The notes under the pieces are model-generated. The model saw only the letters and a program-made list of their open reading frames with translations, searched no databases and was not told the DNA's origin. Shown here one piece after another: positions 1 to 64,000 of a stretch of 64,000 nucleotides of DNA; position 1 is the stretch's first letter; the number at the start of each line of letters is the position of its first letter. Both the position numbers and the translations under genes were made by a program. This stretch comes from a virus. The stretch lies in the IMG/VR virus record IMGVR_UViG_3300028902_000264; one strand, 5' to 3'.

Positions 1-1
1 C

Positions 2-1387
2 AAAAACATTGGAAAAAAGAACCAAACTACTGCAGAAGAACAGTGTCTTCTAGAAGTTGCTGCAAACTATAAAAAGAAACTTGCCCAAGGAAATTATAAA
101 GAAACTCTTGACGAGAATTCTTTAAATCAAGACAACTATATTAAACCAATGCTCGCAAAAGAATATGGAGAGGACTATGAGTATGTTGAAGGTTCCACTG
201 TGTTTTCCCAGCCTAAGCTCGACGGTTGCTTTTCTTGTGAAACTTTAATTGAAACTGAGGATGGACCAATCCCAATTGGTAAAATAGTTGAAAATCGTAT
301 GAAGGTTAAAGTTTGGTCATATAATTTAAATGACAATATACAAGAAAAAAAAGAAATTTTAGCATTTATGTCATTTGAGGAGCCAGCAGAATGGGTAGAA
401 ATTGAATTTGAAGATGGAACAAAACTCAAAACAACAACAAATCATCAGTTGTGGTCAGTATCAAGAAATGATTGGATTGAAGCAAACAATTTGGGATTCG
501 AAGAAGAGTGCTGTGGTTACAACCTAACAAAAAGATCACCACTTATCAAATCAATAACCCCTATTAATTCTCAAAAAAGATATAACATAGAAGTAAAAGA
601 TAACAACAATTATTATGCAAATGGTATATTGGTACACAACTGTAGATGTATCGCAACTTCAAAAGGTTTGTTTTCAAGACAAGGGAAACCAATAATTTCT
701 GCCCCGCATGTTCTTGAAGAACTTAAATCTATATTCGACAAACAGCCAGATCTTATTCTTGATGGAGAACTTTATAGCGACAGACTTTCAGATAATTTTA
801 ACGAAATAATCTCTCTTGCAAGAAAATCAAAACCAGAACCAGAAGACCTTCTTAAGTCAAAAGACTATCTCCAGTATTGGATATACGATTTAATTTCTGA
901 CAAACCTTATGAAAAAAGGCACGAAGAACTTAAGTCTCTTGTTACAGAATCTTCTGTAATAAAACTTGTTGAAACAACAAAGGTCTCTTCAAAAGAAGAA
1001 CTTGATAAGTGTTATGCAAGGTATATGGAACAAGGTTACGAAGGGCAAATGATTCGAATTTCGAACAAAGGTTATGAAAATAAAAGAACTAAACAGCTGA
1101 TCAAAAGAAAAGAGTTCAAAGAAGAAGAATTTAAACTTATTGATATCGTGGAGGGCGATGGAAACCGCTCTGGAATGGCAGGGAATGTTTTGGTTGAGAC
1201 AGTCACAGGAAAACAATTTGGGGCGGGCATTCAAGGCGATAGAGAGTTTTTTAGAGAACTTTTAAAGAATAAATCTGATTATATTGACACACTTGTTTCT
1301 ATTAAATATCAGAATTTAACTCCTGATGGAATTCCAAGATTTCCTGTTGCTGTTAAGTTTTGGAAAACAAAAACAAGAGAATTGTAA
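2..1387 (+). CDS. ATP-dependent DNA ligase, 5' truncated by window edge, intein-containing
   Basis: Frame is open from base 2 (KNIGKKNQTTAEEQ...IKPMLA). After intein removal motif I reads QPKLDG-CRC. Further ligase motifs: LDGELY, YWIYD, EGQMIR, LIKRK, C-terminal PRFP. Confidence 0.93.
   Translation, partial: KNIGKKNQTTAEEQCLLEVAANYKKKLAQGNYKETLDENSLNQDNYIKPMLAKEYGEDYEYVEGSTVFSQPKLDGCFSCETLIETEDGPIPIGKIVENRMKVKVWSYNLNDNIQEKKEILAFMSFEEPAEWVEIEFEDGTKLKTTTNHQLWSVSRNDWIEANNLGFEEECCGYNLTKRSPLIKSITPINSQKRYNIEVKDNNNYYANGILVHNCRCIATSKGLFSRQGKPIISAPHVLEELKSIFDKQPDLILDGELYSDRLSDNFNEIISLARKSKPEPEDLLKSKDYLQYWIYDLISDKPYEKRHEELKSLVTESSVIKLVETTKVSSKEELDKCYARYMEQGYEGQMIRISNKGYENKRTKQLIKRKEFKEEEFKLIDIVEGDGNRSGMAGNVLVETVTGKQFGAGIQGDREFFRELLKNKSDYIDTLVSIKYQNLTPDGIPRFPVAVKFWKTKTREL
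227..640 (+). mobile_element. Mini-intein (138 aa, no endonuclease) in ligase motif I
   Basis: Starts CFSCETLI directly after KLDG, has block B-like TTNHQLW, ends NYYANGILVHN, followed by Cys(+1). Confidence 0.93.
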
Positions 1388-2022
1388 TGGAAACAATAGA
1401 ATGTAAACATACAGATGATGTGCCAAAGAATTACACGGGGATTGCTGTGTTTCCGAATGGAGCCAAATTTTGGTATAAAGAAGGAAAAAAACACAGATTA
1501 GATGGTCCTGCCTGTGAATGGGATAATGGAGATAAGTCTTGGTATAAAGAAGGCTTACTTCATAGAATCGATGGTCCTGCGGTTGAATGGAACGATGGTA
1601 CCAAACATTGGTATATCGAAGGAAAACGCCACCGAATAGATGGTCCTGCTATTGAATGGGTAAATGGAACAAAAGAGTGGTGGATTAATGGAAACCTCCA
1701 CCGAGAGGATGGGCCAGCTATTGAATTGGCAGATGGAACAAAAGGATGGTATAAAGAAGGCTTACTTCATAGAATAAATGGCCCAGCAATTGAACGGTCA
1801 AATGGTTGCAAAGAATGGTGGATCAATGGGATAAAATGTTCTTTTATTTTAGATATTCGAAATAAAGTTTTTCTTGGAAAAGAAAAAGGAAGATATAATC
1901 TTGAATGGTTAAAGTTTCTTACAGAGAAAGAGATTGAAGAAATTCCAATTGTTCCTGGCTTGGAATATGAATTCCAAATTGATTTGGAAACACTGGAGTC
2001 GTTTTCAAAATGGAAACACTAA
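1387..2022 (+). CDS. HRxDGPA-repeat protein (5 repeats) with conserved FLGKEKG...PIxPG C-terminal domain
   Basis: 22-aa repeat WYKEGxxHRxDGPAxEWxxGxK. ATG at 1387 overlaps the ligase stop. Confidence 0.85.
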   Translation: METIECKHTDDVPKNYTGIAVFPNGAKFWYKEGKKHRLDGPACEWDNGDKSWYKEGLLHRIDGPAVEWNDGTKHWYIEGKRHRIDGPAIEWVNGTKEWWINGNLHREDGPAIELADGTKGWYKEGLLHRINGPAIERSNGCKEWWINGIKCSFILDIRNKVFLGKEKGRYNLEWLKFLTEKEIEEIPIVPGLEYEFQIDLETLESFSKWKH

Positions 2023-2501
2023 AACTGAAATTTGGAGAAAATATTCCAAAAAATTATACAGGAATTGTTGAATGGGAAAACGGAAATAAATATTGGTATA
2101 AAGATGGACTTCTCCACCGAGAAAACGGACCTGCTGCGGAGTTTTCTGATGGAACAAAAATATGGTATATAAAAGGAAAATGCCACAGATTAGATGGTCC
2201 AGCTATTGAGTTTTCAGATGGAGCAAAAGAATGGTATTTTGAAGGAAAAGAACATCGAATCGATGGACCTGCTATTGAATACGCAGACGGAACTAAGAAA
2301 TGGTGTATAGAAGGGAAATCGTTTACAGAAATAGTAAATACTCGGGATAAAATTTTTCTTGGGAAAGAAAAAGGAAAATATGGTCTTGAATGGTATAAGT
2401 TTATGACAGAAAAAGGAATCGAGGAATATCCAATTATTCCTGGTTTAGAGTATAAAGTTATTATTTTTCAACCTTTAGAAGAGTTTCTTAAACAGAAATG
2501 A
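2010..2501 (+). CDS. HRxDGPA-repeat protein (3 repeats), same C-terminal domain
   Basis: PKNYTGIVEW start, three repeats, FLGKEKGKYGLEWYKFMTEKGIEEYPIIPG. Confidence 0.85.
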   Translation: METLKLKFGENIPKNYTGIVEWENGNKYWYKDGLLHRENGPAAEFSDGTKIWYIKGKCHRLDGPAIEFSDGAKEWYFEGKEHRIDGPAIEYADGTKKWCIEGKSFTEIVNTRDKIFLGKEKGKYGLEWYKFMTEKGIEEYPIIPGLEYKVIIFQPLEEFLKQK

Positions 2502-2767
2502 ACAAGAGTATCGAAAACAAGTTAAGCATTGGAGGGTGTTATAAAGTAAAAGATTTATATTTGTTTAAGGGATTCGATACAAAAACTGGTCATCTCTCTT
2601 GGGCAGAAGAAACAACTCATAAGTTTTATTATTCTATTTGTTTAGATGTTATAACAATAAACTTTAGGACTGTTCTTGTTTTATTAGTTGAAGAAGGAAT
2701 TAGATATGCAAATGCTTGTTCTTTTTTGCGGTGTGCCTCGCTTGACAGCCCTTCGAACCATAGTTAG
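2498..2767 (+). CDS. Hypothetical protein
   Basis: 89 aa ORF, ATGA-coupled to the previous gene. Confidence 0.55.
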   Translation: MNKSIENKLSIGGCYKVKDLYLFKGFDTKTGHLSWAEETTHKFYYSICLDVITINFRTVLVLLVEEGIRYANACSFLRCASLDSPSNHS

Positions 2768-2770
2768 CGT
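2742..2770 (+). promoter_or_regulatory. sigma70-like promoter
   Basis: TTGACA-N17-TAGCGT, 11 nt before the Nudix ATG. Confidence 0.6.
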
Positions 2771-2781
2771 GTGGCTACGCC

Positions 2782-3225
2782 ATGACTATATCACTTAAAA
2801 CCCAAAAACCTATTATGTATGCGGCTTGTGTTTTGGTTGTCAACACAGAAAACAATACCGTTCTCGCCGTATCAAGAAAAAACGACAAAACAAAATTTGG
2901 AATAATTGGCGGTAAAATAGATCCTGGAGAAACCTCTGTCGAGGCGGCGGCAAGAGAAATGAAAGAAGAAACGGGATACGATGTTTCTCCAGAAGATTTA
3001 ATTTCAGTTTTTAAACGTCATAAAGAAGATGATGGTTATACAACCGAAACATTCCTATTACCATTCAAACACTTTAATCCAATTAAACAAGATACTTTAG
3101 ATGCCCATGAAACAGGTGTTGTTAAATGGGTTGATTGGCAAACCTTGTTTGATGGTCCATTTGGAGCCTATAACAAACTTCTCTATTTGGAAATAAAAGA
3201 TAAGCTGGAGGAACTGAATGCCTGA
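2782..3225 (+). CDS. Nudix hydrolase
   Basis: Nudix box GGKIDPGETSVEAAAREMKEETG. Confidence 0.92.
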   Translation: MTISLKTQKPIMYAACVLVVNTENNTVLAVSRKNDKTKFGIIGGKIDPGETSVEAAAREMKEETGYDVSPEDLISVFKRHKEDDGYTTETFLLPFKHFNPIKQDTLDAHETGVVKWVDWQTLFDGPFGAYNKLLYLEIKDKLEELNA

Positions 3226-3403
3226 AAAAGAAAAAGATGATAGCTTCGACGAAGAAATCTGGGCCAAATCTATAATAAATTCTTTTACTGAAAACTTTAC
3301 CCCAAAACCAAATCCAAGACGTTCTTTGGTTGTTAAAACCAACTTAAGAACAGGTCAGATAGAAACAGTTCAATTCAACAAACAAAGGAGTATGATACCA
3401 TGA
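3218..3403 (+). CDS. Small hypothetical protein
   Basis: 61 aa, overlaps both neighbours as in an operon. Confidence 0.55.
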   Translation: MPEKEKDDSFDEEIWAKSIINSFTENFTPKPNPRRSLVVKTNLRTGQIETVQFNKQRSMIP

Positions 3404-3699
3404 ATGAAAATGATACGTTAGGGACAATGACCGCGGAATTCAAAAAAGAAGGGAAAGGAATGCCCCTTCAAGACTTTGAAAAGTTTGCCGCGAAATTTGG
3501 GTTTACATCCGTTCGACCAACGCGAGTAAATGATAAAACCCAAGTTCATACAGCAGACTATCGTCCAAACAGAATTAATGTGGCAGTAACTGCTCCAATT
3601 ATTTCAACGGAGATCGTTAAGGTTGGCAAACGAGAATATGTTGAAGAAAACGTTGATTATTTGAAGTCGACAGTAACTGATATTCTTAGTATTGGATAG
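3400..3699 (+). CDS. Peptidase inhibitor I78/potato-I-like protein
   Basis: VHTADYRPNRINVAV resembles the reactive-loop motif T-x-D-Y-R-P-x-R-x-N-V. Confidence 0.6.
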   Translation: MNENDTLGTMTAEFKKEGKGMPLQDFEKFAAKFGFTSVRPTRVNDKTQVHTADYRPNRINVAVTAPIISTEIVKVGKREYVEENVDYLKSTVTDILSIG

Positions 3700-3703
3700 T
3701 GAA

Positions 3704-3988
3704 ATGATGGACAGAACAAATCTTGCCCATCTTAAACACAAACTAAGACTTCTTCGCCAAGAAAACGGCGAAAAAACAGAGGAATATCTTAAGAGATATT
3801 CAAAACTTGAACAAGAAATAAAGAACGAAGAACTTCGTTTATTTTTTATCGATGATACCAAATTGCTTCAAGAAGAAGTTATCCAAATAAGAAAAAAACA
3901 AAAGTTGTATGATGTTCTTTATTCGATTGGTATGGTATTTGTCGTTTTAGGTTTTTTTGTCTTTATGGCTTTTCTTGCAACAAAATGA
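3704..3988 (+). CDS. Coiled-coil protein with C-terminal transmembrane helix
   Basis: Charged helical N-terminus followed by VLYSIGMVFVVLGFFVFMAFLA. Confidence 0.65.
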   Translation: MMDRTNLAHLKHKLRLLRQENGEKTEEYLKRYSKLEQEIKNEELRLFFIDDTKLLQEEVIQIRKKQKLYDVLYSIGMVFVVLGFFVFMAFLATK

Positions 3989-3997
3989 TTTTGTGGC

Positions 3998-4026
3998 TTT
4001 ACAGCTGGTCTTCGGGGGCTTACAAG
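3998..4026 (+). promoter_or_regulatory. sigma70-like promoter
   Basis: TTTACA-gctggtcttcgggggct(17)-TACAAG, followed by GGAG and ATG at 4041. Confidence 0.55.
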
Positions 4027-4040
4027 GCAAGACGGAGCTA

Positions 4041-4271
4041 ATGAGCATGAAAACCCCTCGGATGTTCGTTTTAGGCAATCCAACAGACCGCTGTTCTTTT
4101 GTTTGGCTTGGGGAGCCTCCTGAAAAATCAGACAAGTTTTATTCAACATTCTCCAGGTTTAAAGAATATGAGATTAAAACCATCCAAGACAACAAGGATG
4201 GAACATTTGATATTAAACTAAGAAATGTAAATTTCACATACCAAAACATTAAACCTTCTTCAAAAGGATAA
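4041..4271 (+). CDS. Hypothetical protein
   Basis: ATG at 4041 with GGAG SD, preferred over the longer ORF call at 3957. Confidence 0.55.
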   Translation: MSMKTPRMFVLGNPTDRCSFVWLGEPPEKSDKFYSTFSRFKEYEIKTIQDNKDGTFDIKLRNVNFTYQNIKPSSKG

Positions 4272-4277
4272 ACTCAA

Positions 4278-5384
4278 ATGAAACAAGAAGATGTGGATTC
4301 TGTTCTATCAGAAGATTTAAAAACAAGTGAGATAATCATATCTTCTTTTTCACTGTCTGATCTTCAAACAAAACTCGAAGAGGTTGAACACAAACTTGGT
4401 TTACCAAGATATATTAACGACAAGAAAGAATATATTTCTCTTGCTAAAGAACATTCTCTTCTTTCCTCACAAGTTGATTCGATTAAATCTTTTATTGAAG
4501 AACGAGAATGGATTTCTCTTCTAAAAGAAGAAGGTTCTGTTGAGTTAGAAGATGCCGAGAAGTTTCATAAATCGGTTGAAAAACAACAACAGCAAATTCT
4601 TCTTTCAGAAGAAGATGACCATAAAAGTGCTTATGTGGAAATAAATTCTGGCGCTGGGGGGGATGATGCTTGTGATTTTGCCGAGTCTCTTATGAAGATG
4701 TATTTGAAATGGGCATTCAAAAATGGATTTGACTATGATATTCTTTCTCAAGTAGACGGTGATGTTGCGGGAATTTCTTCTGCGGTATTAGAAATTCGGG
4801 GCTATAATGTTTATGGAATGTTAAAGTCCCAAGTTGGTGTTCATAGAATTAAAAGAATTTCTGAGTTTTCTTCAAAAGATAAACGAGAAACAAGTTTTGC
4901 TTCTGTTGATGTTATTCCAATTTACGAAGAAGGTTCTGTCGAAGTTAAAATTCAAGATAAGGATATTGAAATTCAAACATTTCGAGCTGGCGGCAAGGGA
5001 GGACAAAATGTTAACAAAGTTGAGTCTGCGGTTCGTGTAATTCACAAACCGACTGGAATTGCAATCGTTTGTCGCACGGAACGAGATCAAATTAAAAACA
5101 AAAAGACAGCCCTTTCGATGCTTCAAGTAAGGTTAAACCAGCTCGAACAAGATAAAATTGATGCCGCTCAAGCAGAAAAAGAGGCAAACAAAAAAGATGT
5201 TTCGTTTGGCCACCAAACAATAACATATTCAACTTCTCCTTTAACTTATGTTAAAGATGAAAGAACAGGATACCAAACATTTAATGTCGATTCTGTGTTT
5301 GCGGGCAATATTGATGAATTTATTCAAGAATATCTCAAGTGGCTCTCAACAACAAAACAACAACAATCAAAAAAAGGAGTATAA
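4278..5384 (+). CDS. prfB: Class I peptide chain release factor, RF2-like, divergent decoding motifs
   Basis: [36 protein letters not shown] (GGQ intact), [14 protein letters not shown]. Full-length 368 aa with no frameshift. Confidence 0.92.
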
Positions 5385-5386
5385 AA

Positions 5387-5731
5387 ATGCGTAGCAAAAA
5401 AGGATTCTCTCTTCTCGAAAGCATAATTGGTATTACTATCATTGGTGTATTTTTCGTTGGATTTTCTATGGCTGTCGGCAAAGGTTGCATGAATTCTTCT
5501 GAATCAGCAACACAAGCCGCAACAAGATATGCTGGTACGTTTCATCCAGAGTGGCAATCTCCAAGAGTAGTTTGTCAAGGATATGATACGGATGGAAATG
5601 GGTATGTTTCTTGCACAATTGGTGCAAGCGGGCACCAACCCGAATCAATTGAATGTCCCGCAGCTCTTTCTTTCAATTCGGAATGTCGAGTTACAAGATT
5701 GACAATTCCAACTCAAACCAATAGCAATTGA
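5387..5731 (+). CDS. Prepilin-like (type IV pilin N-methylation motif) protein
   Basis: MRSKKG|FSLLE (G-1, F+1, E+5), then a hydrophobic helix and a Cys-rich domain containing DTDGNGYVSC. AGGAG SD. Confidence 0.75.
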   Translation: MRSKKGFSLLESIIGITIIGVFFVGFSMAVGKGCMNSSESATQAATRYAGTFHPEWQSPRVVCQGYDTDGNGYVSCTIGASGHQPESIECPAALSFNSECRVTRLTIPTQTNSN

Positions 5732-5732
5732 T

Positions 5733-6332
5733 ATGACAACCTCTAAATCATATAGCGACTACCTCCACGAAATTTTTGATAATGAATTTTATATGAAAGG
5801 TAGGTCTCCTGCCCAACTTTTTGAACAAGAAACATCTTCATTCTCAATGGAGTGGTGGAATCGGTGGTTTAGATGGGCATTCATTACATATTATCACGAT
5901 GATGATTTTAATGATGATGGAGACAGAGGTTCGTTGCTATATGGTTTGGAAAGAGTAGAACGCGAAGGTACTTTTCCTGAATGGAGAAGAAGAGATATTT
6001 TTGAGGCTTTTAAGAAAAAGCTTCAATTAAAGTCATATGATGATGTTGAGTACGTTGAACAAAATCCAATTAAATCAAGAATTGCATCAGGTAGATATTA
6101 CCCATATAGAGTAGTTCAAAATGGTAAAGATCAAATTATTGTGTACAACTATGCTATGCAAGACTTAGAGCCTACCCCTTCAGACGCTTGCTGTTTCCCA
6201 ACATATGGGAGAGATAGGACAACAGGCGAATCTTTTATTGGTTTTGAAATAATTCATAGAGAAGCTCAATGTGAGAAGTTTAATAATCACCAAGGTGAAT
6301 GGTTAAACTTTCCAGAAGAAATCGAAAAATAA
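5733..6332 (+). CDS. Hypothetical protein
   Basis: 199 aa ORF directly after the previous stop. Confidence 0.65.
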   Translation: MTTSKSYSDYLHEIFDNEFYMKGRSPAQLFEQETSSFSMEWWNRWFRWAFITYYHDDDFNDDGDRGSLLYGLERVEREGTFPEWRRRDIFEAFKKKLQLKSYDDVEYVEQNPIKSRIASGRYYPYRVVQNGKDQIIVYNYAMQDLEPTPSDACCFPTYGRDRTTGESFIGFEIIHREAQCEKFNNHQGEWLNFPEEIEK

Positions 6333-6375
6333 ACAAGAAAAACAAAAATCTTCAGCATAAATAAAAAGGAATAGA

Positions 6376-6669
6376 ATGAAAATAAAACAGGTTGTTTCAA
6401 AAGAAAACAAACCGCTTTGTCAAGAATTTCTTGAAAAGCATATTGCTCCAAAAAAACCGAAGTCACAGGTATACTGTTATGTAAGAGAAGCATTTAGGGA
6501 AAATCCTTCTTTTATCCAAGTTATTTTTGAGAATCCCCAAGATTCAGACATGATTAGGGTTCCAAATAGTTTTGGAGATATGAGAGTTAGAGTCAAGGTT
6601 GCAGAAAGAAGAGACCTTGACATGATTTCTTTTTGGAAAGAAAAATGTTCAAACAAGACATTGAATTAA
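6376..6669 (+). CDS. Hypothetical protein
   Basis: 97 aa, AAGGA SD. Confidence 0.6.
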   Translation: MKIKQVVSKENKPLCQEFLEKHIAPKKPKSQVYCYVREAFRENPSFIQVIFENPQDSDMIRVPNSFGDMRVRVKVAERRDLDMISFWKEKCSNKTLN

Positions 6670-6697
6670 TTTAATCAATACTTAAAACCAAGTACCA

Positions 6698-7258
6698 ATG
6701 ACGGCAATACTTGGTTTGTTTGAAGAAGGAAAATTATGGTTGATAGGTGATTCTTATACAGGTAGTGCCTCCCATGACTGCAAAGATCTTTGTTTAAGTC
6801 CTAAAGTGTACAGACACTTAAACTTCATCATTGGTTTGTGCGGCTCCCCAAAACATGAATTAATTTTCGAAGAGGTTCTTAAAAAAGAAACCAAGAAAAA
6901 ATCATTTGTGGAATCCGAAGATTGGATTAAGTTCAAACTTCCAAAAATTATAAAAGAAGCTTGTTTAAAATCAAAAGTCACAACAAAAGATGAAGAAGGA
7001 GAAGTTGTAATGGGAGATAGCAGCTTCTTAATAGGATATAATAAAAAATTCTATTACCTTGATTCAGATTTTAGTATTTGGGCAACACAGAAAACAACTG
7101 TCGGAATTGGTGTTGCTGCCCCTTATGCTTTAGGGGCATTAACTGCCTTAGAAGAAAACACAACTTATTCAGCCGAAGAAAAACTAAAAAAAGCAATGGT
7201 AATTGCCGCAGAATTATCTCATTATGTAAGCAAACCATATGAAATTGTGAGTTTATAA
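6698..7258 (+). CDS. Ntn-hydrolase, HslV/proteasome-like peptidase
   Basis: Met-Thr start, GDS, SPKV, IIGLCGS, GIGVAAPYALGAL pattern. Confidence 0.65.
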   Translation: MTAILGLFEEGKLWLIGDSYTGSASHDCKDLCLSPKVYRHLNFIIGLCGSPKHELIFEEVLKKETKKKSFVESEDWIKFKLPKIIKEACLKSKVTTKDEEGEVVMGDSSFLIGYNKKFYYLDSDFSIWATQKTTVGIGVAAPYALGALTALEENTTYSAEEKLKKAMVIAAELSHYVSKPYEIVSL

Positions 7259-7443
7259 TGAGATTTATTCTATATCAATCAGAACAAGAAACTCAAAACT
7301 TTGTCGAAAAACTTCCAATCGAACAAATTAGAGAAATGCTTGAGTTTAAACAAATATACTCAAAAGAGTTGCAAACTGCTCTGTTGAAAGAATATTGGAC
7401 TAGAATTAATAAAGAAATAAAAGATCACCTTAAAGGTGATTGA
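7258..7443 (+). CDS. Small hypothetical protein
   Basis: 61 aa, TAATG-coupled. Confidence 0.55.
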   Translation: MRFILYQSEQETQNFVEKLPIEQIREMLEFKQIYSKELQTALLKEYWTRINKEIKDHLKGD

Positions 7444-8017
7444 TTCTCTGAAATTCAAGTTGGTCAAGTCTTGAAAAAACAGCAGCTAGAGCTGGAACGT
7501 TAATTGGATTCATTATTGCTGTTCCGTAACCCACTGGAGAACAATCTATTCTTAATAGTCTTTCCGATTCAACACAAACGTGTTTCATCCCAAGCCAATG
7601 CCCCATTTCATGCATAAAAATCATTTGAAGTTGATGCCTTGATTCGATTCTGTTTGTTGGAACTTGAATATATGAAGTATTTGAGGCATAAAGTCCAAGA
7701 TCAGATTGCGAAAAAAACTCATCTGAATTTCTTACATAAACATCTCTCACTTCAAAAGTAAAAGATTCAACAAGTCTTGGTCTTAATCCAAGAACACGAA
7801 ACAAATCAAAAGTAAGAGTCATTTGTTTCTTTTCCAGAGCAGAATAGCTTGGATCGAAGTAAATATAGATAATCTCAGAGTTTCTTAACTCGTGTGTTAT
7901 TCCTCTTTCTCTTCTGGAATTAAATTGTGTGTTTCTGTTAGGTGAAGGAGGCATACAACAATAACCAAATAAGATTATTGAAAAAAGTAAACAAAGTCGT
8001 CCAAAGATTTTATTCAC
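7430..8017 (-). CDS. Exported metzincin (matrixin-like) Zn metallopeptidase
   Basis: N-terminal hydrophobic signal ending in Cys, HEMGHWLGMKH, Met-turn AIMNP. Confidence 0.8.
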   Translation of the reverse strand: MNKIFGRLCLLFSIILFGYCCMPPSPNRNTQFNSRRERGITHELRNSEIIYIYFDPSYSALEKKQMTLTFDLFRVLGLRPRLVESFTFEVRDVYVRNSDEFFSQSDLGLYASNTSYIQVPTNRIESRHQLQMIFMHEMGHWLGMKHVCVESERLLRIDCSPVGYGTAIMNPINVPALAAVFSRLDQLEFQRINHL

Positions 8018-8052
8018 TTTATTTTGTGTACAAACAATAACTAATCTTCAAA

Positions 8053-8580
8053 ATGACAAATCAAGAAAAGAAACAGTTCGTGGTTTCGATTTATGATAAC
8101 AAGAAACATCTTGTTAAAGTTTTTACTGTTGGCGGCAAAAAACAAGCTTTGATCGAGGCAATAAATATTTGCAAGAAGCCGATAAAAGATCAAGTTCATT
8201 TAATGGGAATTGCAGATCGCATAAAAGGTTCACCTTCGGTGTTCGACTTGTGGGACTGTGTGGAATTACTCCAAGGAATTTTTGAGGATTGGAATGTAGA
8301 AAGACCTTGGTTACTATATCCGAAGGTCAGGGAAAAAGCGATGACAAAAATAAACAATGAACTTATTGAAGAAATAGAAGATGTTAAAGTTTATGAGTTA
8401 GAAGAGGCCAAAAAGTTTATTGGTTCTTATAATATTGCCCCAAAACTTTTAGAAAGTTTATATTATTTCGATTACGACTACATGAAAAATGTTGTCAGGG
8501 GAATTCATTTGAAAAACCTACTCAAACAAAAGCAAAAGGAGCAGCTAGAAACAAATGAAAGTAATCAAAAAGACCGATAA
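8053..8580 (+). CDS. Hypothetical protein
   Basis: 175 aa ORF. Confidence 0.65.
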   Translation: MTNQEKKQFVVSIYDNKKHLVKVFTVGGKKQALIEAINICKKPIKDQVHLMGIADRIKGSPSVFDLWDCVELLQGIFEDWNVERPWLLYPKVREKAMTKINNELIEEIEDVKVYELEEAKKFIGSYNIAPKLLESLYYFDYDYMKNVVRGIHLKNLLKQKQKEQLETNESNQKDR

Positions 8581-8758
8581 CCAAATAATAATCCAGACGG
8601 ACAAAAAAGGGAAAAAGTTTGTCCATGCGTGGGCCGATGCAAGCGGCAATATTATAATTGAAACAGAACATAAAGGAAAAAAACCAAAACTTGTAACGCA
8701 CAAAGTTTTTGTGCAGAATGGGTTACCGATAGGAGAATCAATAAACGAAGAAGAATGA
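8555..8758 (+). CDS. Small hypothetical protein
   Basis: 67 aa, coupled to both neighbours. Confidence 0.6.
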   Translation: MKVIKKTDNQIIIQTDKKGKKFVHAWADASGNIIIETEHKGKKPKLVTHKVFVQNGLPIGESINEEE

Positions 8759-9228
8759 ACATTTTTGTTTTTAATTCAAATCCAAGACTAGCAGCAAAAG
8801 ATCATCCAAAGTCATATTTGGTTAAAATGCCTCTTGAAACCGCACAGCTTCTATGCACGGCACACCATGTGTTAAATCCAAACAAATACGATATTCCATA
8901 TAAAAAAACTCACGAGAATCATCCTTGTGCGAAATGGGTTAGACAAACAAAAGAAAATTATTTATGGACCATAGAATATGGTTTAGGTTTGTGTGAATGG
9001 TTTACCAAAACAAGAAAAAAACAACATGGTTGTGAGGAAATAATTCGATGGGCAGAATCATCTGTAGATAAAATAAAATTTCTTGACTCAGGACTTAAAA
9101 CATTTGCACTTGCAATGCCTGATGAATATAAAACAACCGATCCTGTGGTTTCTTACAGAGCTTATTTTAAAGGAGAAAAAAAACGGCTAGCAACATGGGA
9201 ACAAGAAATTCCAGAATGGTGGATATAA
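8755..9228 (+). CDS. Pyrimidine-dimer DNA glycosylase-like (DenV-like) protein
   Basis: MNIF...VKMPLETAQLLCTAH, YKKTHENHPCAKWVR, ALAMP, DPVVSYRAYF. Confidence 0.75.
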   Translation: MNIFVFNSNPRLAAKDHPKSYLVKMPLETAQLLCTAHHVLNPNKYDIPYKKTHENHPCAKWVRQTKENYLWTIEYGLGLCEWFTKTRKKQHGCEEIIRWAESSVDKIKFLDSGLKTFALAMPDEYKTTDPVVSYRAYFKGEKKRLATWEQEIPEWWI

Positions 9229-9231
9229 ACA

Positions 9232-9558
9232 ATGGGAAATAAATCATCATACAGAGAAACAGACCTAAAACAAGCAGAGATTGATGCTTTAAAAAAAGAA
9301 CTTGAAACAAAACAAAAAGAATTAATTCAAATGAAAAAACAGGAAGTTGATTCAATTGCAGATTATTTTTCTGAGGCTTCCTCTTCTTGGTTTGTTTTAA
9401 TGCTTTCTACAGTTCTTTTAGTTTTTCTTTTTAGTGTTAAGTTGCATATAAAAGTTTGGTTTACTATTGTTGCAACGCTGGCAAGCCTTTCAGTCATTGC
9501 ATCTGCATTGTATATGACAAGGTTTGGTTTGAAAACAAAACCAAAGGAGTCAAAGTAA
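9232..9558 (+). CDS. Membrane protein (2 TM)
   Basis: Coiled-coil N-terminus and two hydrophobic segments. Confidence 0.65.
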   Translation: MGNKSSYRETDLKQAEIDALKKELETKQKELIQMKKQEVDSIADYFSEASSSWFVLMLSTVLLVFLFSVKLHIKVWFTIVATLASLSVIASALYMTRFGLKTKPKESK

Positions 9559-9989
9559 TGAAAATAATAGAAGCTGGACAGCATGTTACGGTCAGCAAAG
9601 GCACAAAAGTAATTTTTCTAGCGGGACCAATTCAAGGTGCCGAGGATTGGCAAAAAAAAGCAATTGAAATGTTTGAAACTAGATTTAAAGATATTGACAG
9701 AGTTGTCATCGCAAATCCACGTTCAAGCACACCACCAAAAGTTTGGGATGATTCCATAATCGATTGGGAAACAAAATATTTAAACCTTGCTGCAAGAACA
9801 GGTGTTATTTTATTTTGGATGGCCCCAGAAACGAAGCATTATTGCGATAGAAGTTATGCTCAAACAACGAGGTTTGAGTTCGCAGAATGGCTTACAAAGG
9901 CACAATACGAGAAAGATATTCACCTTGCAATTGGTATTGACCCAGAATATACGGGGCAACGATATATTAAACACCGAATGGGGATATGA
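9558..9989 (+). CDS. Nucleoside 2-deoxyribosyltransferase-like protein
   Basis: IFLAGPIQG...DWQ, IANPR, WETKYL, ILFW, TTRFEFAEW. AAGGAG SD before ATG 9558. Confidence 0.7.
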   Translation: MKIIEAGQHVTVSKGTKVIFLAGPIQGAEDWQKKAIEMFETRFKDIDRVVIANPRSSTPPKVWDDSIIDWETKYLNLAARTGVILFWMAPETKHYCDRSYAQTTRFEFAEWLTKAQYEKDIHLAIGIDPEYTGQRYIKHRMGI

Positions 9990-10276
9990 AAAACATGTTT
10001 AGCTTCTTTTCAACCCTTGAGAGCACAGTTGAAGAAACAATTAAATTAATTCAAAATAAAACTAAATAAAGATGATATTGTTGAAGTTTTTGACAAAACT
10101 AAAAACGAGAACATATTATGCGGGCAAATAGTTTCCGTAAAAAATGAATCTCATGTTTGGTTCAGATACCAAAAAACTGATTCTATGTTTTATAAAGACA
10201 TTAAGTTTATAAAAGTAGATGAATTATGGATTTGTGAGTTTAATTCTAACTGGCAATTGACAATTACTGTAGGGGG

Positions 10277-10305
10277 TTGACGGAGCAACGGGGCGGGCTT
10301 ATATC
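10277..10305 (+). promoter_or_regulatory. sigma70-like promoter
   Basis: GGGGG-TTGACG-N17 (GC-rich)-TATATC, 9 nt before the RNA ligase ATG. Confidence 0.7.
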
Positions 10306-10314
10306 GCGCGAACT

Positions 10315-11484
10315 ATGCGCACCAGCCCAACGTTAAATCACCTTTTGTCAAATCCAATCAGTTCCTTGACACTTCGAGGTGTTTATCCAACACTCGATAA
10401 TTCAAAGAAGTTTTGTAATTTGGATTATGACCAAATAGAGGCAAAGAGCGGCAATCAAATTGTTGAGGAATGCCGCGGATTGGTGATTTGTAAACCTGAT
10501 GGTTCTGAATTCAAGTCAGATTTTTCTGATTTTGGAGAGTTTATTGTATGTTGCCGCCCAATGAAAAGGTTTTATAATTATGGTACTGGTGGAGCTGCGG
10601 TGCTAGATTATACCAAGGTTTATTACATGGAAAAACTTGATGGATCTTGCACCAAAGTTTGGTGGGATCATATTAATAATGAATGGGCGATCGGAACAAG
10701 AGGAACGGCAAAAGCCCATGTGAAAATTGGAGGAATGCACAAAGATTCTGAATTCACATTTACAACCCTGTTTAAAACAATCGTAAAAAATTTTTCTTCC
10801 TTTGTTCAAGAGTTGGACAAAGAATATACCTATTTGTTCGAACTGTGTTCTCAGTGGAACCAAGTGGTTGTAAACTATCCAGAACCATTTATTAGCCTTC
10901 TTGCAGTTATTCACACCAAAACAGGTCAAGAAAAAAACATTTGGAATCTTCCTGAGTCTACTTTTTATTCAAAAGTTAAGCGATACGAAATCTCAACTTT
11001 TGAAGAGATTTTTTCTTTTCTTGAAAAAGCTGATCCTTCAAAGTTTGAAGGATTTGTTGTCATGGATGATGAATTCAACAGAATTAAAGTAAAACACCCT
11101 GGGTACAATTCCTTGAACGCAATGCGTGTTTCTTTTGTGAGCACAAGAAATATTGTTGAATCGATTTTGCTTGGAACCATCGACGATGCAATGTGTGTTG
11201 TTTCCCCTTCTATTAAAGAAGATTGTGAAAAAATTATACAACAGGTTTCCGACTACATTCGAGAAAACGAAGAGGTTTGGCAAGAACTTAAAACAAAAGG
11301 TCTCTCAAGAAAAGAATTTGCGGTTCTCTGTCAAGAAAGAAAGCTTCCTCTTTCTTGGTTTATGAACCTGTATGTAGGAAAGTTTGAATCATTTAAAGAT
11401 GCTTTTGTTTTGGCTGGCAAAACAAAACAAGGGACTTACTCGGACTCATACCTCGACACTATCTACTCATTGGTTTCAAAATGA
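10315..11484 (+). CDS. RNA ligase, T4 Rnl1-like
   Basis: MKRFYNY, EKLDGS, IGTRG, YLFEL, EGFVV, RIKVKHPGY. Confidence 0.85.
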   Translation: MRTSPTLNHLLSNPISSLTLRGVYPTLDNSKKFCNLDYDQIEAKSGNQIVEECRGLVICKPDGSEFKSDFSDFGEFIVCCRPMKRFYNYGTGGAAVLDYTKVYYMEKLDGSCTKVWWDHINNEWAIGTRGTAKAHVKIGGMHKDSEFTFTTLFKTIVKNFSSFVQELDKEYTYLFELCSQWNQVVVNYPEPFISLLAVIHTKTGQEKNIWNLPESTFYSKVKRYEISTFEEIFSFLEKADPSKFEGFVVMDDEFNRIKVKHPGYNSLNAMRVSFVSTRNIVESILLGTIDDAMCVVSPSIKEDCEKIIQQVSDYIRENEEVWQELKTKGLSRKEFAVLCQERKLPLSWFMNLYVGKFESFKDAFVLAGKTKQGTYSDSYLDTIYSLVSK

Positions 11485-11873
11485 AACAAGTGAAAAAACA
11501 ACACAAACTTGATAAGAAAATTATTCAACTTCTTGAACAGAAAAAACCTTACAAGATTTTTATTGATGATGTTAAAACACCTAACATGGTTTTCTCTGGA
11601 GAGGAAACCGAAGGGTGGACGGTTTGCAAGTCTTCTCAAGAGGCAATAAACTTGGTTCAGGCAAATGGTTATTTGCCGCAATCAATTGCATTCGACCATG
11701 ATCTCGGCGGCGAAGATACCTCAATAAAGTTTATTGTTTGGATGGTTAATGCCCATCTCGATGAAAGAATCAAAGGCAAAGTCCCAGATTTTTCTGTTCA
11801 TTCAGATAATCCTTGCGGAAAACAAAACATTGTTTCGAAAATGAATTCGTGGAAAAAAATCTCCGAGCTCTAA
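11481..11873 (+). CDS. Cyclic-phosphate-processing receiver (REC-like) domain protein
   Basis: KIFIDDVKTP, SIAFDHDLG, VHSDNPCG. Coupled to the RNA ligase. Confidence 0.8.
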   Translation: MKQVKKQHKLDKKIIQLLEQKKPYKIFIDDVKTPNMVFSGEETEGWTVCKSSQEAINLVQANGYLPQSIAFDHDLGGEDTSIKFIVWMVNAHLDERIKGKVPDFSVHSDNPCGKQNIVSKMNSWKKISEL

Positions 11874-11883
11874 AGGAATAAAA

Positions 11884-14800
11884 ATGGCAACCAATTCCGA
11901 ACTTCTCGAAATGCTCAAACATCTTGGTATTGATTTTGAAAAAGTTTTAAAACACATCCCTGCTATGTATTGGGATAAAATTTATTTTAGTGAAGAAGCT
12001 GCAAAAAAAGCTGGTACTAAGTATTATGCTGTTATTGATGTTAAAAATGATTCATATTATGTTTCAAACCCAATTTCAACTTATGATAGTCTTGTCAATG
12101 GAAAAATTATTAAATCAGAAGATGATAAAACTCTTATAGATGTTACAGATGCTCTAGGAGAAACTCACAAAGTACAGAAGTGGTTTCATGAAAATGTTGT
12201 TAAACTTATTTCAGAAGGAAAAGATATTGTTTATGCAAAAAGTATGTTTCTCGTAGGTGAAAGAGAAGCTATTAAAAATAAAATAAAAACGAGAAGACCA
12301 GAGTTTGAAACCAATGAGTTTTGTTTTGTTAATTCATTCCCTTCTAATTTTGATGAATCTGAATATTTTGTGTATAATACGAAGTTAGATTCGGTAGGAA
12401 CTGGTGCTTCGTATATTAATGACAAGCTTAACTTTTTCACTTTTAATCATAAAAAAATAACAGAGATTTCTAAAAATGGAACAGTCGAACGTATTAATGA
12501 TAGAATTTCAGCGAGTGAACTTACAGGCATAAAATGTTTTTTTATGGAAGCCATCGAAAACTTGGTTTCTGTTAAAACCGAACTCGAAACCAAAGAAAAA
12601 ATTATTCTTTGTGCAAACACAAAAGAATCTGAAGCCAGGACTGTTTCTATTCCTTTTAGCGAATTGAAAAAATATGTTTCCTTGTGGAAGTTCAACAATC
12701 TTGTTATCGCTGATCGACTTGGGGGATCTTATTTTCCTGAAACCCAACACAAAAACAAAACTCATGGTCATGTAGATATCATTCTTGATGACAAACAAAA
12801 TTTAGTCGCCGTTCACAACTATGGCAGAAATGGTCTGGGCAGCTCAAACCATTTGGTCAAGCCAGCTTTGTCTGGCGGATACACTTCTTATTATACTGCC
12901 AACAGTGTTAAGATTACCGAAACAGAAGCTGAAAACCTACGAAAAGAAGAAATTGAGCTCAAAGATTTTTTTGATGTTAAAGCATCCATTCCAAAATGGA
13001 TGTATGATGAGCTCTTATCAAAAGAAGAAGAAATTGTATTTTATACGTCAGAAACATATCATGAGGTTTTTGCCAAAGTAAAAGAAAAACTTATTGGTAA
13101 AAACTTTGTCGCAATCAATATAGGTCATCCTAAGTCTAAAGACAATATTAGCTTTTCAAGATATGAAAATATTTCCAAAGATACATTATTTAATAATTCA
13201 GTGTCTGGGATTCCAAATCTTAAAGATCCAACAGAAATTAAATATCTTTTGTTCGATAAAAGAAAAACGGAGCCCGAAATTTGTGTGTTTGGTCATCAAA
13301 CATTTGGAACCCATAATACTCAATCGGTTGACGAACAATACAAATACATTGTTAAGCAATATAATCAAAAAACAATAAAGTTAAAACAAAAGGAATCTTT
13401 TCAAAAAGAAGTTACTTCTTACCTGAAAGAGCATCCAAAAACTAAAACAAAAAGTCTCTTTATATATTCTTCAAAAGAAGAGTATCTTCAGAATAAAAGC
13501 CGCCTCGAAGAGATTTCTGCTCCAATTGCAATTTGGTTTAAAGATGAAACCACGATTGAATATGACACAAATGCTGCATATCCAACCGTGCCTGGGCAAT
13601 TCCCACCAGTAGCGATAAAACAAAAAGAGCTTTTACCTGATTTGATAGAATCTAGATACTCTCAATATGAGTGTATCGACGATTATTACTATCGATACAA
13701 GCCTCTGTATAAAATATTGCAAGAGGTTATTGAACCCTATAAGTCTCTGATTCAGTTAAGAGTAACACCCGCTGCGTTGCCAAATACTTTACAATATAAT
13801 TCTTCTACAGAGCTTGTTTTACAGGGAATTGAACTTGGAAATCTGCATCGCTTTGATAGCAATAAAGCTAGCGGCACACTAAAAGATGAGATCAAATCTC
13901 ATCTCGAAAAAACATATGAGAAATACTTTACAAGAAAAGACAATCCACCTGCAATACTAAAAACACTTATCGAAGAAAACGATGGGTTTAAAGTGTTTGA
14001 ACAGTTTATCGAAACTGTTTCGCAAAAAGATTTTAACAGACGGGCACTAGATCCATACAAACTTTTTTGTATTGAAGATTCAGTTGTGGTGAATCTTGTA
14101 GATGAATATTCTGAGTGTCACAGTTTTAATTTAACTGATGAAACTAAAGTTAAAGAATTGCATTCGATTTTAAGTTCTATGAAAACCAAACTTCTTAAAG
14201 AAGAAGAGAGAGGAAAAGAACTTAGAGATAGGTTTAAAGAGATTATTAAATCTGTTGGTGGCCAAACCATAAAAAGAGGAGAAGATGTTATATACGATAG
14301 TTTTTTTACAGACTTCGCCCTTACCGAAAAACTATCTTCATCAAGTTCCGTTAATGATCTTATTGAACAAAGTTTAACAAAAACTTATGAAGCCATTGAA
14401 GACACGGTAAATATTCTAAAAGATGAAGGTGAGTTTCTTTTTCTTTCGAAAAAGTTTGCCAAAGAGTTTCCCGAAGCTTTTCTAGAGCTATATTTTGTTG
14501 AATCTGGCGAACAGTATGATAATTTTAATCATCGCGTTGGCGAATATTCTTATGGAATGTGTTTTGAATCTAGTAAAGGCATTTATACTTTATTTGATCG
14601 AAATGGAAAACCTGCTTTCAGTTTTTCTAAAAGCGAAATGCTTAGCTCTAACAATGATAAAGTTGTTGAATATCTAAGAAGTTATTTCAAAAAATGGGAA
14701 GAAGAACACCTTTATTTGGAAGATAAACATCTTTACTTACCAAAGAAATATGATTTCATCATAAAGGACCCAAAACTAAACAAACTTGTTATGTATGATA

Positions 14801-15438
14801 CAGATATTTCTTCTAGCGAAAAAGATTCTTTGCCAAAAGACAGAATCGAAGTTTCTTATAATGAAATAGCTTTTTATGCTCGCGGTATACTTTATGGAAA
14901 AGAAGCTTTTGCCTATGCGACAGATGATGAATCTATCGACATTGAAGATTTCAAGTCTTGTATTTCGCCGCTGCTAAAAGTGGCAGAAATCGCAAAATCC
15001 GATGCCCAAATCGTTGCAAGGCGATTGGTTGCGAAAAACATTAAAGACCTAACCACAAAAATTCTTCTTGCGCTGGCAAAGACAAAGAAAGATATTCCTG
15101 CGATTGAAAAGTTTCTTGAGACTTCTCAAGGGCAGGCTATTGTTGGATTGGTTTCTAGTTTAATTCTAAAAACTTCAATTTCTTATTTCGATTCAAAATA
15201 TCGAAACATCATAGAAGAAATTTCAACCGAAATGAGAATTGCATCTGAAACAGACCTTGCTCTTGGTGCGGTGGACTTTATCCAAGAAACCTTTGAAAGA
15301 GGTTTGTTGAGTAACCATCCTGAACTTGTTAGGGTTGCAGTAGAATCATTTGATCAAACAAAAGAAAAAGAAGACTTTGGTTCTGAGGATTATTCGATTA
15401 TTGAACAACGGTCTCAATCTCCAAAAATGGTGAACTGA
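11884..15438 (+). CDS. Large modular protein, shared-CTD family member 1
   Basis: 1184 aa. CTD AKSDAQIVARRLV...EMRIASET...ELVRVAVES. Paralog of the next gene. Confidence 0.85.
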   Translation: MATNSELLEMLKHLGIDFEKVLKHIPAMYWDKIYFSEEAAKKAGTKYYAVIDVKNDSYYVSNPISTYDSLVNGKIIKSEDDKTLIDVTDALGETHKVQKWFHENVVKLISEGKDIVYAKSMFLVGEREAIKNKIKTRRPEFETNEFCFVNSFPSNFDESEYFVYNTKLDSVGTGASYINDKLNFFTFNHKKITEISKNGTVERINDRISASELTGIKCFFMEAIENLVSVKTELETKEKIILCANTKESEARTVSIPFSELKKYVSLWKFNNLVIADRLGGSYFPETQHKNKTHGHVDIILDDKQNLVAVHNYGRNGLGSSNHLVKPALSGGYTSYYTANSVKITETEAENLRKEEIELKDFFDVKASIPKWMYDELLSKEEEIVFYTSETYHEVFAKVKEKLIGKNFVAINIGHPKSKDNISFSRYENISKDTLFNNSVSGIPNLKDPTEIKYLLFDKRKTEPEICVFGHQTFGTHNTQSVDEQYKYIVKQYNQKTIKLKQKESFQKEVTSYLKEHPKTKTKSLFIYSSKEEYLQNKSRLEEISAPIAIWFKDETTIEYDTNAAYPTVPGQFPPVAIKQKELLPDLIESRYSQYECIDDYYYRYKPLYKILQEVIEPYKSLIQLRVTPAALPNTLQYNSSTELVLQGIELGNLHRFDSNKASGTLKDEIKSHLEKTYEKYFTRKDNPPAILKTLIEENDGFKVFEQFIETVSQKDFNRRALDPYKLFCIEDSVVVNLVDEYSECHSFNLTDETKVKELHSILSSMKTKLLKEEERGKELRDRFKEIIKSVGGQTIKRGEDVIYDSFFTDFALTEKLSSSSSVNDLIEQSLTKTYEAIEDTVNILKDEGEFLFLSKKFAKEFPEAFLELYFVESGEQYDNFNHRVGEYSYGMCFESSKGIYTLFDRNGKPAFSFSKSEMLSSNNDKVVEYLRSYFKKWEEEHLYLEDKHLYLPKKYDFIIKDPKLNKLVMYDTDISSSEKDSLPKDRIEVSYNEIAFYARGILYGKEAFAYATDDESIDIEDFKSCISPLLKVAEIAKSDAQIVARRLVAKNIKDLTTKILLALAKTKKDIPAIEKFLETSQGQAIVGLVSSLILKTSISYFDSKYRNIIEEISTEMRIASETDLALGAVDFIQETFERGLLSNHPELVRVAVESFDQTKEKEDFGSEDYSIIEQRSQSPKMVN

Positions 15439-15440
15439 AA

Positions 15441-18400
15441 ATGAATGGAAATCTAATCAAGCTAGGAAACACAGAAGTTTATGTTGATTTAGAGAAAATT
15501 AAAAAACACATTCCTCCAATTTATTATGAAAGAATGTTTCCAACCATCGAGGCGGCGAAAGCATCGGAAAAAAAGTTTTATGCGGTCATAAATGAAAAGG
15601 ATAATAATTATTATGTTTCTCACCCGCTTGCAGACTATCCTAGTTTGATAAATGGGAAAGAAGAGAGATTTGGTAATGAAACTACCCCAACTCCTTTTAA
15701 AGATGATCTAGGAAAAACAACTTCTTTTCCAAAATGGATCGTGGATATCCTTATTCCAATTGTTTCAAAAGAAGGCAAACAAAAAGTTGTTATTGGAACA
15801 ACAAAAAATTATTTTAATGTTAAAACTGAACTTCGCGAAAAACCTGAATACGATAATCTTGAGTTTTGTTATGTAAACGAGGGCAGCGCTGGCGATGGTT
15901 TTCGATACGCTATGTATAACACAAAAATTGACTTTGTTGGACGCGGAGCTTATTATTACAATAATAAAATAAACTACTATAAAATACTGAATTCTGGTAA
16001 ATTAACCACTTCAAAAAACGGAGATTTGTTTATAGAAGATGGAATCTGCCAGCGCAAATGTTCCGAAATATTAACAAAAATAATTTCAAATTCAAAGTTT
16101 GAACCAATAAACGAAGAACTAAAAGTTAAAGAAGAACCAATCAAAAAAGAAACACCTATAGAAGAAGAAGTTGAACTTCTTACGCAGACAGGACAGTCCA
16201 TTAAAGTTAAATTGGATTTGCTTATGCAACATATTCCGCTATGGGGTTTTTCAAATTGTCTTATTGGAGGAGGAAACTATACTCCTCCTGAATTCATAAA
16301 CTCTGCTAGTAAATCAACGTTAACGGATGTTTATATCAAAGCAGATCAAATAGAAAGTATTAAGAGATATCAAAATTATTCACATGGCAGGTCTTACCGC
16401 CATATAGCAAAAAAATCTTATAAAAAAAATTTGACAACTGGGGAAGAAACTATTGAATATACAAATGTGGTTTGTGATCCAAAAGAAGATATAAAAGAAG
16501 ATCTTCTTAAAACAGAACTCGTGACAGATGTTTTTGGGACACAAGGTCAAATACCAAAATGGCTGTACAATGATTACCTCTCTGAATATGAGAAACAAAA
16601 CATTGTTTTTGTTGACGGCAACAGCGGCGATTCCCTTATTAATAAAATAAAAGAAAAGTTTGGAAACAAAGGTTTTGTTGAAATTAATTTAAAAAGAAAA
16701 GGCGACGAAAACAAGATTGGAATTTTAAGATGCGAGAACGCATCATTGGTTAGAAACTATGATTTGAATGCGACACCAAATCTACAAAATCCAGCAGAAA
16801 TTAAATGGATGTGTTTTGACAAACAAAAACATGAAGTCGAATATTGTTTATTTGGCCACGAAGGATATCGCGAATATATCAACAGCGAGGTTTTAGAAAC
16901 CAAATATAAAAATGATGTAAATCGATATAAAACAGCAATAAAACTTTATAATGAACAGGTAACGAAGAAACTGAAATTAAAAAAAGATAAAGAAGCCCAA
17001 GAAAAAGTTGTTGAAAAACTCCTAGAAAACAAAGACTTAAAAAGAGAATGGATATTTTCTTCAAAAGAAGAGTATCTAAAAAACAAGTCTGAAATTGAGA
17101 AGTCTGGTGCTCCTCTTGCGATTTGGTTTGAAAAAGATAACGAAGTTGTTACTGACCTCGATGCAAGATATACAAAACCAGAAGACATGAAAAGACTTCG
17201 AAAGTTTAACCTTAATGTCGAATTTAACGATCTAAAAAGTCATATTTCAAGCAGGTTACTTAGTTTTGACAAAATTGATGGTATATATAGGTTTCGCCCA
17301 ACACTTAAATATATTAACGATTTGATTTTGAAATTCCCGATTAACCTTTCTTTTTCTAAAGAAAAGAAACCTTTTGAATTTAATTGGTATGAAAACAATA
17401 AAATTGAATTTATCGGAGAAGGAAACAAAGTTTTAGCAAGTTGTGATATTTCTTTAAATGATATTGCAACATGGGCAACAAGTGTTGTCAACCAACATAT
17501 TTCTTGTTATCTTCCTAAAGGAAATGCAATTCCTTCTTTTCTAAAAACAATAGCAGATCAATTTAGTTCTTTTCCGAAAAAAATTAAAATAGTTGAACAA
17601 AACAAGTCTGTGGATATTGAACCATATGATATACATCTAAACCAACACGGAAAACTATCGTTTTATAGTGATTCTAAGGAGTTGGTTGCTGAATTATCAA
17701 CCTTGACAGAAGAAGGGCGCAACGGAATTAAAAAAGAATTTGAAAAATTGCATGCCCAACTAACGGAAAATAGAACAAAATGTACCGAACTCTTAAAAGA
17801 ATACAAAAAAGTGTTTCAAGAAATTATGGAATCTCCTCTTGAAGAACCGCAACTTGCTAATACTTTGCAACGGTATGGAACTGTGTTTGGAATATTCGAA
17901 ATAAATACCAATTATCCCACAAAAGCTATAAATGAGAAATTTGAAAAACAACTTAACGAAGTTAAAAAGAAGATCGAATCAGAATTCTCCTTTTATTCAG
18001 AAGATTCTCTGTGGAAACTTCCAATTCAAGTTTTGAAATTCTTTCCAGAAGACTATAAAAATACATATCAACCATATGGACCAGTTAAGATTGCCGAATT
18101 TTCTGATGTGGAATACTATAATTCCAAACACCCTTATACAATTTATTTTTCTAAAAAGGAAAATTCTTATGCTTTTTCAGATAAGAATGGAAAAATAGTT
18201 CTGACGATTTCTGAACATGATTTTCTAAACGCAACAACCGAAACCGTTTCTGCATTAGCTGAGTATTTTGAGATATGGGAAAATGAACATTTTTATGTTG
18301 GAAGTGAAAAAATTTGCTGCCCTAAAGTTTTAGAAAAATATATTAAAAATGAACAAATCAAGAAAACAATAGGAAATACCGAAAACGGAATTGTGATTGA

Positions 18401-18998
18401 AGCCAATCGACTCACATATTACATCAATGGATATCCAAACCATGTAATGTTTTCTATTGGGAACTTTAACGAAAATGAACTTGATAAAATATTTGAAACC
18501 ATCAAAAAAGAATCGTCTTCAATAAAAAAAGTGGCTCAAATTGCCGAATCAGATTCAAAACTTGTTGCAAAACGCTTGGTTGTAAAAAACATAAATGACC
18601 TATCTTGTTCTGTTCTTTTAACGCTTGTAAAAGCAAAAAAAGACATTCCTTCGATAGAAAAACTTCTTCAAACCACCCAAGGGAAAGCTATTATAGCTAT
18701 GTTCTCAAGTTTGTTATTAAAAGCTTTGTCGAATTATTTTGATGCCAAATACAAACCAATTCTGAATGAAATAGTTGACGAAATGAGAATTTCTGCGGAA
18801 ACAGAAGTATCACTTTCTGTAATCAACTTTGTCGAAGAGGCAATTCTTGAAAAACTAAAATCAAATCCCGAACTTGTTCGAGTTGCTGTCGAATCTTTTG
18901 AATCAACTAACAATTCTTTTTCTGGCTTACAAGAAGACTTGGATGAAAAAGTTTCTTTTTTTGAAACTGTTCAAACCAACAATAAACTGGTGAACTAA
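15441..18998 (+). CDS. Large modular protein, shared-CTD family member 2
   Basis: 1185 aa, colinear with member 1. AESDSKLVAKRLV...EMRISAET...ELVRVAVES. Confidence 0.85.
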   Translation: MNGNLIKLGNTEVYVDLEKIKKHIPPIYYERMFPTIEAAKASEKKFYAVINEKDNNYYVSHPLADYPSLINGKEERFGNETTPTPFKDDLGKTTSFPKWIVDILIPIVSKEGKQKVVIGTTKNYFNVKTELREKPEYDNLEFCYVNEGSAGDGFRYAMYNTKIDFVGRGAYYYNNKINYYKILNSGKLTTSKNGDLFIEDGICQRKCSEILTKIISNSKFEPINEELKVKEEPIKKETPIEEEVELLTQTGQSIKVKLDLLMQHIPLWGFSNCLIGGGNYTPPEFINSASKSTLTDVYIKADQIESIKRYQNYSHGRSYRHIAKKSYKKNLTTGEETIEYTNVVCDPKEDIKEDLLKTELVTDVFGTQGQIPKWLYNDYLSEYEKQNIVFVDGNSGDSLINKIKEKFGNKGFVEINLKRKGDENKIGILRCENASLVRNYDLNATPNLQNPAEIKWMCFDKQKHEVEYCLFGHEGYREYINSEVLETKYKNDVNRYKTAIKLYNEQVTKKLKLKKDKEAQEKVVEKLLENKDLKREWIFSSKEEYLKNKSEIEKSGAPLAIWFEKDNEVVTDLDARYTKPEDMKRLRKFNLNVEFNDLKSHISSRLLSFDKIDGIYRFRPTLKYINDLILKFPINLSFSKEKKPFEFNWYENNKIEFIGEGNKVLASCDISLNDIATWATSVVNQHISCYLPKGNAIPSFLKTIADQFSSFPKKIKIVEQNKSVDIEPYDIHLNQHGKLSFYSDSKELVAELSTLTEEGRNGIKKEFEKLHAQLTENRTKCTELLKEYKKVFQEIMESPLEEPQLANTLQRYGTVFGIFEINTNYPTKAINEKFEKQLNEVKKKIESEFSFYSEDSLWKLPIQVLKFFPEDYKNTYQPYGPVKIAEFSDVEYYNSKHPYTIYFSKKENSYAFSDKNGKIVLTISEHDFLNATTETVSALAEYFEIWENEHFYVGSEKICCPKVLEKYIKNEQIKKTIGNTENGIVIEANRLTYYINGYPNHVMFSIGNFNENELDKIFETIKKESSSIKKVAQIAESDSKLVAKRLVVKNINDLSCSVLLTLVKAKKDIPSIEKLLQTTQGKAIIAMFSSLLLKALSNYFDAKYKPILNEIVDEMRISAETEVSLSVINFVEEAILEKLKSNPELVRVAVESFESTNNSFSGLQEDLDEKVSFFETVQTNNKLVN

Positions 18999-19002
18999 AA
19001 CA

Positions 19003-19257
19003 ATGGCAATAAAATTCTTCGAAGTGGTTGATAAACAAGGACTAAATAAAATAACCGACAAAGATCTTTTTTATATTTTTGTTGTGGATGAAACTACTGG
19101 AAGTTATGGCATGGAACTTGCTACGGTGTCCGAGGACATTGCGCTTGCGACGGCGAGTGTTTACGCTCGTGTGAGCAAGCCTTGCGTGTGCCTTTTTAAA
19201 AAAGGAACAAAACTGTTTACTGTGAATCAAGACGGCACAAAACTTCTTCTCGGATAA
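19003..19257 (+). CDS. Small hypothetical protein inside the array
   Basis: 84 aa, fills the gap between members 2 and 3. Confidence 0.6.
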   Translation: MAIKFFEVVDKQGLNKITDKDLFYIFVVDETTGSYGMELATVSEDIALATASVYARVSKPCVCLFKKGTKLFTVNQDGTKLLLG

Positions 19258-19263
19258 ACAGCA

Positions 19264-22200
19264 ATGGAAAATAATACCAACCCAAAAAACGGGCAACCGA
19301 CACAAAAATATGATGTTTCTGATCTTGTTGAAGGAATTCCACGTTATATATTTGATCGACTTTCTAAAGTTGCCCAAAAGTCTATTACCCAGTCAGAAGG
19401 TTCGCTAACTCATAAATTAAATGTTTATAAAAAAACTTGTTTTTTATATAATGGAAATCTTGTAGTTGTTGCAACATATCACACAGACAGAAATCAAGCA
19501 GAAGCTGATGAATTTATCGAAAAAGTTAACTCATATTATTCAGAACTTTTAAAAAAATACGATGAGAAGACTGGAATTCCTCTTATTGTTTATGATCGTC
19601 TTTCGGATAAAGCTAAAACTTATCTTCATAGATTTGATGGTTATTCTTCAAGAAGAGAATATATAAACAAATTAACATATGTTGAAAAACAAAATCTTTG
19701 TTTGCGCGACCAACACGGCGATGCAGTAAAACAAGATAGAGAACCAGGTTCTTTTCGTTTTGCTGAAATAGCAACCGAACCAGAAAAGTTGAATCTGTTT
19801 ATTGAAAAGGTAAACAAACATTATGAATCTCTACCTAAGTTAGAAACTTTCGATCTTAAAGACAAAGTAAATGGGGTGCCAAAATATGTTTATGATAAGT
19901 TAAGTAACTTTGCGAAACTGCAAATTGTAAAAAATCACGCAAACCCAAAGAATCTATTAAACCTAATAGAAGTTGGCACAAGGTTTACACTTTGGTTGTA
20001 TGATTCAAAAGGCAACTCATCATTAGGTATAAGTGATGATTCCGCAAAAGAAGATGTAGATAAGTTTGTAAGAGATGTAAATTCTTTTTACTTTTCTCTT
20101 GAGAAAGAGTGCATCGAAAAAGATCGAGACACAGGAATTCCATGTTATGTTTTAAACATGCTTTCAGATGAAGCAAAGAAAAACTTATATAAATACAATT
20201 CCTCAATATCTGATATTGCTCCTGAATATGCAAACAAACTTACACACAACGAACCTACTCTTTGCTTGAGGGACGAAAAAAGTCAAGTAAAAGAGGTCTT
20301 TAAATTTCAAAGTCCGTCAAGTTGGAAACTTGGAGAAAAAAACCTCTTTATTGAGAGAGTAAACTCATATTACGAAACTCTTAAGAAAAAAGAGCTTGAA
20401 AAAACTGAAGAGAAAAGCACAAGCTCAGACCTTGTTTATAAAGAAAACGAGCGAAAAAAAGATGGGCTTCCAGCTTATGTTTCTGATAGGCTATCTTATA
20501 CTGCAAGGTTAAACATTGTTAAAGACATTGCTCGACCAAAAAATCAACTCAATGTTTTAGAAAACAACTGTTGGTTTTATGATAGAACAGGAAAAGTTAT
20601 TTCTATGCTAAACACTACCTCAACAAAAGAAGATGCAGATAAGTTTTGCAAAACCGTAAATGATTATTTTGTTGATATAGGGAAAACATTCACAGAAACA
20701 GATCCTGCCACAAAAATTCCGCTATACGTTTATAACAATCTTTCTGACAAAGCAAAAAAACAGTTATATAAGTTTGATAGAAACAAGTCGCGGTTATCGC
20801 CAGACTATAAAAATAAATTAACGTACTCGGATGATTCTCTCTGTTTTAGAGACAAAGAAAGTAATATTTCCAAAGAAGTAATTTACGATTCTTTCGATTT
20901 TATATATTCTAAAATGGATAAAATTGACAAGTTTCTTGAAACAGTAAATTCATTTTATGAAACCTTTGAAGAAAAAAAACCAGACACAGCAGAATCCCGC
21001 ATACCAGAACACTTTAGAAACCTATTTTCGGCAACCACCAAAAAATACTTGATTAAAATCGATCGAGGTGATGAATCGGATTTAAAAACCTTTGCACTAA
21101 AAGCAACGGTGAGTGATAAGTCTCTCTGCGTTAGAGACTTTTATGGAGTAGAAATTCTTTCTATTGATTTTAGTGCCCCGCTAGGAAAACAACCTGAAGT
21201 CGTTAATAAATATTTTGCGGCGGTTGATACCATTATAAATGGTCTAACACCCAGAGCAAAACAAATTCTGGAAGATAAAACTCTTTTTCTGGATGTGAGA
21301 TTTTACGGCGAGGGTATTTTACAGTGTTATATTAAAAACCATAAAGGTATTGTTATAAAACAATTAACGAATCTCTTCGATTTAGCGACCCAAAAATATG
21401 TTATAAATGCTTTAAACTATTTTGCAAACCATCAAACTCTTCGAACAGAAAAATTTTATTTGGATGACGGGCAAACAAAATTAAAAACCATTTCAAGTGA
21501 AGACATTCTTGATTATATTCCTCTGCTAGACTATTATAAAAACAAAGGAATCGAAAATCTTGATTTTGATTTGTATTCTTATTCGCTTAACAGCATCAAA
21601 CCTTCGATTGTTGGAGGAATGCTTGAATATAACATTAACGGAGATGCTTGTTCGCAAAAACAGTGGTATGAATCTCAAATTGAAACAGTTTCTGTTGAAA
21701 CCTACTCGGGAGAAACAATTGAAGTTCCCTGGTTTATTCAACAAATTATCAAGAATAGAAAAGTTGTTCCTTATCCAAGATTAAGTGAATCCAATATAAA
21801 CTTGAAAACTGAAATCGAGTGGATGTTGAAACAGACGGAAAGTTTCGTGATTTATAACCCAAATCAAAGAGGTGAAGGGGGGCGCTCGTTGATGGAAGTT
21901 GAACCAGAAGAATTTAAAAAAGTATATAAAAAATACTTTGAAGGAAAAGAAGATTGGAGTACCTTTCCCAAGTTTTGGAGAGATCCTGAGATTTATTCTG
22001 ATCGAGAATCTCCAAAAATAACACACATTGTTTTTGATCAAGATGATGCTGTAATGAAAATTACAGAAAAAGATATTTGTGTTGATGGTCAGAGCAAATC
22101 TCTCAGAGAAGCAATTGATATCAAATCAAAGTCAATTAAAGATGAAGCCGAGTTTATGGAGGAGATTTATAAAAACCTTGATGAAAATGGAATACCTGTT

Positions 22201-22971
22201 TATTTGAAAACTAGGTTTGAAGACAAACCTGAATACCTTGCTTCTCTATCCTCTTACAAAAATTATATTGAATCCAAATATGGAACAAGTATAGAAAAAG
22301 GTAATCTCTCTAGAGAAACTTTTAATGGATTTATAGCCAATCACATTAAAGCCGCTGATGCCGAACTTCTCCTCTCAAAATTGGAAGAAGTTAATAAACT
22401 ACTGCTTTCGAAAAAAGAAACAAAAGAAGCCAAAGAAAACAAGGTTGAAACGAGTGTTTTAGTCAAACATAAAATATTTGAAACTGCGGTTTCTGATGGC
22501 AAAGAAGTTGCAAAAAGACTTGTTGTGATGAATGTCTCAAACATCATTCAAAACTTGTTGATTCAGCTCATTACTAGTTCTGTTTCAAAACAGAAAAAAC
22601 AAATGATAGGTTCCAAATTAGAAGAATTTTTTTCTTCTGAAAAAGGAAAAGCAATTCTTCAAATTTCTGCCTCTGCCGCCCTTCCATATGTTTCAAATCA
22701 TATTCCAGAAAAATACAGAGAACAAGTTTCGATTATCGCTGACGAGTTTAGAATCCAAGGCGAAACCACAATTGTTCTTGAGTTAACAAACAAATTAACG
22801 GAAGTGTTGAAGAACAAGGTTGTTGAAGATTTGATTAATTCTGGCGAGCTGGTTCGGGTTGACCTAACCCCAGCAACTAATCAAACTCCAAATCAATTCT
22901 TCGGAAAAGAAGAAGAAAGTGATCTCGGTGTAAGCTCTTCAACAAGTGACAAATCTTATCTTGTCAACTAA
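19264..22971 (+). CDS. Large repeat protein, shared-CTD family member 3
   Basis: 1235 aa. Seven approx. 85-aa GIPxYxxxxLS...FIEKVNxYY repeats, a central domain and the CTD. Confidence 0.85.
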   Translation: MENNTNPKNGQPTQKYDVSDLVEGIPRYIFDRLSKVAQKSITQSEGSLTHKLNVYKKTCFLYNGNLVVVATYHTDRNQAEADEFIEKVNSYYSELLKKYDEKTGIPLIVYDRLSDKAKTYLHRFDGYSSRREYINKLTYVEKQNLCLRDQHGDAVKQDREPGSFRFAEIATEPEKLNLFIEKVNKHYESLPKLETFDLKDKVNGVPKYVYDKLSNFAKLQIVKNHANPKNLLNLIEVGTRFTLWLYDSKGNSSLGISDDSAKEDVDKFVRDVNSFYFSLEKECIEKDRDTGIPCYVLNMLSDEAKKNLYKYNSSISDIAPEYANKLTHNEPTLCLRDEKSQVKEVFKFQSPSSWKLGEKNLFIERVNSYYETLKKKELEKTEEKSTSSDLVYKENERKKDGLPAYVSDRLSYTARLNIVKDIARPKNQLNVLENNCWFYDRTGKVISMLNTTSTKEDADKFCKTVNDYFVDIGKTFTETDPATKIPLYVYNNLSDKAKKQLYKFDRNKSRLSPDYKNKLTYSDDSLCFRDKESNISKEVIYDSFDFIYSKMDKIDKFLETVNSFYETFEEKKPDTAESRIPEHFRNLFSATTKKYLIKIDRGDESDLKTFALKATVSDKSLCVRDFYGVEILSIDFSAPLGKQPEVVNKYFAAVDTIINGLTPRAKQILEDKTLFLDVRFYGEGILQCYIKNHKGIVIKQLTNLFDLATQKYVINALNYFANHQTLRTEKFYLDDGQTKLKTISSEDILDYIPLLDYYKNKGIENLDFDLYSYSLNSIKPSIVGGMLEYNINGDACSQKQWYESQIETVSVETYSGETIEVPWFIQQIIKNRKVVPYPRLSESNINLKTEIEWMLKQTESFVIYNPNQRGEGGRSLMEVEPEEFKKVYKKYFEGKEDWSTFPKFWRDPEIYSDRESPKITHIVFDQDDAVMKITEKDICVDGQSKSLREAIDIKSKSIKDEAEFMEEIYKNLDENGIPVYLKTRFEDKPEYLASLSSYKNYIESKYGTSIEKGNLSRETFNGFIANHIKAADAELLLSKLEEVNKLLLSKKETKEAKENKVETSVLVKHKIFETAVSDGKEVAKRLVVMNVSNIIQNLLIQLITSSVSKQKKQMIGSKLEEFFSSEKGKAILQISASAALPYVSNHIPEKYREQVSIIADEFRIQGETTIVLELTNKLTEVLKNKVVEDLINSGELVRVDLTPATNQTPNQFFGKEEESDLGVSSSTSDKSYLVN

Positions 22972-22992
22972 ACAATAAAGGAATGTCTAATA

Positions 22993-25900
22993 ATGGTAAC
23001 CACAAAAAAAGGAACTCCCAAAAAAACGGCATCAAAACCAAAACGAGAATTAGAAAAAAATGGAATTCCTAAATGTTTATGGTCAAAAATTGATGGTATT
23101 GCCTCGACATTTGTCGAGAACGAGTCGGATGCCAGTGATCTTAAAAACAAAGTAACATTTACTAATAAAAGTATCTCTATTCGAGACAAGGAAGGAAATA
23201 AAAAAGATTATGTTTTATTTTCTGCTTCGGAGAAAAAACTTGCCGAGTTTGCCGCAAAAATTAACGAATGGTCCAAAACAACAAAGTCTTTAGATCTTAT
23301 TCCAGATGAACTTTTGAAAGCTTTGTCAAAAGAGGCAAAAGAAAATATTATAAACATCGAAAGAATTCATAAATTAGACTTTGACAAAAAACCTAATTTT
23401 TCAAATAAATTAACTAATGATGGAAATTCTCTTCTTTTAAGAGACGGGCTTGGATACGGTAAGTTTGATATTCATATATATTATGACGAAAGATCTCTTG
23501 AGAAAATCAATAAGTTCGCCTCGAAAGTTAATGAACGTTATAAGTCTTCTCCTAACCCAACAGAAACAAAAGAAAAAAAATCGGAAGAGATTTCGACCGA
23601 GTTGCATGAAAATGGCATGCCGAAATATATTTGGGAAAGGCTTTCCAAGGAAGCAAAAGATAACTGCGTTAATCTTAAATTGTTAAAGGATTGGACCCAC
23701 AAACGAGTTGCAAATAAAATAACGTATACCAATTTCTCTATTACGTTAAGAGATGAATTCGGTGACGAAGGAGTTTTATATTCCTACAACAAACCAGAAG
23801 GTTTTAATCGATTTATTGAAAAAGCAAATAGGTTTTATGAAAACTTAAAAGAGAAAGAAAAAGAGGAACCATCCGTTAAAGTTGACTTGGTTACAAAAAA
23901 AGAAGGTATTCCAAAATATATTTGGGATGGTTTATCCGAGGAAGCAAGAAAGAATTTATTAGATGTATCTGTATGGGGTGATTCTATTGACTTAAACGAG
24001 AAAATAACTTATACCTACGATGATATTTTGCTGAGAATAGATGAATATAAACTTATTATATTCTCCCAAGCAACAAAAGAAACCTATGATAAGTTTATAA
24101 AAACTGCTAATGACTTCTATGCAAAAAAACTTCTTTCCAAAAAAGAGAAAGAAGAGAAAGAGAAAGAGAAAGAAGAAATTTTTGATCTATTAAAAGACAA
24201 AACCGCGGATGGAATCCCAAAATATATTTGGGATAAACTTTGCAAAAAAGCCAAAGAAAACCTTGTACATGTCCATCAAAATGTATTGATAAACAAATTA
24301 ACATATAATATTAATTCCATCTTTTTAAGAAAAAACGATGGAAATATCAACGGTGGCGGAATCGTGTTTTCCGAAACTTCCAGGCAACAAGTTGACGAGT
24401 TTATCGAAAAAACAAATGAATATTTTAACAAAGAAATAATTCCTCCAAATCAATTTCCTCTCGAATTGTGGAAAACCCTTCCAAATGATGTAAAAGCAGA
24501 AATTGAAACATCTGAATTAAAGTATCGAATTATGATGGACATGGTTCCTACACATGCTAGCTTTTGTATAGAAGAAACACCTTATTTTAAGTTTGAATTA
24601 ACAAATCTAACAACAGAAGGCAAAACAAAGTTTTGCCAAGCGGTTACAACTCTTGTTAGAGAACGGATGCCCGCAACCGAAAAAATTACTGTTCGCGGTA
24701 GCGGTATAACTTTCGGTAAAGTTCTCTTGGATGAAGCAGTAAATCGATTATCACTATGGGATTATTTTAACAATGAAACAATAAGTTTTTCAAAACAAGG
24801 ATTCCAGCAATCTCAAAAAAAAGGAAACATTAAACCAGGTCGTTTGTTGTCTGATGATAGTTGGGTAAGCAATTGGGAATCTTTGTCTAAAGAAACTCAC
24901 TTTAAAAATCTTTTAGAAGAAATTGAAGTAGAAGATCCAGTTACCAGCCATAAGTTTAGGATTCCCAAATTTATTTACGACCGAGCGAAAAACAAATGTT
25001 TTATTTCTTACGATACTTTTACTGTAAGAAAATCGAGATATAATAAGTTTTTATCCGAAATAACTGAACCTGTATATATTATAGACCATAAATCAACGCG
25101 ATATGGATTTGTTGAAATTCAACCTGGGGATTTTCTTGCCGCGAAAAACTCAAGACTCGAACATTGCAATTGGTGGTTAGAAAAGAAATTATATCTTTCC
25201 TATGAAGATAATCCAAGGATTACTCACATTGATTTTATCGTAGATAAAAACAATCAGGCAATTGTAGAATCTTCTGTTTTTGTAAATGGCGAACGAACAT
25301 ATTTGCCTATAGCTTTTAAAACGAAATCCGATTCGATTGATAAGTTTAAAACAATGGTATTTGACAAAACTGATAAAGATGGTATCCCATGTTGCCTAAG
25401 TGATCTATTGCCAAAGAATTATACTTTTTCAAAAAGTTACACTTCGATAAGTGTTAAAGATTTATCAAAAGGACACACAAGCGAATATATTAGATTAACG
25501 GATATTTATTCTCTTCAAGATATTGAAAAAGCAAAACGTATAATTCAAGAGTTTATTTCCGATATCGAAACTCCAAAAGCAGAAGAAAAAGACTTAAAAG
25601 AAGTTGAGAAAGAAGAAGCGGTAAAAGTAAAAGAACCTGAGATAAAACAAGAGGAAGTTAAGGAGGTTGCCCCAATTATTGTTACCGCAAACGTTCCTGT
25701 TTCTAAACTGTCTTCTATTGCCGCCTTGGACTCGGCAGAGACGATAAAACGATTGGTTAGCATGAATATAACCAGCATGGTTCAAAACCTGCTGTTGGAA
25801 CTTTTAACGGAAAAAACGGGCAAACAAAAACAAGAACTGTTAAAAACAAAACTAAAAGAGTTCTTTAAAACCTCTAATGGAAAAACCTTAATTCAGCTTT

Positions 25901-26217
25901 TGGTATCAGGATTGATTCCTCATGTTCTATCACATATTCCAGAAAAATATAGAGAACAAGTTTCTTCCATTTCCGATGAATTAAGAATTCAAGGCGAAAC
26001 CGAAACTGTTATGTTTATTCTCGATAAAGTTTCGAACACAATAAGTGGTAAAATCATTACCGAGTTTTTAAACAAAAACGAGCTTGTTCGAATTGATGTT
26101 TCAAACAATACAAACACATCCGAAAATCGAACCTTAACAAGTGGTCGAGAAGACTTTAACTTGTATGAACTTCAATCTTCTCCTCTAGTGTCAGAAAAAT
26201 CGGCGGTAGTAAAATGA
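22993..26217 (+). CDS. Large repeat protein, shared-CTD family member 4
   Basis: 1074 aa. Five to six GIPKYIW repeats, a central domain and the CTD. Confidence 0.85.
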   Translation: MVTTKKGTPKKTASKPKRELEKNGIPKCLWSKIDGIASTFVENESDASDLKNKVTFTNKSISIRDKEGNKKDYVLFSASEKKLAEFAAKINEWSKTTKSLDLIPDELLKALSKEAKENIINIERIHKLDFDKKPNFSNKLTNDGNSLLLRDGLGYGKFDIHIYYDERSLEKINKFASKVNERYKSSPNPTETKEKKSEEISTELHENGMPKYIWERLSKEAKDNCVNLKLLKDWTHKRVANKITYTNFSITLRDEFGDEGVLYSYNKPEGFNRFIEKANRFYENLKEKEKEEPSVKVDLVTKKEGIPKYIWDGLSEEARKNLLDVSVWGDSIDLNEKITYTYDDILLRIDEYKLIIFSQATKETYDKFIKTANDFYAKKLLSKKEKEEKEKEKEEIFDLLKDKTADGIPKYIWDKLCKKAKENLVHVHQNVLINKLTYNINSIFLRKNDGNINGGGIVFSETSRQQVDEFIEKTNEYFNKEIIPPNQFPLELWKTLPNDVKAEIETSELKYRIMMDMVPTHASFCIEETPYFKFELTNLTTEGKTKFCQAVTTLVRERMPATEKITVRGSGITFGKVLLDEAVNRLSLWDYFNNETISFSKQGFQQSQKKGNIKPGRLLSDDSWVSNWESLSKETHFKNLLEEIEVEDPVTSHKFRIPKFIYDRAKNKCFISYDTFTVRKSRYNKFLSEITEPVYIIDHKSTRYGFVEIQPGDFLAAKNSRLEHCNWWLEKKLYLSYEDNPRITHIDFIVDKNNQAIVESSVFVNGERTYLPIAFKTKSDSIDKFKTMVFDKTDKDGIPCCLSDLLPKNYTFSKSYTSISVKDLSKGHTSEYIRLTDIYSLQDIEKAKRIIQEFISDIETPKAEEKDLKEVEKEEAVKVKEPEIKQEEVKEVAPIIVTANVPVSKLSSIAALDSAETIKRLVSMNITSMVQNLLLELLTEKTGKQKQELLKTKLKEFFKTSNGKTLIQLLVSGLIPHVLSHIPEKYREQVSSISDELRIQGETETVMFILDKVSNTISGKIITEFLNKNELVRIDVSNNTNTSENRTLTSGREDFNLYELQSSPLVSEKSAVVK

Positions 26218-27821
26218 CAGAAACAAAAGAAACAATAGATGTATTGGTTGACAATAAACATATAAGATCTTTCGACTTAGAAAGGTTGACGAAACACATC
26301 TCTATATTTGATTTTTACTCACTTCCAGTGTCTGAAATTCCCAATACAAAACATGATTTTGTCTTTTTATCAAAAGATGATAGCAGCACTGGTGCTACAA
26401 TTTATGATAAACGAGACAACCGCGCATATTATAGTGCTGTAGTAAAACCTTATTCTGGCTATAACAAAATCGAATATTACAATTTTGCTGGGGATGGTTT
26501 GAAAAGTTTCAACAGAGACAAGAAAAACTGGTTTGATTTTCAGTCTGAATTGGTTGAACTTAAAGAAGAGGAAGGGACTCCTGGATTTAAGATTCCAAGA
26601 TTCATTAAGAATCTTATTCCCAAGGGAATGAAAATCCAAAAGTGGGATTACAATGCTTTATCTTCAACCAAAGAAAAGTGTTATTTTGTGAACTATGTTT
26701 CCGATCAATTTATCGAATTTTTTGAGTTCGATCCCGAAGAATATAAAAAGTCCAACCGCTATTATTGGTCTAGTCAATATCATTATAAAAATGTTTCCCA
26801 ACCTAAAATAACACATACAACTTATTCAATTGATAAAAAATCACAATCTTTTGATTGCACTTCCGTTTACATTAACGGAAAACAAATTCTTGAAAAAGAA
26901 GCCTTTAAAATTAAAGCAAAATATGATATCGATAAATTTCGAGATATTGAAAATCGGTTTGGAACAAGATTTAAACAAAAAGTTTATGATAAACTTTCCA
27001 AGGCGGCAATCGAAAATTTCGAGGCTGCACTAAAAACAAACGAAAGTAAAAAGTTAACATATATGGTTACTGAACGAGATGTTTGGGATTTGGCATTTGG
27101 TCCCCTTAAACAGGGTATCCACCACACATCTTCGGATAAACAAATTGAAGCGTTTGTGAACTTAGTAAACTCTTACTACGAGATTCTTAAAGAAGATAAA
27201 ATGGCCTCAAAAGAGGCATTGACAACAACTGGTCCAGTGACTACGTTGAACGATAAACAACAAAACGGCGACACGGAAACTCTCCAGGAGAAAAATAAAA
27301 TGGCAATAACCGCAAAAGACAAGGTTCTTCAAATTGCAATTTCTGACGGACAAGAGGTTGCAAAACGAGTAGCGACAAAACAAATCTCAAAACTAATGCA
27401 AGATACTCTTGTTAAGGCTCTGACTCAAGACCTTAAAGGCAAAAAGAAATCTGACACAAAAACTGCTCTCGAAGAATTTTTTGCTTCGGAAAAAGGAATG
27501 GCAGTAATTCAAGTATTTTGTGGTGTTGGTCTACCATTTGTACAAAAATATATTCCTGAAAAGTATCACAGCAAACTTACAATGATTTCTGATGAGATGA
27601 GAATTCAAGGTGAAACAACCGCTGCGCTTGAATTAATTGGGGCGGTAGAACCAATGATTAAAATGGCAGCAGGAGGTATTATGGATTCTTTGAATCAATT
27701 CTCTGCTGCAGAAGAATTTGTAAGAATTGAGACCTCTTCTGTTGAGTCTGTAAGAACAGACAATCAAAAAGAAGCTGAAGTTGTCGAATTGGCCTCTGCA
27801 AAAGAAAGAGCAAAGGCTTAA
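26214..27821 (+). CDS. Shared-CTD family member 5
   Basis: 535 aa. Central domain, one repeat, CTD AISDGQEVAKR...EMRIQGET. Confidence 0.85.
   Translation: MTETKETIDVLVDNKHIRSFDLERLTKHISIFDFYSLPVSEIPNTKHDFVFLSKDDSSTGATIYDKRDNRAYYSAVVKPYSGYNKIEYYNFAGDGLKSFNRDKKNWFDFQSELVELKEEEGTPGFKIPRFIKNLIPKGMKIQKWDYNALSSTKEKCYFVNYVSDQFIEFFEFDPEEYKKSNRYYWSSQYHYKNVSQPKITHTTYSIDKKSQSFDCTSVYINGKQILEKEAFKIKAKYDIDKFRDIENRFGTRFKQKVYDKLSKAAIENFEAALKTNESKKLTYMVTERDVWDLAFGPLKQGIHHTSSDKQIEAFVNLVNSYYEILKEDKMASKEALTTTGPVTTLNDKQQNGDTETLQEKNKMAITAKDKVLQIAISDGQEVAKRVATKQISKLMQDTLVKALTQDLKGKKKSDTKTALEEFFASEKGMAVIQVFCGVGLPFVQKYIPEKYHSKLTMISDEMRIQGETTAALELIGAVEPMIKMAAGGIMDSLNQFSAAEEFVRIETSSVESVRTDNQKEAEVVELASAKERAKA
27219..27247 (+). 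promoter_or_regulatory. Intragenic promoter upstream of the CTD of member 5
   Basis: TTGACA-N17-TACGTT, AGGAG at 27286-27290, in-frame ATG at 27300. Confidence 0.7.
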
Positions 27822-27856
27822 TACCAAAAGAAAATTTTCTTCTACTATTATACCTT

Positions 27857-27887
27857 AAGCCAGTTTATTCTGGCTTTTCTTATTTTT
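27857..27887 (+). terminator. Intrinsic terminator
   Basis: AAGCCAG-tttatt-CTGGCTT stem followed by TTCTTATTTTT. Confidence 0.7.
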
Positions 27888-27918
27888 GGGCCAAAAAAGG
27901 ATGTAAGAAATACAAAAC

Positions 27919-29922
27919 ATGTCTTCAAAAAAACAGTACACAACAGAACAAGAATTTTTAAAAGGAGTAAAAACATTTATTGACAAGTCGGTTCCAGTTG
28001 GAACCCAAACTGGTTGGAGAGAATTTGCAGGTGGCTACGTTCACTATGTTAATGGTCATATGCAAAATGATCCAACCTTGGGTGTTGCGGTTGTGAAGTT
28101 TAGTGTCGATGGAAACTTAAAAACTGAAGAGTTTCGCGAAAAAGGTCATAGACATAGATTAGATGGCCCCGCGGTTGTTGAATATTCTCTGAACGGAGGC
28201 ACCCTAAAAGAAGAATATTACATAAATGGAATAAACTATGATTATACAACATATCAAGCAAAAGCTAAAGCTGCTGCCCCGAAACCAACATACCTAGAAT
28301 TTGGTAAGTTAAAAATTAACATAAACAGTCTTGAATCTGCTTTTGGAGACTCTCTAAAAAAAGATGCTAACGGAAACATTACGAATGTTAGACTTTTAAA
28401 GGAATCAAAAAAATCTTATGGTAGTATAAGATATGATCTTCTTGACAAAGAGACGATTTATGTTAACCATAACATGGTTTTTAGAAATGTTTATGATCCA
28501 ATTAAACCCTGTGTTTATTCATTTGACACTAACGGTATAGTAGATAACCCAGAATATTACACAGAGCCGCATTCAAGAGTTGACAACTGGAAATCTGCGG
28601 TATTTAAACCAAATCCTAAATCAACAACAGGAGTTCCTCTCTGGATTGAATTTCATGAGTTTCCTCAACTTGGACTTACCAAAGATGTAGTTGTTCAAGA
28701 ATATAAAACCGCAGCTGCTTTGAAATTGGTCTTGGATGATTTCATGTCTCCATTTAACAAGTCTCCATCTTTGTTTTATGTCTATCAAGATAATTTTTTC
28801 TATGTGTTAAAAGATCATGCAAATAATTTAATTTATGAAAAGAGAATTCCTCTAAGGCCAAGCCTTGCAAAAAATGATACCGAGATTGACATGTCTTGGG
28901 AATCAGAACCAACAACTTATTTGAAAGCTGGATATGTTGCGGGAGTTACTTCGAAACCTGTTTCAATTTCGAAAGAAGAATTTATGAGATCTCACCAAAT
29001 CTTAACAAAACAAAAAACCGCGATAGTTCAAAACGCATCCCCAATAACAGCGCAAGTCCCAACAGTTCAAGTGGCAAGTCCTGATTTTATTGGAAAAGAA
29101 ACGTTTAGTAAAATTGCGGTTGAACTTGGTAAAATGGGTTATAATGTTGTTCCATCGGTAGGAAAAGATGGATCGATTGAATTAAAGTTTGAACCAACCA
29201 TTTTAAATGGTTCAGGATCTATGGCTTCCGCTCCTTTTTTGGATTCGGGATCTATGTCTAAGGTTTGGGATTCAGAATCTAAACTTTCTATTCCTCTTTT
29301 GGTTTCTGGAGCTGCGCCAATAGGTCAACAACAGGTTAATTTATATGTTACATCAACTGTTGATGCCAAGGACATATCAAATCTGTTTGAGAAAAAAGCT
29401 CCAAGCCCGCCGCAACAAAATAAATTTATTCAAGTTGCCAAATCCGATGCTAAAGAAGTTGCAAAAAGAATTGCTGCAAAACAAGTAACTTCATTCGTCC
29501 ATGACATGTTGGTAAACTTTCTAACAAACAAACAAAAGAAAGCAAAAACAGAAATAGAAAACTTTCTTATGTCTGAAAAAGGAAAGGTGTTGCTTGGATT
29601 TGCGGTCGGGGCAACGATACCACTAATAACAAACCACTTCCCAGAAAAGTATAGGGAAGCTTTGATGGAAATAGGTTCCGAATTTAGGGTTCAAGCAGAA
29701 ACAGAAGTTGCGGTTGAGATTACAGATAACGTTATTTCGCCATTCCTCGCTCAGCTAGGGACAGGGCTGTCAGCCTTCGAGGTCTTTTCTGGAAATAATG
29801 CTGAAAAGGTGAGGGTGGACGTTGGCGAGAGCTTGACAGCTAGCTCGACAAGCTCTATAGAGGATGAAGCGGAGCTATTAGAGAAAATAGAAGTTGAGAA
29901 AAACCAAAAAACTCTGAACTAG
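27919..29922 (+). CDS. Shared-CTD family member 6, with an N-terminal HRLDGPA unit
   Basis: 667 aa. HRHRLDGPAVVEY; CTD AKSDAKEVAKR...EFRVQAET...EKVRVDV. Confidence 0.85.
   Translation: MSSKKQYTTEQEFLKGVKTFIDKSVPVGTQTGWREFAGGYVHYVNGHMQNDPTLGVAVVKFSVDGNLKTEEFREKGHRHRLDGPAVVEYSLNGGTLKEEYYINGINYDYTTYQAKAKAAAPKPTYLEFGKLKININSLESAFGDSLKKDANGNITNVRLLKESKKSYGSIRYDLLDKETIYVNHNMVFRNVYDPIKPCVYSFDTNGIVDNPEYYTEPHSRVDNWKSAVFKPNPKSTTGVPLWIEFHEFPQLGLTKDVVVQEYKTAAALKLVLDDFMSPFNKSPSLFYVYQDNFFYVLKDHANNLIYEKRIPLRPSLAKNDTEIDMSWESEPTTYLKAGYVAGVTSKPVSISKEEFMRSHQILTKQKTAIVQNASPITAQVPTVQVASPDFIGKETFSKIAVELGKMGYNVVPSVGKDGSIELKFEPTILNGSGSMASAPFLDSGSMSKVWDSESKLSIPLLVSGAAPIGQQQVNLYVTSTVDAKDISNLFEKKAPSPPQQNKFIQVAKSDAKEVAKRIAAKQVTSFVHDMLVNFLTNKQKKAKTEIENFLMSEKGKVLLGFAVGATIPLITNHFPEKYREALMEIGSEFRVQAETEVAVEITDNVISPFLAQLGTGLSAFEVFSGNNAEKVRVDVGESLTASSTSSIEDEAELLEKIEVEKNQKTLN
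29833..29861 (+). promoter_or_regulatory. Promoter embedded in the 3' end of member 6
   Basis: TTGACA-gctagctcgacaagctc(17)-TATAGA, 71 nt before the ATG of member 7. Confidence 0.7.
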
Positions 29923-29932
29923 GAAACTCGCA

Positions 29933-31492
29933 ATGGAAATCCCCAAGATAGATTCGATCATAGAAAACGATTCGTTTCTCTCTTCGAGAGATGAAGTTGA
30001 AAAAGAAATTATTAAACTGGTCAATTGTAAAAAAAAAGACGAGTTTCAAACAAAGTTAAATGAGCTGGCCAAGAAATATCGACTTAATATAAGAAACTCA
30101 GGTTATGAATATGAGCTGTCCTGGCAAGACAGCCCTGCAAATACCATAAAACTACTTCCTTTTAGAATTTTTACATGGTTTTCTGGAAATGATTCTATGG
30201 ATAGTTCCGAACTTAACTTGCCTGAAATACTCGTTGAGCTCTTACCAAAAAAAGATAATTTTGTTAAACACGTCGAGGTTTCCAGATCGTATGGCGGTGA
30301 TTTTAGTTCATTCTTTTGTAGCACAGGTTTCGTAAAAGCAACTTCGTATACAGAGTTGGTTTCAAAAATTGTTTACCGAATAAACCAAACCATAAAAGTT
30401 AGTCTTTATTGGGATATCAAAAATGATATTAAAAGTAAAACCTTTTTTAGCGACTTTCTTAGGAACTATTCAAGTATTTTTGACATTTATTTTAATAAAG
30501 AAAATAAAAACGAAATAGTTTTCGCCTATGAAAAAAAAGAAAATAAGATTGTTTTCGATTTTGAATCTGCTCCAAAAGAATTTCAAAGTTGTTTGTTAAA
30601 AGAAATTTCTTCAGATCCTCAGAAAACTCTCATTACTATGACATATTTGAACGGAGCCGTTGAAACTTATAAGTGCCAAAGCAATACGATTCTTAGAAAA
30701 GAACCTCTTGTGAATGGTAAAGATCACTGCGAAACGGGTCCCGCAAAAGTTTTGTACAGATACAACAGCGCCAGCGATACATTTGTTTCTGCAGAAGAAC
30801 ACTACTTTCTTAACGGAAAAAGATTTTCTTCAAAAGAAGAATGGACTAAAGCTGTCGAAGCTTTAAACAAAGAAAAAGAGACGGTTACTTCGAGGGGCTT
30901 GACTACTCCCGCGACAGTAGCTACTGTCAACCATCGGTCGGAAACTCCAGTTCAAACCATAGAAAAGGAAAAAAGCACAATGAGTAAAGTTCTTGATACG
31001 GTAAAGAAAGACGGTCGCGAAGTTGCCAAGCGTGTTGTTGTGACGAAGGCAACAGAAGCGGTTACAAGCGCTCTCGCGAATATGATTTCTCCTGGCAATG
31101 ATAAGAAAGCGTCGAGCACGCGCAAATCGGTCGAAGAAGCCCTGAAAACTCCTGGTGGAAGGGCTGTTGTGTCTTTTATGATGGGAGCAATTGTTCCCGT
31201 CGTTGAAGATAAGATTCCCGAAAAATACCGCGCAATCGCTTCGGAAGGTGGACAAGAGGCGCGTGTCCAAGCAGAAGTATATTTTACAGGCGCGATTGTT
31301 GAACAACTTGCGAAACCTGCAATGAAGGCTGCTTTGGGAGGAATTCAAAGCAGTCTCGACAAAGTTATCGAGAGCGAAACAACCGAAATTCGCGCGGATC
31401 TTCCAGCGGCGAAAACCGCCCCCGAACTTTCAGAAGTTAATGTTGAGACCGCGAAGGCTTCTCTCGCGGGAAAGAAGTCAAAGGTAGATTAA
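29933..31492 (+). CDS. Shared-CTD family member 7
   Basis: 519 aa. Degenerate DHCETGPA unit; CTD VKKDGREVAKR...EARVQAEV. Confidence 0.85.
   Translation: MEIPKIDSIIENDSFLSSRDEVEKEIIKLVNCKKKDEFQTKLNELAKKYRLNIRNSGYEYELSWQDSPANTIKLLPFRIFTWFSGNDSMDSSELNLPEILVELLPKKDNFVKHVEVSRSYGGDFSSFFCSTGFVKATSYTELVSKIVYRINQTIKVSLYWDIKNDIKSKTFFSDFLRNYSSIFDIYFNKENKNEIVFAYEKKENKIVFDFESAPKEFQSCLLKEISSDPQKTLITMTYLNGAVETYKCQSNTILRKEPLVNGKDHCETGPAKVLYRYNSASDTFVSAEEHYFLNGKRFSSKEEWTKAVEALNKEKETVTSRGLTTPATVATVNHRSETPVQTIEKEKSTMSKVLDTVKKDGREVAKRVVVTKATEAVTSALANMISPGNDKKASSTRKSVEEALKTPGGRAVVSFMMGAIVPVVEDKIPEKYRAIASEGGQEARVQAEVYFTGAIVEQLAKPAMKAALGGIQSSLDKVIESETTEIRADLPAAKTAPELSEVNVETAKASLAGKKSKVD
30899..30927 (+). promoter_or_regulatory. 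Intragenic promoter upstream of the CTD of member 7
   Basis: GAGGGGC-TTGACT-N17-TACTGT, AAGGA at 30965-30969, in-frame ATG at 30980. Confidence 0.7.
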
Positions 31493-31599
31493 TTAAATTT
31501 CCTAAACAATAAAAATTTTTTGGCTTGGATTGGAGTAACATCTTCCGAGCTTTTTGTGTTTGGGATTTAGTTTTCTACCTCATACAAAGGTCCAATGTG

Positions 31600-33981
31600 A
31601 TGAAAGAACAAAAAATCCTACCAGAAAAGGAAATTAAAGAATGGGTTGAGTTTATTCCAAAAGAAAATAGAGCTAAATTAGAAGATTTTCGAAGTTTTAG
31701 AATAGACACCCCTGGATGGAATATTATTGAACACAAAGGTAAACCTCTTTTTGCTGTGTACTGCGATAAGAGAAACACTATAAATTCCGACAGCCACGGT
31801 CCTGCATATGTTGTGTTGGACAACATTGACTATGTTAGCAAAGAAATGGAGAAAGTGAATCTCTCGGGTTTTAAACACCTAAAAGAATATTTCTTTGACA
31901 ATTTAATTGAATTAAGTGAGGAAAGGTATAGAGAAATATTGATTGATTCAACTGGATCGGATGCGGGTGTTTGGACAACACCAACAGAACGAAAAGAAAA
32001 ATTAGAAAAATCTTTACCTAAAGAAGAAATTAAGGAATGGATTGAGTTTATTCCAAAAGAAAATCACGTTCCAATTTCTGGCTATGAAACCAGATATCAG
32101 TTTAAACCAGGCTGGTACCTCATTTATGATGATGAAAATGGCAATAAGCCAATGTTTTGTGCATATTACGATGCTAGTTGTGATGATTTTATAAACCATT
32201 CAGGTCCTTCACATATTGCGCTAGATAATATTGATGTTGTAAACAAGTTTATGGACAAACATGATTATGAGCCTTTTAAATATTTAAAAGAATACTCTAC
32301 TGAAATGCTTGACTTTGTTTCTCTAGAAGAGTTTAAAAAAGAAACAGGATACGATTCCGATAAATTATATGATACTCCAAGCGGATATAAAAAGTTGTTT
32401 GGAAAACAAGACAAACTTTCAAAGAACCCTCTTTCAAAGAAAGAAATAGAACAGTGGCATAAGATAATTCCAGAAGATCATTTTTTATCTCTGGATAATT
32501 TTGCAGAAGAAAATTACGAAACTGAAGAAGATGGTTGGTATCTTGTTGCAAAAGATAGTAAATCCAGTCCTCTGTTTTGCTTTTATCAAGAATGCGGCAT
32601 CCCCGCTAAAAACTCAAATGGTCCAGTTTATGTTGTTTTAACTGATAATTTAGAAGAACTAAACAAAATGATGACCGAGCGAGATTGTGTTCCATTTATT
32701 GCATTTAAAGAATTTGTCCAAAATAATTTGTTTTTTAATGAAACTAAATTTCGAGAAAGAATGATTTCCAAAAATGGAACGGACAAGGATGTTTGGACGA
32801 CACCAAAAGAGTACAGAGAGATTCAAAAACTCAAAGCAAAAGAAGAAGAAGGAGATAATAAAGACATGGCAACACCAAAGAAAACAAAGACTTCGACTGG
32901 TTTGACCAGCGAACAAAAGGAGCATTATCTTAAGCTCGCGGAGGCGGCAGGAGCAGAAAGAGTCCCATCGGAAGATTTTGAAAATGTAGCATATAATAAG
33001 CCTTATATTGTTCTTGCAGGAGAAAATGCTTTAGGGGATCTAAAAGAAGAAGATCCAATTGCTATTATTTATTATTCCAGCGAAGGAGACATTCATAATT
33101 TGTTTGGACCAGCATTGATTGATCTTCTTGAAGGTAAAGAACTTGAAGAAGATTTCCATGAAGAGATTTCTCACCATTTTTATAACGGAGGAGAAACGAA
33201 AGAAGAGTATTGGTTAGATGGCAACAACTATACTTTAAGCGCTTGGAAGAAAAACGCGAAAGCACGAATTGAAAATGTTTTGAAGATGGGATTTGTTTTA
33301 CCAGAAACCTGCCCCGATTATCTGGTTCCTGATGGTTACAAAAAACCATCCTCTGTTTCGACAGAAAAGAAACCAACTGTTTCTGGTTCAAAACCTGCCT
33401 CTGGTGGTTTCAAGGCAACAGTTAAATCAGATTTGAGCGCAGTTGCAACAAGGGTTGCTGTTAAAAAATCAACAGAACTGTTTTCTGGATTGATTGTTGA
33501 TTTTCTTGCCTCGAACAAAAAGGGCAGCGAAGCAACAGCAATGAAAAAGAAAGTCAAGGATCTTCTTTCAACAGAAGATGGAAAGGCTGCTTTCCAAATT
33601 CTTATTGGAGCGCTTCTTCCTCTTATGACAAATTCCGATAAGATTCCAGAATCAATCAAAGATGTTATGGAAACAGTTGGAAAAGGATTCCGAACGGATG
33701 GAATGACTCACTTTGCTGTTGAATTTGTTGATTATCTTTCTGGTCCTGGTGCGGAAACTTTCAGAAACACAATCGTCAAGGCATTCGAGGGTTTCAAAAA
33801 ACTCGATGACATGACGAACGAAAAAGGAGAAATTAATGTTCGAGCTATTGCTGAACCAACTCTTTCCTTGTTGACAATGACAGGGACAAAAGAAACCGAA
33901 AAAAATGAAGAGGAGCTTGATTATGTTGAAACAGATGTTGGTGCCGCGAAAGCGAAATTGAATGCAATGAGAAAGAATTAA
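31600..33981 (+). CDS. Shared-CTD family member 8, with three approx. 135-aa repeats
   Basis: Repeats start LPEKEIKEWVEFIPKEN / LPKEEIKEWIEFIPKEN / LSKKEIEQWHKIIPEDH. CTD VKSDLSAVATRVAV. ATG 31600 preferred to TTG 31525. Confidence 0.82.
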   Translation: MKEQKILPEKEIKEWVEFIPKENRAKLEDFRSFRIDTPGWNIIEHKGKPLFAVYCDKRNTINSDSHGPAYVVLDNIDYVSKEMEKVNLSGFKHLKEYFFDNLIELSEERYREILIDSTGSDAGVWTTPTERKEKLEKSLPKEEIKEWIEFIPKENHVPISGYETRYQFKPGWYLIYDDENGNKPMFCAYYDASCDDFINHSGPSHIALDNIDVVNKFMDKHDYEPFKYLKEYSTEMLDFVSLEEFKKETGYDSDKLYDTPSGYKKLFGKQDKLSKNPLSKKEIEQWHKIIPEDHFLSLDNFAEENYETEEDGWYLVAKDSKSSPLFCFYQECGIPAKNSNGPVYVVLTDNLEELNKMMTERDCVPFIAFKEFVQNNLFFNETKFRERMISKNGTDKDVWTTPKEYREIQKLKAKEEEGDNKDMATPKKTKTSTGLTSEQKEHYLKLAEAAGAERVPSEDFENVAYNKPYIVLAGENALGDLKEEDPIAIIYYSSEGDIHNLFGPALIDLLEGKELEEDFHEEISHHFYNGGETKEEYWLDGNNYTLSAWKKNAKARIENVLKMGFVLPETCPDYLVPDGYKKPSSVSTEKKPTVSGSKPASGGFKATVKSDLSAVATRVAVKKSTELFSGLIVDFLASNKKGSEATAMKKKVKDLLSTEDGKAAFQILIGALLPLMTNSDKIPESIKDVMETVGKGFRTDGMTHFAVEFVDYLSGPGAETFRNTIVKAFEGFKKLDDMTNEKGEINVRAIAEPTLSLLTMTGTKETEKNEEELDYVETDVGAAKAKLNAMRKN

Positions 33982-33991
33982 AACAGTTTGG

Positions 33992-34531
33992 ATGAAACTT
34001 TGGGTTGTTAATAAGTTGAAAACAATCAAACTAACAGTGGGAGAATTACCTCCTGAAAACTTTACTGGTATTGTTGAGTGGGAAAACGAAAACAAAGAAT
34101 ATTATAAAAATGGAAAATTTCACAGAGAAGATGGACCAGTAGTTGAATGGAATAACGGATACAAAGAATGGTTTATAACTGGAAAACTCCATCGAGAAGA
34201 TGGACCAGCAATAATTTTTCCAAATGGAGATGAATACTGGTACAGAGAAGGAAACCAACACCGAATAAATGGACCAGCAGTTAAATACTCAAATGGCTCC
34301 TGTTACAATTGGATTATTGATTCATGGATCTATTATCCACATATTTTAAATTGGTATTTCGGTACTGCTCTTTACCTCGATAAAGAAAAAGGAAAATATG
34401 ATCTTGTGTGGTTAAAGTTCTTAACAGAAAGAGGAATAGAAGAGTTTCCTATTATTCCAGGAATGGAACAAGACCTTCGGTTTAAAGAAGTTTTTGATAA
34501 GTTTCTTTGCTCGCAAAAGGAAATAAAATGA
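33992..34531 (+). CDS. HRxDGPA-repeat protein (3 repeats) with KEKG...PIIPG domain
   Basis: PENFTGIVEW, three repeats, conserved C-terminal domain. Confidence 0.85.
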   Translation: MKLWVVNKLKTIKLTVGELPPENFTGIVEWENENKEYYKNGKFHREDGPVVEWNNGYKEWFITGKLHREDGPAIIFPNGDEYWYREGNQHRINGPAVKYSNGSCYNWIIDSWIYYPHILNWYFGTALYLDKEKGKYDLVWLKFLTERGIEEFPIIPGMEQDLRFKEVFDKFLCSQKEIK

Positions 34532-35148
34532 AAGAATATCCAACAATAGAAAAACAGATTCTTGAAGGAAATAATTTTTATTGTTTTGATAAACTAGACG
34601 GTTCAAATGTTAGGTGCGAGTTTAATATCAAAAAAGGTTTTATAAAGTTTGGTAGCCGCACTCAACTAATTGACGAATCCTCAAATGATCTTGGAAAACA
34701 TTCAATTCCTTTAATAAAAGAAAAGGAACAAGCAATAATTCAAGTTCTAAAAAAGAACAAGTTCGAAAAAGGGACTTGTTTTTTTGAGTTTTATGGACCT
34801 TCAAGTTTTGCGGGCAACCATAATTGGGAAGAAACTCATGGAGTTTCTCTTATTGATGTATGGATTGAAAAGAAAGGAATGATTGATCCAAAAGAATTCC
34901 TTTCTCTGTTTGGTATAGAAGAAATAGAAACTCCAAAACTTCTTCACTATGGATCGGTCGATCAAGAGTTTATAGATTTAGTAAGATCATCTTCTCTTGA
35001 AGGAATGACATTTGAAGGAGTTATTTGCAAAGCAAAGAAACTTCCAAAACAACATTACTGTCCAGCTGTAAAAATTAAATCAACCGCTTGGCTTGATAAA
35101 CTAAAAGGGATCTGCTCTTCTCAGGAAGAGTTTGAAAAGAGATCGTAA
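34528..35148 (+). CDS. Short RNA ligase (Rnl2-like adenylation domain only)
   Basis: KEYPTI, DKLDGSNVR, FGSR, FFEFYG, EGVIC, VKIK. Confidence 0.75.
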   Translation: MKEYPTIEKQILEGNNFYCFDKLDGSNVRCEFNIKKGFIKFGSRTQLIDESSNDLGKHSIPLIKEKEQAIIQVLKKNKFEKGTCFFEFYGPSSFAGNHNWEETHGVSLIDVWIEKKGMIDPKEFLSLFGIEEIETPKLLHYGSVDQEFIDLVRSSSLEGMTFEGVICKAKKLPKQHYCPAVKIKSTAWLDKLKGICSSQEEFEKRS

Positions 35149-35173
35149 ACCTAAATAAAGAAAGAAGAAACAA

Positions 35174-37165
35174 ATGTCAAAGATTCATATAGACGTTGTA
35201 ATAGATGTTGCTTACGGGGACTGTGGAAAAGGAAAAATCACACATCACCTTGCAACAGAAAACAAGTCTTATACTCATGTAATGAGAACTTCTGGTGGAC
35301 AAAACGCAGGACATACAATTTATCACAAAGGTAAAAAGTATGCAACTCATATCGTTCCTTCGGGAGTGTTTCATGGAATAACTTCGGTGATTGGTTCAGG
35401 TTGCGTCTTTCATCCAGAAAGTCTCTTAAAAGAAATAAAAGAGATTGAATCTCAAGGAGACGTTGAAGTATTAAAGTATCTTAAAATTGCTAAAAACTGT
35501 CATATTGTTACAAACGAACACCTTGCAGAAGAAGCAAAAGAATCAAAAATTGGAACCACAAAACGAGGAATTGGTCCTGCTTACAGAGACAAATATGCAA
35601 GAACAGGAATTAGAGCAGAGGAAGCTCTAAAAGGAACTGTTTTGGAACCTTGTCTTATTGATCTATATGAAGAGTTTTATGTTAAGGATGCCGCGAATTT
35701 TAAACGCATCTTGGTTGAAGGAGCTCAAGGTTTCTATCTTGATATTGATTGGGGAGACTATCCTTTCGTTACCTCAAGCCATTGCGGGCTTGGTGGGGTA
35801 TTCCTTAATGGATTCACCCACAAACAAATTGACACGGTTTACGGGGCTATTAAAGCCTACGAAACCTATGTTGGCTCAAAGCAGTTTGAGGATACTTCAA
35901 ACCCACTGTTTGCAAAAATTCGAGAACTTGGAGCGGAACGCGGAGTAACTTGTATGCCAAAAGGTGAGTTGGTGTTAACTTCTAGAGGGTATATTGCAGT
36001 TGAAAATGTTAAAATTGGTGATAAAGTTATTACTCATACTGGTAAAGTTCGTTCCGTTGCCGATACATCAAAACATGAAAAATCGAAAATATATCAAGTT
36101 ACATTAGAAAATGGCTTGAAATTAAAAACAAACGATAAACATCCTTACTGCTCTGGAAATGATAAATGGATTAGAGCAGATAAATTAAAAATCGGTGACA
36201 TTATCAAATGTCACTCTTCAGATTTGGAAAAATGGAAAAAGATTGAAGAAGAAAACTTTTCAATTTATGAAATATCTTCTTGGGGAAGAGTATACAATAT
36301 TAAAACGCAAAAAATGCTAAAACCTTCTAAAAAAGGTAAATGGGGACATTTGAAAGTGACCCTGCACGAGACTATAAATAGAAAAAAAATAAAAAAAGAT
36401 TTTCCCGTTCATAGACTGGTTATAAAATATTTTGGAAAAAACATTTCAAATTTTGAAACTTTAGAAGTAAGACATTTAAACGGAATTGCATGGGATAATA
36501 ATATAAAAAATTTGATACTTGGTACTCCAAAAGAAAATAGAAAGGATGCTGTTTTACATGGTTCGATGTCTAGAAGGAGGCCAGGATCTCATGGAGGATT
36601 TAAAACAACAAAGCTGAATGAGAAAATTGTTCAATACATTAGAAGTTTGCCAAGAGTTATTGATAATAAAAATCAATCCACCAGTATTTCTGATAAAGAA
36701 TTAGCAAAAAGATTTAAAGTGTCAAGAGAATTGATTAGAGATATAAGAACAAATAAAGCCTGGAAACCAGAAGACCCAAATATGTTAGTTGAAAAACTAG
36801 TAAAGTTTACATATTCAAAAGTATCCAAAATAGAGATTTTGGAAGAGGAACAGGAAGTGTTTGGATTAACAGTCGAAGAAGATGAAAGTCACGTAACTGG
36901 TGGAATAGTTACTCATAATACAGGTCGATCAAGACAAGTAAATTGGATTAATATTGATGAACTTAAAAAGGCGTGCGAGATGAATGCGGTTGATGTTTTG
37001 GTTGTTTCAAAAATGGATATCTTAAAAGGTCTCCAAGAATGGCATGTTAGGAACTCTTCTGGAGAAGTAACTTCATTTAAAACAGAAGAAGAATTTAAAG
37101 GTTATATTCAGAATAGTCTAAAAGGTGTTGAAATCAAATGGTCGTACTCTCCAGAGAAGATATAA
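35174..37165 (+). CDS. purA: Adenylosuccinate synthetase, short type, intein-containing
   Basis: YGDCGKGK, GGQNAGHT, IGTTKRGIGPAYRDK, EGAQG...DYPFVTSS. GVT-TGRSR after splicing (340 aa). Confidence 0.92.
   Translation: MSKIHIDVVIDVAYGDCGKGKITHHLATENKSYTHVMRTSGGQNAGHTIYHKGKKYATHIVPSGVFHGITSVIGSGCVFHPESLLKEIKEIESQGDVEVLKYLKIAKNCHIVTNEHLAEEAKESKIGTTKRGIGPAYRDKYARTGIRAEEALKGTVLEPCLIDLYEEFYVKDAANFKRILVEGAQGFYLDIDWGDYPFVTSSHCGLGGVFLNGFTHKQIDTVYGAIKAYETYVGSKQFEDTSNPLFAKIRELGAERGVTCMPKGELVLTSRGYIAVENVKIGDKVITHTGKVRSVADTSKHEKSKIYQVTLENGLKLKTNDKHPYCSGNDKWIRADKLKIGDIIKCHSSDLEKWKKIEEENFSIYEISSWGRVYNIKTQKMLKPSKKGKWGHLKVTLHETINRKKIKKDFPVHRLVIKYFGKNISNFETLEVRHLNGIAWDNNIKNLILGTPKENRKDAVLHGSMSRRRPGSHGGFKTTKLNEKIVQYIRSLPRVIDNKNQSTSISDKELAKRFKVSRELIRDIRTNKAWKPEDPNMLVEKLVKFTYSKVSKIEILEEEQEVFGLTVEEDESHVTGGIVTHNTGRSRQVNWINIDELKKACEMNAVDVLVVSKMDILKGLQEWHVRNSSGEVTSFKTEEEFKGYIQNSLKGVEIKWSYSPEKI
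35951..36919 (+). mobile_element. Intein (323 aa) with NUMOD4-HNH homing endonuclease
   Basis: Starts CMPKGELVLT, ends GGIVTHN, Thr(+1). Internal YEISSWGRV, VHRLV, VRHLNGIAWDNNIKNL and an HTH-like segment. Confidence 0.92.
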
Positions 37166-38985
37166 TAAAACTTTATCTTAACAATAAAGATGTTTTTAAA
37201 TCTTCTGCTTCGACAAAAACCTATAATCCAAATATTATAGAAAACATATACAGTAAAGATTCAAACATGACAAATAATACGCAGAAATACCATAAGCATG
37301 ACAATCTTTTCCATCGATTGGATGGACCAGCAGTTGAAAATTCTGATGTTGAATTTAATGATGAATATTGGGTTTATGGAGTTCATATTACAACAGAGGA
37401 ACTGTTTAAAACAGTAAGAACTTTTTTTGAAGAAAACAAAGGTTTGGAAATAAAAATTTTTTCCATAGATGAATATCAGAAGTTTCTTAAAGATAGAAAT
37501 GATTATACAGGAATTATAGTAATTCCACAATCTCACTGTTTTTTTAAATTTGTAAATGGAAATATATCTTCGAATAAAGGATATGCGTCAATTGCTTTGT
37601 CGTCAGTATTCTCCAATATGAGTTATTGCTTGGATGGCGTAGTTTTTAACTCGAAAAAAGAATGGGAAATAAAGAGAAAACAAGTTTTTGAGTCAGACTA
37701 TGATGAACTTATTTCTAGGCTTCAAGCGCAAAAAGAAAACTATAAAGATTTTAATCTTCTTTCGTGGTACGACACATATCGCGGAAATAAGACAATTTTT
37801 GTCCAGGATTATCAAGACAACAAAATTTATGATTTTGACTTAACAGGAAAATTATTGTCTCAAACATACTACGAAGACCATACCTTTAGTAAAAAAATTT
37901 CATATTTGGATCATATAAATTTGCGAAACCAAACCGAAACACTTGCTTCTGCTCTTTTTGATAAAGAAATCAAAATAATAAAGAGACACGGATATGAGCA
38001 AATTAATCCACCAGAATATTTTTGTGGTGGAAATTGTTTAGCGAGACTCAAACAAAAAGAAACAGGAGAGATTCTTCAATGCTTGTTTGACACAAAAACG
38101 AAAGACTTTAGATTGAAAATTGGCAACGAAGAATTTCGTTCTGGGCCTAATCTAAAAATGGACTTAGAAAGTTTTCTTAAAAAAGAAGCAGCTTTAACGA
38201 CAAAGGTCTTTTCTTATAAAGATGAATTTAATATTACGAAAACACAAACTACTAATAATAGCTTTCTTTATTATTTTAGTTTTCCAAAACAAAACATGTC
38301 GCATGTCCATTTTGGAGACCTTAAAAAAAATCTATCTGAAACATTTGAATTCAAGTGTCTTGTTAAAGATCATAACTTAAACGAAGAAGAATTTCTTAAA
38401 GAAATAGGAGAATTAATTCCTGAATTTAATATAAGTCATAAAGAGCTGTATATTACAGCACGAAAGGAAATAGATAATCCACCGCCACAACAACAAATAT
38501 TTCCAGATGTTTCGGCCAAAGCAAAAGAGATTGCCAAACGTGTTGCTGTTAAAAGAATAGCAAACATTGTTGCCGCGCTTGTTGTTCAACACATTTTTGG
38601 CAACCTTAAAAAGACAGAACATCAAAAGATAAAAGACTTCTTCAAAACAGATATTGGAATAAGTATTATCAAGGTATTAACATCTCAGTTGTTGCCACTT
38701 CTCAAACCGCAACTACCTGAAAAATATCAAGATGTTTATCAATCTATTGTAGAAGAGTTTGACATACAATCAAAAGTTGATTTAACAGATGGATTTATTG
38801 ATCTTGTTATTGAAAATATAAACACTGATAGTTTCGTTTCATTTCAGTTTTTAGATAATCAAAAGACTGAATCAACAGGTATAAGAGCAAATCCGTTGGT
38901 GCTGGAATCTCCAATCTCGGAAACTCTGGGTGTTTCAATCGAGGCAACCCAGGAAAAAGAAAAACTTCTTCTAGGAAAAGAATAG
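37138..38985 (+). CDS. Shared-CTD family member 9 (divergent CTD) with an HRLDGPA unit
   Basis: 615 aa. HRLDGPAVEN; AKEIAKRVAVK...DFFKTDIG...LPEKYQ...EFDIQSK. Confidence 0.8.
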   Translation: MVVLSREDIIKLYLNNKDVFKSSASTKTYNPNIIENIYSKDSNMTNNTQKYHKHDNLFHRLDGPAVENSDVEFNDEYWVYGVHITTEELFKTVRTFFEENKGLEIKIFSIDEYQKFLKDRNDYTGIIVIPQSHCFFKFVNGNISSNKGYASIALSSVFSNMSYCLDGVVFNSKKEWEIKRKQVFESDYDELISRLQAQKENYKDFNLLSWYDTYRGNKTIFVQDYQDNKIYDFDLTGKLLSQTYYEDHTFSKKISYLDHINLRNQTETLASALFDKEIKIIKRHGYEQINPPEYFCGGNCLARLKQKETGEILQCLFDTKTKDFRLKIGNEEFRSGPNLKMDLESFLKKEAALTTKVFSYKDEFNITKTQTTNNSFLYYFSFPKQNMSHVHFGDLKKNLSETFEFKCLVKDHNLNEEEFLKEIGELIPEFNISHKELYITARKEIDNPPPQQQIFPDVSAKAKEIAKRVAVKRIANIVAALVVQHIFGNLKKTEHQKIKDFFKTDIGISIIKVLTSQLLPLLKPQLPEKYQDVYQSIVEEFDIQSKVDLTDGFIDLVIENINTDSFVSFQFLDNQKTESTGIRANPLVLESPISETLGVSIEATQEKEKLLLGKE

Positions 38986-39007
38986 AACTTTGCGGTTTTA
39001 CTGCCTC

Positions 39008-39035
39008 TTGACAGTCTCTCGGTTGTGGTTATTGA
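39008..39035 (+). promoter_or_regulatory. sigma70-like promoter
   Basis: CTC-TTGACA-N16-TATTGA, then GAGG SD and ATG 39052. Confidence 0.55.
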
Positions 39036-39051
39036 GGGAGAGAGGTAATTC

Positions 39052-39405
39052 ATGCGATGCAACGGCGAAAGACTGCTCGATATGGCAACAGGCATTGCTG
39101 TTTGGCGCGCGCAAACAAGAGAACTTAATTTCAAACACGGAGCCGCAGCTCTAAGAGCCGATGGTAAATTTGTTACCTCATACAACGAAAAGGCACAGGC
39201 TCCAACATGGAAAGTTCACGCAGAAGCAAGAATTTGTCGCAAAATTGATGTTGGGGCAATTGTTGCTGTTGTCAGGATTGGAGACAAAGGTATTTGGATG
39301 CCTTCGAAACCTTGTGGCGGTTGTATGCGCTGCATGAAAAGAAAAGGGGTCGAAAAGGTTTATTACTCAATTGGTAAAGATGAATACGGCGTCATGGTTC
39401 TCTGA
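39052..39405 (+). CDS. Zn-dependent cytidine/nucleotide deaminase fold protein
   Basis: HGAA, YNEK, VHAEARIC (HxE), SKPCGGC (PCxxC), VYYS. Confidence 0.85.
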   Translation: MRCNGERLLDMATGIAVWRAQTRELNFKHGAAALRADGKFVTSYNEKAQAPTWKVHAEARICRKIDVGAIVAVVRIGDKGIWMPSKPCGGCMRCMKRKGVEKVYYSIGKDEYGVMVL

Positions 39406-39423
39406 CGAAAGGAATACGCTTAA

Positions 39424-40296
39424 ATGCAAGAAAACTATACTCCGAATCCTGGTGTTGTCCCTTCCGCCGAAGAACTTGATAAATTCCTAAATCTTCCAGA
39501 TGGAGATAGTTTTGAATCTATTGAATTTGGTGTTCTTTCTAACTACTTTGATGGATCAAAGTTTATTTACAGAAAATCAAAAGTGATCAATCGGGGCAAT
39601 TTACACGAAAACGCAATTAAAAACATTAAACCATTTCTGATTAAACAAATTAGCAATCTTATTGCTGAATGTTTCTCAAAACTTAAAACATCAAACGACA
39701 CAAAAAATGATTACAACGAAACTCTATATATTAGAGTCGAGGTTCCTGGGCAGCTTGATAAATTAATTGTGTGTAAACATCCGATGCTCGCCGAAGCAAA
39801 ACTTGTTTCAAACGAAAAAGAAATTGTTTCTTCTGATACTGTTAAGTTTATTACAGAGGAAATAAGCAATTTTCAATCTGCTATGTTTGAAATGTATATT
39901 GTTCACTTGGAAAATCTCACAAAAAAATTGCTTGACGATTCTCCTGAAATTGATTTTGTTGTTTTTTCTAGATTCCTCGACACTGTATATCTCTATTCCA
40001 TTGAATATGAATTTCCCAATGGGGCAGCAAAACTAAAAAAAGAAGGCTATAAAATTGCTAATGGAATTGCCAATGAGACCTTTATGTCTTTTCTTGCACT
40101 GTCGTATAATTTGTTTTGGTTTCGAAATGGAAAAATGGCTTATGGTAAAACAGACGATATAGTTTTTCAACTTTCTCAAAACTACAACAAATATATTGAA
40201 ACAAAATGTTTGTCGACGAGAAAAGTTCTAATTGAAACAATTATTTCGGCTGAAAAGGCATATTTTCAAATTAGGAATGAGGAGCCTAAATGGTAA
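39424..40296 (+). CDS. Hypothetical protein, paralog of 41372..42193
   Basis: DDSPEIDFVV / FRNGKMAY versus EENPDIDFVA / NRNGKIAF. Confidence 0.7.
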   Translation: MQENYTPNPGVVPSAEELDKFLNLPDGDSFESIEFGVLSNYFDGSKFIYRKSKVINRGNLHENAIKNIKPFLIKQISNLIAECFSKLKTSNDTKNDYNETLYIRVEVPGQLDKLIVCKHPMLAEAKLVSNEKEIVSSDTVKFITEEISNFQSAMFEMYIVHLENLTKKLLDDSPEIDFVVFSRFLDTVYLYSIEYEFPNGAAKLKKEGYKIANGIANETFMSFLALSYNLFWFRNGKMAYGKTDDIVFQLSQNYNKYIETKCLSTRKVLIETIISAEKAYFQIRNEEPKW

Positions 40297-40793
40297 AGCA
40301 AATCATTGTGACAGATCGAGAAACTGCAAAGGTAATAGTTCCTCAGTTAAAAAAGCTTGGGGAAAAAGTTGCTTGGATTACCATTGCAAACGATCAAAAG
40401 AAACGACTTGTTTCTGGTGGTAACAAACATACTTTGCCTTTGTTTTTTGATGATATCACAGACAAAACAAGTCGGAAAGCATTTACAAAAAATCTTGCAA
40501 GAAAAGTAAAGAACTTTATTTTTAATCATCATATAAACAACTCTCAAGAGTTTATCCTTGTTGTGAATTGTATGGCGGGGATTTCTCGTTCGTCTGCGAT
40601 TGGAAAGTTTGCGGAACTTAAGTTTGGAATTCCAGCTAGGTACACAGAACTTGAGGCAAAAAGAATGATTGCTCCAAATCATCTTGTTTTGAAACTTCTT
40701 GGTATGGAACAATATACGAGAGATGATTCTCTTACAGAATACCACGAAGAGTATGGATATGAAGATTATGGTTCTTACAGAGGATTCATATAG
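40290..40793 (+). CDS. Protein tyrosine/dual-specificity phosphatase-like protein
   Basis: CX5R P-loop VVNCMAGISRSSAIG, LFFDD, PNHLV. Confidence 0.8.
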   Translation: MVKQIIVTDRETAKVIVPQLKKLGEKVAWITIANDQKKRLVSGGNKHTLPLFFDDITDKTSRKAFTKNLARKVKNFIFNHHINNSQEFILVVNCMAGISRSSAIGKFAELKFGIPARYTELEAKRMIAPNHLVLKLLGMEQYTRDDSLTEYHEEYGYEDYGSYRGFI

Positions 40794-40819
40794 TTTAATT
40801 TTCTTAGAAAGAAAACAAA

Positions 40820-41189
40820 ATGAAAACAAAAGACCTAATCGAAAAACTTCAGAAACTTGACCCAACTGGAGAGATTCATGTTTGTATTGATAACCATGAT
40901 ATCTTTTCCGTTTCTCTTAATCCCGCTTATTGGGATGGAACTTTACAAGTTTTGTTAAGAGATCCTTCAAAAGAACCATATTATGATGTTAAAGGTCTTA
41001 GGTTTGTTGTACACGGAAATAAAATATTTAGGATTAGAAGAAATTATCAGAGAAGACATGGATGCCGAAATTGATGTTTCAGATTTACCCGATTACCGAA
41101 AGACCTCCAAACTTTTGGAGATTGAAAACTTCAAACAGAAAATAGTTCAAGAACAAGAAACAAGAGAAGCTAAACAAAAAGGAAAATAA
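40820..41189 (+). pseudogene. Hypothetical gene split by an apparent +1 frameshift near 41015-41030
   Basis: Two overlapping ORFs (40820-41074, 40983-41189). Protein-like sequence passes from ...VVHGNKI to KYLGLEEII... in the next frame. Confidence 0.45.
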
Positions 41190-41190
41190 A

Positions 41191-41361
41191 ATGTTCAACT
41201 TCGAAAAAAATAGAAATGATATGAGAAACTCGTTTGAATCATCACAGCGATCTTTTGGAAAAATTTATCTTTTGACTTTGCTTGTTAACCTTTTAATTGT
41301 TTTTGCTATTATTGCCGCGGTTGTTTTCGTTGCTCTTAAAATCCTCGAAAAAATTGGATAA
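41191..41361 (+). CDS. Small membrane protein (56 aa, not in ORF track)
   Basis: AAGGA SD; MFNFEKN...IYLLTLLVNLLIVFAIIAAVVFVALKILEKIG. Confidence 0.6.
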   Translation: MFNFEKNRNDMRNSFESSQRSFGKIYLLTLLVNLLIVFAIIAAVVFVALKILEKIG

Positions 41362-41371
41362 TAAACTATAA

Positions 41372-42193
41372 ATGATTTCGGCGGCAAACCCACCAAAACT
41401 AGAATTTTTCACAACTGAAATTGCTAATCAAATAGCCTTTTTTGATAAAGGAGGTGAATTTGAAGTTACTCTCTTTGCAAAATCTCTTAAACAAGAAGGA
41501 AAAGACCTTGATAGGTCAAGTAGATTTCCTTATTATAAAAATATAGAAAAAACTCCAACATCGGAAAAAACTAAAGCGTTAATAATCCAATCTCAAATTA
41601 ACTCTTTTATTAAAAGAATAATAGCTAAAGACTACAATAAAAAAAATAGCGGCGAAAACTATTATGAAGACCTTGTTTGCAAGATTAAAAATCTTTCCGA
41701 AAACTTAGAATACACATTTACTAAAACAGGAAAAATACCTGTTGACAAGCAAAAAACAAAAATTGAAATAATAACCGATTCTCTTAATCAAGAACATGTT
41801 TTATCAGACCTTGAATCTCACTTGGATAAAGTTTATGAGATGGATTTAACAAAATATAAATTTTATTTGGAGTGCCTCATAAACTCTACAAGTATCTTCT
41901 TTGAAGAAAATCCTGACATTGATTTTGTTGCGATTATAGATGGCTCACTTCATTTTGGAATAGTAGATACGAATAGAACCTTTTATAAAGAAAAGGTTTT
42001 GTTTCCTCCCTCTTTTTCTCAAAGAGATTGTTGCATAAACAGAAATGGAAAAATTGCATTTATTCGCCCTGCGTGGTATATTGCTGAAAAATTTCACGCA
42101 GAGTTTAAATCAATAGATTCTCTAATAGAAACATATAAAAAAGCTCAAGAAAGAAATAGGAGGCATAAAGCTTTTGGACGGCAAAATTATTGA
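41372..42193 (+). CDS. Hypothetical protein, paralog of 39424..40296
   Basis: Shared motifs as above. Confidence 0.7.
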   Translation: MISAANPPKLEFFTTEIANQIAFFDKGGEFEVTLFAKSLKQEGKDLDRSSRFPYYKNIEKTPTSEKTKALIIQSQINSFIKRIIAKDYNKKNSGENYYEDLVCKIKNLSENLEYTFTKTGKIPVDKQKTKIEIITDSLNQEHVLSDLESHLDKVYEMDLTKYKFYLECLINSTSIFFEENPDIDFVAIIDGSLHFGIVDTNRTFYKEKVLFPPSFSQRDCCINRNGKIAFIRPAWYIAEKFHAEFKSIDSLIETYKKAQERNRRHKAFGRQNY

Positions 42194-42632
42194 AACATCC
42201 CTCTTGGTGAGGACCGAAATAGAAAAGTTTGCCCTAAAGAATAACTCAATAGGCAATCCAGTAACTCTTGAATGTTATTGTGCTATAGCGAGTTATTCCT
42301 TAAACAAAACTTTTAAAGCTCTTAAACTAGATTCTAGTTTTGTTACTGGATTTTATTATGATTCAGTTTCGAACTCGAAAAGCTTTCATTGTTGGGTCGA
42401 ATATGACCAATCCATTATTGATATTACTGCTACACAGTTTGGAATCAAACACAGAGTTTATATTCCTAAATTGCCTTGTGAAGATTATCTTGAAGACTTA
42501 AAAGATGGAAGGGCAACAAAATATATTAATGAAAACTGGCATCCAAATCAAACAATTAAACAAAATTTAAATCAAATAAAAGAAATTGTAAAGGTTACTT
42601 CAAAGTCCGCCAAAAAACTTATATTTAGTTGA
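42174..42632 (+). CDS. Transglutaminase/papain-fold-like protein
   Basis: Putative triad: CYCAIAS, FHCWVE, IIDITATQF. Confidence 0.55.
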   Translation: MDGKIIETSLLVRTEIEKFALKNNSIGNPVTLECYCAIASYSLNKTFKALKLDSSFVTGFYYDSVSNSKSFHCWVEYDQSIIDITATQFGIKHRVYIPKLPCEDYLEDLKDGRATKYINENWHPNQTIKQNLNQIKEIVKVTSKSAKKLIFS

Positions 42633-42645
42633 GAAGGTAAAGTAA

Positions 42646-43218
42646 ATGCCCAAAAAAATTTATAGAATGAATTTAAAAGAGTTTAAACAACTCATGCTTA
42701 TGGCCCTTAATGAAGGAATTGAAGAGCTTTCTGACGAATCAGAAGGTTCGGGACAAATTGGTTTGGATTTAGATGAAGTTGTTCCAACACTTATCCCACC
42801 AGAAAGAAAAAGATTTGAAGAATTGAAAAATAAAAAGAAAGCTGGATCTTTGTCTGATCAAGAGAAAAGAGAATATCTTGCTCTTTTACAAAAAGACGTT
42901 AAATTAAAATCCGATGCTGGCAAACAACGCACAGATTCAATGTTTAGCAAACTTCCTGATGCTCAACCAACCTCTGCGGCAAAAGCTATTTCCGAAAACT
43001 TTAGCCAACAAACTTCACAAGTACAAGGTTCAGCGGGGAAAAAACTTCAAACAAAAATGGATAAAGTTCCTGGTTTAGAACAAATAATTGGGGCAGTAAA
43101 ACAAAAAGGCGATGCTGCGGTTGTGTTAAAAGACCTTGCTCAACAAATCGGAGGAGACAAGCTTCCAGCCGATCAAATTTTAGCAAGAGCATATAGTTTA
43201 GCCAAAAAAGAAAAATAA
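42646..43218 (+). CDS. Helical hypothetical protein, possibly virion-internal
   Basis: 190 aa. N-terminal MNLKEFKQLMLMALNE followed by an acidic stretch. Confidence 0.65.
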   Translation: MPKKIYRMNLKEFKQLMLMALNEGIEELSDESEGSGQIGLDLDEVVPTLIPPERKRFEELKNKKKAGSLSDQEKREYLALLQKDVKLKSDAGKQRTDSMFSKLPDAQPTSAAKAISENFSQQTSQVQGSAGKKLQTKMDKVPGLEQIIGAVKQKGDAAVVLKDLAQQIGGDKLPADQILARAYSLAKKEK

Positions 43219-43219
43219 G

Positions 43220-43262
43220 CCTCTATGGGGACGGATAGAGGACTCGCCGCAGCTAGCGCGGC
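43220..43262 (+). other. Tandem GC-rich hairpins
   Basis: CCTCTAT-N8-ATAGAGG and GCCGC-N7-GCGGC right after the stop. No clear U-tract. Confidence 0.5.
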
Positions 43263-43299
43263 AACAATCTAGAATTAATTGTGAATAGCCTGCAAGGGG

Positions 43300-43327
43300 T
43301 TGACTGGCTAGCTTGCGACCTTATGCT
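43300..43327 (+). promoter_or_regulatory. sigma70-like promoter
   Basis: GGGG-TTGACT-N16-TATGCT. Confidence 0.65.
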
Positions 43328-43373
43328 AGCTCTAGCGGATTCCGTTTTTCAATTCTCACAGGAGAGAAACAAA

Positions 43374-43781
43374 GTGAATAAGAAATATCTCGCCGAGGTA
43401 AGTTTTGATGAGTTTGTTAAAAATGTAGATGATGAAACTATACAGTCAGAATTTGACGATGCAAACTATCAACTTGCCTTAGCGGCAGAAGTAACAGAAG
43501 AAATTTTTAAAAAAGCAATGGAAATTGTTTTGCTTGATGGAAGATGGGGAATGAAAGAAGAGGATTCTGTTCTTTCTCTCTCGGAAGCAAGAGAGGTTGT
43601 TGAAAAAGCTTACAGAAGGTTTCAACCAAAAACTGAAGAGTTTGAATTCTTTAGTTCAGGTGTTAATTTCTGGGAAGAAGATGATACTGGGTGTTTGCTT
43701 CCAAATGCTTGTCTTCGACAAAGGACTGTTGTTGAGAAAATTTACGAAGGATATAGACAAATCTACGGAAGTAATCCATGA
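43374..43781 (+). CDS. Acidic hypothetical protein
   Basis: GTG 43374 after AGGAG. The longer ORF call overlaps the promoter. Confidence 0.6.
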   Translation: MNKKYLAEVSFDEFVKNVDDETIQSEFDDANYQLALAAEVTEEIFKKAMEIVLLDGRWGMKEEDSVLSLSEAREVVEKAYRRFQPKTEEFEFFSSGVNFWEEDDTGCLLPNACLRQRTVVEKIYEGYRQIYGSNP

Positions 43782-44263
43782 CAAACATAATCTTTCTTGA
43801 TGTTGATGGAGTATTAAATTCTGATTCTTATCACTATGATTCAGGTAAATGGACTCAAAGACAAAGGGATCAAATTGATCCTGCTTCGATTCCTTTACTT
43901 AATAAAATTATCGAGGCAACAAATGCAAAAATAGTTGTTTCTTCAACCTGGAGGATTCTTTATTATGATATTCTGATTGAAATTCTTAAAGACATGGGGT
44001 GTATTGGAGAGGTTATCGACTCAACTCCTCAAACTCATTTTAAAGCAAAGAAATACCGACACTGCCAAAGGGGCATGCAAATTCAAGAGTGGCTAGATAA
44101 CAATTCCATAAAGTTTGAAGTTGATGGATTTGTGATTTTAGATGATTCAACCGACATGGGGCACTTAACAGATAAACTTGTTAAAACAAATCCTCTTTGT
44201 GGTATAAGACAAGTAGATGTTGATAAAGCAATAGAGGTGTTAAACAGTAAATGCAAGTCTTAA
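43778..44263 (+). CDS. HAD phosphatase (Swiss-Army-knife RNA-repair type)
   Basis: IIFLDVDGVLNS, IVVSSTWR, RGMQIQEWL, FVILDD. Confidence 0.85.
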   Translation: MTNIIFLDVDGVLNSDSYHYDSGKWTQRQRDQIDPASIPLLNKIIEATNAKIVVSSTWRILYYDILIEILKDMGCIGEVIDSTPQTHFKAKKYRHCQRGMQIQEWLDNNSIKFEVDGFVILDDSTDMGHLTDKLVKTNPLCGIRQVDVDKAIEVLNSKCKS

Positions 44264-44649
44264 AACTAAAACTTAATGAATACATTCCCGACAACTATAC
44301 AGGAATTGTTAAATGGGGAAATGGAATCAAAGAATGGTATAAAAATGGCAACCTTCATCGAGAAGATGGACCTGCTGTTGAATTCTCAAACGGAACAAAA
44401 TATTGGTATATAGAAGGTTTGCTTCACCGAGAAAACGGCCCAGCTATTGAATATTTTGATAAATCAAAAATATGGTCTATTGAAGGAGAAGAGTATCATA
44501 TGTACTCTCTACTTAGTTATTTTAAATATAATATTTTCTTAAACAGGGAAATAGGAAAATATGGACTTGTGTGGTATAAGTTTTTAACAAAAAAAGGAAT
44601 TGAAGAAATTCCTTTCTTTCCAGGAATGACAATTCCATCCGAAGAATAA
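44251..44649 (+). CDS. HRxDGPA-repeat protein (2 repeats) with conserved C-terminal domain
   Basis: PDNYTGIVKW; GKYGLVWYKFLTKKGIEEIPFFPG. Confidence 0.85.
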   Translation: MQVLKLKLNEYIPDNYTGIVKWGNGIKEWYKNGNLHREDGPAVEFSNGTKYWYIEGLLHRENGPAIEYFDKSKIWSIEGEEYHMYSLLSYFKYNIFLNREIGKYGLVWYKFLTKKGIEEIPFFPGMTIPSEE

Positions 44650-44679
44650 ACATTTAAGAACAGCCTGTTTTGGGTGCTC

Positions 44680-44707
44680 TTGACAGGGTGCCGTGCGTGC
44701 TTATAGA
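44680..44707 (+). promoter_or_regulatory. sigma70-like promoter
   Basis: CTC-TTGACA-gggtgccgtgcgtgct(16)-TATAGA. Confidence 0.65.
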
Positions 44708-44753
44708 GGCATGGTAGCTCGTTGTCTTTTCCCAATAACAACGGAGTCCATAA

Positions 44754-44918
44754 ATGCAAGTCAAGCAATTCAAAATCGTCGAAGGGGATCGGTGGTTTTA
44801 TATTGAGATTCAGCCACTAGTCGGCGAATCTTACAGGATTTCTTCGTTCACTTCAAAGAAGTGCGCAGAAGATTATATTAAGGATAATGGAATTCAGGTG
44901 GCAAAACCAGGAAATTGA
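44754..44918 (+). CDS. Small protein (54 aa, not in ORF track)
   Basis: GGAG SD; MQVKQFKIVEGDRWFYIEIQ...FTSKKCAEDY. First gene after the promoter. Confidence 0.6.
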   Translation: MQVKQFKIVEGDRWFYIEIQPLVGESYRISSFTSKKCAEDYIKDNGIQVAKPGN

Positions 44919-44930
44919 AAAACGGAGAAC

Positions 44931-46832
44931 GTGGTGAAACTTTTCTCTGTTCAACCAATAAAAAGAAGGGCTTTCGTTGAAGCTATGGAATACAAAACCG
45001 ACACATTCGAGCCAGCTGAAATGCCAACGAGGTTGACCAAAGAAATGGAAACCTTGAAACTTAAACCACTGGAATTAATTCCACCGAGGTTTACAGGAAT
45101 TATTGAATTTGAATCAGGAACTAAAGAATGGCGAAAAAATGGATCGCTTCATCGGAATGATGGACCAGCGGTTGAATATTGGAATGGAACCAAACATTGG
45201 TATACCGAAGGAAAACGCCACCGAATAGATGGACCTGCTATTGAATGGGCAGATGGAACAAAAGAATGGTGGATTAATGGAAATCTTCACCGAGAAGATG
45301 GCCCAGCTATTGAATGTGAAGATGGAGAAAAATTATGGTTTTTAGATAATAAAGGATATTCCGAAGAAGATTTTAAGAAAGAAATTGAAAAAAGAAATCA
45401 AACTTCATCCAACCAAATGGAGAACACCATGAAGGTCATAAAGCAAAGAGAGGGACTCCCGCTACCAGAAGAAAACTATACAGGAATTATTGAATGGGAA
45501 GATGGAACTAAACTATGGTACAAAGATGGAAAACAACATCGAGAAGATGGCCCCGCGGTTGAATGGGCAGATGGATCAAAAGAATGGTATGTAGAAAATG
45601 AACGGCACCGAATTGATGGTCCTGCGGCTGAATATCCAAATGGAAATAAAGCATGGTGGCTTAATGGAAAATATTATTCCGAAGAAAATTTCAAAAAAGA
45701 GGTTGAAAAAAGAAATCAATCAAAACAGCCCAAACCACAAGGAGAAAATATGATGAAAACAATCAAACTGAAGTCATATGAAAATATTCCTAAAAACTTT
45801 ACTGGTCTTGCGGAATACGAATCAGGAAATAAATATTGGAGTAAAGAAGGAATCTATCATAGACTGGATGGTCCTGCTATTGAGTATGCAAACGGATATA
45901 AAGCATGGTTTAAAGAAGGAAACCGTCATAGAGAAGATGGTCCAGCAATTGAATATCCAGACGGATTAAAAGAATGGTTTAAAGAAGGAAACCGTCATAG
46001 ATTAGATGGACCTGCAATTGAATGGGTAAATGAAAAAAAAGAATGGTGGGTTGAAGACAAGCGGCATAGAATAGATGGTCCAGCAGTTGAATATTCAAAT
46101 GGAGATAAAGAATGGTATATTGAAGGAAAATATTATTTCGAAGAAGATTTCAAGAAAGAAATTGAAAGAAGAAACCAGAAAAACATTAACTCAGAAACAA
46201 ACATCAAAACCGAAATTGCTGCTCCCTTGACAGCCTCCGCGGCAAGCCTCAAGAGTGAAGGTACACCAGCAAGCGAGGAAAAGAAAATGACAAAAAGCAC
46301 GAAGGAAAAGGTTTTTGAGATTGCAAAGTCCGATGCGGTTGAAGTCGCAAAGCGTGTTGCGGTTCAACAAATCAGCAACATCATACAAGATTTGTTGATT
46401 GAATTGATTTCTTCTGGAAAGAAAGGGAAGCAAAAAACTGCTTTGAAGTCTAACCTCGAAGAATTCTTTTCTTCGGAGGCTGGTCGGGCAATGGTAAAGT
46501 TTGCCTCGGGTTTGATGTTGCCGCAATTGGCGACGTACGCCGCCAATTATGGAATGTTGAAACCTCAACATGTTATGATTGTTCAAGTTCTTTCGGAGGA
46601 AATGAGAATTCAGGGGGAAACAGACGCAACCCTTCATGTTATTGATATGGTAACGCCAATGCTCTCGATGCTTACATCGGGGATGACTTCTCAGTTTGGA
46701 AGTTTGTTTTCCTCTTTCGAGGAAACCGTTGAACCTGTTAGGGTTGCTCTTGATTCTGGTGTTGAATCCAATTCAACACACGAGGAAACTGTTGGTTCTT
46801 CTGCGGTTGCCTTGAAAACCGCGATGGGTTGA
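44931..46832 (+). CDS. Shared-CTD family member 10: three HRxDGPA modules (3+2+4 repeats) fused to the CTD
   Basis: Each module ends YxEEDFKKEIExRNQ. CTD AKSDAVEVAKR...EMRIQGET...EPVRVAL. True start may be 45045. Confidence 0.85.
   Translation: MVKLFSVQPIKRRAFVEAMEYKTDTFEPAEMPTRLTKEMETLKLKPLELIPPRFTGIIEFESGTKEWRKNGSLHRNDGPAVEYWNGTKHWYTEGKRHRIDGPAIEWADGTKEWWINGNLHREDGPAIECEDGEKLWFLDNKGYSEEDFKKEIEKRNQTSSNQMENTMKVIKQREGLPLPEENYTGIIEWEDGTKLWYKDGKQHREDGPAVEWADGSKEWYVENERHRIDGPAAEYPNGNKAWWLNGKYYSEENFKKEVEKRNQSKQPKPQGENMMKTIKLKSYENIPKNFTGLAEYESGNKYWSKEGIYHRLDGPAIEYANGYKAWFKEGNRHREDGPAIEYPDGLKEWFKEGNRHRLDGPAIEWVNEKKEWWVEDKRHRIDGPAVEYSNGDKEWYIEGKYYFEEDFKKEIERRNQKNINSETNIKTEIAAPLTASAASLKSEGTPASEEKKMTKSTKEKVFEIAKSDAVEVAKRVAVQQISNIIQDLLIELISSGKKGKQKTALKSNLEEFFSSEAGRAMVKFASGLMLPQLATYAANYGMLKPQHVMIVQVLSEEMRIQGETDATLHVIDMVTPMLSMLTSGMTSQFGSLFSSFEETVEPVRVALDSGVESNSTHEETVGSSAVALKTAMG
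46227..46255 (+). promoter_or_regulatory. Degenerate intragenic promoter upstream of the CTD of member 10
   Basis: TTGACA-gcctccgcggcaagcct(17)-CAAGAG, GAGGA at 46275-46279, in-frame ATG at 46287. Confidence 0.5.
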
Positions 46833-46846
46833 ATCAACAGGAGGAA

Positions 46847-47491
46847 ATGATGAAAACGGCGAAAACCAAAACAAAGAAGAATACAAAGAAAGTTTCTAAA
46901 ACAGAAACAAAGAAACCGTCAGTCGAAACAAAATCTTCTGATGGGTTAGAAATTCTTAAAATAAAAAAATCAGAGTTTGTTCCTGACAACTTTACAGGAA
47001 TTATTGAATTAGAAAATGGAGATAAATATTGGTTTAGCAAAGGATTTCATCATCGGCTTGATGGTCCCGCTGTTGAACGGAGAGATAGATCAAAAGAATG
47101 GTGGGTTAATGGAAAACTCCACCGAGAAGACGGTCCAGCATTTGAATATTCAAATGGAGATAAAGAATGGTATGTAGAAGATAAACGACACCGAATTGAT
47201 GGTCCTGCTTGTGAATGGGCAGATGGAACAAAAGAATGGTGGATTGAAGGAAAATATTATTCCGAAGAAGATTTCAAGAAAGAAATTAAAAGAAGAAACC
47301 AAGAAACTAAAGATAAGCCTATTGAAATCGTTTCTGAAAACAAAGTTGAAATAATCAATATGGAAAACGGAACCATTGTTTTGAGCATATTGCTGCCGAA
47401 GAATTTCCCAACAGAAATTAAGATTGATCTAAGAGAAATAAAATTGGAAGACAAAACACTAATAATAAAACTCGAACAAAAGGATTCATAA
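46847..47491 (+). CDS. HRxDGPA-repeat protein (3 repeats), Lys-rich N-terminus
   Basis: AGGAGG SD; YSEEDFKKEIKRRNQ cap. Confidence 0.8.
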   Translation: MMKTAKTKTKKNTKKVSKTETKKPSVETKSSDGLEILKIKKSEFVPDNFTGIIELENGDKYWFSKGFHHRLDGPAVERRDRSKEWWVNGKLHREDGPAFEYSNGDKEWYVEDKRHRIDGPACEWADGTKEWWIEGKYYSEEDFKKEIKRRNQETKDKPIEIVSENKVEIINMENGTIVLSILLPKNFPTEIKIDLREIKLEDKTLIIKLEQKDS

Positions 47492-47842
47492 ATGAAAACT
47501 ACAAAAGAGAATCCTTCTGCTGGAAATTCACAAACAGTAATTAAGTTGGGGGATTTGGATACTCGACCATCTAATTTTACAGGAATTGCTATAGTTGAAT
47601 CTATAGGAAACAGATGGTACAAAGGTGGCGAATTACATCGAGAAGATGGTCCCGCTGTTGAAAACAAAAACGGCTACAAAGAATGGTTTAAAGAAGGTAA
47701 ACGACATAGAACCAATGGTCCCGCGGTTGAGTGGGGAGTTCGTCACAAAGAATGGTGGATTGAAGGAGAAAGATATTATTCAGAAAAAGAATTTAACGAA
47801 GAAATTGAAAGAAGAAACAAGGGTAGTGCAAAAAAAGGATAA
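47492..47842 (+). CDS. HRxDGPA-repeat protein (2 repeats)
   Basis: PSNFTGI; YYSEKEFNEEIERRN cap. Confidence 0.8.
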   Translation: MKTTKENPSAGNSQTVIKLGDLDTRPSNFTGIAIVESIGNRWYKGGELHREDGPAVENKNGYKEWFKEGKRHRTNGPAVEWGVRHKEWWIEGERYYSEKEFNEEIERRNKGSAKKG

Positions 47843-47848
47843 TGCTAA

Positions 47849-48388
47849 ATGCAAACTCTAGAAATGTCTCCGACTGATATTAGTCCTCTGCCTCCCCGTT
47901 TTACGGGTATTTTGATTCGCACGAATCAATCAACCGCTTGGTACAAAAATGGTTTGCATCATCGAGAAGATGGCCCTGCATTGATTATGAAAGATGGTAC
48001 CAAATTTTGGTACAGAAATGGATTGCTTCATCGGGATGACGGTCCCGCTGTTGAATGGGCAGACGGAGCAACAGAATGGTTTAGAGATGGAAAACCATAC
48101 AACAATCAAAAACCTTCAGGTGAGTGTGTCTATGCTTACCAAAAAGAAACTTATAGGTATTATCCAGAACGAGTGAATCGCTATGACGCAAACATGACAA
48201 ACAAACAACTTCGAGAGCTTTCTGAAAAACTTAAAGAAGACTACAATAATGTTGGAGAGTTTTCTGCTGATGCTTCCCATCGAAAACATTATATTAACAG
48301 AGAGCTAGAACAAGTTGTTGAAAAATATAATCAATGTCACCCCGACGGCTCGGAAATAGAATTGTTTTATGATGATGGAGAAGGATAA
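47849..48388 (+). CDS. HRxDGPA-repeat protein (2 repeats) with unrelated helical C-terminus
   Basis: PPRFTGI, HHREDGPA, HRDDGPA. Confidence 0.8.
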   Translation: MQTLEMSPTDISPLPPRFTGILIRTNQSTAWYKNGLHHREDGPALIMKDGTKFWYRNGLLHRDDGPAVEWADGATEWFRDGKPYNNQKPSGECVYAYQKETYRYYPERVNRYDANMTNKQLRELSEKLKEDYNNVGEFSADASHRKHYINRELEQVVEKYNQCHPDGSEIELFYDDGEG

Positions 48389-48429
48389 GTTTTCTTGTTT
48401 TCGAAACAAAGGAAAGGAAAGTAATTCAC

Positions 48430-48582
48430 ATGAAAACACAAAGAAAAGAAAAACGATTAGAAGGACTTCAGAACTATAAAGCTGAGTTGGACACCTCTAA
48501 AGTAGATAAAATTAAAACAAAAGAAGAACCTTTCGAGGAAAGAGAAGAATTTGAAGACTTCGACGATGGAATTCCGCTATGA
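48430..48582 (+). CDS. 50-aa peptide with SSB-tail-like acidic C-terminus (not in ORF track)
   Basis: AAGGA SD. Ends EEFEDFDDGIPL. The stop overlaps the next ATG (ATGA). Confidence 0.6.
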   Translation: MKTQRKEKRLEGLQNYKAELDTSKVDKIKTKEEPFEEREEFEDFDDGIPL

Positions 48583-48881
48583 TAACTTTTCAACCAATCG
48601 ACAAAAATCAAATTCTTTTGCTGATTTCAATATGTCTTTATGTTTTATTTATTACCTATCAGCAAAATGACTTTATCAAAAAAAGTCCTAAAACTATTGG
48701 TAGTAAACTTTACTTGACTACATCTTTGATTGGATTTCTTTTTGTATTCTTTTTATTAACTGGTTTTTGTTATTTTCAAGGTCAGATTTCGCTTGCAATT
48801 ATAGTTTTCTTGTGTTTTCACACAGCAATGTTTGGTTGGATGATTTGGAATCACTTAAAGAATCGAGATAAAACAAAATGA
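48579..48881 (+). CDS. Membrane protein (3 TM)
   Basis: Starts MITFQPID; three hydrophobic segments. Confidence 0.65.
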   Translation: MITFQPIDKNQILLLISICLYVLFITYQQNDFIKKSPKTIGSKLYLTTSLIGFLFVFFLLTGFCYFQGQISLAIIVFLCFHTAMFGWMIWNHLKNRDKTK

Positions 48882-49174
48882 AATTCGAACCAATTGACTC
48901 AGCAGTAATAATGTACTGTTTGTTTATTAATGCGGTATGGATTCCTACTCTTGGTAAAGTAATAAAACTCATTAAAGAGAACAAGATTAGAATTTCTTTT
49001 GCTGATGTTGTTGACAATTTCAAGATTTGGTTATTTGTTATATCAATGATAATTCTTTTTACTGTCGCTTCAAAAACGATTTCTCTTTGTTTTATATTTC
49101 CAGCGGTCTATCAAACTATTGATTTAGGTTTGACTGTTTTCGCTTTCAACAAAAAAGAAACAAGCTGGCCATGA
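48878..49174 (+). CDS. Membrane protein (about 3 TM), possible paralog of the previous gene
   Basis: Starts MKFEPID; hydrophobic segments. Confidence 0.65.
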   Translation: MKFEPIDSAVIMYCLFINAVWIPTLGKVIKLIKENKIRISFADVVDNFKIWLFVISMIILFTVASKTISLCFIFPAVYQTIDLGLTVFAFNKKETSWP

Positions 49175-49503
49175 AAACAAATCAACTGATTGAAGTTCTA
49201 AACTCCTCGGATCAAACCAAGTCGGCGAGACTTCTGTCAATTTATATTAGTAGTTCCTTCTCAAAAGGAAAATACGGTGATGTTGCCGAAATTGTTTTAA
49301 ACCTAAACAAGTTGTTCAACAAGGTTCCAAAACAAATATTTCTTCCAACTGTTAGAGCAGCAGTTTTTGGATCTGTTCACTCAAAACTTCTTCGAGATTC
49401 TTTAGAACAAAGTATTTTTCTCATTAAAGAAAAAGGGGCAACAACATGGAAGGTCTCTCAAAAAGAGATTGATCAAATTGTTTCTTCAATCAAACTCTCA
49501 TAA
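49171..49503 (+). CDS. Hypothetical protein
   Basis: 110 aa, ATGA-coupled. Confidence 0.6.
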   Translation: MKTNQLIEVLNSSDQTKSARLLSIYISSSFSKGKYGDVAEIVLNLNKLFNKVPKQIFLPTVRAAVFGSVHSKLLRDSLEQSIFLIKEKGATTWKVSQKEIDQIVSSIKLS

Positions 49504-49524
49504 TCCTGAAAGGAAACCAATCAA

Positions 49525-50622
49525 ATGTCTGAGCACGAAGTTCTCGTTGTTGAAATCGAAACTGTTGTAAAGCATCCTGGGGCAGATGCTCTAGAAATTA
49601 TTAAAGTAAAGGGGTATGACTACTCAATCATTTCAAAAATTGGAGAGTTCAAAGTAGGAGACCTTGGAATCTTTGTTGAACCTGACTATATGGTTCCTAC
49701 TGCTCGCTCTGAATTTGCTTTCCTCCAAAAAGGAACAAAAGAAAAACAAAGAATCACTTGCCGAAGACTTCGAGGTGTTTGGTCGGAAGGACTTTTGATT
49801 AAAGCACAGTCACATCACAAAGTTGGTGATGATGTTATGGAGGAATATGGAATTACAAGGTGGGAACCGCCTCCTGTTAAAAATGCTTGGGGAGCGGAAG
49901 GTGCCGCGCTTAAATCGGGACTTCAAACAAAAGAACCTTCCATCCCAGGAATCTCAAGAATTCCTAAGTATGACTTAGAAAACATACGCAAGTATGGCAA
50001 GCTTATTTCTGAGGAAGATGTGGTTTTTTACACATGCAAATTGCACGGAAGTTCTGCTCGATATGTTTTTTGGGATGGCGAGATGCACTGTGGTTCGAGA
50101 ACTACATGGAAAAAGAAAACCGAGGGAGAAAAAATCTCTTTCGTTCATCCCCTCACAGGTGAATTAATTGAAAAGGATGCTCCCGAATGTTCTTGGTGGG
50201 AAGCCTTGAAATTCAATCCTTGGATTGAGGAATGGTGCAAGGCAAACCCAGGAATTATTATTTATGGAGAACTTTTTGGCGGCAACGTTCAAGGAGATAA
50301 ATTCCATTATGGAATTAAAAAAGGAGAATATGGAGTTCGTATTTTTGATGTTCTTAAAAACAATCAATGGGTTCCGTTTGGAGAACTTGTGTCTTCAAAA
50401 GAATATGAAGGACTAAAAACCGTTCCTGTCCTTTATCACGGAAAACACAATCCTCAACTTCTTGAAACTCTTGCTGAAGAATCAGAAACAAGTTTGGAAG
50501 GTTGTGGAAAGGATCATATTAGAGAAGGCATTGTTATTAAAACAGAAGTTGAAAAGACTGACTATAAGATCGGAAGGGTTGCTCTCAAATACGTCTCCAG
50601 AAACTATCTAATGAGGTCATGA
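49525..50622 (+). CDS. RNA ligase, DRB0094-like (N-terminal OB domain plus ligase)
   Basis: HPGADALE, LRGVWSEGLL, KLHGSSAR, CGSR, YGELFG, REGIVIK. Confidence 0.88.
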   Translation: MSEHEVLVVEIETVVKHPGADALEIIKVKGYDYSIISKIGEFKVGDLGIFVEPDYMVPTARSEFAFLQKGTKEKQRITCRRLRGVWSEGLLIKAQSHHKVGDDVMEEYGITRWEPPPVKNAWGAEGAALKSGLQTKEPSIPGISRIPKYDLENIRKYGKLISEEDVVFYTCKLHGSSARYVFWDGEMHCGSRTTWKKKTEGEKISFVHPLTGELIEKDAPECSWWEALKFNPWIEEWCKANPGIIIYGELFGGNVQGDKFHYGIKKGEYGVRIFDVLKNNQWVPFGELVSSKEYEGLKTVPVLYHGKHNPQLLETLAEESETSLEGCGKDHIREGIVIKTEVEKTDYKIGRVALKYVSRNYLMRS

Positions 50623-50915
50623 TGGAAACCGTCAAAGTAAATCGAGAATCCGTTTTCTTTCATAAGCTTTTAACGGCAATTGCATATTCAGAGTTGATAG
50701 AACACGACAATAAAATTTATCGAGTTTTTGAAAAGATTGATGCAATTTATTACTTCGATAGTTTGTTTCCAGAACTCGAAGAAGAAAAAGATCCTACTTC
50801 AGAACTTGAGATTGTTGGAATCCAAACAATTGAAGACAAAACATTTGTTAGAGTTAGAACTAGGTCTAATGAACTTTATTGGATGGACCGTTCTCTTGCT
50901 TGTGGAGAAGAATGA
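50619..50915 (+). CDS. Hypothetical protein
   Basis: 98 aa, coupled. Confidence 0.6.
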   Translation: MMETVKVNRESVFFHKLLTAIAYSELIEHDNKIYRVFEKIDAIYYFDSLFPELEEEKDPTSELEIVGIQTIEDKTFVRVRTRSNELYWMDRSLACGEE

Positions 50916-51017
50916 AACTTAGAATAATAGTTAAAGAGATTTTTGCGGCAGCTGCCATTTGTTTGGTTGTTGCCTTTTATGCTTTGTTTGTTTTGCCTCT
51001 TGCGAAGGTTGAGCTAT

Positions 51018-51896
51018 ATGTCAAATCAAAACTCAAAAAAATATGACGAAACTCATCTTTCAACAAATCAAACTTATAGGTTTACTTTAACATCTGGTGC
51101 CTCATTTGTTGGGAGAGTGGTTTCTGTCGGCAAACCAAACAAAGACTATGGATATTTTGAGTCTGGTGGCAATGAATCAGAAAAATTTATTTATGATGGA
51201 ACTTTCAAAATCAAAATAATGGATCTTGATTCAGCAGTTGAATACAAAATAGAAGAATTTGACCAAATCGAAATTCTTTATAGGCGAAATTTATCAGATG
51301 TAATAGATATGACATTTCCAAATATGTTAGATAATCAAAAACCAAACTGGCTAGCATTTTTTACTCAAAAATATGGACCATATAAAGTTATTCAAAAAGG
51401 GAAAACAAGGTTTTATGGTTTCAACAGAGAAGACCAAATAGAGTTTGAACCATTGGGTGATCCAAGGTTTTGCCATACAGAAGTCGACGAAACCTTTAAC
51501 AGAACGAGAAGATTTCCAAGTTTATTTATTCAAAGCGTTATTCCTAGAGTTGAAGTTTTTGGTTCGGACTATTGGTATTTTGATAACTTCAAGAGGCATC
51601 CTTCAAATTCTTGGTGGACTGAATCTATGATAGATTTACCAAGGTTTGGAAAGTATAATCTTAAGTTATATAAACATTATAATCCAATGTGGCAAACAGA
51701 ACTTGAAGAAGAAATACTGAAAAACAAAATTAATCTAGCATGGAAAATTATAAGTGAATATTGTAATAAGCTTTTGATTAGACACATATACAACTTTGAA
51801 GTCCTTAAGTCAAATATTATTAAAGGACTTCCTGATGGAGAAATGATTCAAGAGGTTAAAATATTGAAATTACCTATTGGCAAATATGAAAGGTAA
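51018..51896 (+). CDS. Hypothetical protein, paralog of 60116..60883
   Basis: KPNWLAFFTQKYG and KINLAW...NFEVLKSNIIKGLP shared with 60116. ATG 51018 preferred. Confidence 0.7.
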   Translation: MSNQNSKKYDETHLSTNQTYRFTLTSGASFVGRVVSVGKPNKDYGYFESGGNESEKFIYDGTFKIKIMDLDSAVEYKIEEFDQIEILYRRNLSDVIDMTFPNMLDNQKPNWLAFFTQKYGPYKVIQKGKTRFYGFNREDQIEFEPLGDPRFCHTEVDETFNRTRRFPSLFIQSVIPRVEVFGSDYWYFDNFKRHPSNSWWTESMIDLPRFGKYNLKLYKHYNPMWQTELEEEILKNKINLAWKIISEYCNKLLIRHIYNFEVLKSNIIKGLPDGEMIQEVKILKLPIGKYER

Positions 51897-51899
51897 GCT

Positions 51900-52412
51900 A
51901 TGATAACTATAAAATTGAATAGTTCCGATGAACTTCCAATAAATTATACAGGAATTGTTGAACAGAAAAACGGAACCAAAGTTTCTTATTTTAAAGAGGG
52001 TAAACTTCACAGAGAAAATGGTCCTGCGGTTGAAGAATCTGGCGAATACAAATCTTGGTATAAAGAGGGCAAACTTCATCGAGAAGATGGTCCTGCGGTT
52101 GAACATTCAAACGGAGATGAATTCTGGTACAAAGAAGGAAAACGTCATAGGGTAGATGGTCCAGCAGTTGAACTAGAAACTGGATTACAACGTTGGTATG
52201 TAGATGGTCATCTATATGCCCCAACTATCTTATGGTTTTTAATACAAGATTCATCAATCTTTCTTAAAAAAGAAAAAGGAAAATATGGTCTTGAATGGTT
52301 AAAAATTTTAACAAAAGATGGGATTGAAGAATTTCCTATTATGCCTGGAATGGATCTCGATAAAGTAGAAGGATATAAAAAATGGACAATGACGCTCTCG
52401 GAAACAGAATGA
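51900..52412 (+). CDS. HRxDGPA-repeat protein (3 repeats) with conserved C-terminal domain
   Basis: PINYTGIVE; KEKGKYGLEWLKILTKDGIEEFPIMPG. Confidence 0.85.
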   Translation: MITIKLNSSDELPINYTGIVEQKNGTKVSYFKEGKLHRENGPAVEESGEYKSWYKEGKLHREDGPAVEHSNGDEFWYKEGKRHRVDGPAVELETGLQRWYVDGHLYAPTILWFLIQDSSIFLKKEKGKYGLEWLKILTKDGIEEFPIMPGMDLDKVEGYKKWTMTLSETE

Positions 52413-53191
52413 AAGAATATGAAGGAATGGAAGCAATGAGGAAACTCATGCCATTACTTCCAATTATGGTTCGCCTCGATGGAAGAAGTTTTCATACTTT
52501 CACAAAAGGACTTGAAAGACCTTTTGACACAAGATTTCAACAACTCATGTTTGAAACAACTTTACACCTAACAAAAGAAACTAACTCTGTATTAGGATAC
52601 ACTCAAAGTGATGAGATTTCTCTTGTGATGCTTCCGAAACAAAAAGAGGAACCTTATTTTGGAGGCAGGATTCAAAAAATATGCTCAACACTTTCTGCAA
52701 TTTGCTCTGTGTATTTTTATTCAAGACTCGAAGAGTTTTTACCTGAGAAGAAAGGTAAGTTTCCAAGTTTTGATTGCCGCGTTTGGAATGTTCCAACTTT
52801 AGCAGAGGCAGCAAACACAATTCTTTGGAGAGAACTTGACGCAACAAAGAATTCAATTTCAATGGCTGCGCAGTGTAACTTTTCTCATAAGTCTCTTCAT
52901 GGTTTAGACGGCAAACAAAAACAAGAAAAACTTTTTAAAGAAAAAGGAATTAACTGGGATGATTATCCAAGTAGATTTAAACGCGGCACTTATATTAAAA
53001 AAGTAACTTTGTCAACTCCTTTCTCAAAAGAAGAGCTTTCTGAGTTGTCTCCAAAACACGAGGCGCACAAGAATCCAAACTTAATAATCACAAGATCAAG
53101 ATATATGGAAGTAGAGTTTCCTAAACTGTCTTCTATCCAGAATCTTCCAGAAACTCTTTTTGAAAATAAAGAGCCGATTATTAGAGAGTGA
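52382..53191 (+). CDS. tRNA(His) guanylyltransferase Thg1-like 3'-5' polymerase
   Basis: RMKEYE, VRLDGRSFHTFT, YTQSDEIS, FDCRV, WRELDATKNS, FKRGT. Confidence 0.92.
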   Translation: MDNDALGNRMKEYEGMEAMRKLMPLLPIMVRLDGRSFHTFTKGLERPFDTRFQQLMFETTLHLTKETNSVLGYTQSDEISLVMLPKQKEEPYFGGRIQKICSTLSAICSVYFYSRLEEFLPEKKGKFPSFDCRVWNVPTLAEAANTILWRELDATKNSISMAAQCNFSHKSLHGLDGKQKQEKLFKEKGINWDDYPSRFKRGTYIKKVTLSTPFSKEELSELSPKHEAHKNPNLIITRSRYMEVEFPKLSSIQNLPETLFENKEPIIRE

Positions 53192-53210
53192 AATGTGTTT
53201 AACAAGAGGG

Positions 53211-53239
53211 TTGACGGCAAGCACAGTGCTCGTTATAGA
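53211..53239 (+). promoter_or_regulatory. sigma70-like promoter
   Basis: GAGGG-TTGACG-N17-TATAGA. Confidence 0.7.
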
Positions 53240-53291
53240 GCTTGTGACAGTTTCGCTCGCCAAAACCTCATAAACCAGAAAGAAAAATCAA

Positions 53292-53795
53292 ATGGCGGAC
53301 AACAAGGTTCTCGATCAAGTGTTTTTGCTTATGTTTATTTGTGATGGAACTCTTGAAAGATATTCGTATGAGGATACACACAAAATACTTGGAATTTTTG
53401 CAAGAGAAACATTTTTTATGCCTGTAATAGTTAATCAACTTAAGGTCCAAGTTTTTAATTTCAACAAAGATTTAAACAATTATTTGAAAAACATGAAAAT
53501 AAGCGTTAAGGAAACTAATGGGCTGTTTGATGATCTTAAGACCTTTTACTCATTGATTAATGAAACAATGAAAATTCAAACTATTAATCAAAAAATTAGA
53601 GAGATTGTTAAAAAAATAGACTCAAACAGAGGATATCTTCGAAACATGTCGATGGATCGTACAAAATCCTGGAACTATTCGCCGTTTTTTATGGTAGATG
53701 ACTCTGGATATATTATTCCTTTTCAAATTAAGATCAAATCTTTCGAGGCGAACGAAGCTCAAATCACAGATTCAATTCCCGACTTCCTGGAGTGA
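53292..53795 (+). CDS. Hypothetical protein, small paralog family
   Basis: MADNKVLDQVFL; LGIFARETFF; YSPFFMV. Confidence 0.75.
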   Translation: MADNKVLDQVFLLMFICDGTLERYSYEDTHKILGIFARETFFMPVIVNQLKVQVFNFNKDLNNYLKNMKISVKETNGLFDDLKTFYSLINETMKIQTINQKIREIVKKIDSNRGYLRNMSMDRTKSWNYSPFFMVDDSGYIIPFQIKIKSFEANEAQITDSIPDFLE

Positions 53796-53882
53796 AAAAA
53801 GAAATAAAACTATGCGACTAAAAACCAACCAATACAATCTTTTCTCTATGCCAAAACCTCATAAACCAGAAAGAAAAATCAA

Positions 53883-54416
53883 ATGACGGACAACAAAGTT
53901 CTCGACCAAGTGTTTTTGCCTGCGTTTGTTGGCAAATGTTTGTTATCTAACTTTGATAATATGAAGCCAACGGTAAAAATGTTTCGTGAAAGCCTTGGAG
54001 TTTTTACAAGCGAAACATTCTTTATGCCTATTCTCATTAACAGGATTAAAATTCAAGTTTTCTTGTTTCATAGAGACCTAAAGTCAGTTAGCACAAACAA
54101 CCCAAGAGAGGCTTATGACTTATCTGATGTTCTTAAAACTTTCTATAATAAAATTAATGAAACAATGAGTGTTAAAAATCTTAATACCGAAATTAAAGAT
54201 ACTGTTGAGTTTTTGGACCAAAACAAAAAAGGATTTATTACAGATATTACTAGAATAGATCTATTACATAGAGAGCCAACGTTTTTTTCGCCGTTTTTTC
54301 TTGTTGGAGAAAGTGATCAATTGAGTCCTATTCAAATTGACGTAGAAACATTTGAAGTAAACGAGATGCAATCATATCCATATCCAGAAGAATGGATTCC
54401 AAATTTTTTGGTGTGA
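53883..54416 (+). CDS. Hypothetical protein, tandem paralog
   Basis: MTDNKVLDQVFL; LGVFTSETFF; FSPFFLV. Confidence 0.75.
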   Translation: MTDNKVLDQVFLPAFVGKCLLSNFDNMKPTVKMFRESLGVFTSETFFMPILINRIKIQVFLFHRDLKSVSTNNPREAYDLSDVLKTFYNKINETMSVKNLNTEIKDTVEFLDQNKKGFITDITRIDLLHREPTFFSPFFLVGESDQLSPIQIDVETFEVNEMQSYPYPEEWIPNFLV

Positions 54417-54431
54417 AAAGGAAATAAAACC

Positions 54432-54710
54432 GTGCAACTAAAAAAACAACCAATACAAACCTTTCTCTATGCTGTTGAAAGGTCAAAGTATAAAAACTCC
54501 TTTGGAGAAACTATTATTCTTCTTGAATGGAATCCAAAAGATTACCTTAAAAATGAAATCTTTTTGGATTATGATATTGACGAAATCGCTTCTTTTTACA
54601 AAGAAGGTTCCACAAACTATGTTATTGTTGAATTTTCCCGTACATCAAGAGATAGTTGTTTGTATTTGATTGCTCTTCGTCCTCGTCAAAAACCCGAACA
54701 AAAGGAATAA
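54432..54710 (+). CDS. Hypothetical protein
   Basis: GTG start with AAGGA SD. Confidence 0.6.
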   Translation: MQLKKQPIQTFLYAVERSKYKNSFGETIILLEWNPKDYLKNEIFLDYDIDEIASFYKEGSTNYVIVEFSRTSRDSCLYLIALRPRQKPEQKE

Positions 54711-54714
54711 ATCG

Positions 54715-55191
54715 ATGATTTTCAGGAACTTCGCTCCAACGAAAGAAGCCTTCGAAGAACTTCAAAAGAAAAATTCTGAACTCAAACAAGAAATTTCTTT
54801 TCTTAAAGAGAAAGAGAAAAACCAAACTTTTCTTTCTCTTGCAAAAAAAGTTAAAGATCTAACTGAAGAACTTAACAGAAACTCACAAAATAATGACGGA
54901 ATGAAAGCAATTCTCGATCTTAAAACAAAAAAATTTGAAGAAGAAAAAAAGACTTTGGAAAAAGAGATTGAATCTCTGAAGCTTCAAAACGATTTGTTGA
55001 AAAACAAACTTGATGCCTCTATTGAGAATTCTCCAGAATATCTAATTTTCCAAATGGAAAATCTAAGACATTTGACAATAGATATTAACAACTATGCAAA
55101 AAGAGGATTTGAAGTTCAACAAATTAATAATGTTATAAATTCGAAAAACAGAACAGAATTTATTGTTTTGATGGTTAAAAAACCAACATAA
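54715..55191 (+). CDS. Coiled-coil protein
   Basis: Long heptad-rich helix. AAGGA SD before ATG 54715. Confidence 0.65.
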   Translation: MIFRNFAPTKEAFEELQKKNSELKQEISFLKEKEKNQTFLSLAKKVKDLTEELNRNSQNNDGMKAILDLKTKKFEEEKKTLEKEIESLKLQNDLLKNKLDASIENSPEYLIFQMENLRHLTIDINNYAKRGFEVQQINNVINSKNRTEFIVLMVKKPT

Positions 55192-55255
55192 ATTATTTAT
55201 CGGTTCTTTAAATTTCATTTCATATTTTTGGTTTGGGCAGAAAACCATAGAGGGG

Positions 55256-55284
55256 TTGACGTGTGTTGTCGCAAGCCTTACAGG
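55256..55284 (+). promoter_or_regulatory. sigma70-like promoter
   Basis: GAGGGG-TTGACG-tgtgttgtcgcaagcct(17)-TACAGG. Confidence 0.65.
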
Positions 55285-55328
55285 CACGATACACCGCGCT
55301 GCTCTCAATTCCCCCAAAGGAGAATAAA

Positions 55329-55865
55329 ATGTCGACAGAACAAACTCAGAAGTGCTTTGTTTTGACTTGGGGTTCTTATAATGAATACACAGGCCATTAT
55401 TCGATTGATGTTGAAACTAAGATTTTTATTTTTGAGAATAGACCAACAGCGTTTGAAGGAATGCAAGAGGACTTGAAATCTAAATTGTTGGGAATGATGA
55501 ATCTTGTTCTTGTTGCTGCCAAGACCTCCAAACAAATTTCTATGGAAAAACTTGTTTCTGTTGCGTGTATTTTGGAAAAAAATTTTAATTCAATCGGATC
55601 AAAAATTTCCATTGATAAAGCTAATCAGATTATTGATTCAATTGTTGAATCTTTGCAAAAACTTTACGAAGGAGAAGATACGGAAACCACCATACAATTT
55701 TTTGATAATCTTATTGATTTTCTTACAATTTATGACTCTGGACTAGGAATAGTCTCCCCAGGAGAATATAGAATTGTTGAAAAAGTTGTTGATACTATTA
55801 GCATTCCAAAAGATGAGAAAGATATTCTTTCTCGCTTTGATCAATTCTTGTTTGCAAACCTTTGA
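55329..55865 (+). CDS. Hypothetical protein, small paralog family
   Basis: AAGGAG SD; KCFVLTWG...IFIFE...EYRIVEKVVD. Confidence 0.7.
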   Translation: MSTEQTQKCFVLTWGSYNEYTGHYSIDVETKIFIFENRPTAFEGMQEDLKSKLLGMMNLVLVAAKTSKQISMEKLVSVACILEKNFNSIGSKISIDKANQIIDSIVESLQKLYEGEDTETTIQFFDNLIDFLTIYDSGLGIVSPGEYRIVEKVVDTISIPKDEKDILSRFDQFLFANL

Positions 55866-55883
55866 CACGAAAGGAAAACCAAA

Positions 55884-56408
55884 ATGTCAGACGAACAAGT
55901 GAAAAAAGTTTATGTTTTGACTTGGGGATATAGCTTTTTCAAATCAGATGGCAAAGATATTATTTTGCCCGAAGATATATTTGTTTTTGATACTGAATCA
56001 ACCGCACTTGAAGCAATGAAAGAACGTATTAGAGAAGCTTTGCTCAAAGCAGCAAAAATTTGTATTAACGCATTTAAAGCGCGCAAAATTAAAACTTATT
56101 TTGTTAAAATTTTTGCACCAATATTTCAAGAATATATTGTTAATATCAATAAAGATATTCCACTTTCCCTATCAGATGGAAATCGATTTATTGCCAATGT
56201 TTATCTTAAACTAAATGAATTTATTACCGCCAATCGTTCGGAAAGTCTGGTTATAGACCAACTTCAAAATTATTTTGGAGAGCCCGTATACGGGCAATAC
56301 GAATATAATATTACCGAAGTTGTTGTAGACAGTCTTGGAGACTCAACGGAGAAAGAATCCCTTGAGATGATTCCTGAAGTTTTAAACAATTTCATTAAAG
56401 TACTATAA
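55884..56408 (+). CDS. Hypothetical protein, paralog of the previous gene
   Basis: KVYVLTWG...IFVFD...EYNITEVVVD. Confidence 0.7.
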   Translation: MSDEQVKKVYVLTWGYSFFKSDGKDIILPEDIFVFDTESTALEAMKERIREALLKAAKICINAFKARKIKTYFVKIFAPIFQEYIVNINKDIPLSLSDGNRFIANVYLKLNEFITANRSESLVIDQLQNYFGEPVYGQYEYNITEVVVDSLGDSTEKESLEMIPEVLNNFIKVL

Positions 56409-56421
56409 TATATAAAAAAAT

Positions 56422-56634
56422 ATGGAAACAAAAGAAACACAAAAGAAATATTACTGGAGTCGTTGTCCTGGTAAAATTGTTAATAAGTATACTGGAAACG
56501 AATATGCTCTTAAAACAGAAAATTTAATTAAAGAGTTTGTCGCTGAAGGTCAAACAGAAAAATTAATTAAAGAGTTTATGAAGAAGTTAGCCTTCCAAAC
56601 CCAACTAATCCAATTAAATTCACTGAAACAGTAA
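56422..56634 (+). CDS. Small hypothetical protein
   Basis: 70 aa. Confidence 0.55.
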   Translation: METKETQKKYYWSRCPGKIVNKYTGNEYALKTENLIKEFVAEGQTEKLIKEFMKKLAFQTQLIQLNSLKQ

Positions 56635-56683
56635 GACTTTGGTATGAAACCTCGTTGAAACAATTAAAGATGCATTAAATCAA

Positions 56684-56968
56684 TTGGAGAAGTCTTCTGG
56701 ATATTATTGTTCGAAAATTGAGTGTGGACTTTATGCCGCAGACTATTTGAAAGTCACTTCGGGTTTTAAGGTGCCAATGCTTCAAGCAAATAAAGTAGTT
56801 GCCCCAGGAAAGATTGAGCCAATAGAAAACGTTGGTCAGTTTTTAGAACGAAACTTAGTTGTTAACAGAGGATTGCCAACTAATATAATCAAATTGGTTG
56901 CTCAAAATGAAAATTATAAAACAGTAGATGAATTTGAAGTTCAAATTATCGATATGCCAATTCTGTGA
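56684..56968 (+). CDS. Hypothetical protein
   Basis: 94 aa, TTG start uncertain. Confidence 0.45.
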   Translation: MEKSSGYYCSKIECGLYAADYLKVTSGFKVPMLQANKVVAPGKIEPIENVGQFLERNLVVNRGLPTNIIKLVAQNENYKTVDEFEVQIIDMPIL

Positions 56969-57009
56969 TCTATGAACTACGAAACCTCAAACAAAAAAGG
57001 AAATAAAAA

Positions 57010-57522
57010 ATGGGTGCCGACGGTGGTGTTGAGTGGATGAAACTAAAAAAACCTGCTGAATATAGCAGGTTGTTGGATCTTTTGGAGCCATTTAACATTC
57101 GAACTTATGAGGAACTAATTGATGTTTGTGCCTCTTATAATTCTCATTGCCACGATGATTGGTGCGAAGAAAATCCCGAGATTTGTGCACCAGAATATTT
57201 GCTTTCCATATATGGAACGGACCTTCCAGGTTTTCCTTGTTTAAGTGATATTCCAAGAATGTTGGGTTACTTCGAAAGTGCAAACGAATCTTATCACGAT
57301 CTTTTTTATTTGGGACTAGATCCAGAAAAGAATACTTTCGGCGATATTTTTCTTGAAAGAAAAACAAGGCCAAGTTCAATGTGGCGGTGTAGGTTAGATA
57401 ATTTTCTTGAAGAACTAGAAGAAGGATCTGTTTTGGATTCAATGCTTATTTCAGAGTGGGTCGAAGAAATAAAAAGTATTCTGGATATTAAATCTCGTCG
57501 CAGCTGTGAAACGTGGACATAA
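57010..57522 (+). CDS. Acidic hypothetical protein
   Basis: 170 aa, AAGGA SD. Confidence 0.65.
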   Translation: MGADGGVEWMKLKKPAEYSRLLDLLEPFNIRTYEELIDVCASYNSHCHDDWCEENPEICAPEYLLSIYGTDLPGFPCLSDIPRMLGYFESANESYHDLFYLGLDPEKNTFGDIFLERKTRPSSMWRCRLDNFLEELEEGSVLDSMLISEWVEEIKSILDIKSRRSCETWT

Positions 57523-57538
57523 CAACAAAGACAATAAC

Positions 57539-58198
57539 ATGAAAAACCCGTTTAAAGTCCCAGGAAAACCTGCTGCTCTTCCAATGAAACCCTTTTGTAA
57601 AAAAGATGATTATACATGGGAAGATTGGGAAAGAGATGCTAAACAGGCATATCCTGTCAGATATTTCTTGTCGGAAATACTTCCATCAAAGGTTGATTTT
57701 ATTAAAAGAAAAGTTTCGAACATGAAATATGACTTTGTTTCAAAACACATAAAAAAGGATCATTTACTTGATTTAACTCACGAAGATAACGGAGGCATTC
57801 TTTTTAGCGAAGATTCAAAACTCTTATATGCGTGTATTAATATCTTAAAGTTGTTTGTTGAAGTTCGCCACGGAGGAATTGAAAACTTTAAACGCTTTGT
57901 CGAGGTTCAAGAGCTTCATCTCGAAACCGACCGAGATGAAAGAAGAAACATTGTTGATGTTTATGAATGGTTTATGGTTGAAAGACCAAAAGCTAAAAAA
58001 GAATTAGATGATGCCGATAATGCTTGGCATAAGTATTTTACAGATAAAATCATTGAAAATGATGGAACAACTCCAAAACCAAGAGATCCAGAAGAAACAA
58101 GGTTACGAAAAATCGCAGATGAACTGGAAGAAAAAATTGACAAAAAAGATGAAGAAATGCTCGTTAAACTAATGAAGGCCAGAAAATACCTTTGGTAA
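57539..58198 (+). CDS. Hypothetical protein
   Basis: ATG 57539 preferred (no overlap). Confidence 0.65.
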   Translation: MKNPFKVPGKPAALPMKPFCKKDDYTWEDWERDAKQAYPVRYFLSEILPSKVDFIKRKVSNMKYDFVSKHIKKDHLLDLTHEDNGGILFSEDSKLLYACINILKLFVEVRHGGIENFKRFVEVQELHLETDRDERRNIVDVYEWFMVERPKAKKELDDADNAWHKYFTDKIIENDGTTPKPRDPEETRLRKIADELEEKIDKKDEEMLVKLMKARKYLW

Positions 58199-58208
58199 GG
58201 AAAACAAA

Positions 58209-58724
58209 ATGAGTGATCTCCTAATCCCAACAGCAGTTTATGAAACTTATTTTATGTCAAAATTACATTCATACATGGGTCAGTCTTATAAAATCGATGT
58301 TGGAACTTTTTCAAAAAAGTCTTTTGCTTTAGAATTTGCCGCGAACAAACTAAAAAAATCAATTGTTCGTATCCACAAAGAGCTTCCAATTTTTACTAAA
58401 TATAACGATCCTTCCTATCAAGGATATAGCAAAGTAAAAGAATTAAAGAATTTTTTAAAAGAAACCTATAATTCTCTTAAAGAAGATATGTCTCATGAAG
58501 AAATTAATGATATCATCTATAAAGTTTCGACAGAGATTAAACAAAAAATAGCAACAAAAGAATTTAGCTATTTTTCTGTCGAAAAATGGACTCCTTTTCT
58601 ACATCTCTTTGATGTAAGAGAAAATTATTTTAGCCCCGAAAAATTTGTTCTTGTTATAGAAGAAAAACTTATTGATCAAGTTCCTGAAGAAAATTCAGGA
58701 GAAGAACTTCCAGATAAACTTTAA
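58209..58724 (+). CDS. Hypothetical protein, small paralog family
   Basis: IDVGTFSKKSFA...FLKETYN...LVIEEKLID. Confidence 0.7.
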   Translation: MSDLLIPTAVYETYFMSKLHSYMGQSYKIDVGTFSKKSFALEFAANKLKKSIVRIHKELPIFTKYNDPSYQGYSKVKELKNFLKETYNSLKEDMSHEEINDIIYKVSTEIKQKIATKEFSYFSVEKWTPFLHLFDVRENYFSPEKFVLVIEEKLIDQVPEENSGEELPDKL

Positions 58725-58750
58725 AAGTTTAAATAAATTCCGATTCTACC

Positions 58751-58779
58751 TTTACAAGTCTCCGCGGCGGGTTTATGTG
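58751..58779 (+). promoter_or_regulatory. sigma70-like promoter
   Basis: TTTACA-agtctccgcggcgggtt(17)-TATGTG; AAGGAG before ATG 58825. Confidence 0.55.
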
Positions 58780-58824
58780 CATTGAACCGCCGAAGCACCA
58801 CCAATTCCCTAAAAGGAGCTTGTA

Positions 58825-59379
58825 ATGGCAAATAACGACTTGCAAACAACCTATAATTTCGAAGCAAAATTAGTTGCAGTATCTTACATTGCTGATTTCT
58901 ATCAATCGGAAGTTATTGATCTTGGTCTTTTTTCAAAAGAGACATTTGCTATTGATGCCGCGGTTTTGAAAATTAAAGAAGGTATTTATAATCTTTATAA
59001 AATTTTCATTGAAGAACTTAACGATAGAAAAGAAAATGATTTCTTTCTGTCTGGAGAACAAATTTTTATAACAGAAAGTATTGAAGTTGTTGTTAAGTTT
59101 TTGAAGGAAACATACAATAATTCTTTTAGTGATAACTTTGATGTTAAAAAAGTAAATGAAATTATTCAGAATATTTCTGAAACACTGCAAGAAACTGAGA
59201 ATTTTGATGTTGATGACTATTATAGGCGAAATGATAGTTCTTATTTCTCTCCGTTTTTTTGTGTGTTTTATGATGATTTCAGTGAAACACATGAATATGA
59301 CGCATTTGTTCTTGAAATAAAAGAAGTTGTTGTTGATAAATTTTCTTCTGATCAAGAACTTCCCTCATCAATCGAGTAA
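58825..59379 (+). CDS. Hypothetical protein, paralog of 58209
   Basis: IDLGLFSKETFA...FLKETYN...FSPFFCV...LEIKEVVVD. Confidence 0.7.
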   Translation: MANNDLQTTYNFEAKLVAVSYIADFYQSEVIDLGLFSKETFAIDAAVLKIKEGIYNLYKIFIEELNDRKENDFFLSGEQIFITESIEVVVKFLKETYNNSFSDNFDVKKVNEIIQNISETLQETENFDVDDYYRRNDSSYFSPFFCVFYDDFSETHEYDAFVLEIKEVVVDKFSSDQELPSSIE

Positions 59380-59386
59380 AACCGCC

Positions 59387-59524
59387 ATGAAAGAACTCGA
59401 AACCTATTCGCTGTTTGATAAAGTTTGCGAGAGTGTTTACAACTATGTTTGGCTGGTATTTACTTGTTGGTTTCTGTTTTATCTTTTGATAATGGCACCT
59501 TGGTTTCAAGGAATAAATGTATGA
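59387..59524 (+). CDS. Small membrane peptide
   Basis: 45 aa with one hydrophobic aromatic helix. Confidence 0.45.
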   Translation: MKELETYSLFDKVCESVYNYVWLVFTCWFLFYLLIMAPWFQGINV

Positions 59525-59856
59525 ATACTCCAAAGTTCACAAAAAAAGAAATGTCAAAAGACAAGAGATATTCTTGTAAAGAACATGAGTTGAAAGGATA
59601 CCCAAAAGAATCTTTCTATTTTAGAAAAGTAAATGATGTTTCGATTCCTTTCCTTGTTCAGTTTTCTGGGGATGTTGTTAATACAGAAAAGTATTGTATT
59701 GAAGATGACGGAAACTATATTATGTATGCTTATAGCCCCGATGGAAACTTGATGCACGCAGCTGAATTTAAGGGCGGCACAATGATAAGAATTTGTTTAA
59801 AGTCTTATTTGGGTGAATGGAAATGGTCTCCGTGTGGAGGTAATCTTGGCGAATAG
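59521..59856 (+). CDS. Hypothetical protein
   Basis: ATG 59521 with AAGGA SD. Confidence 0.6.
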   Translation: MNTPKFTKKEMSKDKRYSCKEHELKGYPKESFYFRKVNDVSIPFLVQFSGDVVNTEKYCIEDDGNYIMYAYSPDGNLMHAAEFKGGTMIRICLKSYLGEWKWSPCGGNLGE

Positions 59857-60091
59857 AGAAGAACACAAAAGAATTGTTTATGCTCTTCAAACAAATTATG
59901 CAATAGACAAAGATCATAAAAGATGGTCTTATTCTAGTTGGATATTACTAAACGATATTCAAAACTATGAATCAAAGTGGTTTCTTAAAAATGAACTTAT
60001 CTCTCTCGAAGATGTTATTATTCCGATGCAAGGTTTTGTTGCCGTTCAAAACATAAACGGAGATATTCTCGCAATAGAAAAACAATCATAA
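59813..60091 (+). CDS. Hypothetical protein
   Basis: Fills the gap; start uncertain. Confidence 0.45.
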   Translation: MNGNGLRVEVILANREEHKRIVYALQTNYAIDKDHKRWSYSSWILLNDIQNYESKWFLKNELISLEDVIIPMQGFVAVQNINGDILAIEKQS

Positions 60092-60115
60092 CTCTAATCA
60101 AGAAAGACATTTGAA

Positions 60116-60883
60116 ATGTCTAAATCTATCTTCGAAAAAAACTGTAGCTATGTTATCAAATACCGAGCCTGGAAGTATTTTGCAAATGGAACGGCGGACT
60201 ATAAAGATATTTGCGATACATTTGTGGTTTTGGATCACAAAACGGAATATGGAATTGATGAAACATATTTTCTTAAATCTCCTAGCGGAGAAAAATTTTG
60301 GGTAAAAGAAAGACATATTATGTCTCTTACGAAAATTGATTCTAAATATAATGGAAGAACTCATCAAGATGTTGAAGATTGTTTTTTTCAACTTAGAGAT
60401 GAACACAAACCTGATTGGTATATATTCCTCGCCAACAAATATGGAAATGAAAATGTTTCTTTTCGTTCAAAAACTGGGTGGGTTATTTATCTGTTTGGTC
60501 GTCAAGTACAAGAGAAAGATAGAAGAACTGTTTTGGAAACTTTTCCCGAAAGGAAAGGTATTCATACTGAATATGAAAATGATTTCCTTTTGTCTTCTTG
60601 GAAAAGAAGAGGAGGAGAAGTATGGATCGAAAAAGAAGGAAAATATAACGGATCTTTTCGAGAGCATTATTTCCCAGGAGAGAAAGAAAAGTTCTTGCAA
60701 GAGGTTTGTGAATCGAAAATTAATGCGATATGGGACTTCTTTGAATCAATTTTTGTTTATGTAAACAAGTTCCAGGTTTTGGAAGAAAATATTGTTTTGG
60801 GTCTCCCGAATAGAGATGCAATTAACTTTGTGAAAGAGCAAAATCTTGAAAAAGGAGTTTATGAAAAAAATAAATGGAAATAA
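60116..60883 (+). CDS. Hypothetical protein, paralog of 51018..51896
   Basis: KPDWYIFLANKYG; KINAIW...KFQVLEENIVLGLP. Confidence 0.7.
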   Translation: MSKSIFEKNCSYVIKYRAWKYFANGTADYKDICDTFVVLDHKTEYGIDETYFLKSPSGEKFWVKERHIMSLTKIDSKYNGRTHQDVEDCFFQLRDEHKPDWYIFLANKYGNENVSFRSKTGWVIYLFGRQVQEKDRRTVLETFPERKGIHTEYENDFLLSSWKRRGGEVWIEKEGKYNGSFREHYFPGEKEKFLQEVCESKINAIWDFFESIFVYVNKFQVLEENIVLGLPNRDAINFVKEQNLEKGVYEKNKWK

Positions 60884-61380
60884 TTCATTGTAAAGATGAA
60901 AAAGAATTTTGGCCTTTACTCATCGCAAAGTTTAGTGGAGTTGTTGAATTTAATAACCGCATTATTTTTTTTAAAGAGGGAATAAAGCACCGAGAAGACG
61001 GACCCGCTGTTGAATCATTAAACGGATATAAAGAATGGAGAATTGATGGAGTTCTCCATAGACTAGACGGGCCAGCTTTTGAAGACATAAATGGTCATAA
61101 AGAATGGTGGATTAGTGGATTACTACATCGAATAGATGGACCAGCGGTTGAGTCTTCAGATGGAAGAAATCATTGGTGGATTGATGGAAAAAATTATAAT
61201 TCAACAATCTTATTAAGGTTAAGAGAAGAAAATCTTTTTCTTGGAAAAGAGAAAGGTAAGTATGACTTATATTGGCTTAAGTTCCTTACAGAAAACCAAG
61301 GAATTCAAGAATTTCCTATTATTCCTGGAATGGACACATATGCGAAACTTTCTTTTGTTTTAAAGGGGTTTATAAGATAA
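60874..61380 (+). CDS. HRxDGPA-repeat protein (3 repeats) with conserved C-terminal domain
   Basis: FLGKEKGKYDLYWLKFLTENQGIQEFPIIPG. Confidence 0.85.
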   Translation: MEIIHCKDEKEFWPLLIAKFSGVVEFNNRIIFFKEGIKHREDGPAVESLNGYKEWRIDGVLHRLDGPAFEDINGHKEWWISGLLHRIDGPAVESSDGRNHWWIDGKNYNSTILLRLREENLFLGKEKGKYDLYWLKFLTENQGIQEFPIIPGMDTYAKLSFVLKGFIR

Positions 61381-61386
61381 ACTAAA

Positions 61387-61770
61387 ATGAAAATTCTAAA
61401 ACTAAAAAAATTAGAACTTTTACCAGAAGACTTCACAGGAATAGTAGAATATCCTAATCAAGTTAAAAAATGGTATAAAAATGGTGAACTTCATCGAACA
61501 AATGGACCAGCTGAAATATATTCAGAGAATGATTTGTGTTGGCACCTTGAAGGCAAATATATCTCTTTTGGTTATCTCAGACAAGTAATTGGAGAGTCAG
61601 TATTTCTTGGAAAAGAAAAGGGAAAATTCGATCTTGAATGGTTAAAGTTTCTAAAAGAAGATGGAATTTACGAATTCCCTATTATTCCTGGGATGACTCA
61701 AGATCCTTATTTTATTGAGGCATTTCTTCTTCTTAAAAAAGAACATGGCTGCGATGTATTAAACAAGTAG
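61387..61770 (+). CDS. HRxDGPA-repeat protein (1 repeat) with conserved C-terminal domain
   Basis: PEDFTGIVEY, HRTNGPA, FLGKEKGKFDLEWLKFL. Confidence 0.85.
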   Translation: MKILKLKKLELLPEDFTGIVEYPNQVKKWYKNGELHRTNGPAEIYSENDLCWHLEGKYISFGYLRQVIGESVFLGKEKGKFDLEWLKFLKEDGIYEFPIIPGMTQDPYFIEAFLLLKKEHGCDVLNK

Positions 61771-61787
61771 AAAAGAAACAAACCCAA

Positions 61788-62162
61788 ATGGGAAATGATA
61801 AAAAAGGCTACAACGGATATTATAAAGCATTAGATGGGACCGAAAGATGGTATAAAGAAGGCAAACTCCATCGAATAGATGGTCCTGCAATAGTTTTTTC
61901 AGATAAAACAAAACTGAGAATAAATCTTGAGTATTGGTATATAGAAGGAATTTGTTTTGACCAAGAAATATTAGGATCGTTAGTCGACGAAGCTTTGTTT
62001 CTTGGAAAAGAAAAAGGCAAACATAACTTATATTGGCTTAAGTTCCTTACAGAAAACCAAGGAATTCAAGAATTTCCTATTATTTCTGGGATGGTACATA
62101 ATAATCTTTTTAGTCGCTTGTTTAAGCTAATAAAGATAAAATACAATGAAGAGATCGGCTAA
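61788..62162 (+). CDS. HRxDGPA-repeat protein (1 repeat) with conserved C-terminal domain
   Basis: HRIDGPA, FLGKEKGKHNLYWLKFLTENQG. Confidence 0.85.
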   Translation: MGNDKKGYNGYYKALDGTERWYKEGKLHRIDGPAIVFSDKTKLRINLEYWYIEGICFDQEILGSLVDEALFLGKEKGKHNLYWLKFLTENQGIQEFPIISGMVHNNLFSRLFKLIKIKYNEEIG

Positions 62163-62183
62163 CAGTCAAGGAGAAATAAAACA

Positions 62184-62456
62184 ATGTGGACAATGAAGTT
62201 CGAAGTAGAAACAAAGGATGAGTTTGGGTTCAAGTCTGTTGAAAAGAATTCCATCTCTGCTCAACACGAAAATCTTAAAGGTCTTTATGACCGACTCATG
62301 AGTGTTTATATTGCAGAAGGAAAACCTGTCAAAAAAATTGATCTTTATGAAAATGATAAACAAGTATTAGTTGCCGTTCTTAACGGCCATGTTTTATGTA
62401 TTAAAAACACAAAACTCGCGCTTGCAACTTGGATAAGAGAAAGAATGAGAAACTAA
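62184..62456 (+). CDS. Hypothetical protein
   Basis: 90 aa, AAGGAG SD. Confidence 0.65.
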   Translation: MWTMKFEVETKDEFGFKSVEKNSISAQHENLKGLYDRLMSVYIAEGKPVKKIDLYENDKQVLVAVLNGHVLCIKNTKLALATWIRERMRN

Positions 62457-62457
62457 A

Positions 62458-62832
62458 ATGTCATTTGTTGTATCCCTAATCGGATTAGTAAACAAAGAAG
62501 TTATAAGTTCTTATTTCACAAAAGAAGATGCTTTTTGTCATGCCGCAGGATTTTCTCTTGAAATGATAAATTCAGATATTGAAATCATTCTCGCAAATGA
62601 GAATAAGAAAGAATCTCTTCTAAAACTCATTCAAGAATATGACAAGCAAAACTATCCTGAAGTTCTTAGGCTTTATAATAGCTCTGTCAAACCATACGAT
62701 AGCGATCCAGACATTGTTGTTTTTGAATCAAAGATTAATTTTAATCTTTCTGCCTCGCACAAAACTCTTTGTCAAATCAAAGACAAACTCGGAATAAAAG
62801 AAGAAGAAATAGAACTCAAAAAAGGAGAATAA
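62458..62832 (+). CDS. Hypothetical protein
   Basis: 124 aa. Confidence 0.6.
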   Translation: MSFVVSLIGLVNKEVISSYFTKEDAFCHAAGFSLEMINSDIEIILANENKKESLLKLIQEYDKQNYPEVLRLYNSSVKPYDSDPDIVVFESKINFNLSASHKTLCQIKDKLGIKEEEIELKKGE

Positions 62833-62838
62833 AAGAAA

Positions 62839-63027
62839 ATGGAAAGACTCTTCGCTCTAATGGTTATTATGGGAATGATAATTGTTCTCGGTTTGTATTT
62901 CTTGTTTACGGTTTTGTTTTTAGTGTTTGGTTATTTAAATGATAACTTTTCTTTGTTTACTGGAGGTATTCTATTGCTTTGTATCTGGTTCTTTCTCTTG
63001 AAAAGAGATAAGAGGAAGACCTCATAA
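62839..63027 (+). CDS. Small membrane protein (2 TM)
   Basis: 62 aa hydrophobic, AAGGAG upstream. Confidence 0.6.
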   Translation: MERLFALMVIMGMIIVLGLYFLFTVLFLVFGYLNDNFSLFTGGILLLCIWFFLLKRDKRKTS

Positions 63028-63348
63028 GGTTATCTCCTTGGTTAAGTCTTGAAAACAGAAGAAAGTATTGAATACTTCTTTTCTATTAGCTCTAAACTAA
63101 CCTTTCTCTCCCAGACCCTCTTAGTGTAGTGACCACAAAGAAAGCGACAGGCAAAAAGTAATGTCTACTTGACGGTTGTGGTTAAAGAACCAATAGAGGG
63201 TTTTCGGGGCAACAAAACCAAAGACTTGAGCATCAATCCCTTCGAGGATACCTTTTCAGATTCCCCACAAGCTTTTCCAGTTTATTCCTGAATAGGAAAC
63301 CGACAAACTCACGCCAGAAAGCAAACGTCGACTGTAGGTAATTCTAAA

Positions 63349-63822
63349 ATGTATAGTGATGAGTTAATGAGCTTAGAGCAAAAAATTAAAAAAGACCTTG
63401 AATTGAAAGAAAATTCAAAACTTATTAACTTTCTTATTGACAACAAACTTAAAGAAATAGAAAAGAAGTTTATTGTTTTAAATACAAAAGAAAATATATT
63501 GAATAATTTCTTAGAAATGTTGAAGATTAACAATTTATGCGAAATAAAAATAGGTGGAATGATGTATAACCCCGTTGTTCGTGTTTCTTTTGGTTTTGAA
63601 CCAAAAAGTTTTTCTTTTGAAAAGGAAAAAGAATTTGGAACAATTCCTTGTTTGATGGAAACTAAAATAATGGAGGTTCTAATACTAGAATTTCGTTCAT
63701 ATAACATTTCTGCAAATTTTTATAGTGCAAGAACAAATGTTCTTGAAAGTGAAATTTCAGCTGTGTTTAACAATAGGTTTGCTTATCCAAAGTCTGTAAC
63801 CGTTTATCCATATCGAGAATAA
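63349..63822 (+). CDS. Hypothetical protein
   Basis: 157 aa. Confidence 0.6.
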   Translation: MYSDELMSLEQKIKKDLELKENSKLINFLIDNKLKEIEKKFIVLNTKENILNNFLEMLKINNLCEIKIGGMMYNPVVRVSFGFEPKSFSFEKEKEFGTIPCLMETKIMEVLILEFRSYNISANFYSARTNVLESEISAVFNNRFAYPKSVTVYPYRE

Positions 63823-63830
63823 GAAAGACC

Positions 63831-64000
63831 ATGAATCTTAAAAACGAAGAAGTGAAAGAAAAGGTCCTTGCAGACTTAAAACTTGGAACAAAATCAAAGT
63901 TTCTTAACCTAAACATTGAAAAATCTATTACCATCTTAGAGAAAGATGGTATTTGCCTTGAGTCAAAAGAATCTCTTGTTTCAAGAAACTATGATTTAAT
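63831..64000 (+). CDS. Hypothetical protein, 3' truncated by window edge
   Basis: ATG 63831 (MNLKNEEVKEK...); frame appears open to the end. Confidence 0.5.
   Translation, partial: MNLKNEEVKEKVLADLKLGTKSKFLNLNIEKSITILEKDGICLESKESLVSRNYDL

Follow-up and report, generated by a model that had tools for sequence, protein, structure and literature searches.

A release factor gene of the RF2 type, carried by a jumbo phage, was found at positions 4278–5384 of the stretch of DNA analysed here (64,000 nt, hereafter the window). By comparison with its homologues the gene is a real and conserved RF2 variant, the altered specificity of which is a prediction. In the explanation that we favour, and to which we would give an even chance, the product is a stop-codon-dependent factor that has lost or weakened its reading of UGA and terminates at UAA, perhaps also at UAG. 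Somewhat more tentatively, we propose that on at least two occasions a captured RF2 was re-tuned in jumbo phages, through convergent changes at Glu128, Val190 and Pro194, into UGA-blind factors, one reading UAA only (or UAA and UAG) in the lineage described here and the other an RF1-like amber reader, and that the prfB frameshift gate was rewritten to match each. Loss of UGA reading, if true, would mean that stop-codon specificity has changed in nature.

The gene and its genomic setting

The gene (plus strand, as are all window features of the gene given below) encodes 368 amino acids and four domains in one continuous frame, without an internal stop or a frameshift site, and a Shine-Dalgarno-like AGGA (4265–4268), presumably functional, lies 9 nt before the start codon. 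The best NCBIfam match of the protein was prfB (TIGR00020) with 343 bits, below the cut-off of 370, followed by scores of 231–233 bits for prfA and 108 bits for prfH. RF2 structures were the top matches both by sequence and by fold, and an AlphaFold model (pLDDT 82) contained domains 1 to 4, the helical domain 1 included. Profiles, sequence and fold searches and the model collectively place the protein in the class I release factor fold, nearer to RF2 than to RF1. Compared with the orthologue in contig L001, domain 2 displayed a dN of 0.04 and a dS of 1.0 (dN/dS ~ 0.04) and the catalytic domain a dN of 0.03, values indicative of strong purifying selection on the gene.

The source genome is complete (390,884 bp, terminal repeats, 33% GC) and holds no second release factor, making the 4278–5384 gene the sole one; a class Ib tRNA synthetase was likewise not found in the whole genome. 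Genome-wide stop usage was 299 TAA, 135 TGA and 39 TAG, that is, around 63% of phage mRNAs end in UAA and around 30% of genes in TGA. The preliminary description of this DNA had held that all three stops are in use and that recoding does not explain the gene, and this was confirmed: translation with code 15 (TAG) or code 4 (TGA) gave no gain in coding density, and no coding or read-through signal was seen after any stop type. Termination at a sense codon was rejected as well, with no codon missing or depleted; in 70 of 70 comparisons, orthologous genes ended within a few codons, each at a standard stop.

Several further features of the setting were recorded. Directly 3′ of the RF2 gene (5387–5731) lies a gene with a prepilin-type N-methylation motif (PF07963) that only the closest relatives retain, and at 149–1387 the window carries an ATP-dependent DNA ligase with a mini-intein, seemingly missing from the orthologues in L001, L005 and L029 (384 aa). 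A phage-encoded IF3 (G000:C1:1057-1299, L027) is located ~ 6 kb upstream of the release factor gene across the genome end, in an order shared by L001. In two unrelated phage lineages a SAM-dependent methyltransferase gene directly precedes the release factor gene (L201:613-1242, L021:635-1228). Elsewhere in the genome, a 13-kb region (G000:C1:302734-316066) scores low for coding, contains four tRNAs and could hold non-coding RNA genes.

Residues at the decoding sites

Residues are numbered as in Thermus thermophilus RF2 and were mapped by alignment. Two homologue searches yielded a clade of 23 proteins (43–99% identity), which was compared with 169 other RF2 matches. Every clade contig examined was phage-like; scans of IMG/VR returned no clade members, and GenBank phages contained distant RF2s only.

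The motifs lie where the preliminary description had placed them. At the helix-5 tip (4650–4679), both glycines and Asp131 are kept, and Thr127 is replaced by Asp, Glu128 by Asp and Trp132 by Phe; the latter two changes are fixed in the clade, position 127 varies there (D/V/T), and Asp at position 128 also occurs in 63 of 169 bacterial RF2 matches. The tripeptide reads SEF in place of SPF (4860–4868), with Ser and Phe invariant and the middle residue variable in the clade (E/A/R/K). Pro194, present in 169 of 169 other RF2 matches and in 137 of 142 diverse representatives, is lost throughout the clade. In KRETSF (4881–4898) Arg201 and Thr203 are retained and His202 is replaced by Glu, which is fixed in the clade and also found in RF2 of Planctomycetota (commonly) and Myxococcota; a role of His202 is described in the literature (PMC5681627). 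Ile315 (5220–5222) occupies the site of a near-invariant domain-4 Arg, which is I, K, V or M in the clade and R in all 169 others. The catalytic GGQ (4998–5006) is intact and invariant.

The change missed in the first reading of the sequence is Lys192 (4851–4853), which aligns with Val190 of RF2 and Gln185 of RF1 in the third-base pocket. Lys was present here in 23 of 23 clade members and Val in 165 of 169 other matches; the RF1 sequences compared have Gln at the equivalent position. No bacterial-context match carried Lys190 when GTDB was sampled with one RET-containing pattern (80 loci), and the single GTDB match that did (L125) is a phage-like contig within a MAG. Val190→Lys is the most distinctive change of the clade. 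It has been proposed that Val190 keeps G out of the third position, a base that RF1 reads through Gln185 (PMC5776981).

Gly125, Gly126, Asp131, Arg191, Ser193, Phe195, Arg201, Thr203 and the GGQ are kept across the clade, and the residues given as base contacts in the papers cited (helix-5 Gly, SPF Ser, Arg201 and the Thr after His) are unchanged; the roles of residues are taken from secondary citations. It had been suggested that three reading elements were turned acidic as one feature. This does not hold: the base contacts persist, positions 127 and 194 vary as described, the net charge of the recognition loop (+3) is ordinary (3.6 ± 1.0 in others), as is that of domain 2, and excess acidity is confined to the helix-5 tip (−4 compared with −2.3 ± 0.6 in others). 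General acidification of the decoding head was rejected on the same grounds. The G7 run (4656–4662) within the helix-5 tip, described earlier as encoding the altered GGD segment, is absent from relatives that still have the Asp, and as a phase-variable switch it was likewise set aside as unconserved.

Against the hallmarks of RF1, the protein has an RF2-length loop instead of the longer one, Ser-x-Phe instead of PxT and Lys at the Gln185 site; against those of RF2, it lacks the SP(F/Y) tripeptide (SxF across the clade), Val or Ile at 190 and a UGA-gated frameshift. It shares with bacterial RF2 (prfB, TIGR00020; PMC12421855) the four-domain fold, the GG tip, the Ser and Phe of SPF, Arg201, Thr203 and GGQ, and differs from it in being phage-encoded, in having Val190, His202 and Trp132 replaced by Lys, Glu and Phe, respectively, and in lacking Pro194. 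Neither Glu202 nor SxF could be retained as a unique mark, both occurring in bacterial RF2s; RET or SxF is present even where a Planctomycetota or Myxococcota genome has just one RF2. In Myxococcota genomes the sole RF2 combines SRF or SKF with Glu202 and Asp128, and SP(F/Y) accordingly fails in some housekeeping RF2s too; three MAGs of this phylum (L156, L164, L177) have a sole chromosomal RF2 with SRF or SKF, Ile190, Glu202, a shortened loop and a normal TGA gate. With respect to whether SEF and RETS are conserved in relatives, then, Glu202 and the SxF frame are, and the middle residue of the tripeptide is not; the possibility that the same substitutions belong to canonical RF2s is borne out in part, by SxF and RET in housekeeping bacterial RF2s with a UGA gate.

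Frameshift gates in related genes

Many relatives of the phage gene retain the +1 frameshift site of prfB (SD-N3-CTT-stop), behind a leader of 21–32 codons and at the same place as in bacterial RF2 genes. In the window gene the corresponding site (Phe24, 4344–4352) aligns with the gates of P0016 and P0018 and contains no stop and no internal Shine-Dalgarno sequence. The earlier statement that autoregulatory frameshifting is lacking is correct for the 4278–5384 gene itself, and overlooked that close relatives still carry the gate. UGA-gated +1 frameshifting occurs in 64% of bacteria. Of 8164 bacterial prfB gates, 98.6% are TGA, 1.4% TAA and none TAG (PMC12421855).

Genes combining Lys190, SxF and Asp128 displayed a CTT-TAA gate in all four sequence types for which the DNA was inspected (P0016 type, P0018, P0027 and P0122), one of which (P0018) has the same residues as the phage RF2 at the decoding positions listed above. 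Genes with Lys or Gln at 190 together with SPY and Glu128 had CTT-TGA in six of six types (P0044, P0050, P0194, L052, L125, P0284). The sister phage genes that keep SPY share a supported clade with the TAA group (96/96), P0284 being unrelated, and the TAA group itself may represent a single event (support 57/77). GC content did not separate the gate groups (24–43% for TAA, 32–43% for TGA). Two of the TGA-gated phage RF2s, P0050 (L012:9895) and P0044 (L014:5175), have the Gln190 of RF1 and yet keep SPY and the TGA gate, and are candidates for omnipotent factors.

It was predicted that a change of Val190, loss of the Pro and Asp128 would together go with a gate other than TGA, and the unrelated P0280 (L201; Gln190, SAF), when subsequently read, had CTT-TAG-C. 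This gene is a member of a second lineage, which comprises ~ 60 proteins and is marked by Gln or Cys at 190, His191, SxF (SEF included) and Asp128, and in which TAG gates were found in L201:1305 and in the IMG/VR jumbo phages L202 and L203:4952; five more N-terminal read-ins are consistent with TAG. One TAG-gated IMG/VR jumbo phage (G007) uses the standard code with ~ 30% TAG stops, and recoding was rejected for it. The TAA-gated and TAG-gated lineages stand apart in the tree. No RF2-type gene gated by TAG is among the 8164 bacterial cases (PMC12421855), and we regard the second lineage as a finding in its own right.

Myxococcota RF2s with Asp128, SxF, Glu202 and Ile190 keep TGA gates, as do phage genes with Lys190 and SPY, and consequently no single change explains the switch. 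The evidence amounts to two independent gate switches with six internal controls. Compared with bacterial prfB, the gate is TAA in relatives of the phage gene, TAG in the second lineage and lost in the 4278–5384 gene.

Possible specificity of the phage factor

Were the gate autoregulatory as in bacteria, its stop codon would report what the factor itself reads, and the factors would have shifted from UGA towards other stops, UAA (with or without UAG) in the present lineage and UAG in the second. Asp128 and the remodelled loop may weaken the reading of G at the second position, and Lys190 may reshape the third-base pocket, position 190 tuning the third base. A broadened RF2 is known to cost mis-termination at UGG (PMC7530605), which is also a possible reason for the toxicity of excess RF2 (PMC12421855). 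A factor blind to G at the second position would be unable to mis-terminate at UGG, which would let this sub-lineage drop the gate and make the factor constitutively; for phage mRNAs, with their predominance of UAA ends, it could provide extra termination capacity while avoiding the UGG risk of excess RF2. Trp codons, at 1.0–1.1%, are not depleted, as expected if UGG is unread. Altered specificity, raised in the preliminary description, is supported in this way, though neither the evidence (gate codons) nor the direction (away from UGA) is the one that had been proposed.

Several points count against a loss of UGA reading. The independent switches number only two, and no single change accounts for them. 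The gene studied here is gate-less, the argument passing through its relatives, and, as the main caveat, gates can be read by host factors. With ~ 30% of gene ends being TGA, and mostly TGA in the relative L010, such a phage would depend on host RF2. Finally, the genome carries an amber-anticodon tRNA, which fits poorly with reading of UAG. This tRNA, outside the window (G000:C1:61455-61527, plus strand; L022:956-1028), is well formed (Rfam tRNA, 60 bits), has anticodon CUA, resembles an amber suppressor and has an identical copy in IMG/VR contig 3300028845_000223 (L025); no tRNA-Trp was present in the ARAGORN list of this standard-code phage. A jumbo genome, an RF2 of its own and an amber-anticodon tRNA are shared with the TAG-recoded phages Lak and Agate (bioRxiv 10.1101/2021.08.26.457843). 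However, the Lak RF2 keeps Val190, SPY and Glu128, and the present genome has the standard code and no TAG read-through.

Two alternatives strike us as unlikely, and to the same degree. In the first, UGA is still read and Lys190 additionally lets in G as the third base, giving a broadened factor for all three stops with a UAA gate that senses total termination capacity. The proposed role of Val190 as a G3 filter (PMC5776981), the pairing of RF1's Gln190 with a TGA gate in sister phage RF2s, the use of all three stops by the phage and the retention of Ser193 and Asp131 are in keeping with this. However, a gain of UAG reading by RF2 variants comes with mis-termination at UGG (PMC7530605), and no depletion of Trp is seen here; Arg201, likewise linked to the exclusion of G3, is retained; and it stays unaccounted for that gates leave TGA only together with changes of Pro194 and Glu128.

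In the second, the protein is an ordinary UAA/UGA RF2 in which the substitutions are drift tolerated in a phage lineage, the gate changes being neutral or serving to sense host factors. All core contacts are kept, SxF, Asp128 and Glu202 are present in sole bacterial RF2s, tripeptide mutants can function in vivo (PMC3974865), the clade uses TGA heavily, and 1.4% of bacteria are themselves TAA-gated (PMC12421855). Drift does not readily accommodate a Lys190 that is invariant over 43–99% identity and absent from the sampled bacterial-context matches, or the convergent change of the same sites in a second lineage gated by TAG, a codon never seen there in bacteria.

The preliminary description had instead proposed a codon-independent rescue factor (PrfH-, ArfA/RF2- or ArfB-like) working with phage RNA ligases against ribotoxins, which we now consider improbable. 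Peptide release on ribosomes cut at A1493/G1494 is among the defining properties of PrfH. Like PrfH of the PrfH-RtcB2 system (PMC9304027, PMC1586002), the phage protein is an RF2 homologue with an altered anticodon loop and an intact GGQ, with His202 and Pro194 both changed. However, PrfH has no domain 1 (~ 200–230 aa), GP for GG, SxY with a 3-residue gap or shortened loop, and an rtcB2 operon (PMC1586002, PMC9304027), while the phage protein has 368 aa with domain 1, keeps GG, shows no gap relative to RF2 and scores 108 against the TIGR03072 cut-off of 167. RtcB (PF01139) was not found in the complete genome, with controls positive. There is no conserved basic C-terminal tail of the kind with which non-stop rescue factors of the ArfB or PrfH-CT type fill the mRNA channel (the C-termini are short and variable; ArfB model 39 against a cut-off of 100), base-contact residues are invariant, and relatives with identical decoding residues are stop-codon-gated. 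The three RNA-ligase-like genes reported in the window do exist (PF09511 at 10315 and PF09414 at 49525 exceed the cut-off, which PF09414 at 34507 narrowly misses), and the T4-type ligase, the only one nearby, lies 5 kb from the release factor gene in several close relatives; it is a neighbour by synteny that a number of clade loci lack, and no neighbouring gene is common to the whole clade, which argues against the partnership. At 10315–11873 the T4 Rnl1-like ligase is followed by a cREC-domain gene, a pair kept in L001 and L029, the cREC gene of L005 having no ligase beside it.

Equally improbable is a weak or decoy factor occupying terminating ribosomes, or one needing a phage protein for activation: several otherwise invariant residues, the domain-4 Arg among them, did change together, but the catalytic domain is strongly constrained (dN 0.03), and a dedicated partner gene was looked for and rejected, none being common to the clade loci.

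Neither natural RF2 variants at Val190 nor TAA- or TAG-gated phage RF2 genes were treated in any paper returned by a literature search of incomplete coverage. Changed codon preference on an RF2 scaffold is known from laboratory variants, namely E167K, R213I and D329A/G (PMC7530605) and the UAA-biased RF2.B3 with S205P and E170K (PMC11903333). Those involve other residues, and the phage changes are natural, clade-fixed and under purifying selection, with a specificity that is predicted only. The determinants of RF1 versus RF2 specificity beyond the tripeptide are still argued, laboratory swaps having been partial or toxic. With Val, Gln, Lys or Cys at 190, SPY or SxF, and a gate of TGA, TAA or TAG, the phage genes form a series supplied by nature, through which the question becomes directly testable with few proteins. 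Engineered S205P RF2 costs fitness in one-stop-codon recoded Escherichia coli (PMC11903333), where a natural UAA-only factor, if true, would be useful. More divergent RF2 representatives changed at 190 and/or Pro194 were also encountered (P0291, P0316, P0206, P0307, P0310 and P0332).

What the first reader, a model, noticed from the sequence alone, without database searches (positions are those of the whole stretch)
11884..46832. Ten modular proteins sharing one unassigned C-terminal domain: an inverted polymorphic system
Seen: genes at 11884, 15441, 19264, 22993, 26214, 27919, 29933, 31600, 37138 and 44931 (519-1235 aa) differ in their N-terminal modules but end in the same approx. 130-150 aa helical domain. 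Consensus: [AV]xSD[AG]xEVAKRx[VA]...EEFFxSExG[KR]A (hydrophobic helix) LP...IPEKYRE...E[MF]RIQ[GA]ET...E[LF]VR[VI]. A 25-35 aa acidic Ser/Thr-rich tail follows, often ending hydrophobic-x-N (MVN, LVN, LVN, TLN). Eight genes form a nearly uninterrupted 22 kb array downstream of the RNA-ligase promoter. I do not recognise the domain. Inference: constant C-terminus plus variable N-terminus is the reverse of classical polymorphic toxins. The CTD may be an oligomerisation, membrane-anchoring or sorting/packaging tag that displays a library of binding modules, for example anti-defence decoys or ejected effectors.
Basis: partly seen in the sequence, partly recalled or inferred. Interest (0 to 1): 0.87.

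Follow-up and report, generated by a model that had tools for sequence, protein, structure and literature searches.

The report
Huge-phage gene family with shared tail domain
A 391-kb wastewater phage carries 13 large genes (ten in this window) that end in the same unclassified four-helix domain and charged tail; the domain recurs in about 940 metagenomic protein clusters, those examined lying on huge-phage-like contigs, and its function is unknown.

Summary
All ten ORFs exist as described. Each ends in a homologous C-terminal domain (CTD) of about 150 aa. The genome is a 390,884-bp T4-like phage from wastewater and bioreactor samples, and it holds three more members, 13 in all.

A profile of the 13 CTDs finds 940 representative proteins. 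In all 169 inspected, the domain lies within 49 residues of the C-terminus. In every related contig examined it occurs in tandem arrays of 3-7 genes. Some arrays include CTD-only genes of 170-205 aa.

Pfam, PHROGs, NCBIfam, PADLOC, PDB sequences and five fold libraries give no match. AlphaFold2 models a confident soluble four-helix unit followed by a disordered tail. The tail ends in a conserved pattern: acidic, then hydrophobic, then small, then basic residues.

The N-termini are not ten unrelated modules. They fall into about three repeat-built groups with no recognisable enzyme domain. They evolve faster than the CTD (dN/dS about 0.32 against 0.15) and gain or lose repeat units between strains.

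My best reading (about 35%) is a shared docking handle that couples variable binding modules to one unknown partner. A virion-packaging tag, self-assembly, or the CTD as the active part remain open. A membrane anchor is disfavoured.

The scan has not noted this family on other DNA.

The parts
11884..15438 (+). Family member, 1184 aa, N-terminal group A; CTD at 14938-15435
   Evidence: ORF. CTD HMM E 4e-44. N-terminus is 29% identical over 1044 aa to the next gene.
15441..18998 (+). Family member, 1185 aa, N-terminal group A; CTD at 18489-18995
   Evidence: Against the strain ortholog in L036, dN/dS is 0.36 in the N-terminus and 0.14 in the CTD.
19264..22971 (+). Family member, 1235 aa, group B (tandem units of about 100 aa with a GIPxYVxxxLS motif, plus a central PKITH module); CTD at 22435-22968
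   Evidence: A strain variant skips 294 nt in frame at 20376-20671.
22993..26217 (+). Family member, 1074 aa, group B; CTD at 25666-26214
   Evidence: Strains delete 1776 nt in frame (23845-25622) and keep the CTD. Shorter forms of 494 and 977 aa are on record.
26214..27821 (+). Family member, 535 aa, group B; CTD at 27282-27818 (the copy that was modelled)
   Evidence: Best HMM score, E 5e-59. AF2 model of the CTD has pLDDT 82.9. AF2 model of the N-terminal 365 aa has pLDDT 80.9.
27919..29922 (+). Family member, 667 aa, group C (MORN-like HRxDGPA units); CTD at 29383-29919
   Evidence: A terminator-like hairpin at 27857-27876 lies just upstream.
29933..31492 (+). Family member, 519 aa, with its own N-terminus that contains one GPA-type unit; CTD at 30944-31489
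   Evidence: Ortholog P0024 is 33% identical in the N-terminus and 76% in the CTD.
31600..33981 (+). Family member, 793 aa from the ATG (818 aa from TTG at 31525), group C; CTD at 33367-33978
   Evidence: Ortholog P0029 is 27% identical in the N-terminus and 76% in the CTD.
37138..38985 (+). Family member, 615 aa, group C; CTD at 38455-38982
44931..46832 (+). Family member, 633 aa (GTG start), group C with three blocks of HRxDGPA repeats; CTD at 46269-46829
   Evidence: A weak DUF6745 hit lies in the repeat region. This CTD used alone as a query recovers all 12 paralogs.

Best explanation
These genes form a real, previously undescribed multigene family, seen here only on phage or phage-like contigs, several of them very large.

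Each protein has two parts:
- A fast-evolving N-terminal region built from repeats, with no recognisable enzyme domain. There are three types: MORN-like HRxDGPA hairpin units, tandem alpha/beta units of 100-230 aa, and a module of about 1000 aa.
- A conserved, soluble, mildly basic four-helix C-terminal domain of about 135 aa. It is followed by a disordered tail of about 30 aa. The last 18 residues of the tail follow a fixed order: a Glu cluster, then Val or another hydrophobic residue, then Ser/Ala/Thr, then Lys/Arg, then the free C-terminus.

I read the CTD plus tail as a common docking handle. It would bind one shared partner, either a phage or host machine in the infected cell. The variable N-termini would bring different targets to that partner. 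The logic resembles viral adaptor families such as the poxvirus ankyrin/F-box proteins.

What is shown: homology, domain position, predicted fold, array organisation, stronger constraint on the CTD, and absence of known enzyme or transmembrane signatures.

What is inferred: that the CTD docks to a partner, that the N-termini bind targets, and that this happens inside the cell rather than in the virion. The partner is unknown.
For: Position of the domain: it is always at the extreme C-terminus, at most 49 residues from the end in 169 of 169 proteins.

Tail pattern: it is fixed relative to the C-terminus. Acidic residues make up 0.30-0.46 of positions -18 to -13 and 0.01-0.05 of positions -4 to -1. 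A composite test of the pattern is met by 62% of family members and 9% of this genome's other proteins.

Fold: the four-helix model is confident, with pLDDT above 90 for residues 11-130. R29 and G72 are invariant. E105, R107 and R148 are at least 93% conserved across 100 diverse members.

Constraint: in ortholog pairs the CTD is usually much more conserved than the N-terminus, for example 89% against 35% and 76% against 27%. Pooled dN/dS is 0.15 for the CTD and 0.31-0.34 for the N-termini.

Variable N-termini: they lose or gain repeat units in frame between strains while the CTD is kept. Of 116 N-termini from across the family, none has a Pfam enzyme domain and 9 hit only the repeat family DUF6745.

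Copy number: arrays of 3-7 genes occur in every related contig looked at, and this genome has 13 copies.

Gene context: all 13 genes lie among accessory genes (RNA ligases, cREC_REC, PurA, MnmA, a serpin-like gene, a metallophosphatase). None lies in the portal-protease-capsid module at 126-137 kb.
Against: - No partner has been identified.
- Stand-alone CTD-only genes (169-205 aa) sit in the arrays of relatives. The CTD therefore does something on its own, which a simple handle does not explain.
- Nothing here separates an intracellular from a virion location.
- The adaptor analogy rests on architecture alone.
- The N-terminal modules have no recognised fold, so their role as binders is an assumption drawn from their repeat nature.
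Confidence: 0.35

Rival explanations
1. Virion targeting. The CTD plus tail would direct the proteins into or onto the particle. They would be packaged in the giant head and ejected with the DNA, like T4 internal proteins but with a C-terminal signal. Alternatively they would be anchored on the capsid like T4 Hoc, whose C-terminal end is said to bind the capsid (from memory).
For: - A strictly terminal, compositional signal is typical of sorting or translocation signals.
- Variable arrays that share one targeting element recall the variable T4 internal-protein loci (from memory).
- The phage has the T4-type head machinery: Gp23, a T4 portal and an S77 prohead protease.
- Many tails have a hydrophobic residue two or three positions before the conserved Glu. 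Examples seen in the sequences are VVE, IIE, LYE and ISE. This loosely resembles the (L/I)xE site cut by T4 gp21 (from memory).
Against: - The genome already has five paralogs of about 220 aa beginning MKIKPLIFE or MKIKSLIFE, a few kb beyond the capsid gene. These are classic N-terminal capsid-targeting-sequence candidates. The ten window genes and the junction-spanning member lack such an N-terminus.
- None of the 13 genes adjoins the head module (portal, protease, capsid); the tail genes were not located.
- LR745208.1 has four CTD proteins but no Gp23 Pfam match. LR756508.1 has a close major capsid protein but no CTD. The CTD therefore does not track the T4 capsid.
- CTD-only genes carry no cargo.
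- No similarity to this phage's putative scaffold protein (hhalign probability 0.2%).
Confidence: 0.22
2. The CTD is itself the active part. As a basic helical domain it would bind a host target or nucleic acid, and the acidic tail would act as an intramolecular regulator. The N-termini would only localise or regulate it.
For: - CTD-only genes occur in arrays.
- The CTD is the most constrained part of the protein.
- Conserved charged residues (D22, R29, E105, R107, R148) sit in a core with median pI 8.9, followed by an acidic tail.
Against: - Thirteen copies of one effector with different N-termini is uneconomical unless the N-termini confer specificity. That collapses into the adaptor model.
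- No catalytic motif or known fold was found.
Confidence: 0.15
3. Self-assembly. CTDs would co-polymerise or oligomerise into a lattice, filament or bundle. CTD-only subunits would form the core and the extended subunits would display their N-termini.
For: - Long helical hairpins and CTD-only subunits fit this picture.
- The best structural neighbours include polymerising hairpins such as ESCRT-III, Snf7 and CHMP1B. These reach only Z 6.6-7.1 over about 76 residues, which is below the noise level for helical models.
Against: The structural matches are generic. There is no independent sign of oligomerisation.
Confidence: 0.12
4. Membrane anchor. The hydrophobic helix 3 would insert into the host membrane.
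For: Helix 3 (residues 70-90) is the most hydrophobic segment. Ten of 100 members exceed a Kyte-Doolittle mean of 1.6 over 19 residues.
Against: - The median Kyte-Doolittle mean for helix 3 is 0.91, and the median best 19-residue window is 1.36.
- The helix carries Gln, Ser or Lys in most copies.
- AF2 packs it inside a four-helix unit with pLDDT above 95.
Confidence: 0.03

Closest known systems
Poxvirus ankyrin-repeat / PRANC (F-box-like) host-range proteins, and SOCS-box or F-box adaptors in general (from memory)
   Same: A virus-encoded multigene family. Variable N-terminal repeat modules are joined to one conserved C-terminal docking element. There are many copies per genome and the repeat part turns over fast.
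   Different: There is no sequence or fold relation. The CTD is a four-helix unit of about 135 aa plus a tail, not an F-box of about 45 aa. Bacterial hosts have no SCF ligase. The partner is unknown. No binding has been shown.
T4 internal proteins (IPI-III, Alt) with their capsid-targeting sequence (from memory)
   Same: T4-like phage. Variable genes share one terminal element. The proteins could be packaged and ejected.
   Different: The T4 signal is about 10 N-terminal residues ending in (L/I)xE and is removed by gp21. Here the shared element is a folded 150-aa C-terminal domain. This phage has separate candidates of the T4 type beginning MKIKPLIFE.
Polymorphic toxin systems (Rhs, CDI, MAFB)
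   Same: Modular proteins with one constant and one variable end, in arrays, with recombination between modules. In one pair the N-terminus is 77% identical and the CTD only 45%.
   Different: The polarity is reversed. No toxin, trafficking or immunity domains were detected. The genes are in a phage, not a bacterial competition locus.
MORN / MORN-variant repeat proteins (PF02493, PF07661) and DUF6745
   Same: The group C N-termini are tandem units of about 23 aa of the type G.K.WY.NG..HR.DGPA. These look like MORN-type beta-hairpin repeats.
   Different: They do not reach the Pfam MORN models. The only hit is a short one to DUF6745. This concerns only part of the N-termini, not the CTD.
C-terminal 'E-block' translocation signals of Dot/Icm type IVB effectors (from memory)
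   Same: A Glu cluster about 10-18 residues from the C-terminus. It is followed by small polar residues and a non-acidic end.
   Different: No type IV secretion system is implicated. The likeness is in composition only and is recalled from memory. It is a lead, not a test.

Membership tests
Any curated protein family (Pfam-A, PHROGs v4, NCBIfam 20, PADLOC 2) | The CTD matches a family HMM at a significant E-value | tested here: not met
   No hit covers the CTD in any of the ten proteins. A profile search of PDB sequences gives a best E of 0.27.
Polymorphic toxin systems | Conserved N-terminal trafficking region with a variable C-terminal toxin domain | tested here: not met
   The polarity is reversed. 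The C-terminus is constant and the N-terminus varies.
Polymorphic toxin systems | A recognisable toxin domain and an adjacent immunity gene | tested here: not met
   No toxin or enzyme domain in the ten proteins or in 116 family N-termini. The genes abut each other with no small downstream partner, apart from one 84-aa ORF.
T4-type internal head proteins | N-terminal capsid-targeting sequence of about 10 aa ending in (L/I)xE | tested here: not met
   The N-termini of the ten do not resemble the MKIKPLIFE start shared by five paralogs at G000 118693-122015, a few kb beyond the capsid gene.
T4-type internal head proteins | Physical presence in the head and processing by the prohead protease | not testable with these tools
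   The S77 protease is encoded. Packaging and cleavage need proteomics.
Poxvirus ANK/PRANC-type adaptors | C-terminal F-box-like motif that binds Skp1 | tested here: not met
   No Pfam PRANC or F-box hit. This is an analogy of architecture only.
MORN repeat proteins | Repeats that match PF02493 or PF07661 | tested here: not met
   Only DUF6745 was hit: E 4e-10 in the 44931 protein, and in 9 of 116 family N-termini. By eye the repeats resemble MORN.
ESCRT-III / PspA-like polymerising helical hairpins | Fold match well above background that covers the domain | tested here: inconclusive
   Z 6.6-7.1, rmsd 1.9-3.8 Å, 76-83 residues aligned (model residues 69-150 only). The tool's stated noise level for helical models is about 13.
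Phage scaffolding proteins with a C-terminal coat-binding helix-turn-helix | Similarity to the phage's own scaffold protein or to solved scaffold domains | tested here: inconclusive
   hhalign against the 655-aa acidic protein upstream of the capsid gene gives probability 0.2%. One generic match to a putative capsid-protein domain, 2r9i, reaches Z 7.1 over 68 residues.
Integral membrane or tail-anchored proteins | A hydrophobic segment of about 19 residues or more with transmembrane-level hydropathy | tested here: not met
   The median best 19-residue Kyte-Doolittle window is 1.36. Helix 3 has a median of 0.91. Ten of 100 members exceed 1.6.

The most novel reading that the evidence does not exclude
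The CTD and its conserved tail would be a docking or engagement signal for an AAA+ unfoldase or protease, either host or phage encoded. The family would then be a phage-encoded library of substrate adaptors that delivers host proteins, such as defence proteins, for unfolding or degradation. This would be a bacterial-virus counterpart of the poxvirus ankyrin/F-box families.

There is one anecdotal lead. In four distant contigs, AAA-type ATPase genes lie 0.7-8 kb from CTD genes. In one of them a proteasome-type subunit gene lies next to the ATPase.

Against this, the ATPases are not orthologous. This genome has no ClpP or proteasome gene, and its one AAA gene lies 24 kb from the nearest member.
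Probability: 0.1. Interest if true: 0.85.

Novelty: new variant of a known kind. Interest (0 to 1): 0.6.

Why it matters
Huge phages devote much of their extra coding capacity to unknown paralog families. This one is large: 940 clusters at 50% identity. It is sharply defined: always C-terminal, with a conserved terminal signal, and always in arrays. It takes up about 35 kb, roughly 9%, of this genome.

The family has no entry in Pfam, PHROGs or NCBIfam, and no structural relative was found. Defining it gives annotators a new domain model.

It also gives experimenters a tractable handle. The CTD is a small soluble domain that can be used as bait to find the common partner. The partner would show whether these phages run an adaptor system against the host or a new route of protein packaging. 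The variable N-termini would then be a natural library of binding modules.

Tried and rejected
- **Homodimer prediction.** The CTD was submitted as two copies with alignment A2. Result: no verdict (score 0.26, mark 0.42). It counts neither for nor against oligomerisation.
- **Fold searches of the CTD model.** PDB Foldseek gave no E<=1e-3. BFVD gave only an uncharacterised phage protein, probably a family member. VIA-align wide gave only generic hairpins at Z<=7.1. AFDB clusters and the ESM Atlas gave nothing. The Atlas feature search scored only 0.78.
- **Fold searches of the N-terminal module of the 26214 protein.** Nothing in PDB Foldseek, VIA wide (best Z 4.0) or AFDB. This was a three-subdomain model searched whole, so individual subdomains are barely tested.
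- **IMG/VR pattern scans.** The alignments were too divergent to search with. A single CTD found no relative.
- **Nucleotide searches of GenBank phages.** No match.
- **T4 late-promoter motif.** TATAAATA is under-represented (22 and 17 sites against 54-71 expected) and does not sit upstream of these genes. Gene timing could not be inferred.
- **Sigma-70-like sites.** No more frequent than in shuffled sequence.
- **An apparent upstream motif.** An enriched 8-mer set turned out to be the coding sequence of another paralog family.
- **RNA-library contigs.** They cover the array, but contigs cannot show transcription and DNA carry-over is possible.
- **AAA ATPase as a conserved partner.** The ATPases near CTD genes in different contigs share only the Walker region. 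Both a CTD-positive and a CTD-negative huge phage have weak matches.
- **Phage-encoded ClpP or proteasome.** Absent from this genome.
- **Conserved protease site at the N-terminus/CTD boundary.** The hydrophobic-x-E at the start of helix 1 is not conserved; that position holds E, Q, S, D, A, P, T or G.
- **Literature.** No paper was found on this family, on DUF6745 or on LR745208.

Full report
**1. Where the window lies**

The window is the minus strand of bases 323758-387757 of a 390,884-bp virus record with direct terminal repeats. The repeat is 141 bp, consistent with a circular assembly.

The genome encodes a T4-type major capsid protein (Gp23, E 3e-59). It also encodes a T4-type portal and an S77 prohead protease and a large terminase.

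The nearest capsid proteins in GenBank are 34-43% identical. They belong to Microcystis and Flavobacterium phages and to uncultured huge phages of 484-595 kb. This is therefore a distant T4-like huge phage.

Near-identical DNA is present in bioreactor, wastewater and activated-sludge runs from at least five studies. A related contig has been binned with a Leptospiraceae MAG. That is a weak hint about the host at best.

**2.

The ten ORFs are as described. Their C-termini align with the quoted motifs.

- One CTD used alone as a query finds the 12 other genomic copies at E 6e-28 to 4e-9.
- An HMM of the ten finds exactly those ten in the window. It finds three further copies elsewhere in the genome at E 5e-34 to 4e-26, and nothing else below E 0.3.
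- One of the extra copies spans the record junction and is 448 aa long.
- Twelve of the 13 genes lie within about 74 kb.

**3. It is a large family, always C-terminal and always in arrays**

A profile of the 13 CTDs was searched against 1.84 billion representative proteins. It finds 940 at E<=1e-3, 252 at E<=1e-10 and 56 at E<=1e-30, with lengths of 129-1604 aa.

In all 169 proteins inspected, the domain ends at most 49 residues (median 15) before the C-terminus.

The related contigs examined all hold tandem arrays:
- Seven copies in 18 kb in L016.
- Seven in L019.
- Three each in L022, L023 and L028.

Close relatives keep the same synteny: Rnl1, cREC_REC, the array, an Rnl2-like gene, then PurA.

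Distant members sit in contigs with hallmarks of huge phages. These include tRNA synthetases, a ClpB-like ATPase and a 349-kb contig.

The uncultured 485-kb phage LR745208.1 has four CTD proteins of 1146-1260 aa and no Gp23 Pfam match. LR756508.1 has a close capsid protein and no CTD.

Arrays in relatives include CTD-only genes:
- 174 aa (P0054, found in 56 blocks of the collection).
- 201 aa, 205 aa and 169 aa in other contigs.

The CTD is therefore an autonomous unit.

**4. What the CTD looks like**

AlphaFold2 was run with a 100-sequence alignment. The model has pLDDT 82.9, and above 90 for residues 11-130. It has helices at 11-48, 53-68, 70-90 and 93-146, followed by a disordered tail.

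R29 and G72 are invariant across the 100 sequences. E105, R107 and R148 are at least 93% conserved.

The core is mildly basic, with median pI 8.9. The 'hydrophobic helix' is not of transmembrane grade: its median Kyte-Doolittle mean is 0.91.

The tail has an order fixed relative to the free C-terminus:
- Acidic residues at -18 to -13.
- Val or another hydrophobic residue at -15 to -12.
- Ser, Ala or Thr at -11 to -7.
- Lys or Arg at -7 to -2.
- Almost no acidic residue in the last four positions.
- Asn, Lys, Ala or Gly as the last residue.

A composite of these features holds in 104 of 169 family members and in 28 of 303 other proteins of this genome (odds ratio 16). The family members are related, so this p-value overstates independence.

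No curated family, solved structure or predicted-structure library gives a credible match.

**5. What the N-termini look like**

They are not ten unrelated modules.
- Group A (11884, 15441) is homologous over about 1040 aa.
- Group B (19264, 22993, 26214) shares tandem alpha/beta units and a central module.
- Group C (27919, 31600, 37138, 44931 and the three outside copies) carries MORN-like HRxDGPA repeats.

The N-terminal 365 aa of the 26214 protein model confidently (pLDDT 80.9) as mixed alpha/beta subdomains with no fold match. The first 235 aa or so of this region is duplicated in tandem in relatives.

Across 116 family N-termini, Pfam finds only the repeat family DUF6745, in 9 of them, and no enzyme domain.

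**6. How the two parts evolve**

In most ortholog pairs the CTD is far better conserved than the N-terminus. In a few the reverse holds, for example 77% in the N-terminus against 45% in the CTD. That indicates module exchange.

Against two near strains, pooled Nei-Gojobori dN/dS is 0.31-0.34 for the N-termini and 0.15 for the CTDs.

Strains differ by in-frame losses of 1776 nt in the 22993 gene and 294 nt in the 19264 gene. Shorter 494-aa and 977-aa versions of the 22993 gene also exist. The CTD is retained in every case.

These are expressed-looking genes under purifying selection, with a plastic N-terminal part.

**7. Interpretation**

The data fit a conserved docking or handle domain joined to variable binding modules. 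I put this at about 0.35, with the partner unknown and the intracellular setting inferred from gene context.

A virion-targeting role is about 0.22. Several points weaken it:
- There are five separate candidates beginning MKIKPLIFE, the T4-style capsid-targeting type, a few kb beyond the capsid gene.
- None of the genes adjoins the head module; the tail genes were not located.
- The CTD does not track the T4 capsid.
- The CTD shows no similarity to the putative scaffold protein.

The CTD as the active part is about 0.15. Self-assembly is about 0.12. A membrane anchor is about 0.03.

The tail's composition recalls C-terminal translocation or engagement signals. That is a lead from memory only.

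**8. Novelty**

As a sequence and fold family the CTD is unassigned. I found no paper describing it.

As a kind of system it resembles viral multigene adaptor families, with a constant terminal element and variable repeats. I therefore rate it a new variant of a known kind rather than categorically new, because no new mechanism has been shown.

Noticed in passing
G000:C1:118693-122015 (L024:694-4016, minus strand), outside the window: Five tandem paralogs of about 220 aa all begin MKIKPLIFE or MKIKSLIFE. They lie a few kb beyond the capsid gene. They look like T4-style internal head proteins, with an N-terminal capsid-targeting sequence ending in I-x-E.
   Followed up: partly
window 1942, 2427, 34445, 52332, 61312, 61675, 62073, and about 20 more sites in G000 at 64-94 kb: About 28 small ORFs share a coding motif of the type LTE.GI.EFPIIPGME near their ends. 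This is a second large paralog family, and some members carry HRxDGPA units. It first looked like an upstream DNA motif.
   Followed up: partly
window 35174-37165: PurA (adenylosuccinate synthetase) is interrupted by an intein with NUMOD4 and HNH domains. Relatives have both intein-containing (668 aa, L016) and intein-free (338-343 aa, L019 and L028) versions.
   Followed up: partly
window 11481-11873: A 130-aa cREC_REC gene (cyclic-phosphate processing receiver domain, E 9e-19) overlaps the stop of the Rnl1 RNA ligase. It directly precedes the array, and this order is conserved in all close relatives. It probably belongs to the RNA-repair set rather than to the family.
   Followed up: partly
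window 23845-25622 and 20376-20671: Strains in wastewater runs carry in-frame deletions of 1776 nt and 294 nt inside two family genes. The repeat modules are therefore length-polymorphic in nature.
   Followed up: yes
L022, L023, L037 and LR745208.1 near 49.2 kb: AAA-type ATPase genes lie 0.7-8 kb from CTD genes in four distant contigs. One is ClpB-like, and another lies next to a proteasome-type subunit gene. The ATPases are not orthologous, so this may be chance.
   Followed up: partly
G000:C1:126372-128204 (L024:8376-10205), outside the window: The 610-aa ORF just downstream of the capsid gene contains GIY-YIG and NUMOD1 homing-endonuclease domains at residues 371-506.
   Followed up: no
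G000:C1:42822-48923, outside the window: Next to the isolated family member at 49-51.5 kb lie a GHKL-ATPase protein, a serpin-like protein (E 7e-9) and a weak TerD-like protein.
   Followed up: no
G000:C1:305000-316000, outside the window: A stretch of about 10 kb has only short, mixed-strand ORFs with Arg/Ala-rich translations, unlike the rest of the genome. It may be non-coding or foreign DNA.
   Followed up: no
window 19003-19257: An 84-aa ORF sits between the second and third array genes. It is conserved in strains and relatives (83-84 aa genes in L016, L035 and L036) and has no Pfam match.
   Followed up: no

What the first reader, a model, noticed from the sequence alone, without database searches (positions are those of the whole stretch)
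27219..46832. Nested genes: the shared CTD has its own intragenic promoter, SD and start codon
Seen in three members, all in frame. Member 5: TTGACA-N17-TACGTT (27219-27247), AGGAG, ATG 27300, giving 173 aa from MAITAKDKVL. Member 7: GAGGGGC-TTGACT-N17-TACTGT (30899-30927), AAGGA, ATG 30980, giving 170 aa from MSKVLDTVKKD. Member 10: TTGACA-N17-CAAGAG (46227-46255), GAGGA, ATG 46287, giving 181 aa from MTKSTKEKVF. In members 5 and 7 the -10-to-ATG distance is 52 nt in both, and both leaders contain CGGAAACTC. The low-complexity protein linkers (EALTTTGPVTTLN, RGLTTPATVATVN, APLTASAASLKS) are these promoters translated. A terminator at 27857 would give a discrete approx. 0.6 kb CTD-only mRNA. 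Inference: either the CTD is co-produced as a free subunit (a scaffold or dominant-negative regulator setting the stoichiometry of the fused forms), or upstream genes are captured by stop-codon loss and read through a formerly independent CTD gene. Either would be a visible mechanism for tagging new cargo.
Basis: partly seen in the sequence, partly recalled or inferred. Interest (0 to 1): 0.85.

Follow-up and report, generated by a model that had tools for sequence, protein, structure and literature searches.

The report
Nested tail-domain genes inside phage genes
In a 391-kb wastewater phage, three genes of a 13-member family carry a conserved promoter, ribosome-binding site and in-frame start codon just before their shared tail domain, and related phages have that same promoter in front of a free-standing tail-domain gene, so the tail is probably also made alone and genes appear to fuse to it and split from it over time.

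Summary

- **Rarity.** Of 780 internal in-frame ATGs in long ORFs on this strand, 4 have a Shine-Dalgarno (SD) motif plus TTGAC[A/T] upstream.
- **Promoter class.** By the generic sigma-70 consensus the -10 boxes are weak. They do fit the phage's own promoter class: TTGACN, a GC-rich 16-17 nt spacer, then TAnnnT. This class gives 21 strict hits against about 1.7 per strand expected, and 14 of the 21 are intergenic. The three sites rank 27, 28 and 33 of about 780,000 positions.
- **Relatives.** TTGAC, the SD and the ATG are kept in orthologs whose linker peptides have diverged. The same element lies in non-coding DNA before verified stand-alone 173-174 aa genes for the shared C-terminal domain (CTD). 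In one syntenic relative, member 7 is split into two genes at exactly this point.
- **Reading frame.** Fused copies always read the -35 as TTG-ACN (Leu-Thr), a frame in which neither promoter hexamer can form a stop.
- **Family-wide signal.** 48 of 119 fused representatives have a Met in the 10 residues before the CTD (p = 2e-13).

The nested-gene reading is well supported by comparative evidence. No transcription start or protein isoform was shown. The CTD is a four-helix domain with no known fold or family, so its role is unknown. This is a new variant of a known kind (herpesvirus UL26/UL26.5, Tn5 Tnp/Inh).

The parts
26214..27821 (+). Member 5, full fused ORF (535 aa): N-terminal domain, linker and shared C-terminal domain (CTD)
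   Evidence: orthologs are fused in L007, L006, L001, L003 and L005
27219..27247 (+). Intragenic promoter-like element of member 5: TTGACA-N17-TACGTT, translated as LTTTGPVTTL
   Evidence: (rank 33 genome-wide)
27286..27302 (+). SD AGGAG, 9-nt spacer, in-frame ATG at 27300
   Evidence: CAG-GAG is kept in 4 lineages although each codon is about 15% of its family
27300..27821 (+). Nested CTD-only ORF of member 5 (173 aa)
   Evidence: four-helix model, pLDDT 83
27857..27886 (+). Intrinsic terminator-like hairpin plus T-run after member 5
29833..29861 (+). Promoter-like TTGACA-N17-TATAGA inside the tail of member 6, 71 nt before the member 7 start; translated as LTASSTSSIE
   Evidence: rank 59
29933..31492 (+). 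Member 7, full fused ORF (519 aa)
   Evidence: fused in L007 and L006, split in L001
30899..30927 (+). Intragenic promoter-like element of member 7: GGGGC-TTGACT-N17-TACTGT, translated as LTTPATVATV
   Evidence: (rank 28); homologous to the intergenic TTGACA-N17-TAGAAT of L001
30965..30982 (+). SD AAGGA and in-frame ATG at 30980
30980..31492 (+). Nested CTD-only ORF of member 7 (170 aa); 61% identical to the stand-alone protein P0035
44680..44707 (+). Intergenic promoter of the same class upstream of member 10 (TTGACA-N16-TATAGA)
   Evidence: rank 13
44931..46832 (+). Member 10, full fused ORF (633 aa): repeat units plus CTD
46227..46256 (+). Intragenic promoter-like element of member 10: CCC-TTGACA, 76-78% GC spacer, weak -10 (CAAGAG or AAGAGT); translated as LTASAASLKS
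   Evidence: (rank 27); ortholog L009 has TTGACA-N17-TAACAA
46275..46289 (+). SD GAGGA and in-frame ATG at 46287
46287..46832 (+). Nested CTD-only ORF of member 10 (181 aa)
11845..26217 (+). Members 1-4 (four ORFs of about 1,080-1,240 aa with the same CTD); no boundary Met, SD or TTGAC
27919..29922 (+). Member 6 (667 aa), CTD-bearing, no nested start
31525..33981 (+). Member 8 (818 aa), CTD-bearing, no nested start
37138..38985 (+). Member 9 (615 aa), CTD-bearing, no nested start

Best explanation
Members 5, 7 and 10 are each two genes in one. The long ORF makes an N-terminal domain fused to the family's shared four-helix C-terminal domain (CTD). Inside it, a promoter of the phage's own sigma-70-like class, followed by a Shine-Dalgarno site and an in-frame ATG, makes a short 3'-coterminal mRNA and a free 170-181 aa CTD. 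For member 5 this mRNA would be about 0.6 kb and end at the terminator at 27857.

The arrangement comes from interconversion between two states. In one, an upstream gene is followed by an independent CTD gene with its own promoter. In the other, the two are fused. In the fused state the former intergenic promoter is translated as the Thr/Ala/Ser/Gly-rich linker.

This works only in the frame that reads the -35 as TTG-ACN (Leu-Thr). With a 17-nt spacer, that frame puts the T of the -10 at a third codon position, so neither hexamer can form a stop.

Shown: the conserved DNA elements, their homology to intergenic promoters of stand-alone CTD genes, the open frame, and the family-wide boundary Met. 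Inferred: transcription from the internal promoter, translation of the free CTD, and its role. My guess at the role is that it joins the same assembly or partner as the fused forms and sets their stoichiometry.
For: 1. Rarity. 4 of 780 internal in-frame ATGs carry SD + TTGAC[AT], and 3 of them are these sites.

2. A real promoter class. TTGACN-N16/17 (about 65% GC in a 33% GC genome)-TAnnnT gives 21 strict hits against 1.7 per strand expected. Fourteen lie in the 8% of the genome that is intergenic. A matrix built only from intergenic sites ranks the three sites 27, 28 and 33 of about 780,000 positions. The only 4 deep-intragenic sites among the top 33, apart from one in a GC-rich stretch with no TTGAC, are each followed by an in-frame ATG with an SD-like purine run.

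3. DNA-level conservation. TTGAC is the only invariant block across 10 sequences from three paralog clades, while the linker peptides differ. Leu is always TTG, which is 15.6% of Leu codons. Gln-Glu is CAG-GAG in 4 member-5 lineages, at 16% and 15% usage.

4. The same element is non-coding in relatives. L001 has TTGACA-N17-TAGAAT, and L003/L005 have TTGACC-N17-TACGGT, in about 100-nt intergenic regions before 174-aa CTD-only genes. There it sits in another frame with in-frame stops.

5. L001 is syntenic with the window, and member 7 is split there into a 273-aa gene plus a 174-aa CTD gene.

6. All fused orthologs keep frame 0 and have no stops through the element.

7. Among 119 fused representatives, Met is at 4.45% in the 10 residues before the CTD against 1.36% upstream. 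48 of 119 have one, p = 2e-13.

8. A terminator follows member 5.
Against: - No transcription start, RNA end or protein isoform was observed. The metatranscriptome data are contigs and cannot show starts.
- The -10 boxes are weak by the generic consensus (3 of 6) and are not listed by the generic scan. Member 10's -10 fits neither the generic consensus nor the phage class.
- The -10 of the member-5 ortholog in L001 is degenerate (TTCGAC).
- Nine of the 13 paralogs in this genome have no nested start, so a free CTD is not needed by every member.
- The orthologs are few, at 4-6 lineages per member, and share ancestry.
- The host, and therefore its RNA polymerase specificity, is unknown.
- The CTD's function is unknown.
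Confidence: 0.7

Rival explanations
1. Fusion scars. The promoter, SD and ATG are leftovers of formerly independent CTD genes. In the fused genes they no longer do anything, and only the long proteins are made.
For: Stand-alone and split versions exist in relatives. Member 10's -10, and the -10 of the L001 member-5 ortholog, look decayed. Nine paralogs have lost any such signal.
Against: The member-5 fusion is shared by lineages down to about 39-42% identity over the region that aligns. They still keep TTGAC, a 17-nt spacer, CAG-GAG and ATG, using rare codons. The boundary Met is enriched 3-fold across 119 representatives clustered at 50% identity or less. Neutral scars should have decayed at that distance.
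Confidence: 0.13
2. The internal promoters are real but serve the genes downstream, as embedded operon promoters. The in-frame ATG is not used as a start.
For: Promoters embedded in the 3' end of the preceding gene do occur here. One example is 29833, inside the tail of member 6 and 71 nt before member 7. Members 7 and 10 are followed closely by further genes.
Against: Member 5 is followed by a clean terminator, so its internal transcript would carry only the CTD. SD + ATG is conserved at a fixed place just before the domain boundary in all orthologs. In relatives the same promoter plainly drives a CTD-only gene.
Confidence: 0.09
3. The conservation is at the protein level. On this view the Leu-Thr-rich linker is a functional peptide, such as a flexible linker or a processing site, and resembles a promoter by accident.
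For: The fused copies share a loose peptide pattern, [G/A/P]-L-T-x5-[V/I/S]-[A/T]-[T/S]. The phage encodes a T4-type prohead protease.
Against: The same DNA block is conserved where it is not translated, in another frame and with stops (L001 member 7, L003/L005). Codon choice is fixed on rare codons. The elements match a promoter class defined from intergenic DNA alone.
Confidence: 0.04

Closest known systems
Herpesvirus protease/scaffold pair UL26/UL26.5 (HSV-1) and its equivalents
   Same: A shorter gene lies in frame with, and 3'-coterminal to, a longer gene. It has its own transcript that starts inside the longer ORF. The shared C-terminal part is made both free and fused to an N-terminal enzyme. 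The Ostreid herpesvirus protease gene embeds such an in-frame scaffold ORF with its own transcript (PMC11565193). The HSV-1 details are from my own knowledge.
   Different: Here no protease domain was found, and the genes lie about 210 kb from the T4-like head genes. The arrangement occurs three times within a 13-member paralog family. A scaffold role for the CTD is untested.
Phage lambda C/Nu3 and similar protease-scaffold nested genes
   Same: An in-frame internal start gives the C-terminal part as a separate protein (from my own knowledge).
   Different: To my knowledge, lambda Nu3 is made by internal translation initiation on the same mRNA, with no separate intragenic promoter. Here a conserved promoter precedes the start. 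No head-module context is present.
Tn5 transposase/inhibitor (Tnp/Inh)
   Same: A second promoter and an in-frame start inside the gene give an N-terminally truncated protein. That protein associates with and regulates the full-length one (from my own knowledge).
   Different: It is a single gene and does not belong to a modular family. The truncation removes a DNA-binding end, not a whole variable domain. No evidence here points to inhibition.
Internal promoters in polymorphic effector-immunity loci (for example V. cholerae T6SS immunity genes, PMC3857813, title and abstract only)
   Same: Promoters embedded in the coding sequence of an upstream modular gene give separate expression of what follows.
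   Different: There the downstream product is a different gene (the immunity gene). It is not an in-frame part of the same ORF.

Membership tests
Nested in-frame, 3'-coterminal gene pair with an intragenic promoter (UL26/UL26.5 or Tn5 Tnp/Inh type) | The shorter ORF is in frame with the longer ORF and shares its stop | tested here: met
Nested in-frame, 3'-coterminal gene pair with an intragenic promoter (UL26/UL26.5 or Tn5 Tnp/Inh type) | A promoter inside the longer ORF, upstream of the internal start | tested here: inconclusive
   The sequence matches the phage's own intergenic promoter class and is conserved. No transcription start was mapped, because the RNA data are contigs only.
Nested in-frame, 3'-coterminal gene pair with an intragenic promoter (UL26/UL26.5 or Tn5 Tnp/Inh type) | The internal start has its own ribosome-binding site | tested here: met
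   AGGAG, AAGGA or GAGGA lies 7-10 nt before the ATG. Only 31 of 780 internal ATGs have one. It is conserved in orthologs.
Nested in-frame, 3'-coterminal gene pair with an intragenic promoter (UL26/UL26.5 or Tn5 Tnp/Inh type) | Both protein isoforms are made | not testable with these tools
   This needs a Western blot, N-terminomics or initiation profiling.
Protease-scaffold nested genes (lambda C/Nu3, herpesvirus assemblin/scaffold) | The N-terminal part is a capsid maturation protease | tested here: not met
   No Pfam family was found for members 5-9 and no PHROG family for the N-terminal parts of members 5-7. The phage's S77 protease is a separate gene elsewhere.
Protease-scaffold nested genes (lambda C/Nu3, herpesvirus assemblin/scaffold) | The genes lie in the head-assembly module | tested here: not met
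   The Gp23-like capsid gene and the S77 protease lie at about 254-259 kb in window coordinates, roughly 210 kb away.
Sigma-70-type promoter (generic consensus TTGACA-N16-18-TATAAT) | At least 4 of 6 matches in each hexamer and at least 9 of 12 overall | tested here: not met
   The -35 matches 5-6 of 6, but the -10 matches only 2-3 of 6. The sites are not listed by the generic scan.
This phage's own promoter class (TTGACN, GC-rich N16/17 spacer, TAnnnT) | Match to a matrix built from intergenic sites only | tested here: met
   Ranks 27, 28 and 33 of about 780,000 positions, within the range of untrained intergenic sites. Member 10 scores on its -35 and spacer, not on its -10.
Any described protein family or fold for the CTD (Pfam, PHROGs, PDB, BFVD, ESM Atlas) | A significant sequence or structure match | tested here: inconclusive
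   No PHROG family was found for three CTDs, and no Pfam domain covered the CTD of the ten window members. Foldseek gave E > 0.05. VIA gave Z up to 7.2, with generic helical hairpins only. The Atlas gave TM below 0.4.

The most novel reading that the evidence does not exclude
The CTD is an assembly or localisation hub that exists as a free gene with its own promoter. Any gene that lands upstream can be recruited to the hub by losing its stop. This is possible because a sigma-70-type promoter with a 17-nt spacer is stop-free in one reading frame (TTG-ACN), so the promoter survives as the linker and keeps producing free hub subunits. On this reading the family is a natural, reversible tagging system, and its intermediate states (free, split, fused with nested start, fused without) are all visible in living relatives.
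Probability: 0.25. Interest if true: 0.8.

Novelty: new variant of a known kind. Interest (0 to 1): 0.6.

Why it matters
It gives a rare sequence-level view of how modular phage proteins are built and taken apart. An intergenic promoter becomes a translated linker without losing its promoter letters. There is a simple frame rule for when that is possible. Free, split and fused states are all present in related phages.

It also flags a large family (681 database hits), found only in uncultured phages, in which about 40% of fused members may encode a second, hidden product. Standard annotation misses that product.

The practical lesson is that low-complexity Thr/Ala/Ser/Gly linkers in AT-rich phage genomes can be GC-rich promoters read through.

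Tried and rejected
- **RNA evidence.** Four RNA or possible-RNA runs from wastewater were laid on 27000-46900. All are contigs of relatives 90-99% alike. One 1.8-kb contig spans 29673-31457, across the member-7 element. Nothing can be said about starts, ends or levels.
- **CTD self-association.** One two-copy complex job gave no verdict, with a score of 0.28 against a mark of 0.42.
- **Fold searches of the CTD model.** PDB and BFVD by Foldseek, VIA wide and the ESM Atlas gave only generic helical-hairpin rows. The feature search of the Atlas gave no usable hit.
- **Family and record searches.** Pfam on the ten window members and PHROGs on CTDs and N-terminal parts gave nothing, apart from DUF6745 in the repeat part of member 10 and a sub-threshold CPSase_L_D3 row in member 1. 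tblastn against 50,697 GenBank phage records found no relative.
- **The search for related loci in viral contigs.** The single protein gave no confirmed hit, and the alignment was too divergent to use.
- **Membrane anchor idea.** The best 19-residue Kyte-Doolittle hydropathy window has a median of 1.4, below the usual 1.6 cut-off for a transmembrane helix. The idea is not pursued.
- **T4-type late promoter TATAAATA.** It is not enriched in intergenic DNA, so it could not be used to time expression.
- **Unverified short proteins.** Several short representatives that look like stand-alone CTD proteins sit at contig edges with the frame open upstream. These are P0019, P0086, P0116 and P0128, and I do not count them. 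The nine label changes for 'stand-alone' on the tree are therefore an overcount.
- **Direction of change.** For the member-7 clade the tree is (P0042 free, (window fused, (L001 split, L006 fused))). Fusion-first and fission-first both need two changes.


Full report
**Setting.** The window is the reverse complement of positions 323758-387757 of a 390,884-bp virus record. The record has 141-bp terminal repeats and 33% GC. Near-identical DNA is found in bioreactor, wastewater and activated-sludge metagenomes. The phage has a T4-type major capsid protein (Pfam Gp23) and a T4-type prohead protease (Peptidase_S77). Both lie about 210 kb from the region studied. No cultured phage in GenBank has a relative of the family.

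**The family.** Thirteen ORFs in the genome end in the same domain of about 150-170 aa, the shared C-terminal domain (CTD). Ten are in the window. The CTD is always at the C-terminus. A profile search of 1.84 billion proteins finds 681 relatives, again with the domain at the end. The CTD is modelled with confidence (pLDDT 83) as four helices followed by a disordered tail of about 30 residues. The tail carries a conserved E-x-V-R-V motif. It has no Pfam or PHROG family and no convincing fold match.

**The observation.** By the generic sigma-70 consensus these are poor promoters. Each -10 matches 3 of 6 or fewer, and the generic scan does not list them. That alone would make the finding look like pattern-seeking, so I tested it in three other ways.

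**Test 1: rarity.** There are 780 internal in-frame ATGs in ORFs of at least 150 aa on this strand. Thirty-one have an SD pentamer at the right distance.

**Test 2: the phage's own promoters.**
- Intergenic regions of this AT-rich genome contain a clear class: a G/C-rich run, TTGAC[A/T/G], a 16-17 nt spacer of about 65% GC that often ends in GTGGC or GTGCT, then TAnnnT.
- The strict form occurs 18 and 3 times on the two strands, against 1.7 per strand expected. Fourteen of the 21 lie in the 8% of the genome that is intergenic.
- A matrix built from intergenic sites alone ranks member 10, member 7 and member 5 at 27, 28 and 33 of about 780,000 positions. That is level with intergenic promoters not used in training.
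- Apart from one hit in a GC-rich stretch that has no TTGAC, only four of the top 33 lie deep inside ORFs. The fourth is in a primase-like ORF outside the window. It is also followed by an in-frame ATG, preceded there by a weaker AGGT purine run.

**Test 3: relatives.** I fetched contigs that encode close and distant orthologs.
- Across ten sequences from three paralog clades, the only invariant block is TTGAC. The T of the -10 and the G of GTGGC are nearly invariant, and the surrounding linker peptides differ widely.
- In the four member-5 lineages the SD is encoded as CAG-GAG every time, although CAG and GAG are each about 15% of their codon families. Leu is always TTG, at 15.6% usage.
- The same element occurs as non-coding DNA. 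In L001, a contig syntenic with the window (member 5, member 6, member 7, member 8, purA), member 7 is split. A 273-aa gene homologous to the N-terminal part ends in a stop. A 108-nt spacer follows, carrying GGC-TTGACA-N17-TAGAAT, an SD and an ATG, and then a 174-aa CTD-only gene.
- In the more distant L003-L005 a 174-aa CTD-only gene follows a 737-aa family member directly. It is preceded by TTGACC-N17-TACGGT and GGAGG. That protein is on record in at least 22 contigs.
- A third stand-alone CTD gene, P0081, belongs to the clade of the window genome's member 13. Stops in all frames precede it.

**A frame rule.** In all fused copies the -35 is read as TTG-ACN (Leu-Thr), with no stop between it and the ATG. 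In the split and stand-alone copies it lies in another frame with one or two in-frame stops. In L001 the -10 box TAGAAT itself supplies the in-frame TAG. This follows from the geometry:
- One frame puts TGA inside TTGACA.
- A second frame puts the TA of the -10 at codon positions 1-2, so TAA or TAG can arise.
- Only the Leu-Thr frame, with a 17-nt spacer, puts the T of the -10 at a third position, so neither hexamer can make a stop.

The GC-rich spacer then encodes Ala, Gly, Pro, Ser and Thr.

**Family-wide signal.** Among 119 fused representatives, clustered at 50% identity or less, Met makes up 4.45% of the ten residues before the CTD and 1.36% of the fifty before that. Forty-eight of 119 have one (binomial p = 2e-13). 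About ten of these also have Leu-Thr 20-30 residues before the Met. All ten belong to the clades of members 5, 7 and 10, or are unplaced on the tree. Others, like member 13 here, have SD + ATG without TTGAC and may be nested at the translational level only.

**What I conclude.** The elements are under selection as DNA, and they are homologous to promoters that demonstrably precede independent CTD genes. The simplest reading is that they still work inside the fused ORFs, so members 5, 7 and 10 each give a long fused protein and a free CTD. For member 5 the internal transcript would end at the terminator and carry nothing else.

The fused ORFs are also real. The frame is kept open through the element in every fused ortholog, and for member 5 down to about 39-42% identity over the region that aligns. 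Nine paralogs are plain fusions.

The direction of change is not resolved. In the member-7 clade, free, fused, split and fused states alternate on the tree, and either history needs two steps. Either way the promoter stayed intact, which itself argues that it is used in both states.

**What is not shown.** No transcription start, RNA end or small isoform was observed, because the RNA libraries that hold the phage are available only as contigs. The function of the CTD is open. The genes sit among nucleotide-metabolism and repair genes and use the sigma-70-like promoter class. They are far from the head genes, which weakens a scaffold or capsid-targeting role of the herpesvirus or lambda kind. 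A self-association test gave no verdict.

**Comparison with known systems.** The arrangement works like herpesvirus UL26/UL26.5 (an in-frame scaffold ORF with its own transcript inside the protease gene; PMC11565193). It also resembles Tn5 Tnp/Inh and, at the translational level, lambda C/Nu3. It is not a member of the protease-scaffold group, since there is no protease domain and no head-module context.

The new points are:
- its repetition within a large paralog family;
- the visible free, split and fused series in relatives;
- the promoter-as-linker frame rule.

Another first-stage note on this window (e1-5355201) reports that member 10 is built from several gene-like units that keep their own SD and ATG. 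That fits a lineage in which neighbouring genes fuse readily. Consistent with this, the L008 ortholog has fewer units, and related strains show joints between the repeats.

Noticed in passing
outside the window, at window-coordinate 123764 (about G000:C1:263994, minus strand), in an ORF spanning window-coordinates 122279-124330: A fourth nested candidate. TTGACA-N17-TAAATT (rank 17 genome-wide) lies deep inside a 683-aa primase-like ORF and is read as Leu-Thr. It is followed by AGGT and an in-frame ATG that would give the C-terminal roughly 175 aa alone.
   Followed up: partly
window 29833-29861: A promoter of the same class (TTGACA-N17-TATAGA) is embedded in the disordered tail of the member-6 CTD, 71 nt before the member-7 start. 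It is translated as SLTASSTSSIED, so CTD tails also double as promoters for the next gene.
   Followed up: partly
whole genome; in the window for example 10277, 39008, 43300, 44680, 53211: A distinct promoter class forms GC-rich islands in a 33% GC genome: G/C run, TTGACN, 16-17 nt spacer of about 65% GC, TAnnnT. There are about 30 sites, nearly all intergenic. None was found near the head genes, so the class may mark early, host-polymerase genes.
   Followed up: partly
window 35174-37165 compared with L001:6330-7352: The adenylosuccinate synthase gene has an insertion of about 317 aa (residues 259-576) that is absent from the 94%-identical L001 ortholog.
   Followed up: partly
window 44931-46200; L008:3001-3999: The N-terminal repeat part of member 10 varies in unit number between strains. 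The L008 ortholog is 332 aa against 633 aa here. Contigs of related strains show skips of 555-1202 nt between the repeats.
   Followed up: partly
window 31525-33981 compared with L001:4842-5918: Member 8 is 818 aa here, but its L001 ortholog is 358 aa and matches only residues 453-817. This may be another gain or loss of an N-terminal part in this family.
   Followed up: no
outside the window, window-coordinates about 72000-81000: A stretch of unusually GC-rich DNA gives many false high scores in the promoter scan. Its composition is unlike the rest of the genome.
   Followed up: no
outside the window, G000:C1:128399-130012 and 133604-134068: A T4-type major capsid protein (Pfam Gp23, E = 3e-59) and a T4-type prohead protease (Peptidase_S77, E = 2.5e-24) are present. 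The head module is therefore T4-like, although no GenBank phage matches the CTD family.
   Followed up: partly
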